In this document: piece after piece, positions 1 through 15,267 of the stretch
How positions within the stretch are numbered: the stretch's first letter is position 1
Layout: each line of letters begins with the position of its first letter
DNA from: a virus
Strand: one strand, 5' to 3'
Virus record (IMG/VR): IMGVR_UViG_3300037882_000065
Coordinates: 1-15,267 of that record
DNA: 15,267 nt
Notes under the pieces: generated by a model
What the model was told of the DNA's origin: nothing
Databases searched by the model: none
Seen by the model: the letters and a program-made list of their open reading frames with translations, nothing else
Position numbers and translations under genes: made by a program

Positions 1-99
1 AAAAGTGCCACCATGAACTTATCGCCGTCGATACGTTGGCCAGCAACAAGACTTGCGTGTTTTCTGTCCGGACTTAAATCGATAGCCATCCAAGTATCC
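1..99. repeat. Terminal overlap copy 1 (identical to 15169-15267); a circular-assembly overlap, not a biological repeat
   Basis: Compared base by base: aaaagtgccaccatgaactt...gatagccatccaagtatcc at 1-99 equals 15169-15267. Both copies are cut exactly by the window ends and lie inside the terminase reading frame. Confidence 0.9.
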
Positions 100-1058
100 T
101 TCTCACGATCAAGCTTAAAGGAATCATCCTTACACTTCTTCCATTCGGCTTCTGAGATGACTGGATTAATCATTGAAACAAACTGGCAAAGGATCTCAGT
201 CCTAAATATATCTTCTCGGTCTGACAAAGAATCTTTAATGTTGTCCTCATGAACCGTGTGGCCTAAAGAGGGGTTACTTTGATACCAAGCCTCTTTATCG
301 TCAACAGCAGCCCCCGGTTCTGCCGACCATTCAAACCATCCAATAGAATCATCTGCCCCAGATGCCGCAGCTAGTCCTCGTTCTCTAAATTTAAGAAGTA
401 AAACCGATCCTGCATGGCCTGCATTGCTGTAGAAATATGCTTGAGGGTTTTTATTTGACATCTGAGTAAATCGCATGCTTGACCAAACATCTTCTGTATC
501 GAATTCGCGTAACTCATCGATGTGAATTACATCCGGCCCTGCTATACCACGCGCGGCTGAGTTTCCTGCTCTAATTAGGTAGCGAGCCCCATTCTTAAAT
601 CTAATCTCTTGGCTTCCCTTAGACTCAAACTTCTTAGCAAAGTTTTCCTGAAGGATATGAGAGTCATCAATCATCTGCCCTACCTTAAAAAAGATTTCTG
701 CTGAGGTAGTGAGTTTGTGAGCTGTAGCAAGGTGCATCTTCTCGCCTAGTCTGTAAATACCAAACAAGATCCGAAGCGCCATAAATGTTGACTTGCCCTG
801 TTGTCTCGGAAGCATGATGCCCACTAGCGGATGAGCCCATCTAGAATCTGCTTTGTATTTCAAGCTCTCGATTGCAAGCAATTCCTGCCAAGGTAGAAGC
901 GGAAACCCGATCTCTTTGCAAAAGTCGATCATCTCTTGCCCTCTAGAAGGTAAATCTAGGCTTGGAGACATGATTCTGGGCGTTTGTGAGCCATAACGCG
1001 GTTCTACTACCCCTTCCTGCGCCCGTGTGAGCCCGATAGAGCCGTTTTCAGCCGTCAT
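1..1058 (-). CDS. terL: Terminase large subunit, N-terminal ATPase part (continues across the circular junction into 14760-15168; full protein 488 aa)
   Basis: Not in the ORF track because it runs off the window edge. Hand translation from ATG 1058-1056 is open down to base 1: MTAENGSIGLTRAQEGVVEPRYGSQTPRIMSPSLDLPSRGQEMIDFCKEIGFPLLPWQELL... Walker A is GIMLPRQQGKST (786-821) and Walker B is VIHIDE (513-530). The frame runs into MAIDLSPDRK at base 89, which equals 15257. Confidence 0.9.
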   Translation of the reverse strand, partial: MTAENGSIGLTRAQEGVVEPRYGSQTPRIMSPSLDLPSRGQEMIDFCKEIGFPLLPWQELLAIESLKYKADSRWAHPLVGIMLPRQQGKSTFMALRILFGIYRLGEKMHLATAHKLTTSAEIFFKVGQMIDDSHILQENFAKKFESKGSQEIRFKNGARYLIRAGNSAARGIAGPDVIHIDELREFDTEDVWSSMRFTQMSNKNPQAYFYSNAGHAGSVLLLKFRERGLAAASGADDSIGWFEWSAEPGAAVDDKEAWYQSNPSLGHTVHEDNIKDSLSDREDIFRTEILCQFVSMINPVISEAEWKKCKDDSFKLDREKDTWMAIDLSPDRKHASLVAGQRIDGDKFMVAL

Positions 1059-1060
1059 GA

Positions 1061-1375
1061 CTAGTTCTCATCCGATTCGAGCAGATAGTGGCTTTCTGTG
1101 GCGTTTTTGGGGTAAAGAGAACCATGAAGGGTCGGTGGTGTCTTAGCGCTCTCAAAAAACCTACCCCCCTTCGATGAATTACATGATTGGCATAATACTT
1201 CTAAATTACTTAAAGCATCACTACCACCTAATACCCTTGGAACTATGTGATCTACAGTAAGACTATCCTCTGTGCCACATCTTTGGCAGCATTGATCTCT
1301 ATTAATTACTGTCTGTCTTATTTTACGCCAAGCAGTAGTAGATCCAGTAGAACGTAGAGCTGATTGCTTAGCCAT
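1061..1375 (-). CDS. HNH endonuclease (terminase-associated type)
   Basis: 104 aa with CCQRCG...DHIVPRVLGG...SNLEVLCQSCNSSKG, an HNH beta-beta-alpha-metal motif with paired CxxC. Its stop is 2 nt before the terL ATG. Its start overlaps the upstream stop as TAATG. Confidence 0.85.
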   Translation of the reverse strand: MAKQSALRSTGSTTAWRKIRQTVINRDQCCQRCGTEDSLTVDHIVPRVLGGSDALSNLEVLCQSCNSSKGGRFFESAKTPPTLHGSLYPKNATESHYLLESDEN

Positions 1376-1815
1376 TAATGCCAGCCCTTATCCTTCCAAT
1401 GTTGTAATGCTATACATGGTTCACCGTATCTATGACATATGTAATCTAATCCCCATTGTACTTGCTTATATCCATCTACCCTAGCAAGGTACTTAGATCT
1501 ACCTTGTGGTATTCCATGATGAGAACCATTCTTTGCTTCTGGTCTCCAATTACTTTCCTTTGTATAAAGCTTTTCTAAACACTTAAACTCTTTATAGTTA
1601 TATTCTAATTGATGTAATGCAAACTCTTTGTATGTTACATATTGCTTTGGTTTAGAGCCACCTGCTTCAGGCATAAAGCATAGAGATATCCCAATACATG
1701 CAAGCACCCCCCGCGCTATCCGCTTTAGCGGCGCGGGTTGAGCCCCTGAAGGGCTCTGCCTAGACATGGTACTGACTCTGTCAAGTTCCCCGTTTAATCT
1801 TGGGCGTGTCATCAC
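1375..1815 (-). CDS. Secreted or membrane-anchored lytic transglycosylase-like peptidoglycan hydrolase
   Basis: The C-terminal motif ESNWRPEAKNGSHHGIPQ...QVQWGLDYICHRYGEPCIALQHW matches the ESxWNxxAxNxSGAxGIPQ...QIxWGLxYIxxRYG transglycosylase family common in Gram-positive bacteria. The N-terminus has a basic stretch then a hydrophobic segment, KRIARGVLACIGISLCFMP. The start is GTG 1815 or ATG 1812, after GGAGGT. Confidence 0.65.
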   Translation of the reverse strand: MMTRPRLNGELDRVSTMSRQSPSGAQPAPLKRIARGVLACIGISLCFMPEAGGSKPKQYVTYKEFALHQLEYNYKEFKCLEKLYTKESNWRPEAKNGSHHGIPQGRSKYLARVDGYKQVQWGLDYICHRYGEPCIALQHWKDKGWH

Positions 1816-1827
1816 TTATTTACCTCC

Positions 1828-1849
1828 TGTGGATAACTTCTGTGGATAA
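1828..1849 (-). promoter_or_regulatory. Two tandem perfect DnaA-box 9-mers (TTATCCACA on the minus strand), 13 bp apart
   Basis: The plus strand reads tgtggataa at 1828-1836 and 1841-1849. The minus strand reads ACTTATCCACAGAAGTTATCCACAGGAGGT, in the 37-bp spacer between HNH-2 and the transglycosylase gene. The proximal box abuts the Shine-Dalgarno sequence. Confidence 0.5.
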
Positions 1850-1852
1850 GTA

Positions 1853-2308
1853 TCACCATGATTTAATCCTATTTACATGGGCATAATTACATTTAGAACA
1901 AGCTGCAACAAGGTTCTCTAGCTTGTCAATACCACCTTCATGTCTTGGAGTTACATGATCGACAGTATTAGCTTCATCTCCACACCAAAAGCATTGTTCA
2001 TCGTGCATCTTCAAGATAATGCGCCTACGCTGCCTCCAGATTCTTCTATTTGATTCTAATGCAGAAGGGTGCAAGCCAAGCATTACTTCATGGAATACAG
2101 GTAAATTGCTGTAAGTAATCTCTGTTACTGCTTTTCTATGACTAATCACATTTTCTTTCAAATAAGCATGAGTGCTTGGCAATCTCAAAGTAAAGAGTTT
2201 TTGACTTACTGAGTGGTAACTTCTACCAAGATGAGCAGAGCAATGACTGATTCCTTTCAAGCGGTTTGCTTTAAGCCAATCAATGTCAGCCTCTGTCCAT
2301 TTAGGCAT
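1853..2308 (-). CDS. Second HNH endonuclease with an extra N-terminal (possibly DNA-binding) domain
   Basis: 151 aa. The C-terminus reads CFWCGDEANTVDHVTPRHEGGIDKLENLVAACSKCN, an HNH motif. The roughly 100-aa N-terminal region starts WTEADIDWLKANRLKG, which looks like a Myb/SANT or HTH-type helix. The ATG overlaps the upstream stop (ATGCCTAA). Confidence 0.8.
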   Translation of the reverse strand: MPKWTEADIDWLKANRLKGISHCSAHLGRSYHSVSQKLFTLRLPSTHAYLKENVISHRKAVTEITYSNLPVFHEVMLGLHPSALESNRRIWRQRRRIILKMHDEQCFWCGDEANTVDHVTPRHEGGIDKLENLVAACSKCNYAHVNRIKSW

Positions 2309-2471
2309 CTTTGCCCCATCCTTTGCCCTTAAAGTGAATTGGATTTGCAGCTATAACTTTAGACATAGGCTCATTACAGTAAGTGCAAGGTACTACTGGT
2401 CGATCGTGCCATCCGTGATAGATCTCTTGACTAAGATTGCATCGTTTGCATGTGTAGTCGTAGGCTGGCAT
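2301..2471 (-). CDS. FmdB-family zinc-ribbon protein
   Basis: MPAYDYTCKRCNLSQEIYHGWHDRPVVPCTYCNEPMSKVI matches the MPxYxYxCxxC...CPxC FmdB-type signature. I moved the start to the internal ATG at 2471, which follows AGAGGTG by 6 nt. The track start at 2504 adds 11 unsupported residues. Confidence 0.6.
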   Translation of the reverse strand: MPAYDYTCKRCNLSQEIYHGWHDRPVVPCTYCNEPMSKVIAANPIHFKGKGWGKDA

Positions 2472-2893
2472 ATTAAGCACCTCTGTATCATGTAAGACCC
2501 ACATCCTGTACAGCGGTCAATATCTGCCTCTGTGGGTTCGCTAGTAAGATGACCGTATTTTAATATGAGTAGTGGCAAGAGATCCTCAAGTCGGATGATG
2601 GCGGCATAGTCACGCGCATCCTCTCCCTGTCCGTTGAGTCTGATTACTCCAAAGCCCAATTCCCCCGAAACGGCTGTGCGAGTTTTCAGCTGTGCTAAAT
2701 ATGCTTTTGGTTGGAATCCAGCGCGGGCTTTCACCTCAACATCAAAAGGCACATTAACAATATCCTTGCCACTACCCCTTCCCACACATGCGCCTTGCCA
2801 TACAGTCGATAGGTACTGTGCGACTACGCGCTCTGTGCGGAAACCTCTGTGTTTCCTGTGCTGACTAGCCATTAACAGCTTTGCATTTGGCAC
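2393..2893 (-). CDS. Hjc-like PD-(D/E)xK nuclease (putative Holliday junction resolvase) with a C-terminal CxxC-x7-CxxC tail
   Basis: HRGFRTERVVAQYL...GRGSGKDIVNVPFDVEVKAR follows the archaeal-Hjc pattern G..ER....L....R..SG..D....E.K. The tail reads CTGCGSYMIQRCLIC. The start is ATG 2893 or ATG 2872 (MASQ, overlapping the upstream stop). The 3' end overlaps the FmdB gene by 79 nt. Confidence 0.55.
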   Translation of the reverse strand: MPNAKLLMASQHRKHRGFRTERVVAQYLSTVWQGACVGRGSGKDIVNVPFDVEVKARAGFQPKAYLAQLKTRTAVSGELGFGVIRLNGQGEDARDYAAIIRLEDLLPLLILKYGHLTSEPTEADIDRCTGCGSYMIQRCLICQPTTTHANDAILVKRSITDGTIDQ

Positions 2894-3041
2894 ATTGCCA
2901 AGTTACTACACCATTTACAGAATCAGATGAAATATCCTCTAAGTCTCTTATCTGTACCGGCTCATTACATAACTGACATGGAACGAATGCTGACATAAGA
3001 TCAACCCATTCGCCATTGATCTTAATCCCTACAGTACCCAT
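2865..3041 (-). CDS. Small zinc-ribbon protein (58 aa), function unknown
   Basis: MGTVGIKINGEWVDLMSAFVPCQLCNEP...WQCAKCKAVNG carries two CxxC pairs. I chose ATG 3041, which forms a TAATG overlap with the upstream stop and follows GGAAGTGAG. The track version starts at 3107, inside the upstream gene. Confidence 0.5.
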   Translation of the reverse strand: MGTVGIKINGEWVDLMSAFVPCQLCNEPVQIRDLEDISSDSVNGVVTWQCAKCKAVNG

Positions 3042-3709
3042 TAAATTCTCACTTCCTGTGGACGCCATTTTCCATCGCTTCCCATGCGATACCAATTCGT
3101 AGGGCACTTAGCCTCACCTGTGCGTGGTGCATGACTGCAGAAGTATCCACCCCATGCTCTGCCATTTTTCTCGCCTTCTTTCCAAATTTGGCTGCCATGT
3201 TCGCAAGACGGAACTTGAGCAGCTTCTGGTGTACCCAAAATGTCCTGCACTAAATCAAGCGCCTTCTCTAAGGTAACAGGTGCATCGACTACGCCACGAT
3301 ATTCCCCAACAGGTGTAGTCCAGTAGTCCTGATCATCTGGCTTAACATCTTGAACTGGTGGCTTTACTACTTTTGTAGCAACCACCTTGCTCATTTCCTC
3401 TCGGCTTGGTCTCTTTCCTTTAGCAGCATAACCTGCATTTGCAAGTGCCCGACCGATTGCCGAAGTTTCACAATTCTCCAATGCAGAAGTCTGATTAACG
3501 CCGCGATCAGTAACCTTTTCCTCAGCGAGTCCTGTTGAAAACGCGGAGCTGCATTCAGCAGTCTTAAATAAATACGCTTTGACAATGTATCGATCCTTTT
3601 CACACACTTCCAATTCAGTCGATATGCGAAAATCTGGATAGTCCTTAATAAACTTTTCAAGTCTCACCTCTACTGTCTCGTAATCGGCTAAATTAAACAT
3701 AGAGCTCAT
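3041..3709 (-). CDS. Putative Rad52/Sak-like single-strand annealing protein with a Cys/Trp-rich C-terminal domain
   Basis: N-terminal sequence: YETVEVRLEKFIKDYPDFRISTEL...VKAYLF...STGLAEEKVTDRGVNQTSALENCETSAIGRALANAGY. This resembles the Rad52 N-domain pattern (beta-hairpin then helix, A.E.AET.A.KRAL..FG). The C-terminus reads CEHGSQIWKEGEKNGRAWGGYFCSH...CPTNWY. This is motif-level recognition only. Confidence 0.45.
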   Translation of the reverse strand: MSSMFNLADYETVEVRLEKFIKDYPDFRISTELEVCEKDRYIVKAYLFKTAECSSAFSTGLAEEKVTDRGVNQTSALENCETSAIGRALANAGYAAKGKRPSREEMSKVVATKVVKPPVQDVKPDDQDYWTTPVGEYRGVVDAPVTLEKALDLVQDILGTPEAAQVPSCEHGSQIWKEGEKNGRAWGGYFCSHAPRTGEAKCPTNWYRMGSDGKWRPQEVRI

Positions 3710-3971
3710 TCTCCTCTGTTGCTAATTGTCCGCCTAATGCGGCATAAGCTGCCATGTCTACCCATGTGTCGATCTGCTGTGCTGTCTCATTAGTCCTTGC
3801 AAGCTTAACCAATAACATAATTCCAGCGACTTGATAGTCATGTATTGGTGTTTGTAAGTATGCTGAGATGAGCATTGCGGTGTGTCGCAGGTTATCCGCA
3901 GGGTGACCGTATGAAAGGCCACGCTGGCTAATTGTGTCTGTGGCTGTAAGAAGGATCTCATTGGCTTTCAT
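3693..3971 (-). CDS. Conserved phage helical protein (DUF6378-like as I recall the family), function unknown
   Basis: RGLSYGHPADNLRHTAMLISAYL...IMLLVKLARTNE...DTWVDMAAYAALG matches the widespread phage pattern R..YG.p..nf..iA..w..yl...dva.mm.llK.aR...D...D.aGYA. I chose the ATG at 3971, which forms an ATGA overlap with the upstream small ORF. The track start at 3980 is a TTG. Confidence 0.55.
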   Translation of the reverse strand: MKANEILLTATDTISQRGLSYGHPADNLRHTAMLISAYLQTPIHDYQVAGIMLLVKLARTNETAQQIDTWVDMAAYAALGGQLATEENELYV

Positions 3972-4129
3972 TCTTGCCAAAAATCCTGACGGCTTGTAGA
4001 CCGTCCTTGATGATATCCCTCGCGTAAGCCTTTTTTATACGAAGTCCTTTGCACATCTATGATTACTATAGTAAAGCTAATAATCATGCCAATAATGCAG
4101 ATTAACAGTAGCTTGTCTGTATTGCTCAT
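3968..4129 (-). CDS. Small single-pass membrane protein (53 aa), not in the ORF track
   Basis: Hand translation: MSNTDKLLLICIIGMIISFTIVIIDVQRTSYKKGLREGYHQGRSTSRQDFWQE. A strong RBS, GGAAAGGGAG, lies 5 nt before ATG 4129. The stop TGA overlaps the next ATG (ATGA). Confidence 0.6.
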   Translation of the reverse strand: MSNTDKLLLICIIGMIISFTIVIIDVQRTSYKKGLREGYHQGRSTSRQDFWQE

Positions 4130-4263
4130 GTTGCTCCCTTTCCAGCGATATCTTCGCTGTTGGGATTAGTGTTGCATAGACCTATGGCAAATTTTGTTCA
4201 TTTTGGTAACGAAACCATAACGATTCTCCGATGTCTACGGCATCATCCAGAGTGCGTTTTATG

Positions 4264-5013
4264 TCAAGCGTATAATCGTCCATAAAGGGTAAACGATCCG
4301 TCCTTATTTATAGGCACTAGCATAGGGCTTACTCTGTCTCCATGTGTTTCTATGACTGCTACGCTCATCTGCCAATTAGCGCTTCCAGCCTTCAAATAAG
4401 AGGCTTTCTTCTTGTCCATAACATTACCTGCCTCTAGCCCCCATAAAGTCCTGTACGAGGCTCCTATGCCCTCTGTGAAGGCACTAATCCCTGCTCTGTG
4501 GGTATGTCCACAAACCACCGACTTACCAAACTTCTTAGCCAAACCAAGAGCTGTGAGACCGGCATTAGAGTTCATTGAGCCTTCGTCTCCGTGGACTAAG
4601 ACCCATCCTTTGTGAAACTCAAAGGGCTTTTTGTGGAAGCGGATGCCGAGACCTGCAAAGTCCATAAACTTGGCGTATTCAAGCTCTGGTAATCCAATGA
4701 GGCTAGGTGCTCGTAGTAGCGTATGGTAGAGCCTGTCTGTGTGATTGCTGCGAGTGACATCTGTTGTGCCGAGTTCATAGAGAATATCCTGAGCAAGGCT
4801 TCTGTCAGCATCGAGCGTTCCTTCCCATTCTAATTTAGTACCCTGTGCCCAACGACTTTGCGACTGCATGTCAAGCTCATCGCCGGTATTTAGGACTAGG
4901 TCAAACTTCTCGCGCTTTACTAACTTGATTAGATTCTTGACTGCTTGCTCATGATGATATGGGATCTGTAGATCTGAAATCACTAAGTAGCGTTTTTTAG
5001 TCATCGTCCTCAT
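4264..5013 (-). CDS. Calcineurin-like metallophosphoesterase (phosphatase or Mre11/SbcD-like nuclease fold)
   Basis: The ordered motifs are ISDLQIPYHH, NTGDELD, RSNHTD, LVHGDE and VCGHTHR, matching the DxH / GDxxD / GNH / H / GHxH signature set. The alternative start ATG 5004 (MTKK) overlaps the upstream stop. Confidence 0.8.
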   Translation of the reverse strand: MRTMTKKRYLVISDLQIPYHHEQAVKNLIKLVKREKFDLVLNTGDELDMQSQSRWAQGTKLEWEGTLDADRSLAQDILYELGTTDVTRSNHTDRLYHTLLRAPSLIGLPELEYAKFMDFAGLGIRFHKKPFEFHKGWVLVHGDEGSMNSNAGLTALGLAKKFGKSVVCGHTHRAGISAFTEGIGASYRTLWGLEAGNVMDKKKASYLKAGSANWQMSVAVIETHGDRVSPMLVPINKDGSFTLYGRLYA

Positions 5014-5221
5014 CTTCGTAATCGCCGAACCTTTCTGGATCGACTGGGTCTGGCAAGATCCAATGAGGATAGGCTTGAGGCTCTGTAATCATAAACATGG
5101 CTATATCTTCTGCAAAGCCTGCTCTTTTCAAGCTGCAAAAATACTCATAAAGCCCAATGCAGTAAGCATCGAGTTTTGAGTACCCTTGTTCCTCCAGTGC
5201 CTTAGTTGCTTTTCTTGCCAT
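4997..5221 (-). CDS. Hypothetical 74-aa protein with an acidic C-terminal tail (DYEDEDDD); first gene of the early module
   Basis: The ORF fills the gap with no competing frame. Its ATG is directly abutted by a DnaA-box 9-mer. No family recognised. Confidence 0.5.
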   Translation of the reverse strand: MARKATKALEEQGYSKLDAYCIGLYEYFCSLKRAGFAEDIAMFMITEPQAYPHWILPDPVDPERFGDYEDEDDD

Positions 5222-5229
5222 GTGGATAA
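5221..5229 (-). promoter_or_regulatory. Third perfect DnaA-box 9-mer (TTATCCACA), whose last A is the A of the ATG at 5221
   Basis: The plus strand reads tgtggataa at 5221-5229. The minus strand reads GGGACACTTATCCACATGGCA. It shares the 11-mer ACTTATCCACA with the distal box at 1841-1851. Confidence 0.45.
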
Positions 5230-5236
5230 GTGTCCC

Positions 5237-5428
5237 TTACTTTTTAAGAAGTTCCATCATCTGTTCTTGGCGTGTCTCTATTCTTGCTAAACGATCTGCA
5301 AGAGAGGAGCCACCATTTGGCGTAAGAGTCCAAAGCCATCCACGAACCAAATAACGCAAACCGCCGACAAAAACAGCAAGCGTAGAAGTAATGGCAAGGA
5401 TGAACCCTGCCCATTCATTTGCACTCAC
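5237..5428 (-). CDS. Holin-like or lysis-accessory membrane protein (63 aa, one TM plus a charged C-terminus)
   Basis: The TM segment is WAGFILAITSTLAVFVGGL, followed by RLARIETRQEQMMELLKK. The GTG start overlaps the upstream stop (GTGA). It is the last gene of the lysis cassette. Confidence 0.55.
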   Translation of the reverse strand: MSANEWAGFILAITSTLAVFVGGLRYLVRGWLWTLTPNGGSSLADRLARIETRQEQMMELLKK

Positions 5429-5634
5429 TCCATTCTGCCGTAATCTTTACGGTTCTTGTCTGCCCACGCTGCAACAGGTGCAGTAATGCCAGCGATCAAG
5501 ATTGCGTACTCTGGAGCAAAGTCCATTGCTAGTGCAAGAGTTGCTGCTACCGCAGATGCGCCAACCCCGATTAAATAATCTTTGAACATAGCCTTGAATT
5601 TAGGTGACTTCAAGCGCTTAATTAGTTTCTTCAT
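5425..5634 (-). CDS. Putative holin (69 aa, two TM segments)
   Basis: Basic N-terminus MKKLIKRLKSPKFK, then TM1 YLIGVGASAVAATLALAM, TM2 YAILIAGITAPVAAWA, and a charged C-terminus. It has an ATGA overlap with the upstream hydrolase gene. Confidence 0.6.
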   Translation of the reverse strand: MKKLIKRLKSPKFKAMFKDYLIGVGASAVAATLALAMDFAPEYAILIAGITAPVAAWADKNRKDYGRME

Positions 5635-6086
5635 GCTTTACCTCCTAGTAATGGGATGTTAAAAAACTTTTGATTCTCATCGCCAGCCTTCGTAAAACTG
5701 ATATGGATGTGGCTGGTATGCGGATTGATTCCTCTGTACTTGTGCCAACGCCAGAGGCTTCTAGCGCTTGCAATCTTTCGGTTAAATATGACATATGCAA
5801 TGCGCTTATCTGACTTGGCTGCAATTCGAATCTGGTCGGCAACGTAAGCAGCTGTATTGGCTTGTCGGTTGAAATCAGCATCGAGATCGAGAGCGCGGAC
5901 ATACCCTGTATAAGGGTCAGGGTTGTGATCGCTCTTTGTGGCTTGATGCCGCAAGTCTCCGATTGTCCCGTCAGAATCACGCTTTCGATCTGGATAAGAA
6001 TCGTCTGCCTGCTCTCTGAGTTGGATTACGGACTTACTCAGTCTCGGGCGCATTTTTGATATTGAGGTAAGTAGCGTATTCCTCAT
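5631..6086 (-). CDS. Putative zinc-dependent (LAS/M15-like) peptidoglycan hydrolase, the endolysin candidate
   Basis: DGTIGDLRHQATKSDHNPD...ALDLD...YVIFNRKI...W..YRGINPHTSHIHISF has His/Asp metal-ligand-like motifs. It sits directly upstream of two holin-like genes. The start is uncertain (ATG 6086 or ATG 6053) and neither has a clear RBS. Confidence 0.45.
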   Translation of the reverse strand: MRNTLLTSISKMRPRLSKSVIQLREQADDSYPDRKRDSDGTIGDLRHQATKSDHNPDPYTGYVRALDLDADFNRQANTAAYVADQIRIAAKSDKRIAYVIFNRKIASARSLWRWHKYRGINPHTSHIHISFTKAGDENQKFFNIPLLGGKA

Positions 6087-6162
6087 CTGTCATCGGACGA
6101 ATAACTGTTTCGCCTGTTGCGATGTTATCTTCTGTGATAAGTGGACGAGTTTCTTTAGTCAT
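6034..6162 (-). CDS. Possible 42-aa ORF (hypothetical), not in the ORF track
   Basis: Hand translation: MTKETRPLITEDNIATGETVIRPMTDEEYATYLNIKNAPETE. It has a TAATG overlap with the upstream stop at 6162. It overlaps the 5' end of the hydrolase ORF, so only one of the start models can be right. Confidence 0.3.
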   Translation of the reverse strand: MTKETRPLITEDNIATGETVIRPMTDEEYATYLNIKNAPETE

Positions 6163-6662
6163 TAGAACGCTCCATAAATTGCTATAGTGCCTGTATTAGT
6201 GGCATTGAATGTGTTTGCTGTCGTAAAATCGACTCGATTGATTGCAGTTGTCGAATTGTAATTTGCAACTATTCCATAGTAGGCAGCGTTTGAGCCATTG
6301 TTTGAGCCAAAACCTTCAATAAGTTTAGGACAAGCTTGATTGGCATAATCAACGACAAAATCTTGTAAATGAACACCTGCTCCAGATGATCTAGTTGTAT
6401 CAATAAAAGCATTTTGTGCCGCTACAATAGAGGTGCTTGTTCCATTGAAGATAAGTGTCGTTTGATAATAATTGGTGCCGGAATCATTGTTAAAAGTAAT
6501 GTCTAAAACGCCGGCCGTGGTCAATGCAACATTTTGCACACATAAACGTAATTTCTTAACTGGCGGAATGCTTGTAAATGAAACAGATGATCCGCTAGTC
6601 GGAGTCTGAGTAGTCCCAATTTGTAGCCAGATGTCTCCACCCGGAATCGCTGTAAATCCCAT
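6162..6662 (-). CDS. Tail fibre or receptor-binding protein candidate (166 aa, beta-rich)
   Basis: Last gene of the tail module. It is Ser/Thr/Asn/Gly-rich and predicted all-beta (FNNDSGTNYYQTT..., NATNTGTIAIYGAF). TAATG coupling to the upstream gene. Confidence 0.45.
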   Translation of the reverse strand: MGFTAIPGGDIWLQIGTTQTPTSGSSVSFTSIPPVKKLRLCVQNVALTTAGVLDITFNNDSGTNYYQTTLIFNGTSTSIVAAQNAFIDTTRSSGAGVHLQDFVVDYANQACPKLIEGFGSNNGSNAAYYGIVANYNSTTAINRVDFTTANTFNATNTGTIAIYGAF

Positions 6663-6994
6663 TATGAAATCTCCGTTCCGTAAGCATTGAATGAAAGATC
6701 AGCAGTTGAGGCAAATACACGCACTTTGTCCGTGGCTGCCAAAGTCAAGCCAACCGTCAAGATAACAATGCCACTAGGAGCGATTGTGATGTCATAGGCA
6801 ATGTAGTCTTTGTCGGCAGTTGCAGCACCGGCTGCACTTGTCGAAAGTCTAAAGGTTGCTGCTGCTGTTGTTGATCGGTTAGATACTGTCAAAGACGAAA
6901 TGATCGTGCTAGTGGAAGCTGGGACTGTGTAAAGGTCTGCCTCTGTCGTAGCTGCTGGAGCAGATTGCCCCAAGATTTTATATGCTGTTGCCAT
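6662..6994 (-). CDS. Small tail-tip structural protein (110 aa)
   Basis: MATAYKILGQSAPAATTEADLYTVPAST..ISSLTVSNRS is an N-terminal pattern I recognise from small virion/tail proteins of several phage groups. It sits between the fibre-stub ORF and the distal protein. Confidence 0.45.
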   Translation of the reverse strand: MATAYKILGQSAPAATTEADLYTVPASTSTIISSLTVSNRSTTAAATFRLSTSAAGAATADKDYIAYDITIAPSGIVILTVGLTLAATDKVRVFASTADLSFNAYGTEIS

Positions 6995-6997
6995 GCT

Positions 6998-7165
6998 TTA
7001 TGCTCCCATCAATAGGAAAGGGTGAATGAAACTTTCGATTGAAAGTTGCAGTGAGTAGGTTGTTGAGTCGATTGCGTTTCCTAGCGTTCTAATGTCTAGC
7101 GCGCCGTCTTTTACATAACCCGTGTTATCGGGCGTAGGCCAGTTATATTCCGGCGTGTTAGCCAT
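6998..7165 (-). CDS. 55-aa protein carrying a tail-fibre N-terminal motif, not in the ORF track
   Basis: Hand translation: MANTPEYNWPTPDNTGYVKDGALDIRTLGNAIDSTTYSLQLSIESFIHPFLLMGA. Excellent RBS TAAGGAG 7 nt upstream. The Y.WP.P......V..D...L...ID motif is typical of N-termini of actinophage-type minor tail/fibre proteins. Confidence 0.6.
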   Translation of the reverse strand: MANTPEYNWPTPDNTGYVKDGALDIRTLGNAIDSTTYSLQLSIESFIHPFLLMGA

Positions 7166-7182
7166 TTATTGTCTCCTTAGTG

Positions 7183-8337
7183 TTAAGCATCGAATGTGTC
7201 CCATGTTACAGCCGGATCAACGTCATTCCAAATGAGGGCAGGATCCACATCTTGCCAGCGTGTCGGCGTAACTGAGTAAGCCACATCCGAGCTGTCAAAA
7301 GTCAGGCTCATTTGAACATTGTTGAAACTAAAATTCCAGCCTTCTACAAAACCAAAGTAAGTCGTATTTTTAATAGGTAATGGCAAGTTATCGATTTCAA
7401 TGGCTGTATCCATCGAGATATTTAGCAAGGCATCAATATCGGCATCGATGAGGTTAGGCGAGTCTAATTGGATGGTGAAGGATGATAGTGAGGTGCGAGG
7501 ATAGGCTCTTAGCGTGATATAGCGATCTGCTTGTACTTGAGCATCCGTTGCGCGATCTAACTCTGTTGAGACCGATCCTGCTACCAAGCCGTAAGTAGCA
7601 ATGGATGTTGCATCCGAGGATGTTTTTTGATCGTTGGCCTTGTAGCTGAGAATGATTGAGTTCATGATGTCAGAAAGTGTTTTTTGGCTTGCTAGGCCGC
7701 TTGCCAAAATGTAATCCGTAGGAATGTTCAAGTAGCCAGATGTGCCAAGTGACAAGAATCGGCGGGACTCGTTAGCAAACCCTACGCTGCCTGTTGGAGT
7801 TTCGTAGATGTAACCAAATGCTTGAGTGGCATAAGTTGAGGCTAAAGAGTAGGCATCTGCTGGGCTTGCATTTCTGGCAGTAAACTCATAAACAGGAGGA
7901 GTGTCCACGGTATCGATGGTTACTCCAGCATCCGTAAAGATGCGAGTCATTCGATCATCGTCAAACTCTTTAGGCCAGTTTGTGTCACCGATAACAGATC
8001 GAGCCATTTGAGCAAAGGTTGATAGGGCTGAAATAGTCTGAATGGCTACCGTTGCCTTTGCCCCAGTAGCTTGAACGTTATTAGTAATGTTAGAGATTTT
8101 GCCAGTAAATAGAGTTACAGGAGTACCGTTGGAATCGTCAACCGTAATAACCACATCATCATTCATATCAAAGCCAAAGTCTTGATTGTTGGCGTTTAAG
8201 ATGCTAATAGTTGCATAACCTGCGCGGGACTGCTCCCAAACAGTTGTACGACCAAATGAGACACCTACGTTCCACAATGATTTATCTGTGAACGCTACGC
8301 CATCGATGGTTACGGTTGGGCTGGGAGACCAAGTCAT
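7183..8337 (-). CDS. Distal tail protein (Dit)-like minor tail protein, 384 aa
   Basis: Lies immediately after the tape measure gene with an ATGA overlap. The N-terminus TVTIDGVAFTDKSLWNVGVSFGRT...ATISILNAN resembles the siphovirus Dit N-domain. The C-terminus has the repeat WQDVDPALI/WNDVDPAVT. Confidence 0.6.
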   Translation of the reverse strand: MTWSPSPTVTIDGVAFTDKSLWNVGVSFGRTTVWEQSRAGYATISILNANNQDFGFDMNDDVVITVDDSNGTPVTLFTGKISNITNNVQATGAKATVAIQTISALSTFAQMARSVIGDTNWPKEFDDDRMTRIFTDAGVTIDTVDTPPVYEFTARNASPADAYSLASTYATQAFGYIYETPTGSVGFANESRRFLSLGTSGYLNIPTDYILASGLASQKTLSDIMNSIILSYKANDQKTSSDATSIATYGLVAGSVSTELDRATDAQVQADRYITLRAYPRTSLSSFTIQLDSPNLIDADIDALLNISMDTAIEIDNLPLPIKNTTYFGFVEGWNFSFNNVQMSLTFDSSDVAYSVTPTRWQDVDPALIWNDVDPAVTWDTFDA

Positions 8338-9668
8338 ACAACAGAAACCAGTCGAGATGCGCCGAGGTTACTAAAGGTTCCGCTTAGGGTTGCCTCTGTG
8401 TTAAGAATCTGAGCGATCTGTCTAGCTGTGCTAATTGGATCAATAGCCCCGCTTACATTGATATTGACGTTTGTAGCTGGCGCTTGGGATCTGTTGGGCA
8501 GATTAAATGCGTTGCCAGACGGTAAGCCAGAAGGTACGGTAGTTCTAGAAGAGGTTGGTGAACTTGCAGGAGAACTTGATCCAAAACTTAAAGCATCCTT
8601 AACTTTCCTCCCCAATTCTATAATCTTTTCAAAGCCTGAAATTAACTTGCCAACAAAGTTAATCACTACTGAAATGGCTAGTCCTATTCCTTCAATGGCA
8701 AGTTTAAAGACACCTGACAAAAAGGGTGCAACAAACTTTCTTAGGAAATCAAACAATGCCGCAAACTCATCCTTGTTATCTAGGACTGCTTTTTTAATTC
8801 TGTCAAAGGCACTCTTGAGGCCTTCAATGATTGGAGTAAAGAATTTCTTAGTAAAGTCTGAAACTTGTTTAAATGTTTCATTTAGTCCTTCTTTGCCACC
8901 CATGCCATCGATAAAACTTTGGACTGCTGGAACTACCTTGTTTACAATTACTTCAACAATGGGGGTAATGGCATCAAGAATAAATGCTCCGACTGTCTCC
9001 TTTGCTTCGTTAAAAGCAACTGACAAGCGAGCCATCTTGCCTTGGAAAGTGTCTGCCTGCTTGGATGCCTGTCCTTCAAAGGTTGCAGCTAGTTTGGCAG
9101 TTACTTGGTCAAAGGTGAGGGTTGCTAACTCAGCCTTACTAATACCTACGCCAAGACGTGAAAGTCCGGCTAGGTTGCCTTCCTGTGCCTTTGATAAGGC
9201 TTCGGTAACTGCTTGTAGGCTCTTGCCTGTACCTGCTGAAATATCAATCGCGATGGCTTGTAATTCTTGAGCCTTTGTAACATCTCCAGTAGCGCGGGTA
9301 AGCCGATCTAAGGAAGGACGAAGCTCATCATCTGTAACACCAAATAATAAAGACTGCTTGAGAATGTAATCTTCTGTGGCCTTAATTTGGTCATCTGTTG
9401 CGCCTGTCACATTCTTTAATGTGGTTGCTAATTTAGCCTGCGCCGCTTCATCTTCAATAGCAGCTTTAACGCCATCAATGGCTAACTTGCCTGCATAGGC
9501 CGCTGCTGCAACTCCTGCTGCTAAAAAGGCTGCGCCTGCGACCTTGCCAAACTTAGAAACTTTATCGCCAAAGGTAGTTACATCATTATCTGCGCCTTTA
9601 AGGCTCTTAGTAAAGTTACTGACATCGGCTAATAACTTAAGCGTTAACGCTCTACTATCTTTAGCCAT
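8334..9668 (-). CDS. Tail tape measure protein (444 aa from ATG 9668)
   Basis: Long alpha-helical Ala/Lys/Glu-rich protein with a hydrophobic stretch (VAGAAFLAAGVAAAAYAG) and a second membrane-like segment (LAIEGIGLAISVVINFVGKL). It sits between the chaperone region and Dit. The start forms TAATG with the upstream stop after GAAGGAG. The track start at 9677 is a GTG. Confidence 0.85.
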   Translation of the reverse strand: MAKDSRALTLKLLADVSNFTKSLKGADNDVTTFGDKVSKFGKVAGAAFLAAGVAAAAYAGKLAIDGVKAAIEDEAAQAKLATTLKNVTGATDDQIKATEDYILKQSLLFGVTDDELRPSLDRLTRATGDVTKAQELQAIAIDISAGTGKSLQAVTEALSKAQEGNLAGLSRLGVGISKAELATLTFDQVTAKLAATFEGQASKQADTFQGKMARLSVAFNEAKETVGAFILDAITPIVEVIVNKVVPAVQSFIDGMGGKEGLNETFKQVSDFTKKFFTPIIEGLKSAFDRIKKAVLDNKDEFAALFDFLRKFVAPFLSGVFKLAIEGIGLAISVVINFVGKLISGFEKIIELGRKVKDALSFGSSSPASSPTSSRTTVPSGLPSGNAFNLPNRSQAPATNVNINVSGAIDPISTARQIAQILNTEATLSGTFSNLGASRLVSVV

Positions 9669-10135
9669 TATGTCCACTCCTTCAAAATCTTATCAAACGA
9701 TTTAGTCCACTCAGCTACAATGTAAGGCTGGATCCTGCGTAATGTTGGATAAATAAAATAACCTTTCGAGCCTGCTCCGCCAGAAGGATTAGGCCCTGAC
9801 CAAACAGGAAACTGCTTTAGTTTATTAGTACCAAACTCCGAAGGCCCCCAGAGTACTTTAGTCGTTGCACCCCCTGAAAACTTTTGAGCTGCAAAGCCAA
9901 ATGTAATTTCACCTATGCGGCTAGACTTTTTAACTTTAGAGCCTTGTGTAATGCGAGTAGCGACTGCTCGAGACTGTAGCCCTGATGAGGCACTAATTAC
10001 TTCTTTCCTAGCGTATTCGGCTAGAGCGCCAGATTGCCGTTGGGCTTCTTCTGTCGCTTGCTTGTCCATATTACGAAGAGCCTTAAAGACTTCTGAGAGT
10101 TGCTTTTTGTTAAGAGCGACTGCATCATCTGCCAT
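9668..10135 (-). CDS. HK97 gp10-family-like neck / tail-completion protein (155 aa)
   Basis: LSEVFKALRNMDKQATEEAQ...GPSEFGTNKLKQFP...YFIYPTLRRIQPYIVAEW fits the gp10-family layout (N-terminal helices, EFGT motif, C-terminal P.l......i). RBS GGAGGA 6 nt upstream. Confidence 0.5.
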   Translation of the reverse strand: MADDAVALNKKQLSEVFKALRNMDKQATEEAQRQSGALAEYARKEVISASSGLQSRAVATRITQGSKVKKSSRIGEITFGFAAQKFSGGATTKVLWGPSEFGTNKLKQFPVWSGPNPSGGAGSKGYFIYPTLRRIQPYIVAEWTKSFDKILKEWT

Positions 10136-10504
10136 TACGTTCCTCCAATACTTCTATAGCTGTAAGAATATCCTCGGCAGTTTGCCACTTATCCATAGGG
10201 ATGTGAGTGGCTATTGCCAGTTCCACTAAGAGTCGGCTTACGCTTCCTCTTGCGTGACTTTTGGGTCTCCTTCACCTACTTCGATATCGTCTACTGATTC
10301 CATCCAGACATCTAATGTCTTAGTTGGCTTTCCGCCTGCATCTCGCTTCATGGCGCTGTGTGCCACAAAAAGGATGTCCCACATTCCGCCAAACTGAGAG
10401 ATAATTTTTTTAGTTGTCATCTCCCAGCGGGCGTAATCTGGCGGGCGAACCATGTAAGTAGTTTCGGATCCGTCTATGTATTTAATTGTTATCTGCTGTT
10501 GCAT
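10125..10504 (-). CDS. Predicted -1 frameshift product of the tail assembly chaperone (gpGT-like, about 126 aa)
   Basis: After slipping on C_CCA_AAA (10265-10259), the -1 frame is open for 44 codons: SHARGSVSRLLVELAIATHIPMDKWQTAEDILTAIEVLEERNGR*. It exactly covers the otherwise ORF-free gap 10136-10237 and ends at TGA 10127-10125. Candidate internal starts in that frame lack an RBS. Confidence 0.5.
10238..10504 (-). CDS. Tail assembly chaperone (gpG-like, 88 aa)
   Basis: Small acidic protein located directly after the major tail protein gene. It has a slippery heptamer 19 nt before its stop. Confidence 0.65.
   Translation of the reverse strand: MQQQITIKYIDGSETTYMVRPPDYARWEMTTKKIISQFGGMWDILFVAHSAMKRDAGGKPTKTLDVWMESVDDIEVGEGDPKVTQEEA
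10259..10265 (-). other. Candidate -1 programmed frameshift slippery heptamer CCCAAAA (X_XXY_YYZ in the zero frame)
   Basis: The minus strand reads GGT GAA GGA GAC CCA AAA GTC. An SD-like AAGGAG sits just upstream of the heptamer. Confidence 0.5.
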
Positions 10505-10527
10505 TGTTTGCTCCCGTTTCTAGTTAA

Positions 10528-10938
10528 CTACGCTGAGAAGGTTTCTGTAACCTCGCCCTTTGATACCTTGAATGTAAAGTCTACAGTCTGAGCATCTGTT
10601 CCAGCGCCTCCTGCTGTAGGAAACTCTGGCTTAATTGGAAATACGAATTGTGCGCCTGTTGCAGCTGTAAGTGTGATGCTTATATCTGTATCTGGTGCTG
10701 TCTCTGCTGCTGTCCAAAGAGCTTCACATACTGAGTTAGCCTTACCCCAGTCTGCCAACATTGATAGAGCAAACTCGCCTTCAATGTTTGTGGTTTTGTA
10801 AGCTTCGCCGTCAAGAGTTTGGTATGTCTCACGGACGTTTGTCTTTGTTAAAACTGCGCTTGTTGCTTGTGCTTCGATATCTGTTCCACCTGAGAAAGAT
10901 AGAGAAATATCGCGCCCTGTGATTACTACGGTTGCCAT
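10528..10938 (-). CDS. Major tail (tube) protein, 136 aa
   Basis: Position between the terminator-like gene and the chaperone. Small beta-rich protein, MATVVITGRDISLSFSGGTDIEAQATSAVLTKTN..., typical of tail tube N-termini. RBS AAAGGA. Confidence 0.65.
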   Translation of the reverse strand: MATVVITGRDISLSFSGGTDIEAQATSAVLTKTNVRETYQTLDGEAYKTTNIEGEFALSMLADWGKANSVCEALWTAAETAPDTDISITLTAATGAQFVFPIKPEFPTAGGAGTDAQTVDFTFKVSKGEVTETFSA

Positions 10939-10949
10939 ATTGTTGTCCT

Positions 10950-11336
10950 TTAGTTTGTTTGTGTATAGTAGGTAGAAACTCTGATATCGGAGACCAACAC
11001 ATTAGAAGGGCCGACTTGAGTTACTGTTGGTTTTTCAACCGCTCCGACTGTGTACCCTGCTGGGATCACCTTCAGAACACTTATAACGAGCTGCTCGAGA
11101 TTGTCGAGCGATGCAGGGTTGCTGTTATAGGCAACCGCTACAGATATGACTAAATTAATCTTTATGTGAAGTGTTGATTTGTTAATGGTCTCTAATTCTA
11201 AATATGGTGAATCTGGAACAGTCACCACAAAAGGAACCATAGGAGCCTCTGGTACATAGGCATACACATTGCCTGCAACGCCTGCAAAGGCTGTGGCTAG
11301 TGGCTGTCTGACTGTGTCTAAGATTGTGTTTGGCAT
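10950..11336 (-). CDS. Tail terminator / tail completion-like protein (128 aa)
   Basis: Position directly upstream of the major tail protein. The pattern L..AF.G....VYAYVPE....PFVVT resembles gpU/DUF3168-type terminators. TAATG coupling. Confidence 0.45.
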   Translation of the reverse strand: MPNTILDTVRQPLATAFAGVAGNVYAYVPEAPMVPFVVTVPDSPYLELETINKSTLHIKINLVISVAVAYNSNPASLDNLEQLVISVLKVIPAGYTVGAVEKPTVTQVGPSNVLVSDIRVSTYYTQTN

Positions 11337-11977
11337 TACTGCACCATTGAATCGGTATCGATAAACGCTCCGAGAAGTCCTGACACTCGATTGAAAAGGC
11401 TACGGCCTAAACGATATGGCGAGACGGTTGTAAAGTCTACGCCTTCGATCTGTCCACCCGGAGCGATACGGCTCTGGAATACTTCTACTGATACTGCTAG
11501 GACTGCTGACTCTACGGCTGCGTTCCCTACATAAGTAGAAGCGCCTGAAAGAGTTGCCAAGCCTGAAGGGATTACTTTTCTTTCGGTAACATCTGCGCCA
11601 GTAATAGCAACAGTAAAGTAACCGTTGAATTCTCTGTAAGCACCATCTAAGTAGATGCGCGAGCTTGAGCGAACAATAAAATTTTCAACATCAATGTTGC
11701 TTGACTCGATGATAGTAAAAGTGCCGTTAAATGGGGAGCCTACGCCTGTGATGACTACGCTCTGACCCTCTGAGAAATTGTTATCGCCTAAGACTCCATA
11801 AGTTGCGATGTTATCTTGCAATGTAACTGTGTCGATAGGACTTGAGTACTTGACCAGCATAGGCAAAATAACTGCCTCAGCTGTGTCAATTACATCTGTT
11901 AGATAAGCATCGTTATAGAGGGAACTGGAAACGCCAAGCACAGAGCGTAATTCGGCTGGTGTGACTATTGTTGCCAT
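11336..11977 (-). CDS. Head-tail adaptor (gp6/gp15-like connector) with a roughly 95-aa inserted beta-rich domain
   Basis: The N-terminus VTPAELRSVLGVSSSLYNDAYLTDVIDTAEAVILPML and C-terminus AAVESAVLAVSVEVFQSRIAPGG fit head-tail connector proteins. At 213 aa it is about twice the usual length. I chose ATG 11977 after AGAGGA. The track start at 11983 is a TTG. Confidence 0.55.
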   Translation of the reverse strand: MATIVTPAELRSVLGVSSSLYNDAYLTDVIDTAEAVILPMLVKYSSPIDTVTLQDNIATYGVLGDNNFSEGQSVVITGVGSPFNGTFTIIESSNIDVENFIVRSSSRIYLDGAYREFNGYFTVAITGADVTERKVIPSGLATLSGASTYVGNAAVESAVLAVSVEVFQSRIAPGGQIEGVDFTTVSPYRLGRSLFNRVSGLLGAFIDTDSMVQ

Positions 11978-12002
11978 TTCCAATTCCTCTCAATAAACGA
12001 CT

Positions 12003-12031
12003 GGGGGAGCGATCGGGAGCAACCGCCCCCC
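12003..12031 (-). terminator. GC-rich hairpin just downstream of the capsid gene (attenuating terminator or mRNA-stabilising stem-loop)
   Basis: The minus strand reads GGGGGGCG-GTTGCTCCCGAT-CGC(T)CCCCC followed by AGTCGTTTATT. That is an 8-bp G:C stem with one bulge and a 12-nt loop, in the 61-bp gap between capsid stop 12045 and adaptor start. Confidence 0.4.
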
Positions 12032-12044
12032 CATGATTAAGTGA

Positions 12045-13607
12045 TTAGGCTACGCTCAACTTACGGAACGCTGCTGGGTAACGGTTTACTACGCAAACAT
12101 ATCCGTATAGACCGATTTCAACCTGACCGTTTGCAACTACGTTTGCACGTAGTTCGATGCGGTTGCTCTCATGGAAGCGCATTGCGTTTGATGGGTAAAC
12201 CAAAGCATGCTTTGCGCCTGCATTGTCACCTGTGTAGTTAGCATCTACAACAAGACCAAGTCCTGCGACTGTTCCTGCTGTTGATCCTTGTGAGATCAAA
12301 CCGTTAGCGTTTGATGGAGCTGCTGCTGCGAACAGCGGACGACCTGAGCCATCAACTGCACCAAGTAGTCCAGCGAAATCGATGTCATCCTCTCCGCCTG
12401 TGTTTGCAACAAGCAGACGGTTTGGTGTTGAACGCATTACGCCGTAAGCGTCTGCAATTCCGTCAGCAATAGCCTTGTAAATTGTTGATCCTGATGATCC
12501 TGCTGCTGCTTCTGCTGCAATCTGAGCTGCGTATGCATCTGTCTTGATTGCGTAGGATTCAGCTAACTCGCGCAAATACAGGTCTAAAAATCCTGGGTCG
12601 CTGCGATCGAGCAACTCGACGTCCAGAATTCCGGCCCCCGCAAACTTGACTACAGTATCCTCTTGAAACGTGACTGTAGTGTCTGTTGATGAGAACTCTG
12701 CGCCCTCTGCTGTTACTGCAACTGTTGCCTTGGTTCCCAATTTTGGAGTGAAAACCTTCATTCCAGAAACAGGAAGCGCTGCTGTTTCGATTGAATCGAT
12801 AAATGGACGTGAGTTATCAATGATGCCGATAACATCCTTTAGGTAGTTAGGTGGAACCATACCTGTGTTTTCTGCAACTGTTGCAACCTGTAGAGCTGCA
12901 ACTAGATCGCGAGCATCTGCGTCACCGCGTGTTGCTTGGATCTGTGCCATTGCGTATTGTCCTGCTGTAACATCTAGGTTTACGCGAGGATTTGTGTAAA
13001 AGACTGGACGTGTTGTCGCAGCTGTTACTTCTGACTTTGCAGCTTCAACCGTCTCGGTTGATACTGCTTCTGAAACGGTTTCTGACACTAGGTCATCTCC
13101 TTCGGTCTTAGGTTCCTCGATCTGAGGTTCCTGGGTTGATTCGGATGCAGCTGTTCCTTGTGTTTCGGTTGCTGCAACCTTTTCCACTTCCGCACCTGGG
13201 ATTGCTCCCTCAGTAACGAGTGAAACTTCGATTAGTTGTGATGCGCTAATAGCCATAACGCCGTCCTTGTTGTCCCAAGCATTTACCTTGACACCAACGC
13301 TAAAATCTGAGCGCAAACCTGTTGCAGCTTCTTCTAATGCGTCATTGCCAGCAGTTGTCTTAGCGATCTTGAATGAAGCAGTGATGCCTGTTTCATCCTG
13401 TGACCACTCCATCAACTTGCCGATTGGCTTTGTCATTTCATGCTCTAGGACTAACTTTGTATTCTTGTTAAAAGTAATTGAGTTAGGCAAGAAAACAGTT
13501 GAACCAGCAGAAGTATTGCCGACTGAATCCCATTGAACGATGCGACCGGCAATGATGCGTGATTCTGCATCGCTTGCTGTAATTGTTACTGGCATTGTTA
13601 TCTTCAT
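12045..13607 (-). CDS. Fusion protein: HK97-type prohead protease (S78-like) + acidic linker + HK97-fold major capsid protein (520 aa)
   Basis: Residues 1 to about 140 read ...RIIAGRIVQWDS...LVLEHEMTKPIGKL...GLRSDFSVGVKV, with His and Ser in the expected protease context. Residues about 140-200 form a Glu/Thr-rich linker. Residues about 200-520 are capsid-like (ends ...LYGYVCVVNRYPAAFRKLSVA). No separate protease, scaffold or capsid gene exists. ATGA overlap with the portal gene. Confidence 0.8.
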   Translation of the reverse strand: MKITMPVTITASDAESRIIAGRIVQWDSVGNTSAGSTVFLPNSITFNKNTKLVLEHEMTKPIGKLMEWSQDETGITASFKIAKTTAGNDALEEAATGLRSDFSVGVKVNAWDNKDGVMAISASQLIEVSLVTEGAIPGAEVEKVAATETQGTAASESTQEPQIEEPKTEGDDLVSETVSEAVSTETVEAAKSEVTAATTRPVFYTNPRVNLDVTAGQYAMAQIQATRGDADARDLVAALQVATVAENTGMVPPNYLKDVIGIIDNSRPFIDSIETAALPVSGMKVFTPKLGTKATVAVTAEGAEFSSTDTTVTFQEDTVVKFAGAGILDVELLDRSDPGFLDLYLRELAESYAIKTDAYAAQIAAEAAAGSSGSTIYKAIADGIADAYGVMRSTPNRLLVANTGGEDDIDFAGLLGAVDGSGRPLFAAAAPSNANGLISQGSTAGTVAGLGLVVDANYTGDNAGAKHALVYPSNAMRFHESNRIELRANVVANGQVEIGLYGYVCVVNRYPAAFRKLSVA

Positions 13608-14722
13608 CGTGTCTCCTCATTGTGGATTAGATCTTCTTCTTCTTGGATCTGCTCAATGCTCATTGCACCAATGCGATTTAAGATTTCATAAACTTGTGCT
13701 CGCTGTAATGGATCTCCACGCAAGAAGTCATCTAACGAGAAGCGAACTTCTGTAGTGCTAGATACAAAGTCAGGCATAGATAATCTTTGTTCGATTGCCG
13801 TAAGAACATATTTCATAGAGAAATCGATAAGGGCTTTACGCTCCGAAATAGCGTTGCTGTATGTCATGCTTGTAGTTTCAGCACTTACAAAGTATGCAGG
13901 AAGGTTGCAGGCGCGAGCCAATTCGAGCGCGACATATTGACGAGCTTCATTCAGCTGTAGTTTTGCGGGGTCGATGCCCAGCGCCTGCAATTCGACATCT
14001 GCATTGAGAAACGCAGTTGACTTATTTAGTCTTGCTGTTCGCCATGATTCTAGAAGTTTTGCAATACGCTCTGCTGGAAGGTTTGTACCGTTTGACTTTA
14101 AGACTTGAAGAGGAACTGGCTCTTTAGCAAACGCCTCAGCTGCCTGTTCAAGCGCATGCGCCGCCCGGATAGTGCGACCTGCTCGATTAAGTAAACCTTC
14201 ATCTAATCCGTAAAACACAACGAGCGAACCTACGCCTTGATTTGGAACTATTGAACCGTCTACCTGATAGCCAACGATTTCAGTTTGTAAATTATTTAGT
14301 TTAGGTGTAACGCGATCTGGTGCAACGCGAGTCCAATGACGAACTCTACCTGTGTCACCATATTGTTCTAAGACTTGACCATAACCGAAACCATGTAGCC
14401 AGATATCTTCTGCAAGCCATGCATAAATTGCTGAACCGGGAACTCGTGGATCTGGTTGATTGATAACTGCCGGTGCTGCAACATGTGAGCCATTTAGTTT
14501 TGAATAAACTTCTAAAGGTAACCCTGCAAGCGTTGAGCAGATAATGTTACGAGCTCTTGCAATTGTTGGAATAGCCATAGCCTGACCGCGTGTTGCAGTA
14601 GATGGCGTAAAAGTAAAAGGATTAAAAGAAGAAGTATTATTAAACGGAGCAGGTGTAGAAGCTGCATCAACTGTAATTTCAGGAGCAGCAGTTACAGGCA
14701 GAAAAAACTCTTTGATTCCCAT
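13604..14722 (-). CDS. Portal protein (HK97-type, 372 aa)
   Basis: Lies directly downstream of terL. AIPTIARARNIICSTLAGLPLEVY...INQPDP...WLHGFGYGQV...ARACNLPAYFVSAE...MTYSNAISERKAL follows the HK97-family portal pattern. Confidence 0.85.
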   Translation of the reverse strand: MGIKEFFLPVTAAPEITVDAASTPAPFNNTSSFNPFTFTPSTATRGQAMAIPTIARARNIICSTLAGLPLEVYSKLNGSHVAAPAVINQPDPRVPGSAIYAWLAEDIWLHGFGYGQVLEQYGDTGRVRHWTRVAPDRVTPKLNNLQTEIVGYQVDGSIVPNQGVGSLVVFYGLDEGLLNRAGRTIRAAHALEQAAEAFAKEPVPLQVLKSNGTNLPAERIAKLLESWRTARLNKSTAFLNADVELQALGIDPAKLQLNEARQYVALELARACNLPAYFVSAETTSMTYSNAISERKALIDFSMKYVLTAIEQRLSMPDFVSSTTEVRFSLDDFLRGDPLQRAQVYEILNRIGAMSIEQIQEEEDLIHNEETR

Positions 14723-14749
14723 TGGACATATTATACACTATTTGTCCAA
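14722..14749 (-). promoter_or_regulatory. 7-bp perfect inverted repeat (TTGGACA/TGTCCAA) bracketing a TATAAT hexamer just before the portal ATG
   Basis: The minus strand reads CTTGGACAAATAGTGTATAATATGTCCAATGGGA. TATAAT (14735-14730) ends 7 nt before the portal ATG (14722). No Shine-Dalgarno sequence is visible for the portal gene. Confidence 0.25.
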
Positions 14750-14759
14750 GTTTTAGACA

Positions 14760-15267
14760 CTATCCTATCAAAATGTCAACTTCTGTCTCTGCGCGTGTCG
14801 CAAAGTGTGTAACCATGGCTGCGCCTACTGCGCCACAGATAATCCCAGATGCTTTGCGACCCATAACCCATCCGCCATCGCCTCGCTGTAGTTTGACGGC
14901 CGATAGGACTTGCTTATCTAATTCCTCTTGGCCTTCATGGATAATTCGACCACTAGAAACGGCTGAGACGAACTCATCGCAGCTTTGTTGATAATCCTGA
15001 GAGTTGATCTCGTAAACAGGAATGCCTGCTGGCGCTAATCGAGCTGCAACTGCCCCTGCCGTCGATTTTGAATAAGCCACATAATTAACAGGAAACTTTC
15101 GAACCCATGGAGCAATATCGTTTGCCATTTGTTTGTCATCGATCGATACTGGGTTAAACCAAGTCTGTAAAAGTGCCACCATGAACTTATCGCCGTCGAT
15201 ACGTTGGCCAGCAACAAGACTTGCGTGTTTTCTGTCCGGACTTAAATCGATAGCCATCCAAGTATCC
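14760..15267 (-). CDS. terL: Terminase large subunit, C-terminal nuclease part (joins 1-1058 across the circular junction; 15169-15267 duplicates 1-99)
   Basis: The track ORF 14760-15257 begins at an internal Met (MAIDLSPDRK...), but the frame stays open to the window end and is continuous with the ORF at 1-1058. WMAIDLSPD is the usual first acidic motif of the RNaseH-like terminase nuclease. Confidence 0.9.
   Translation of the reverse strand, partial: DTWMAIDLSPDRKHASLVAGQRIDGDKFMVALLQTWFNPVSIDDKQMANDIAPWVRKFPVNYVAYSKSTAGAVAARLAPAGIPVYEINSQDYQQSCDEFVSAVSSGRIIHEGQEELDKQVLSAVKLQRGDGGWVMGRKASGIICGAVGAAMVTHFATRAETEVDILIG
15169..15267. repeat. Terminal overlap copy 2 (identical to 1-99)
   Basis: See the feature at 1-99. 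Confidence 0.9.

Follow-up and report, generated by a model that had tools for sequence, protein, structure and literature searches.

A 15-kb lytic-looking, cos-packaging phage genome from a large uncultured family distantly related to small actinophages

Introduction

Phages with genomes near 15 kb are already on record, including the cluster AN phages and RRH1, whose genome is 14,270 bp (PMC5513430), and freshwater 15-kb "miniphages" published in 2019 (PMC6802176). Here we analyze a 15,267-bp stretch of viral DNA (the window). Cultured actinophages of 14.3-15.6 kb have the same protease-capsid fusion, the same gene order and a homologous cos site. By sequence comparison, the window belongs to a very large family of uncultured phages with genomes of 14.7-16 kb and is a distant relative (25-32% protein identity) of those small actinophages in culture that carry a protease-capsid fusion. 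Related stretches in IMG/VR number at least 300 by the capsid gene and at least 597 by the phosphoesterase gene, and protein clusters for three different genes reach 1,188, 2,848 and at least 7,997.

A preliminary description had placed this genome at the lower size limit for a tailed phage with a flexible tail. This is only roughly right and it is not a record, as smaller genomes occur in RRH1, Atraxa (14,927 bp), Root (15,138 bp) and two family members (14,720 and 14,823 bp). Nor is the genome novel in kind, given the published miniphages, a relative in NCBI (LR797094.1) and hundreds to thousands of relatives in IMG/VR and other collections, although no near-identical genome was found among NCBI, IMG/VR and other collections. 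It is a tidy real example of an already known kind. Our best explanation, to which we assign a probability of about 85%, is a complete 15,168-bp, lytic-looking, cos-packaging siphovirus-type phage of this uncultured family, distant kin of small actinophages.

Results and discussion

The first 99 bases of the window (1..99) match the last 99 (15169..15267) exactly as an unstranded direct repeat, and this is the longest terminal repeat, giving a unit of 15,168 bp with 44.9% GC. This repeat is an assembly overlap, the product of a circular path. On the circularised sequence, the terminase large subunit (TerL) is a 488-aa ORF on the minus strand that starts at an ATG at 1058, runs to position 1 (5' part, 1..1058) and continues from 15168 to 14760 (3' part, 14760..15168), whereas the ORF list of the linear window contained only a 165-aa C-terminal piece. 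TerL matches PHROG 9 'terminase large subunit' (E = 8e-69), with weak Pfam matches to Terminase_6N and TerL_nuclease. Both the repeat and the need to join the ends for a full-length terminase had been proposed before, and both are confirmed. The 15168/1 junction is independently supported because a related contig, L083 (JGI 3300043319; 15,425 bp, 91.6% nucleotide identity to the window over 13.6 kb), is a circular permutation broken elsewhere and reads continuously through it. Four relatives of 15,425, 15,283, 14,823 and 14,720 bp carry both physical ends at the same two nucleotides, and together with the permuted contig they indicate that the window represents a complete genome of 15,168 bp. 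Another relative of 22.7 kb is a concatemer of 1.46 units with a period of 15,555. All convincing genes lie on the minus strand (as do all features below), comprising 28 ORFs and one frameshift product, with 97.8% of the circle coding and a largest gap of 134 nt; these 29 products agree with the earlier estimate of about 30 genes on one strand of about 15.17 kb with little non-coding DNA.

The preliminary description also treated the genome as one closed replicon, which holds for the assembly and the replicative form but not for the virion, whose chromosome is linear with 12-nt cohesive ends. In an automated histogram of contig ends among relatives, 39 distinct right ends and 16 distinct left ends fell at offset 0, any other position collected at most 3, and the two peaks were 12 nt apart. 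This spacing establishes a cos site, and thus linear virion DNA with two cuts 12 nt apart at 1126..1137, where the segment 5'-CACCGACCCTTC-3' on the coding strand sits between the physical right end (...GCTAAGACAC) and the left end (ATGGTTCTC...). The site was placed in the window by homology with the relatives' ends, and its sequence is itself present there. All 24 contigs matched by the right-end motif end at ...ACAC (22 exactly and 2 with one extra base), sequencing adapters are fused at the right end in two contigs (L231 and L240), and L083 lacks exactly the 12 nt; a few contig ends depart from this pattern and lie at +12/+13 and -13/-14. The records of two cultured phages, Atraxa and Root, terminate in homologous sequences, as does that of Penoan in reverse orientation; in each, the HNH tail contains a T-run, which is followed by a C-rich terminal segment of 11 nt and then TTCC..CCCC..AAAAC. 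A molecule without fixed ends, either a closed circle or a circularly permuted genome packaged by the headful, would account for the exact 99-nt repeat and for some relatives whose assemblies carry terminal repeats or form a concatemer. This reading is already contradicted and highly improbable, as contig ends from dozens of independent assemblies gather at two nucleotides 12 nt apart, some with ligated adapters, the linear records of cultured relatives have homologous ends, an HNH gene beside TerL is typical of cos phages (PMC3592412), and intracellular forms of a cos phage would themselves be expected to assemble as circles or concatemers.

We infer that the 12-nt overhang protrudes at the 3' end, a polarity deduced from the way end-repair treats overhangs: in the great majority of ends (the 39 right and 16 left) the 12 nt are missing from both sides, as expected if end repair trims 3' overhangs. 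Cohesive ends of actinophages are 3' extensions. Ends protruding at 5' are quite unlikely, although fill-in of such ends would fit one contig (L249) in which the adapter follows the 12-nt segment, as well as the few right ends at +12/+13.

The cos site lies 67 nt upstream of TerL, flanked by the TerL start and the 3' tail of an HNH endonuclease gene directly upstream of TerL (104 aa, 1061..1375; Pfam HNH 9e-15). The site falls within that tail at codon 80, so that the last 25 codons are beyond cos and the ORF is whole only with the ends joined; of 49 distinct relatives, 45 have the ORF running across cos. With HK97 gp74 as a precedent for an HNH role at cos (PMC9410871, PMC3592412), this endonuclease is a probable cos-cleavage helper. 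Replicative or assembled forms are circular or concatemeric, and HNH and TerL, on the HK97 model, may jointly cut them at cos into linear virion DNA. After injection, annealing of the ends would restore the full HNH ORF and could set up a single leftward transcription programme round the circle.

The virion module runs in the order TerL, portal, protease-capsid fusion, adaptor, terminator-like protein, tube, chaperones G/G-T, gp10-like protein, tape measure, hub and three small, variable tip proteins. It holds no sheath gene, in keeping with the siphovirus-type gene set claimed earlier; the morphology is predicted from the genes alone. The portal protein (372 aa, 13604..14722; Pfam Phage_portal 1e-35) has its best cultured matches in Arthrobacter cluster AN phages, at 32% identity. 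Next to it is a fusion of an S78 prohead protease with an HK97-type major capsid protein (520 aa, 12045..13607), as previously suggested: residues 11-146 match Pfam Peptidase_S78 (1e-10), the full length matches PHROG 2263 'major head protein' (3e-61), the L083 homologue matches Phage_capsid, and cultured homologues are labelled 'major capsid and protease fusion protein'. The acidic linker of the fusion is probably a built-in scaffold, which the S78 protease would then remove. Directly after the capsid gene comes a G+C-rich, terminator-like hairpin of 14 bp and then a T-rich tail (12002..12033). No TerS was recognised and no separate scaffold gene or replicase was detected in the genome, matching their apparent absence in the first reading.

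The head-tail adaptor (213-215 aa, 11336..11983) resembles gp6 and has about 95 aa inserted, which bears out its description as enlarged. Besides its position, the assignment draws on weak Pfam Phage_connect_1 matches to the N-terminus in two divergent members and on a C-terminal helix that aligns with the HK97 gp6 adaptor (P = 0.011). Weak evidence suggests a tail-terminator-like protein (128 aa, 10950..11336; PHROG 22278) syntenic with the 'tail terminator' of phage Root (hhalign P = 0.019). The major tail (tube) protein (136 aa, 10528..10938; PHROG 4574 'major tail protein', 3e-5) is syntenic with those of Atraxa, Root and Penoan. Tail assembly chaperones (10125..10504) are encoded as an 88-aa G protein (10504..10238) and a 126-aa G-T fusion produced by a -1 frameshift at C CCA AAA (10265..10259); across 91 distinct relatives the heptamer is invariant and the -1 extension conserved. 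In an unusual place, the interval between chaperone and tape measure, lies a neck or tail-completion protein resembling HK97 gp10 and lambda gpZ (155 aa, 9668..10135), which aligns with an HK97 gp10-family protein over 100 collinear columns (hhalign P = 0.0046). Three of its 10 remote relatives match PF04883 and one matches Minor_tail_Z; its AlphaFold model was uninformative. The tape measure protein (444-447 aa, 8334..9677) is assigned from its position, hydrophobic segments and matches to PHROG 8462 and 991, both 'tail length tape measure protein'.

A Tal-like hub, listed as apparently missing in the preliminary description, is present. The AlphaFold2 model (pTM 0.71) of the 384-aa protein at 7183..8337 predicts a gp27/Mu gp44/VgrG hub fold, with 3cdd as the top Foldseek match in the PDB (E 7e-15; TM 0.64/0.73 for the top chain and up to 0.65/0.75 across chains), further matches to Mu gp44, T4 gp27, VgrG and the phage 80alpha baseplate, and actinophage minor tail proteins as its matches in BFVD. 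Three small tip proteins follow: one of 55 aa with a YNWPTP N-terminus, kept in most relatives (6998..7165), a variable tail-fibre-like protein of 110 aa (6662..6994; PHROG 1276, 4e-10; PHROG 11338 'tail fiber protein', 5e-6), and a variable protein of 166 aa (6162..6662), common to the closest relatives only, which by genome position is a candidate receptor-binding protein. No Dit was recognised in the genome. Lack of a recognised TerS or Dit is unusual for a cos siphovirus, and some assignments may be incomplete.

The endolysin candidate (at most 151 aa, probable ATG at 6053; 5631..6086) matches PHROG 32486 (1e-10) and has no Pfam or PDB match. Its invariant H/D pattern in alignment, SDHNP...HxHxS, suggests a zinc peptidase. 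Five of its matches among cultured phages are identifiable, all actinophages, and the sixth is an unannotated uncultured phage. Directly after it lies a 69-aa protein with a transmembrane segment (5425..5634; PHROG 37724, 3e-23), a candidate holin, and then a 63-aa protein with an N-terminal transmembrane segment (5237..5428; PHROG 9869) that may be a lysis accessory or holin-like protein. An ORF of 42 aa (6034..6162), of uncertain coding status, is called in close relatives. A lysozyme-like or transglycosylase protein with a hydrophobic anchor (146 aa, 1375..1815; PHROG 12661 'transglycosylase', 1e-15) carries an ESxWxP..NGSHxGIPQG motif in alignment. Lysis would involve the zinc-peptidase-like lysin, the two small membrane proteins and the anchored transglycosylase.

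With its length of about 15 kb and its lack of a replicase and TerS, the window resembles gene transfer agent clusters and capsid-hijacking satellites, and one relative was binned in a metagenome-assembled genome (MAG). It is scarcely credible that the window is such a non-autonomous element, part of a prophage or a piece of some larger phage genome. It holds a full virion and lysis gene set, no integrase was found, and none of about 290 related loci shows host flanks. Whole-length contigs are bounded by cos on both sides, and the contig in the MAG spans one entire unit of 14,860 bp that begins at the left cos end. Cultured phages of equal size and layout also form plaques (PMC5513430).

An actinobacterial host is likely; the support comes from the affinities of the genes, a single binning event and the GC content. 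Of the capsid-fusion matches in cultured phages, 122 of 124 are actinophages, as are about 112 of 125 portal matches and 135 of 136 phage records matching the transglycosylase; a database rich in actinophages inflates these raw counts, though not to 98%. Actinophages make up roughly a tenth of cultured-phage records. These matches, at 45% GC, agree with the earlier view of an actinophage-like gene pool at moderate GC. The actinophage-like genes could instead stem from an ancient common gene pool and a biased database, with the same phage infecting some other host; no whiB was found in 288 loci, cultured actinobacterial hosts have a GC content far above 45%, matches to cultured actinophages reach just 25-43% identity, and one family member occurs in a Tara data set. 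We consider this unlikely, given that five unrelated genes, two cell-wall enzymes among them, match almost only actinophages, that Arthrobacter and Curtobacterium phages have a homologous cos site, and that the only genome-collection match of the family is the MAG bin, assigned to Ilumatobacteraceae (Actinomycetota). The GC content of freshwater Actinobacteria of the acI and acIV lineages is about 41-50%, and the favored actinobacterial host would be a low-GC planktonic one. No tRNA or CRISPR link was found for the phage.

Replication would rely on host enzymes aided by a small nuclease and phosphoesterase set. A nuclease-like protein (at most 166 aa, probable ATG at 2872; 2393..2893) is a candidate junction resolvase, matching PHROG 244 'RusA-like Holliday junction resolvase' (2e-7); its D..ExK motif and C-terminal Cys4 ribbon are invariant in alignment (D44, E53, K55 and four Cys), and it has no PDB match. 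The metallophosphoesterase (249 aa, 4264..5013; PHROG 221, 3e-62; Pfam Metallophos) shows 97-99% identity in the best 80 of the at least 597 matching IMG/VR stretches. A second HNH endonuclease with an N-terminal extension (151 aa, 1853..2308; Pfam HNH 7e-10) is accessory and probably mobile; it has no nucleotide relative among about 290 loci, and relatives carry a Dam methylase there instead. A conserved early protein (222 aa, 3041..3709; PHROG 11717, 7e-33, without a function label) has no Pfam or PDB match. Its alignment shows conservation of an N-terminal domain and a cluster of Cys and His at the C-terminus; a role in DNA metabolism is a guess. The remaining small genes encode a zinc-ribbon protein (67 aa, 2301..2504; Pfam Zn_ribbon_8 3e-7, below the family cut-off), a Cys-rich protein kept in most relatives (80 aa, 2865..3107), a DUF6378 protein (95 aa, 3693..3980; PF19905, 1e-20), a membrane protein with one strong hydrophobic segment (53 aa, 3968..4129) and an acidic protein conserved among relatives (74 aa, 4997..5221).

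A complete 15,168-bp genome

The window is one complete genome. Its terminal 99 bases are identical at both ends (99/99, with no longer repeat), which leaves a unit of 15,168 bp at 44.9% GC. On the circularised sequence a 488-aa ORF runs along the minus strand from 1058 to 1 and then from 15168 to 14760, and matches the large terminase, TerL (PHROG 9, E = 8e-69), of which just a 165-aa piece is listed for the linear window. This confirms both the terminal repeat and the junction-spanning terminase of the preliminary description. All credible genes, 28 ORFs and one frameshift product, lie on the minus strand and coding sequence takes up 97.8% of the circle, the longest gap between genes measuring 134 nt (4130-4263). 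Scans of the window for tRNAs and against Rfam gave no match.

Independent assemblies bear out the claim of completeness. The related contig L083 (JGI 3300043319 contig Ga0480374_0001675, 15,425 bp) shares 91.6% nucleotide identity with the window over 13.6 kb and is broken at a different point, so that it reads through the window junction and the window reads through its ends. A further contig from IMG/VR, 22,741 bp long, contains 1.46 units repeated head to tail with a period of 15,555. Together this permutation and this concatemer indicate that the unit length is real and that the map is circular or concatemeric; related contigs that carry both genome ends, described below, agree. The two copies in the 22,741-bp contig (L003+L012; IMGVR_UViG_3300047564_000153) are only 97.6% identical, and the contig is either a long-read assembly or a two-strain chimera.

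We conclude that the window is a new species-level member of an already known kind of phage, with no size record and no new type. Readings of the window as a GTA cluster, a satellite or a prophage were weighed and set aside.

Fixed cohesive ends at a 12-nt cos site

Many related contigs end at the same place. Among loci retrieved with the capsid gene, 34 of 72 start 5-104 nt upstream of TerL, and about 20 of those 34 start at exactly the homologous nucleotide, with TTGGATCTTTTGCCCCC... or ATGGTTCTTTTTACCCC...; eleven loci retrieved with a right-arm gene stop at ...TTTTTTTAGCACAGACGGCTAC. When the right-end motif of the lineage to which the window belongs was used as a search pattern, 24 contigs were found to end at ...ACAC (22 exactly, 2 with one extra base), and contigs that read through carry on for 12 nt before the left-end sequence begins. 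The Illumina adapter AGATCGGAAGAG is joined directly to ACAC in L231 and L240, and follows the 12 nt in L249. Because adapters are fused at the contig ends, these are ends of DNA molecules and not assembly accidents. In an automated alignment of all contig ends, offset 0 holds 39 distinct right ends and 16 distinct left ends and every other position at most three contig ends, with the right-end and left-end peaks 12 nt apart. Both ends are carried by four contigs, of 15,425, 15,283, 14,823 and 14,720 bp.

The corresponding sequence is present in the window at 1126-1137 (+ strand coordinates), 67 nt upstream of the TerL ATG, where the coding strand reads ...GCTAAGACAC / CACCGACCCTTC / ATGGTTCTC... 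Contig ends of relatives, adapter fusions and the site itself thus support fixed cohesive genome ends. The packaged chromosome is linear, and the 99-nt repeat is an overlap from assembling its joined form. The term "closed replicon" in the preliminary description therefore does not apply to virion DNA, since contig ends pile up at two nucleotides 12 nt apart with adapters attached. In the majority of ends the 12 nt are missing on both sides, the outcome of end repair acting on 3' overhangs, and from this we infer a 3'-protruding overhang of 12 nt; a few contig ends at +12/+13 and -13/-14 do not fit this scheme.

The adapters stand untrimmed in three public IMG/VR contigs (L231, IMGVR_UViG_3300032320_000226; L240, 3300032328_000108; L249, 3300045999_000415), where they are database contamination, yet here they prove physical DNA ends.

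The GenBank record termini of Arthrobacter phage Atraxa and Curtobacterium phage Root show the same cos architecture, as do those of Curtobacterium phage Penoan in the opposite orientation. In all three a GGTTTTTT run encodes G-F-F in the HNH tail and is followed about 20 nt later by a C-rich terminal 11-mer, and the left end has the form TTCC..CCCC..AAAAC.

We also observed a second cos lineage (L096, L108, L115, L142, L154 and others) in which the window's right arm is paired with a distinct cos and TerL region. The right end of this lineage is 15 nt past the T-run (...GGCTAC), and read-through goes on CCCCCCCTGTCT... The same right arm beside another cos and TerL indicates that the packaging module has been exchanged between backbones.

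An HNH gene split by cos

An HNH gene of 104 codons (1375..1061, minus strand; Pfam HNH, 9e-15) adjoins cos and TerL and ends 2 nt before the TerL ATG. The cos site cuts it at codon 80, and in 45 of 49 distinct read-through relatives the ORF crosses cos and stops at the TerL start. As the ORF spans cos, the full gene is present only once the ends have been joined. The tail peptide is conserved, P[MP]T[PL].GSF.P[KRE]N.SISHYQ..[DE], which may reflect either protein function or DNA signals for terminase binding.

In phage HK97 the overhang is a 10-nt 3' extension and cos is not known to split the gp74 gene. HK97 gp74 is an HNH helper of cos cleavage encoded beside terminase (PMC9410871), and a survey reports that HNH proteins adjoining cos and terminase help cos cleavage (PMC3592412). 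The window resembles HK97, with its set of gp74, TerL and the small terminase TerS, in placing an HNH gene at the right genome end beside cos and terminase and in having fixed cohesive ends (PMC9410871; PMC3592412); unlike HK97, it has no recognised TerS and carries its 12-nt site inside the HNH ORF. No TerS family match was found in the window, where only 67 nt separate cos from TerL, and matches to PHROG 4581 ("terminase small subunit") cover the HNH domain only.

Head, neck and tail genes

Beside TerL, the portal (Pfam Phage_portal, 1e-35) and an HK97-fold capsid protein are recognisable. The capsid gene is a fusion of an S78 protease domain (residues 11-146, 1e-10) with a full-length major head protein (PHROG 2263, 3e-61); its L083 homologue matches Phage_capsid, and cultured homologues carry the annotation "major capsid and protease fusion protein". 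A strong terminator-like hairpin on the minus strand (12002-12033; 14 bp, 9 G-C pairs, T-rich tail) occupies the 61-nt gap directly past the capsid gene, as in HK97, and may be an attenuator setting the ratio of capsid to neck and tail proteins.

Judged from sequence, the 213-215-aa protein that follows appears to be an adaptor of the gp6 type, enlarged by an insert of about 95 aa. Its N-terminus gives weak Phage_connect_1 matches in two divergent members and its C-terminal helix aligns with HK97 gp6 (P = 0.011). The earlier suggestion of an enlarged adaptor is reasonable. The homologue search for this protein returned only sequences at least 87% identical, too shallow for useful structure prediction. 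The 128-aa protein is probably terminator-like, given its position and its weak similarity to the "tail terminator" of Root (P = 0.019); it showed no similarity to the HK97 tail terminator and head-closure proteins.

The tail genes form a siphovirus set: a 136-aa tube protein (PHROG 4574), a chaperone with a -1 frameshift and a 447-aa tape measure (PHROG 8462/991), with no sheath-like protein among the 28 ORFs. An apparent 103-nt gap past the 88-aa chaperone gene is coding. The slippery heptamer C CCA AAA (10265..10259) is invariant in 91 distinct relatives, and the extension in the -1 frame, conserved at the protein level, runs up to the following gene and yields a 126-aa G-T product.

The 155-aa protein encoded between chaperone and tape measure seems to resemble HK97 gp10 and lambda gpZ. 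Comparison with the HK97 gp10 family gave an hhalign P of 0.0046 over 100 collinear columns, and three of ten remote relatives match PF04883 and one matches Minor_tail_Z; an AlphaFold2 model (pLDDT 50) was unusable. We considered this protein as the missing Dit and rejected the idea, as it shows no similarity to HK97 gpM and repeated weak similarity to the HK97 gp10 and lambda gpZ families.

Directly after the tape measure gene lies the gene for a 384-aa protein. Its AlphaFold model (pTM 0.71) resembles the MuSo2 43-kDa tail protein at E = 7e-15, with TM scores of 0.64/0.73 in the top chain and at best 0.65/0.75 over all chains. The model also matches Mu gp44, T4 gp27, VgrG, the phage 80alpha baseplate and, in BFVD, actinophage minor tail proteins. 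The predicted fold argues that a Tal-like hub is present, contrary to the preliminary description, which had counted it among the absences. No Dit was found by Pfam, PHROG or PDB profile searches, or by hhalign against HK97 gpM. The other tip proteins are small (55, 110 and 166 aa), and the 110- and 166-aa ones vary between relatives. PDB-sequence profile searches with six families (the 155-, 215-, 151-, 146-, 222- and 166-aa proteins) gave no meaningful match.

Relatives suggest that several genes probably start at internal ATG codons and not at the TTG or GTG of the longest ORF. These starts, at 11977, 9668, 6053 and 2872, would give an adaptor of 213 aa, a tape measure of 444 aa, a lysin of about 140 aa and a nuclease of about 159 aa.

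Lysis genes and right arm

The lysis set comprises two small membrane proteins, an anchored transglycosylase-like protein (PHROG 12661) at the far right, and a 151-aa lysin candidate (PHROG 32486) with an invariant SDHNP...HxHxS pattern, which we interpret as that of a putative zinc peptidase. The right arm encodes a metallophosphoesterase (PHROG 221, 3e-62), DUF6378, a 222-aa protein, a nuclease-like protein (PHROG 244, 2e-7) in which a D..ExK motif is combined with a zinc ribbon, a zinc-ribbon protein and a second HNH protein. The recombination module of the preliminary description is a plausible guess for part of this arm. The window shows no recognisable polymerase, primase, helicase, integrase, repressor or TerS, in line with the lack of TerS and replicase already proposed.

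The metallophosphoesterase (4264-5013) shows 97-99% protein identity in the best 80 of at least 597 matching IMG/VR stretches. Its neighbours in the same contigs differ widely, and the relatives nearest by capsid carry alleles only about 45% identical, a pattern suggestive of an allele that has swept, or is under strong constraint, and is passed from backbone to backbone.

At window positions 1853-2504 lie a 151-aa HNH gene and a 67-aa zinc-ribbon gene for which about 290 related loci contain no relative at the nucleotide level; in L083 and L290, the closest genomes, a Dam-type methyltransferase occupies their place. The segment looks like a mobile HNH cassette.

The sole sizeable non-coding stretch, the 134 nt at 4130-4263, separates the phosphoesterase gene from that of a 53-aa membrane protein and is a candidate regulatory or origin region; in L083 a 33-aa ORF is called at the equivalent position. 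A sigma-70 promoter scan found fewer sites than in shuffles and was therefore not informative.

Relationship to small cultured actinophages

A 14-18 kb genome with a fused S78 protease-capsid gene places the window beside a set of small cultured phages. The capsid fusion matches 124 cultured-phage records at 25-27% identity, among them Curtobacterium phages Penoan (15,303 bp) and Root (15,138 bp), Microbacterium cluster EE, and Arthrobacter phages Atraxa and Sputnik (14,927 bp) and MooKitty; the best cultured matches of the portal are Arthrobacter cluster AN phages (15.3-15.6 kb). For comparison we took Arthrobacter clusters AN, AX (Atraxa) and FE, Root, Penoan, cluster EE (about 17.4 kb) and Rhodococcus phage RRH1 (14,270 bp).

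The window and this set share genome size, about 23-29 genes, the lack of a replicase and a homologous cos architecture (PMC5513430; bioRxiv 10.1101/2022.02.05.479200). Gene order is also common to both: terminase, portal, fused protease-capsid, adaptor, terminator, small tube protein, chaperones, tape measure, minor tail and lysin. The tape measure has about 450-600 aa in each, minor tail proteins number one or two, and an HNH gene stands at the right end beside cos. In contrast, protein identity is only 25-32% and there is no nucleotide similarity, and GC content is 45% in the window and 58-68% in the cultured set. Between cos and TerL the window has no genes, whereas Atraxa and Root have two or three, and the HNH ORF crosses cos in the window whereas that of Atraxa stops 23 nt before the record end. 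The window also differs in an adaptor about 100 aa longer, in a gp10-like gene between chaperone and tape measure, and in a right arm with metallophosphoesterase, DUF6378 and nuclease.

A megablast search of 50,697 phage records with the complete window sequence gave no match, and tblastn found counterparts in Atraxa or Penoan for only 7 of the 28 ORFs at 22-55% identity, including TerL, portal, capsid fusion, tape measure and both HNH genes. On these results the window does not join clusters AN, AX, FE or EE or the genus of RRH1. Cluster AN, with its fused protease-capsid gene, has been placed among the smallest siphoviruses, and RRH1 cited as the smallest (Klyczek et al., PMC5513430); a preprint counts 109 actinophages below 20 kb. 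The framing of the window as lying at the lower size limit for such phages holds only roughly, as RRH1 (14,270 bp), Atraxa (14,927 bp), Root (15,138 bp) and family contigs of 14,720 and 14,823 bp are all smaller.

Host

Among cultured phages, the matches of five unrelated genes are almost exclusively actinophages. Actinophages account for 122 of 124 cultured matches of the capsid fusion, 135 of 136 of the transglycosylase, about 112 of 125 of the portal, all five identifiable matches of the lysin and a large majority of those of TerL, and the cos site is homologous to that of Arthrobacter and Curtobacterium phages. Family GC is 44-49%, a range that fits low-GC planktonic Actinobacteria (acI and acIV genomes). 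Taken together, the host is probably an actinobacterium.

A scan of 185,579 species genomes returned a single relative, L289 (CAYMUC010000076.1), a 14,860-bp contig that is a whole phage genome and sits in a GTDB species-representative MAG of an uncultured Ilumatobacteraceae. With binning weak, this is either a host hint or bin contamination, and the affinity of the five genes is the stronger host evidence. No prophage copy was found, nor a whiB motif in a scan of 288 related loci.

An abundant and mosaic uncultured family

The family of uncultured 14.7-16 kb phages to which the window belongs is already well sampled. In IMG/VR at least 300 stretches match the capsid gene at 67-96% identity and at least 597 the phosphoesterase gene, and three different genes are represented by 1,188, 2,848 and at least 7,997 protein clusters. 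One family member, LR797094.1 (uncultured Caudovirales phage UFOVP1144, 15,260 bp), has the same gene order as the window and a hub protein and capsid fusion that are 60% and 75% identical, respectively, to the window's; it is a different species-level genome. UFOVP records presumably stem from the study of Kavagutti and colleagues. That study described a freshwater phage genome-size peak at about 15 kb and 155 "miniphages" below 15 kb, with hosts called mainly via whiB and no anatomy of the miniphage genomes (Kavagutti et al. 2019, Microbiome 7:135; PMC6802176). The window agrees with that description (complete, about 13.5-15 kb, freshwater) in size and completeness, although its 15,168 bp lie just above the 15-kb cut-off. 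Of the overall reading in the preliminary description, the real and complete small genome stands; the headline of a record-small, novel type fails, because the window adds one species to a group sampled hundreds of times.

What the window offers is a worked anatomy for a very abundant family that the literature has merely counted, including a cos site located exactly by means of contig ends and residual adapters, a frameshift conserved among relatives, a hub, and a list of absences (TerS, Dit, replicase) that makes the minimal gene set of a flexible-tailed phage testable. The cos within the HNH gene, the frameshift, the hub with an apparent lack of Dit and TerS, and the abundance of the family had escaped the preliminary description. 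To our knowledge, the ultra-small planktonic Actinobacteria acI and acIV have almost no cultured phages, and the tie to cultured phages of Arthrobacter and Curtobacterium, which extends to a homologous cos, is a handle on phages of uncultured low-GC freshwater Actinobacteria. The family may be a stripped-down siphovirus that packages from cos by TerL and an end-joined HNH protein without TerS, has a Dit-less tip with the hub docked on the tube, and is the dominant 15-kb phage of acI/acIV; for this reading as a whole we would allow roughly one chance in five.

No near-identical genome was found, and an exact look-up of the window's capsid protein among public assemblies gave no match. The best match, L083, has an overall similarity of about 82% (91.6% identity x 89% aligned), which indicates the same genus-level group and a different species, as the two would also be by the usual 95% rule. 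L083 shares gene order and tail-tip genes with the window but differs in its capsid-fusion allele, in a Dam methylase instead of the 151-aa HNH, and in the HNH/transglycosylase region. The window is L083-like nearly everywhere (89-99.7%), with a segment at 2001-2500 that has no nucleotide relative, and the family is strongly mosaic. The capsid-fusion region (12001-13500) is 92-95% identical to L250, L010 and L245, unlike the L083-like backbone; the gene derives from another lineage and is a clean single-gene replacement of the main structural gene. Finally, a 14,930-bp family member, P0308 (JGI and Tara sources), is recorded in a Tara data set, and the range of the family may therefore extend beyond fresh water.

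Follow-up and report, generated by a model that had tools for sequence, protein, structure and literature searches.

What does a phage genome of some 15 kb, in which no replication genes can be recognised, do with two perfect copies of the bacterial DnaA box placed one behind the other in a spacer of 37 nt? This question is raised by a virus of the IMG/VR collection (IMGVR_UViG_3300037882_000065), and the whole stretch of 15,267 nt that was analysed is called here the window. Since 99 nt are directly repeated at its two ends (1–99 and 15169–15267), the window corresponds to a complete circular assembly of ~15.17 kb (about 15,168 bp). Every gene of this miniphage is encoded on the minus strand, in the order TerL, portal, a prohead-protease/capsid fusion, tail genes, lysis genes and a third, single DnaA box, followed by a 74-aa ORF, a metallophosphoesterase, a DUF6378 protein, a 222-aa protein, a RusA-like protein, a Zn-ribbon protein and an HNH endonuclease and, after this, by the double box, a 146-aa protein similar to aggregation-promoting factors (APF-like), a second HNH endonuclease and again TerL. 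The features that are needed for the argument are the following, in window coordinates:

1..1058, minus strand: TerL, N-terminal part (Pfam Terminase_6N)
1061..1375, minus strand: HNH endonuclease (Pfam HNH, 9e-15) with the cos site in its 3' part (from contig ends)
1126..1137, minus strand: inferred cohesive-end site, the 12-mer CACCGACCCTTC (from contig ends)
1375..1815, minus strand: 146-aa secreted or membrane-anchored protein with an aggregation-promoting-factor C-terminal-like (transglycosylase-like) domain (NCBIfam NF052397, 7.8e-19; PHROG 12661)
1823..1827, minus strand: Shine–Dalgarno sequence GGAGG of the downstream gene, read from the sequence, its first base being the 3' flanking G of box 2
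1827..1850, minus strand: double DnaA box CTTATCCACAGAAGTTATCCACAG, 24 nt, read from the sequence and kept in relatives, chromosomes and phage PR1; box 1 at 1849–1841, gap GAAG at 1840–1837, box 2 at 1836–1828, 3' flanking G at 1827
1853..2308, minus strand: the other HNH endonuclease, directly upstream of the boxes, apparently an insertion
4997..5221, minus strand: 74-aa acidic ORF, whose start codon overlaps box 3
5221..5229, minus strand: third, single DnaA box, filling the 15 nt that separate the lysis cassette from the first non-structural ORF

The TerL ORF is split over the ends of the window, running from 1058 to 1, resuming beyond the 99-nt overlap at 15267 and extending from there to 14760. 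The original prediction that the phage encodes no initiator, helicase, primase or polymerase holds for everything that Pfam, PHROGs and NCBIfam can name in the window, the 222-aa protein and several small ORFs being left without a name. This 222-aa protein (3041–3709, minus strand) has more than 8000 homologues, all of them tagged Pfam PF27148 and none with a nameable function; a sequence search of the PDB gave no match and Foldseek nothing significant, and its AlphaFold model is poor (pLDDT 55), the N-terminal half being beta-beta-beta-alpha and the C-terminal half rich in Cys and His.

Exact copies of TTATCCACA occur three times in the window, at 1828–1836, 1841–1849 and 5221–5229, always on the minus strand, which is the gene strand. 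The tandem pair was confirmed as predicted, with a distance of 13 bp from start to start and a gap of 4 bp (GAAG), and the two boxes, the gap and a ribosome-binding site fill the whole spacer of 37 nt (1816–1852). This spacer is bordered by the TGA of the HNH gene at 1853–2308 and by the GGAGG (1827–1823) and the GTG (1815) of the next gene, and its minus strand reads TGA-TA-CTTATCCACA-GAAG-TTATCCACA-GGAGG-TAAATAA-GTG, while at box 3 the last A is also the A of the ATG (5221) of the 74-aa ORF. Chance does not account for this number of boxes, as had been argued from base composition, since dinucleotide-preserving shuffles of the window gave a mean of 0.14 exact copies and reached three or more in 0 of 200 cases; one-mismatch variants (8 against 3.47 expected) show no excess beyond the three exact sites. 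Moreover, the 9-mer with its flanking G…G is that of the sites bound in E. coli (flanks compared with Table 1 of PMC11317965).

The conservation of the element could be followed in an abundant group of relatives. A search with the portal protein retrieved more than 580 IMG/VR contigs of 14–16 kb with 84–95% identity, which fit the size class of the freshwater "miniphages" of 13.5–15 kb, prominent and uncultured in lake viromes (Kavagutti et al. 2019). Megablast with the window in full as query matched no cultured phage, and the only cultured homologues of the capsid fusion belong to small actinophages, with ~26% identity. The host would be an actinobacterium, judging solely from these distant capsid homologues and from the GC content. 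For the conservation of the boxes, 78 loci were fetched by means of the 146-aa protein (59–86% identity) and thus independently of the motif; the exact 24-mer GTTATCCACAGAAGTTATCCACAG lies just upstream of the 146-aa gene in 63 of them, and another 8 have a version that differs by a single base. Within the 24-mer the mean pairwise identity is 0.99, compared with 0.40–0.65 in the neighbouring blocks of 24 nt, a difference that points to purifying selection on the boxes relative to their flanks. The 24-bp double box is almost invariant in one branch of this abundant family of tiny freshwater phages.

The gene upstream of the boxes varies, being usually the Zn-ribbon gene, whose TAG abuts box 1, elsewhere a methyltransferase gene and in the window the HNH gene, whereas the element stays with the downstream APF-like gene, the first gene 3' of the boxes, whatever lies upstream; the double box co-occurs with this allele class of the 146-aa gene. 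Since the Zn-ribbon gene abuts the boxes in most relatives, the HNH gene at 1853–2308 is probably a recent insertion, and as a query it found no close relative in IMG/VR. It resembles a homing-type insertion that has left the boxes intact, with only the first flanking G changed to C. Box 2 is followed by the Shine–Dalgarno sequence at a distance that varies in relatives from 0 to ~20 nt, and the leader sequence between them is not conserved. The gap is 4 bp in nearly all relatives, one (L147) having a gap of 3 bp, and the variants found include three tandem copies, a single copy, a 12-nt spacing, a single inverted box and a direct pair with an additional inverted box. This variability in copy number and orientation is the behaviour of a cluster of protein-binding sites and not that of a promoter or of an RNA element.

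Additional exact boxes in 26 near-complete genomes are located 7 times on the gene strand and never on the other strand. The context of box 3 is kept in the close relatives L084, L087, L088, L094 and L095 and is absent from most of the family. In relatives at the portal level whose 146-aa homologue is only 27–37% identical, there is no box or a single inverted one, and two of them (L026 and L059, with portals 85–87% identical) contain no exact box in the more than 11 kb that cover the whole early region; the element is therefore dispensable for the family. In the cultured small actinophages Atraxa, Penoan and BonaeVitae, which have the same architecture, TT[AG]TCCACA occurs nowhere in the genome and, thus, the boxes are no ancient feature of this architecture.

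The same 24 bases are found far outside this family. At least 120 bacterial contigs contain the exact 24-mer and, among the matches listed, nearly all are from Actinomycetota with ~70% GC. In these chromosomes (set L165–L284; e.g., L172 4048–4071, L166 2389–2412 and L205 5153–5176) the 24-mer stands among further DnaA-box-like sites, such 9-mers having a density of 4.99 per kb within 300 nt on either side of it compared with 0.13 per kb elsewhere in the same loci, and by their sequence these loci are to be regarded as genuine DnaA-box clusters. Its positions are syntenic, towards the middle or the start of the chromosome. In Streptomyces the 24-mer lies ~45 nt after pheA and ~500 nt before serS and, in all complete linear chromosomes listed, close to the centre. 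The Actinoplanes copy has parS palindromes GTTTCACGTGAAAC and more boxes behind it and lies, in one complete genome, ~10 kb from coordinate 1, and in one Rhodococcus the 24-mer is placed beside crgA, ppiA, trpG and pknB. The Streptomyces locus, in the spacer SCO3961–3962, may be the published D78 cluster, judging from cosmid names; D78 is cited as a datA-like regulator, and a literature search on the 24-mer in Streptomyces found nothing relevant. The concern that many Actinobacteria prefer TTGTCCACA is answered by these loci, because Actinomycetota of high GC content conserve the TTATCCACA pair as well. A metagenome scan for the 24-mer gave 23 matches, and neither among these nor among the genome matches listed is there a low-GC freshwater actinobacterial chromosome.

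Phages unrelated to the miniphages share the module too. The window version CTTATCCACAGAAGTTATCCACAG, with its leading C, is identical in the T5-like Providencia phage PR1 (L427 1200–1223; KY363465 9510–9532), where it sits in the noncoding inner part of a 10.5-kb terminal repeat with a third unit GAAGTTACCCACAG ~50 nt upstream. The exact 24-mer also occurs in unrelated large viral contigs of 28–115 kb and 36–67% GC (L285 2497–2520, L301 7366–7389 and L336 4570–4593).

Taken as a DnaA-binding site, the element is strongly supported by the near-invariant 24-mer, its diverged flanks and its identity with actinobacterial clusters and with a T5-like phage, and it is best described as a high-affinity double DnaA box, a predicted docking site for two host DnaA molecules. 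A universal protein is the only one that explains the same 24 bases in chromosomes and phages of very different composition, which is the reason for proposing host DnaA as the binder, and an accidental equality of a conserved 9-mer with the DnaA consensus is very unlikely (~1e-5). On these grounds it is highly probable that host DnaA binds the 24-mer. The decidedly unlikely alternative is an operator that coincides with the DnaA consensus and is recognised by a different factor, which could be a host response regulator or a protein of the phage; a phage-specific operator had been allowed for in the original prediction. A direct repeat at a gene boundary would suit such an operator, and several small phage ORFs have no assigned function. 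However, the same 24-mer is present in chromosomes and phages of 36–72% GC in which the phage genes in question do not occur, the window yielded no helix-turn-helix protein, a 13-bp period is atypical for direct repeats of the OmpR type, and the agreement with the consensus would have to be the accident just mentioned.

The closest counterparts in a well-studied bacterium are the double DnaA boxes of E. coli (nrdA, DARS1/2, oriC R4 and purH), which are likewise arranged in tandem on the same strand with gTTATCCACAg flanks, the nrdA site gTTATCCACAaagTTATGCACTt being nearly the same string as the phage pair (Stringer, Fitzgerald and Wade 2024, PMC11317965). ChIP-seq in E. coli places DnaA in vivo mainly on such double boxes with a spacing of 2–3 bp, and at purH the insertion of one base pair between the boxes abolished DnaA binding (PMC11317965). 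The phage element differs from them in its gap of 4 bp instead of 2–3, in having two perfect boxes and in its phage context, with binding that is predicted. Nevertheless, the E. coli 2–3-bp rule may not be absolute, since PR1, with an enterobacterial host, has the 4-bp form. Other known examples of strong non-oriC boxes by which DnaA is bound or titrated are datA, DARS, the DBCs of B. subtilis and Streptomyces D78. The actinomycetotal clusters hold the exact 24-mer. Chromosomal clusters have on average ~3 more boxes; a phage genome has 2–3 (in the window 2, plus the single box 3, and 3–4 in some relatives), and therefore any titration by phage DNA would depend on copy number.

The function of the occupied boxes has to be considered together with the ends of the genome. 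Many independent contigs begin with ATGGTTCT… or ATGGTTCTTTTTACCCC…, others end in …AAGACAC or …GCTAAGACAC, and in the window these strings flank CACCGACCCTTC (1137–1126), in the 3' part of the HNH ORF at 1061–1375 and 691 nt downstream of box 2; among the contigs, the interval that separates the 24-mer from the contig end has its peak at 650–850 nt. The phage thus appears to be a cos "miniphage" with this 12-mer as its probable cos site. Since cos would lie inside the HNH gene, this gene would be intact only once the ends are joined and, as HNH spans cos, the packaging genes would be transcribed from upstream across the joined ends. A terminase-binding role similar to that of cosB was considered for the boxes and rejected, as they are ~700 nt from cos and occur in chromosomes as well.

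Tentatively, and with considerable reserve, we favour the reading that the double box acts as a DnaA-occupancy gate or sink before the packaging genes. The boxes stand between the last non-structural gene and the unit formed by APF-like, HNH, cos and TerL, inside a transcription unit and in the orientation of the gene strand, where bound DnaA would form an occupancy-dependent barrier to RNA polymerase passing from the non-structural to the packaging genes. As the phage genome multiplies, each copy would add 2–3 strong boxes and the copies would become a collective sink for DnaA; free DnaA would drop, the barrier would open, and HNH and terminase would be made only after replication. The same sink would at that time depress initiation in the host. 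This reading is favoured because the element travels with the APF-like/HNH/cos/TerL unit and all boxes point with transcription, because neither boundary of the element has a predicted promoter or terminator and the HNH gene spanning cos means reading from upstream, and because DnaA–box complexes have been cited as blocks to RNA polymerase.

Against the gate stand the 4-bp gap, compared with the 2–3 bp preferred by E. coli DnaA, and the relatives with a single inverted box or none, the inverted variants being such that a strictly orientation-dependent roadblock would not explain them. The adjacency to the ribosome-binding site in the window may reflect genome compaction, given that in PR1 and Streptomyces the module does not adjoin such a site. 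A comparable arrangement is that of the stoperators of mycobacteriophage L5, short asymmetric sites in tiny intergenic spacers that are oriented with transcription and bound at ~30 places by the phage's own repressor. The proposed stopping of the polymerase is alike, whereas the binder in the miniphage would be host DnaA, at 2–3 sites.

This reading keeps one part of the suggestion that the boxes are a DnaA-dependent transcription switch at the start of the late operon. A switch is plausible; the placement needs correcting, because a separate, conserved promoter-like TATAAT stands before the structural genes, at the portal, and the boxes precede only APF-like, HNH, cos and TerL. In the spacer before the portal gene (14723–14759), a perfect TATAAT (14730–14735, minus strand) with a TG one base upstream is located exactly 7 nt before the ATG. 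Of the relatives checked, 25 out of 25 keep it at exactly this distance, and many also have a TGTCTAGACA palindrome just before it; the combination looks like a leaderless late promoter with its operator.

Among the other readings, the one that survives best, although it is rather unlikely, is that the boxes help replication by recruiting host DnaA and loading the replicative helicase on phage DNA in the manner of ColE1/pBR322, without an oriC-like unwinding. Perfect boxes recruit host DnaA to foreign replicons in pBR322/ColE1, in P1 oriR and in the stimulation of lambda pR, and in ColE1/pBR322 DnaA at a box loads DnaB onto a loop generated by transcription or recombination. The lack of a recognised initiator, helicase, primase or polymerase suits this reading, as do the strength and conservation of the boxes; a RusA-like resolvase is encoded, which is compatible with recombination-linked replication, and an annealing-protein-like fold is weakly suspected from the low-confidence model of the 222-aa protein. 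DnaA is also an auxiliary at the origin RK2 oriV (PMC11317965). However, the origins named here come with either a Rep protein and iterons or a defined RNA primer, and none of these was found in the miniphage.

The basal unwinding system of oriC (BUS; PMC8287927) likewise has DnaA boxes in tandem and, after them, a short G-rich spacer (GGAGG in the phage), whereas the phage element has neither DnaA-trios nor an AT-rich region, and its gap of 4 bp exceeds the maximum of 3. On the box strand no conserved NTN run exists, a run of three appearing in 29 of 124 sequences without a common register, and there is no set of at least three DnaA-trios ~13–16 nt from the upstream box. The AT-rich unwinding element and the GC-skew switch that would mark an origin nearby are likewise absent, the 40 nt downstream having 51% AT across the family compared with 55% in the window overall, and the skew remaining negative from 1 to ~5500 without a change of sign at 1.8 kb, a weak test in a 15-kb genome with its genes on one strand. 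Iterons or other repeat families are not present near the boxes, and no Rep or initiator family was found. Both an origin of the oriC/BUS type and an iteron origin were thus rejected, and the double box is probably not a classical replication origin; for an origin of the oriC-like kind, the original suggestion finds no support. Box-less relatives such as L026 and L059, and the box-less cultured actinophages, weigh against any replication role, the helper included.

An extension of the gate in which (G/C)TTATCCACAGAAGTTATCCACAG would be a portable, cross-phylum "DnaA-dimer trap", captured or converged on by unrelated phages and used in miniphages as a copy-number timer, is unlikely as a whole. 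Phage DNA would titrate DnaA, shut down host initiation and lift the roadblock before HNH and terminase, with cos being cut only after replication, while in bacteria the module would belong to DnaA-box clusters close to the middle or the start of the chromosome.

A role during entry of the DNA, in which membrane-associated DnaA on boxes ~700 bp from the genome end would pause or anchor the incoming molecule, is very unlikely. T5-like phages are reported to have conserved pairs of DnaA boxes in the injection-stop (iss) region, which is not an origin (Davison, 10.1101/866236; PR1, KY363465); these pairs resemble the phage element in lying off-origin and close to one end of the genome, PR1 has the identical 24-mer in its terminal repeat, and 691 nt separate the boxes from cos. 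In T5-like phages, however, ~8 boxes are carried by inverted repeats, in the large portion of a 10-kb terminal repeat that is not translated, whereas the miniphage, a 15-kb cos phage, has one pair in a 37-bp spacer and neither a terminal repeat, nor a large untranslated region, nor an inverted-repeat scaffold. Moreover, such genes as lie between the boxes and the end are all directed away from any promoter that would already have entered, and the T5 model is itself a hypothesis, proposed for the injection stop signal; in both phages the function is a putative one.

Finally, an RNA-level element (a translational operator or structure) or a core promoter is hardly credible in spite of the position directly 5' of the Shine–Dalgarno sequence, since there is no stable fold (z = +1.05) and no Rfam match, inverted variants exist, the sequence from box 2 to the Shine–Dalgarno is not conserved, a search for hexamer pairs overlapping the boxes, sigma-70-like or of a relaxed actinobacterial type, found none, and no room is left between box 2 and the Shine–Dalgarno; the boxes themselves form no promoter, and the phage promoter that the original prediction had offered as an alternative is correspondingly improbable.

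Pairs of DnaA boxes outside origins were already known, and what is new is their occurrence in an abundant uncultured phage group. For miniphages without recognisable replication genes, the near-invariant predicted docking site of a host initiator is a first concrete handle on replication and its timing. Its presence in actinobacterial chromosomes and T5-like phages suggests an optimal site for a DnaA pair with a 4-bp gap, unpredicted by the E. coli 2–3-bp rule, and the 24-mer connects three groups of non-origin DnaA sites that are little understood.

Some further observations concern single loci. In four relatives (L085 244, L111 1463, L130 1386 and L152 1454), an exact TTATCCACA lies within a coding region (gatcTTATCCACAtcgaaaagg) ~2.5–2.6 kb upstream of the pair, and it could be functional or merely codon-constrained. 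Around the 24-mer of two of the large viral contigs, ORFs of 90 aa or more are absent over 2.5 kb in both directions (L285) or over ~1 kb (L301), and these two contigs have other short motifs in common in this region. In the window, directly after the capsid gene, the minus strand forms a strong hairpin similar to an intrinsic terminator (12002–12033; 14 pairs, 9 of them G–C) with a T-rich tail.

Follow-up and report, generated by a model that had tools for sequence, protein, structure and literature searches.

Phages in which the prohead protease is fused to the major capsid protein have been in print since 2017 and 2020, and are described among Arthrobacter AN, AM and AU, Rhodococcus RRH1, Microbacterium EE and EL, and Gordonia CW and DM phages (PMC5513430, PMC7302621). 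Among cultured phages we found 124 records of such relatives, mostly annotated 'major capsid and protease fusion protein', and the carriers (more than 100) were Microbacterium, Arthrobacter, Gordonia and Curtobacterium phages. The thaumarchaeal proviruses NCAV2-Pro1 and NitIsl-Pro1, integrated elements of archaea, also carry S78 protease-MCP fusions. HK97 encodes its protease in a separate gene, and the enzyme enters the shell by non-covalent binding; the N-terminal extension of the capsid protein lies inside the procapsid and is then removed.

A different arrangement is found in lambda C/Nu3, HSV UL26/UL26.5 and HFTV1 gp17/gp17.5, in which the ORF of an assemblin-fold protease contains an internal in-frame start. 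The resulting protease-less product is abundant and co-C-terminal with the longer one, and the shared assembly domain delivers the protease in sub-stoichiometric amounts (bioRxiv 10.64898/2026.09.13.751334). The part shared by these nested pairs is a scaffold, which is later lost.

The window analyzed here, the whole 15,267-nucleotide stretch of virus record IMGVR_UViG_3300037882_000065, was assembled as a 15,168-bp circle with 45% G+C. It contained a single ORF homologous over its full length to annotated members of the fusion family (Table 1). The position and length given for it in an earlier note, made by inspection of the same DNA, were exact, and the coding strand was the minus strand. 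The genome was of the siphovirus type and of the size class of about 14-18 kb, with the order terminase, portal, fusion, connector and tail.

The fusion gene was placed between the portal gene and the head-tail connector and tail-proximal genes. The stop codon of the portal gene overlaps the start of the fusion gene in an ATGA junction, which suggests that initiation at the fusion start is translationally coupled. The downstream neighbour begins about 60 nt past the fusion stop, and nothing else lies between the portal gene and this neighbour. The gene order agrees with the earlier description of a locus lacking a separate protease, scaffold or capsid gene between portal and adaptor.

Table 1. 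Features of the protease-capsid fusion locus (window coordinates; aa, residues of the 520-aa protein)
Feature	Position	Strand	Basis
Portal gene	13604..14722		Pfam Phage_portal, E=1e-35
Main Shine-Dalgarno (SD) GAGGAG, 5 nt upstream of ATG 13607	13613..13618	(-)	anti-SD duplex -8.6 kcal/mol
Protease-capsid fusion ORF, 520 aa, stop codon included (ATG at 13607, TAA at 12047..12045)	12045..13607	(-)	frame, domains and folds
Prohead serine protease domain, aa 11-146, Pfam Peptidase_S78, herpesvirus-assemblin fold	13170..13577	(-)	Pfam and AF2/Foldseek
His56 codon CAT, putative catalytic His	13440..13442	(-)	invariant in alignments
Ser103 codon AGC, putative catalytic nucleophile	13299..13301	(-)	invariant in alignments
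Linker, aa 147-212, acidic, Glu/Thr-rich, predicted disordered	12972..13169	(-)	composition and AF2 pLDDT of about 30
Internal SD AAGGAG, within codons E169-G170-D171	13097..13102	(-)	anti-SD duplex -9.3 kcal/mol
In-frame GTG (Val174), predicted internal initiation codon, 8 nt past AAGGAG	13086..13088	(-)	conservation
Predicted nested product, 347 aa, protease-less: short acidic N-terminal peptide and capsid	12045..13088	(-)	inference
HK97-fold major capsid domain, aa 213-520	12048..12971	(-)	AF2, Foldseek and phrog_2263
G+C-rich stem-loop, 14 bp, immediately 3' of the stop codon	12002..12033	(-)	covariation

The N-terminal domain is a Peptidase S78 prohead protease of the HK97 gp4 type. It aligned with positions 7-156 of the 165 in the Peptidase_S78 profile (PF04586; E=9.7e-11), and the score of 42.5 bits was above the cut-off of 21. 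Both protease motifs pointed out earlier were present: LVLEHEMTKPIG at aa 52-63 contains His56, and DFSVGVKV at aa 101-108 contains Ser103. These two residues, together with K51 and G63, were invariant in alignments of 113 and 121 sequences of 22-96% identity. We take His56 and Ser103 to be the equivalents of His65 and Ser114 of HK97 gp4.

An AF2 model of aa 1-156 was obtained with a pLDDT of 86 and a pTM of 0.80. The top 50 Foldseek matches of this model in the PDB were all herpesvirus proteases, the best being that of EBV (1o6e; E=2.9e-5, TMq 0.55). Proteolytic activity is predicted from these motifs and the model.

The protease domain is followed by the acidic linker. Its composition over aa 147-205 (20% Thr, 19% Glu, net charge -10) agrees with the Glu/Thr-rich segment noticed before. 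The segment from aa 151 to 168, ahead of the internal SD and start, was hypervariable with indels, whereas aa 171-190, after them, were conserved. A conserved peptide, SETVSEA..TE[AT]VEA[AS]K, was located downstream of the internal SD site.

The proposal in the earlier note that the linker is scaffold-like and analogous to a delta domain was not borne out by the model, which gave disorder instead of a helical delta-domain-like scaffold. The delta domain of HK97 gp5, which is helical and about 100 aa long, had no predicted counterpart in aa 147-212, and only two short helices (215-226 and 230-241) precede the capsid core. Many of the cultured fusion relatives differ in this respect, their internal Met being followed by a segment that is helical and resembles a scaffold. 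A low-confidence AF2 prediction of this kind is still compatible with folding of the linker upon assembly.

The C-terminal region of about 310 aa, described before as capsid-length, folds as HK97 in the AF2 model (pLDDT mostly 70-93), with an E-loop hairpin at about 284-318 and a spine helix at 338-367. Foldseek matched it to HK97 gp5 (2ft1_G, TMt 0.67; TM about 0.65-0.67) and to Bxb1 (9d9x, E=7e-11), D3 and Cozz (E about 1e-10). Structure prediction, proposed as a check in the earlier note, supported the protease fold and the capsid fold for the respective halves.

Pfam scans at E<=10 found no match of the C-terminal part to any Pfam capsid family, and a precomputed match of the fusion protein to PF25209 (Phage_capsid_4) was weak. 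Similarity to HK97 gp5 was undetectable by HMM, and searches of PDB sequences with the fusion protein and with a profile of 113 sequences returned no relative. In tblastn, aa 250-518 aligned to the annotated major capsid protein of the Mycobacterium phage Optimus group. Microbacterium phage Oxtober96 (8eco) was a structural match, although its capsid is of an unrelated family and is not described in its paper as protease-fused.

PHROG 2263 ('major head protein') models the whole fusion, with aa 12-518 aligned to positions 34-542 of 551 (E=3e-61). The fusion proteins of Penoan, Atraxa and BonaeVitae covered 97-99% of the query, indicating full-length homology; Penoan matched with 27% identity over 98% of the query (E=3e-21). 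A protein search gave 3373 proteins at E<=0.001 among 8000 candidates scored. These homologues, the cultured records, the PHROG and the published descriptions contradict the statement of the earlier note that the fusion is rare. Its mention of a fusion in Microbacterium cluster EE was correct (PMC7302621).

The architecture is therefore already known, and the gene in the window is a divergent metagenomic member of the fusion family (about 27% identity). Its clade is a large uncultured group of contigs of about 15 kb. No nucleotide match to the gene or to the entire window turned up among 50,697 phage records, the similarity being at the protein level only. Two short homologues, P0204 and P0213, resembled capsid genes standing alone; their starts fall within the capsid domain, however, and both are probably fragments.

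The linker contained a second potential initiation site. The duplex of its SD with the anti-SD was stronger than that of the main start and equals the third strongest among 25 annotated gene starts. The coding strand of the 15.3-kb window had only 13 strong SD hexamers, five of them at the gene starts used in this analysis and two just upstream of likely true starts. RNA accessibility around both starts was unremarkable and uninformative.

The site was conserved in 80 relatives. All 14 haplotypes of it had AAGGAG or GAGGAG followed by an in-frame GTG or ATG at 5-8 nt. The amino acids at the site varied (EGD, EGE, E-EN, QGE) and codons were deleted, while the nucleotide motif stayed. The codon for Val174 was always GTG, exchanged only with ATG, and GTG is the rarest Val codon (205/3347, 6%). 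Third-position variation was absent from only four of 203 conserved fourfold-degenerate columns, and three of the four were G170 (GGA), V174 (GTG) and V178. Past the start codon, this was the only column with an SD and an in-frame start in at least half of the relatives.

As to composition, an SD-like hexamer of this kind is made of Glu and Gly codons, which are common anyway in an acidic linker. GTG as a start codon initiates more weakly than ATG.

An equivalent SD with ATG or GTG is present in most of the relatives sampled, down to about 25% identity. In relatives at 46, 41, 37 and 33% identity, the strongest SD of the linker, with an ATG or GTG, was at the equivalent place. In Penoan, BonaeVitae, Atraxa and Decurro, GAAAGGA, GAGAGGA, GAGAGG or AAAGAGG precedes a conserved Met160-165. 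These are the four cultured fusion phages where a site was located, all with Met at the position of the GTG in the window. The cultured cluster EE and AN phages carry the equivalent signal.

Loci of more distant relatives were taken out by HMM-based extraction. An ATG with an SD duplex of <=-5 kcal/mol was found within the first 30 linker codons in 35 of the 72 non-redundant distant members, where 4.7 would be expected judging by other windows in these genes, a contrast that overstates independence because the sequences are phylogenetically related. About 20 of the 72 had no site at the thresholds used, so that the internal start may not be universal.

Three representatives of 353-362 aa looked like stand-alone capsid genes. 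They were rejected as split genes, since their contigs are truncated and the frame is still open upstream. Gene callers had chosen the homologous ATG in all three, with a GAGGAG-type SD 6-8 nt before it. These cases support the internal start. Our literature searches returned no paper describing an internal start in protease-capsid fusions.

We interpret the gene as a fusion of the known family whose frame is read from two starts, with products that would co-assemble and mature themselves, and assign this reading a probability of about 0.65. On the conservation of the internal site, the gene probably also yields the 347-aa protease-less capsid subunit. It is possible, but rather unlikely, that the 520-aa polyprotein is the only product, with one protease per capsid subunit, self-cleavage removing protease and linker, and the internal SD and GTG idle. 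In favour of this, the frame is unbroken and conserved, and a good SD precedes the annotated ATG, which is coupled to the portal gene; databases and literature treat the gene in this way. By a rough volume estimate, a shell of T=4 or T=7 would still hold protease at 1:1, and a single product is thus physically possible; T=4 is a guess based on the 15.2-kb genome. It would leave unexplained, however, why synonymous positions are fixed in the SD Gly codon and the GTG when the codons next to them change freely, why V174 alternates with Met alone, and why an SD and start recur at one place down to about 25-30% identity.

Another use of the conserved linker element is improbable. It has been proposed that SD-like motifs inside genes slow ribosomes during elongation, although the literature is disputed, and a pause for folding of the protease before the capsid domain emerges would suit a site at the domain boundary. 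A pause does not depend on a start codon, but one always follows in frame (ATG or GTG, 5-9 nt downstream) despite the codon deletions. An RNA element is a further candidate role, and the region is not predicted to have unusually strong structure. The conserved peptide after the site would fit a by-product of codons for protease recognition or cleavage, but the nucleotide motif is kept while the amino-acid motif changes. No conserved slippery sequence follows the SD, which makes programmed frameshifting unlikely as well. The earlier note had also raised the a priori possibility that an indel in the contig merged a protease gene with a scaffold and capsid gene. The frame was uninterrupted in 80/80 related IMG/VR loci of 67-96% amino acid identity, independent contigs from many samples, and was 503-521 aa long in all but one, which is cut by its contig end. 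Relatives down to 22% identity had the identical full-length architecture, homologues of 495-600 aa were full length by the hundreds, and finished genomes of cultured phages carry the equivalent gene. A hidden stop or frameshift is excluded for practical purposes by the frame kept across these loci and distant relatives, and the chance of a merging artefact is negligible.

In the reading with two starts, initiation at ATG 13607, with its GAGGAG and the coupling to the portal stop, would give the 520-aa protease-linker-capsid chain of 57 kDa. Initiation at GTG 13088 after AAGGAG would give the 347-aa capsid subunit of roughly 37 kDa, starting with (f)Met-Ser-Glu-Thr-Val, with the short acidic N-terminal peptide VSETVSEAVSTETVEAAK... 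The capsid domain common to the two products would let them assemble together on the portal, their N-terminal extensions pointing into the shell as in HK97. Protease tethered in this way would reach the inside of the procapsid in a sub-stoichiometric dose. His56 and Ser103 would then cleave the N-terminal extensions from all subunits and digest the protease before expansion and packaging, and the conserved VEA[AS][KR] motif (aa 186-191) is a candidate cleavage site. The short product of the window clade has no AF2-predicted helical scaffold-like domain.

The 1:1 ratio of protease to capsid subunit put forward in the earlier note is thus doubtful, since the conserved internal SD with an in-frame GTG or ATG implies a second product. 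On balance, the same is likely for the fusion genes of the uncultured clade and of the cultured Microbacterium, Arthrobacter and Curtobacterium phages. These would be nested pairs, judged by the signal in the DNA, with the bulk of the capsid protease-less and the full-length protein minor.

The likeness to lambda C/Nu3 and its counterparts, drawn from sequence alone, consists of an in-frame start past the protease that has a ribosome-binding site of its own. The shared part differs, being the capsid protein itself. The predicted short product contains the HK97-fold capsid domain and is not a scaffolding protein that leaves the capsid; by analogy, the gene would work like the nested pairs without being a member of them. 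With HK97 gp4/gp5 the window protein shares the protease family and the capsid fold, and its N-terminal extension would likewise lie inside and be removed. The protease, in contrast to that of HK97, is covalently joined to the capsid chain, and the delta domain (about 100 aa, helical) has no predicted counterpart.

If the internal start is used, it would explain how the phage avoids one protease per capsid subunit and sets the dose in a minimal genome. Maturation proteases are known to be targeted by non-covalent binding (HK97) or by sharing a scaffold domain (lambda, herpesviruses). Sharing of the capsid domain itself would be a third solution, and would extend the strategy of C/Nu3 and UL26/UL26.5 from the scaffold to the capsid protein. 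The single-product annotation of the fusion family in databases would then be incomplete and would change.

As to the fusion itself, all that is added is one divergent lineage, uncultured and low in G+C. The actinobacteriophage fusions (BonaeVitae gp5 of Microbacterium cluster EE, Decurro gp7/Maggie gp7 of Arthrobacter cluster AN, Atraxa gp5, Curtobacterium phage Penoan, Gordonia CW/DM, RRH1) share with the window fusion the S78-linker-HK97 order, a length of about 520 aa and the TerL-portal-fusion-connector synteny. Their genomes are of 14-17.5 kb, compared with 15.2 kb for the window. The window fusion was only 24-28% identical to that of any cultured phage, and its G+C content was below the 51.4-71.4% reported for Microbacterium phages. 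A scan of genome contigs for the host gave a single match, a contig of 1.2 kb assigned to a Planctomycetota MAG, which we treated as uninformative. An actinobacterial host may be inferred because the cultured relatives all infect Actinobacteria.

Downstream of the fusion gene, the stem-loop had no clear U-tract. Covariation was seen in 12 of its 14 pairs, and 97% of the cells were paired, compared with 70% in shuffles. It is probably a terminator or an mRNA-stabilizing hairpin of the capsid message.

The fusion gene, for which the earlier note had given exact coordinates, lay on the minus strand. Its start overlapped the portal stop in an ATGA junction, with GAGGAG 5 nt 5' of the ATG. About 60 nt 3' of it, where the head-tail adaptor gene would stand, came a 215-aa ORF, followed by the tail genes. 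Scanning of the window found no further protease, scaffold or capsid gene; the earlier note had stated the same for the interval between portal and adaptor.

Features of the fusion gene and its surroundings
Feature	Position	Strand	Description
Fusion ORF	12045..13607	-	520 aa; ATG at 13607, TAA at 12047..12045
Internal SD, AAGGAG	13102..13097	-	within codons E169-G170-D171
In-frame GTG (Val174)	13088..13086	-	8 nt downstream of AAGGAG
VEA[AS][KR] motif	about 13035-13052	-	aa 186-191; 12-30 residues after internal start
Stem-loop	12002-12033	-	14 bp, G+C-rich, directly 3' of capsid gene stop, without clear U-tract
215-aa ORF	11336-11983	-	head-tail adaptor position
Portal gene	upstream of fusion ORF; ATG at 14722		372 aa; Pfam Phage_portal, E=1e-35
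Region with TATAAT box	14723-14760	-	box ends 7 nt before portal ATG
Large terminase gene	14760..15257 and about 1..1000	-	C-terminal part and rest, respectively
HNH endonuclease genes	1061-1375, 1853-2308	-	
RusA-like resolvase, metallophosphoesterase, transglycosylase-like protein genes	2393-2893, 4264-5013, 1375-1815	-	non-structural
Tape-measure gene	8334..9677	-	
280-aa ORF	8428-9270	+	antisense to tape-measure gene

The N-terminal part matched Pfam Peptidase_S78 (aa 11-146, E=9.7e-11, 42.5 bits vs a cut-off of 21). In an AlphaFold2 model of the whole protein, built from an alignment of 113 sequences, the protease domain (aa 15-146) was confident and the C-terminal domain mostly so; the linker (aa 147-212) was disordered, with pLDDT about 30. 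Residues 147-205 were rich in Thr (20%) and Glu (19%), with a net charge of -10. Foldseek assigned the HK97 fold to the C-terminal domain (HK97 gp5 2ft1_G, TMt 0.67; Bxb1, D3 and Cozz, E about 1e-10). With a separate model of aa 1-156 (pLDDT 86, pTM 0.80), herpesvirus assemblins filled the entire top 50, led by the Epstein-Barr virus protease (E=2.9e-5, TMq 0.55). The two motifs quoted in the earlier note were located at aa 52-63 (His56) and aa 101-108 (Ser103). K51, H56, G63 and S103 were invariant in alignments at 22-96% identity, which suggested that the protease domain is very probably active.

The earlier note had raised a stop or frameshift splitting the ORF. The frame was open in 80 related IMG/VR loci (67-96% aa identity) as a single one of 503-521 aa, the one exception being a locus ended by the contig edge. 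More distant relatives also had the full-length architecture. An artefactual fusion was rejected on these two grounds, and the S78 match, the assemblin and HK97 folds and the unbroken frame showed the fusion to be real.

PHROG 2263 ('major head protein', 551 positions) matched aa 12-518 (E=3e-61), and the fusion itself is therefore a family. By tblastn, 124 cultured-phage records were matched (Arthrobacter 51, Microbacterium 42, Mycobacterium 21, Gordonia 5, Curtobacterium 3), 50 of them with at least 80% query coverage; most carry the annotation 'major capsid and protease fusion protein'. The top match was Curtobacterium phage Penoan (27% identity, 98% coverage, E=3e-21). Penoan (15,303 bp) and BonaeVitae (17,451 bp) share the terminase-portal-fusion-connector order of the window. 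A protein search gave 3373 proteins at E<=0.001 among 8000 candidates scored. The earlier description of the fusion as rare was thus wrong. The capsid part, searched against all 1.84 billion cluster representatives, matched 999 at E<=1e-3 and 294 at E<=1e-10. Most of the full-length representatives were of 500-600 aa with a capsid match that began near residue 170-290; these are therefore fused. The window's clade is large: close relatives among the matches listed (72-96% identity) were of 495-521 aa, many on contigs of about 15 kb, and one was NCBI LR797094.1 ('uncultured Caudovirales phage', 15,260 bp). Jacobs-Sera et al. described the fusion as common among small siphoviruses, namely those of Arthrobacter (AN, AX and FE) and Gordonia (CW and DM) and Rhodococcus phage RRH1 (PMC7302621). 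For clusters AN, AM and AU it had been described by Klyczek et al. 2017 (PMC5513430), and Krupovic et al. 2019 found S78-MCP fusions in thaumarchaeal proviruses (PMC6563490). The window gene is a divergent new member of this known family.

What appears to be newly described is a conserved putative internal initiation site in the linker; in the literature searched, none was reported for protease-capsid fusions. The site region occurred as 14 nucleotide haplotypes among the 80 relatives, and in all 14 an in-frame GTG or ATG followed AAGGAG or GAGGAG at a distance of 5-8 nt. The peptide over the Shine-Dalgarno (SD) sequence varied (EGD, EGE, E-EN, QGE; then V or M) and codons were lost, while the nucleotide motif was kept. 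GTG was the only Val codon at position 174, although it is the rarest in these genes (205/3347); the adjacent Ser used all four TCN codons. Only 4 of 203 conserved fourfold-degenerate columns lacked third-position variation, and G170 (GGA), V174 (GTG) and V178 were three of them. After the start codon, this was the only alignment column with an SD and in-frame start in at least half of the relatives. Across the window, the coding strand carried only 13 strong SD hexamers: five at gene starts used in the analysis, and two (9682, 3716) just 5' of likely true starts. In energy, the anti-SD duplex of the internal site (-9.3 kcal/mol) outranked the one at the annotated start (-8.6) and equalled the third-strongest among 25 annotated gene starts. 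The linker was hypervariable with indels 5' of the site (aa 151-168) and conserved 3' of it (aa 171-190, SETVSEAVSTETVEAAK), a pattern that would fit a second product with its functional N-terminus behind a spacer.

The signal appears to extend through most of the fusion family. In relatives at 46, 41, 37 and 33% identity, the best linker SD with ATG or GTG lay at the homologous place. Three more representatives on truncated contigs (30-33% identity) were gene-called at the homologous ATG, with GAGGAG, GAGGAGGAG or GAGGAAGGAAG 6-8 nt 5' of it; the frame upstream was open, ending with the protease C-terminus. The Penoan/Arthrobacter/Microbacterium branch conserved '...VAA.RKE..M' within an otherwise unalignable linker, and GAAAGGA, GAGAGGA, GAGAGG or AAAGAGG stood 4-7 nt before Met160-165 of Penoan, BonaeVitae, Atraxa and Decurro. 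An ATG with an SD duplex of <=-5 kcal/mol occurred within the first 30 linker codons of 35 out of 72 non-redundant distant members, where 4.7 would be expected from 30-codon windows elsewhere in these genes (45 vs 15 for ATG or GTG); these figures overstate independence since the members are related by descent. About 20 of the 72 had no SD and start site in the linker at the thresholds used.

We interpreted the site as a start through which the gene would yield two products with a common C-terminus: the protease-linker-capsid chain of 520 aa, and a capsid subunit of 347 aa that begins with a short acidic peptide. The shared HK97 domain would bring both into the shell, and the ratio of use of the two starts would set the dose of encapsidated protease. 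The protease would then digest itself and cleave off the N-terminal extensions, perhaps at VEA[AS][KR]. This motif, a candidate site for maturation cleavage or docking, was conserved in the window's clade and in relatives down to about 30% identity (TVEAAK, DVEASK, TVEAAR, AVEASR; also in related loci L174-L179). Lambda C/Nu3, HSV-1 UL26/UL26.5 and HFTV1 gp17/17.5 follow the same two-product logic, but their shared module is the scaffold, whereas here it would be the capsid protein. The earlier note had instead proposed a single product, with protease and capsid at 1:1. A rough volume estimate allowed this sterically; the conserved SD and in-frame start within the linker made it doubtful, and we consider it unlikely. 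The putative nested start adds modest interest to the gene, and can be tested in cultured relatives.

The stem-loop 3' of the fusion gene was conserved among relatives: 12 of its 14 pairs showed compensatory changes, 97% of cells were paired (70% in shuffled controls), and the core surrounding the loop, (U)GCUCCCG, hardly varied. The hairpin probably either stabilises the mRNA or acts as an 'I-shaped' terminator. The portal gene had no SD (duplex +0.5 kcal/mol), and many relatives also carried TGnTATAAT 3-9 nt 5' of the portal ATG. These boxes point to a late promoter from which the portal-capsid transcript would start with little or no leader, as is common in Actinobacteria. Neither Pfam nor PHROG had a family matching the 215-aa ORF. 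Its length is roughly double that of the adaptors of Penoan and BonaeVitae (about 115-120 aa), its counterpart in relatives being of 189 aa, and its true start is probably ATG 11977 (SD GAGAGGAA), not TTG 11983.

Positions 1-99 were identical to 15169-15267, and the contig therefore represents a complete genome of 15,168 bp, assembled as a circle (or with terminal redundancy). The junction falls within the large terminase gene, whose two parts when joined gave an open frame of 524 codons, 33 duplicated ones included. One HNH endonuclease gene lay directly 5' of the terminase gene, likewise in the related loci L085 and L086; this pairing is usual in HK97-like cos phages. On a 22.7-kb contig of an IMG/VR relative the fusion gene was present twice (L003, L012). 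The metallophosphoesterase belonged to PHROG 221 (E=3e-62), and no polymerase or integrase was found among the ORFs scanned. Every gene was on the minus strand, and the GC skew changed sign near 5500 and again near 8000-8500. The 280-aa plus-strand ORF is most likely spurious.
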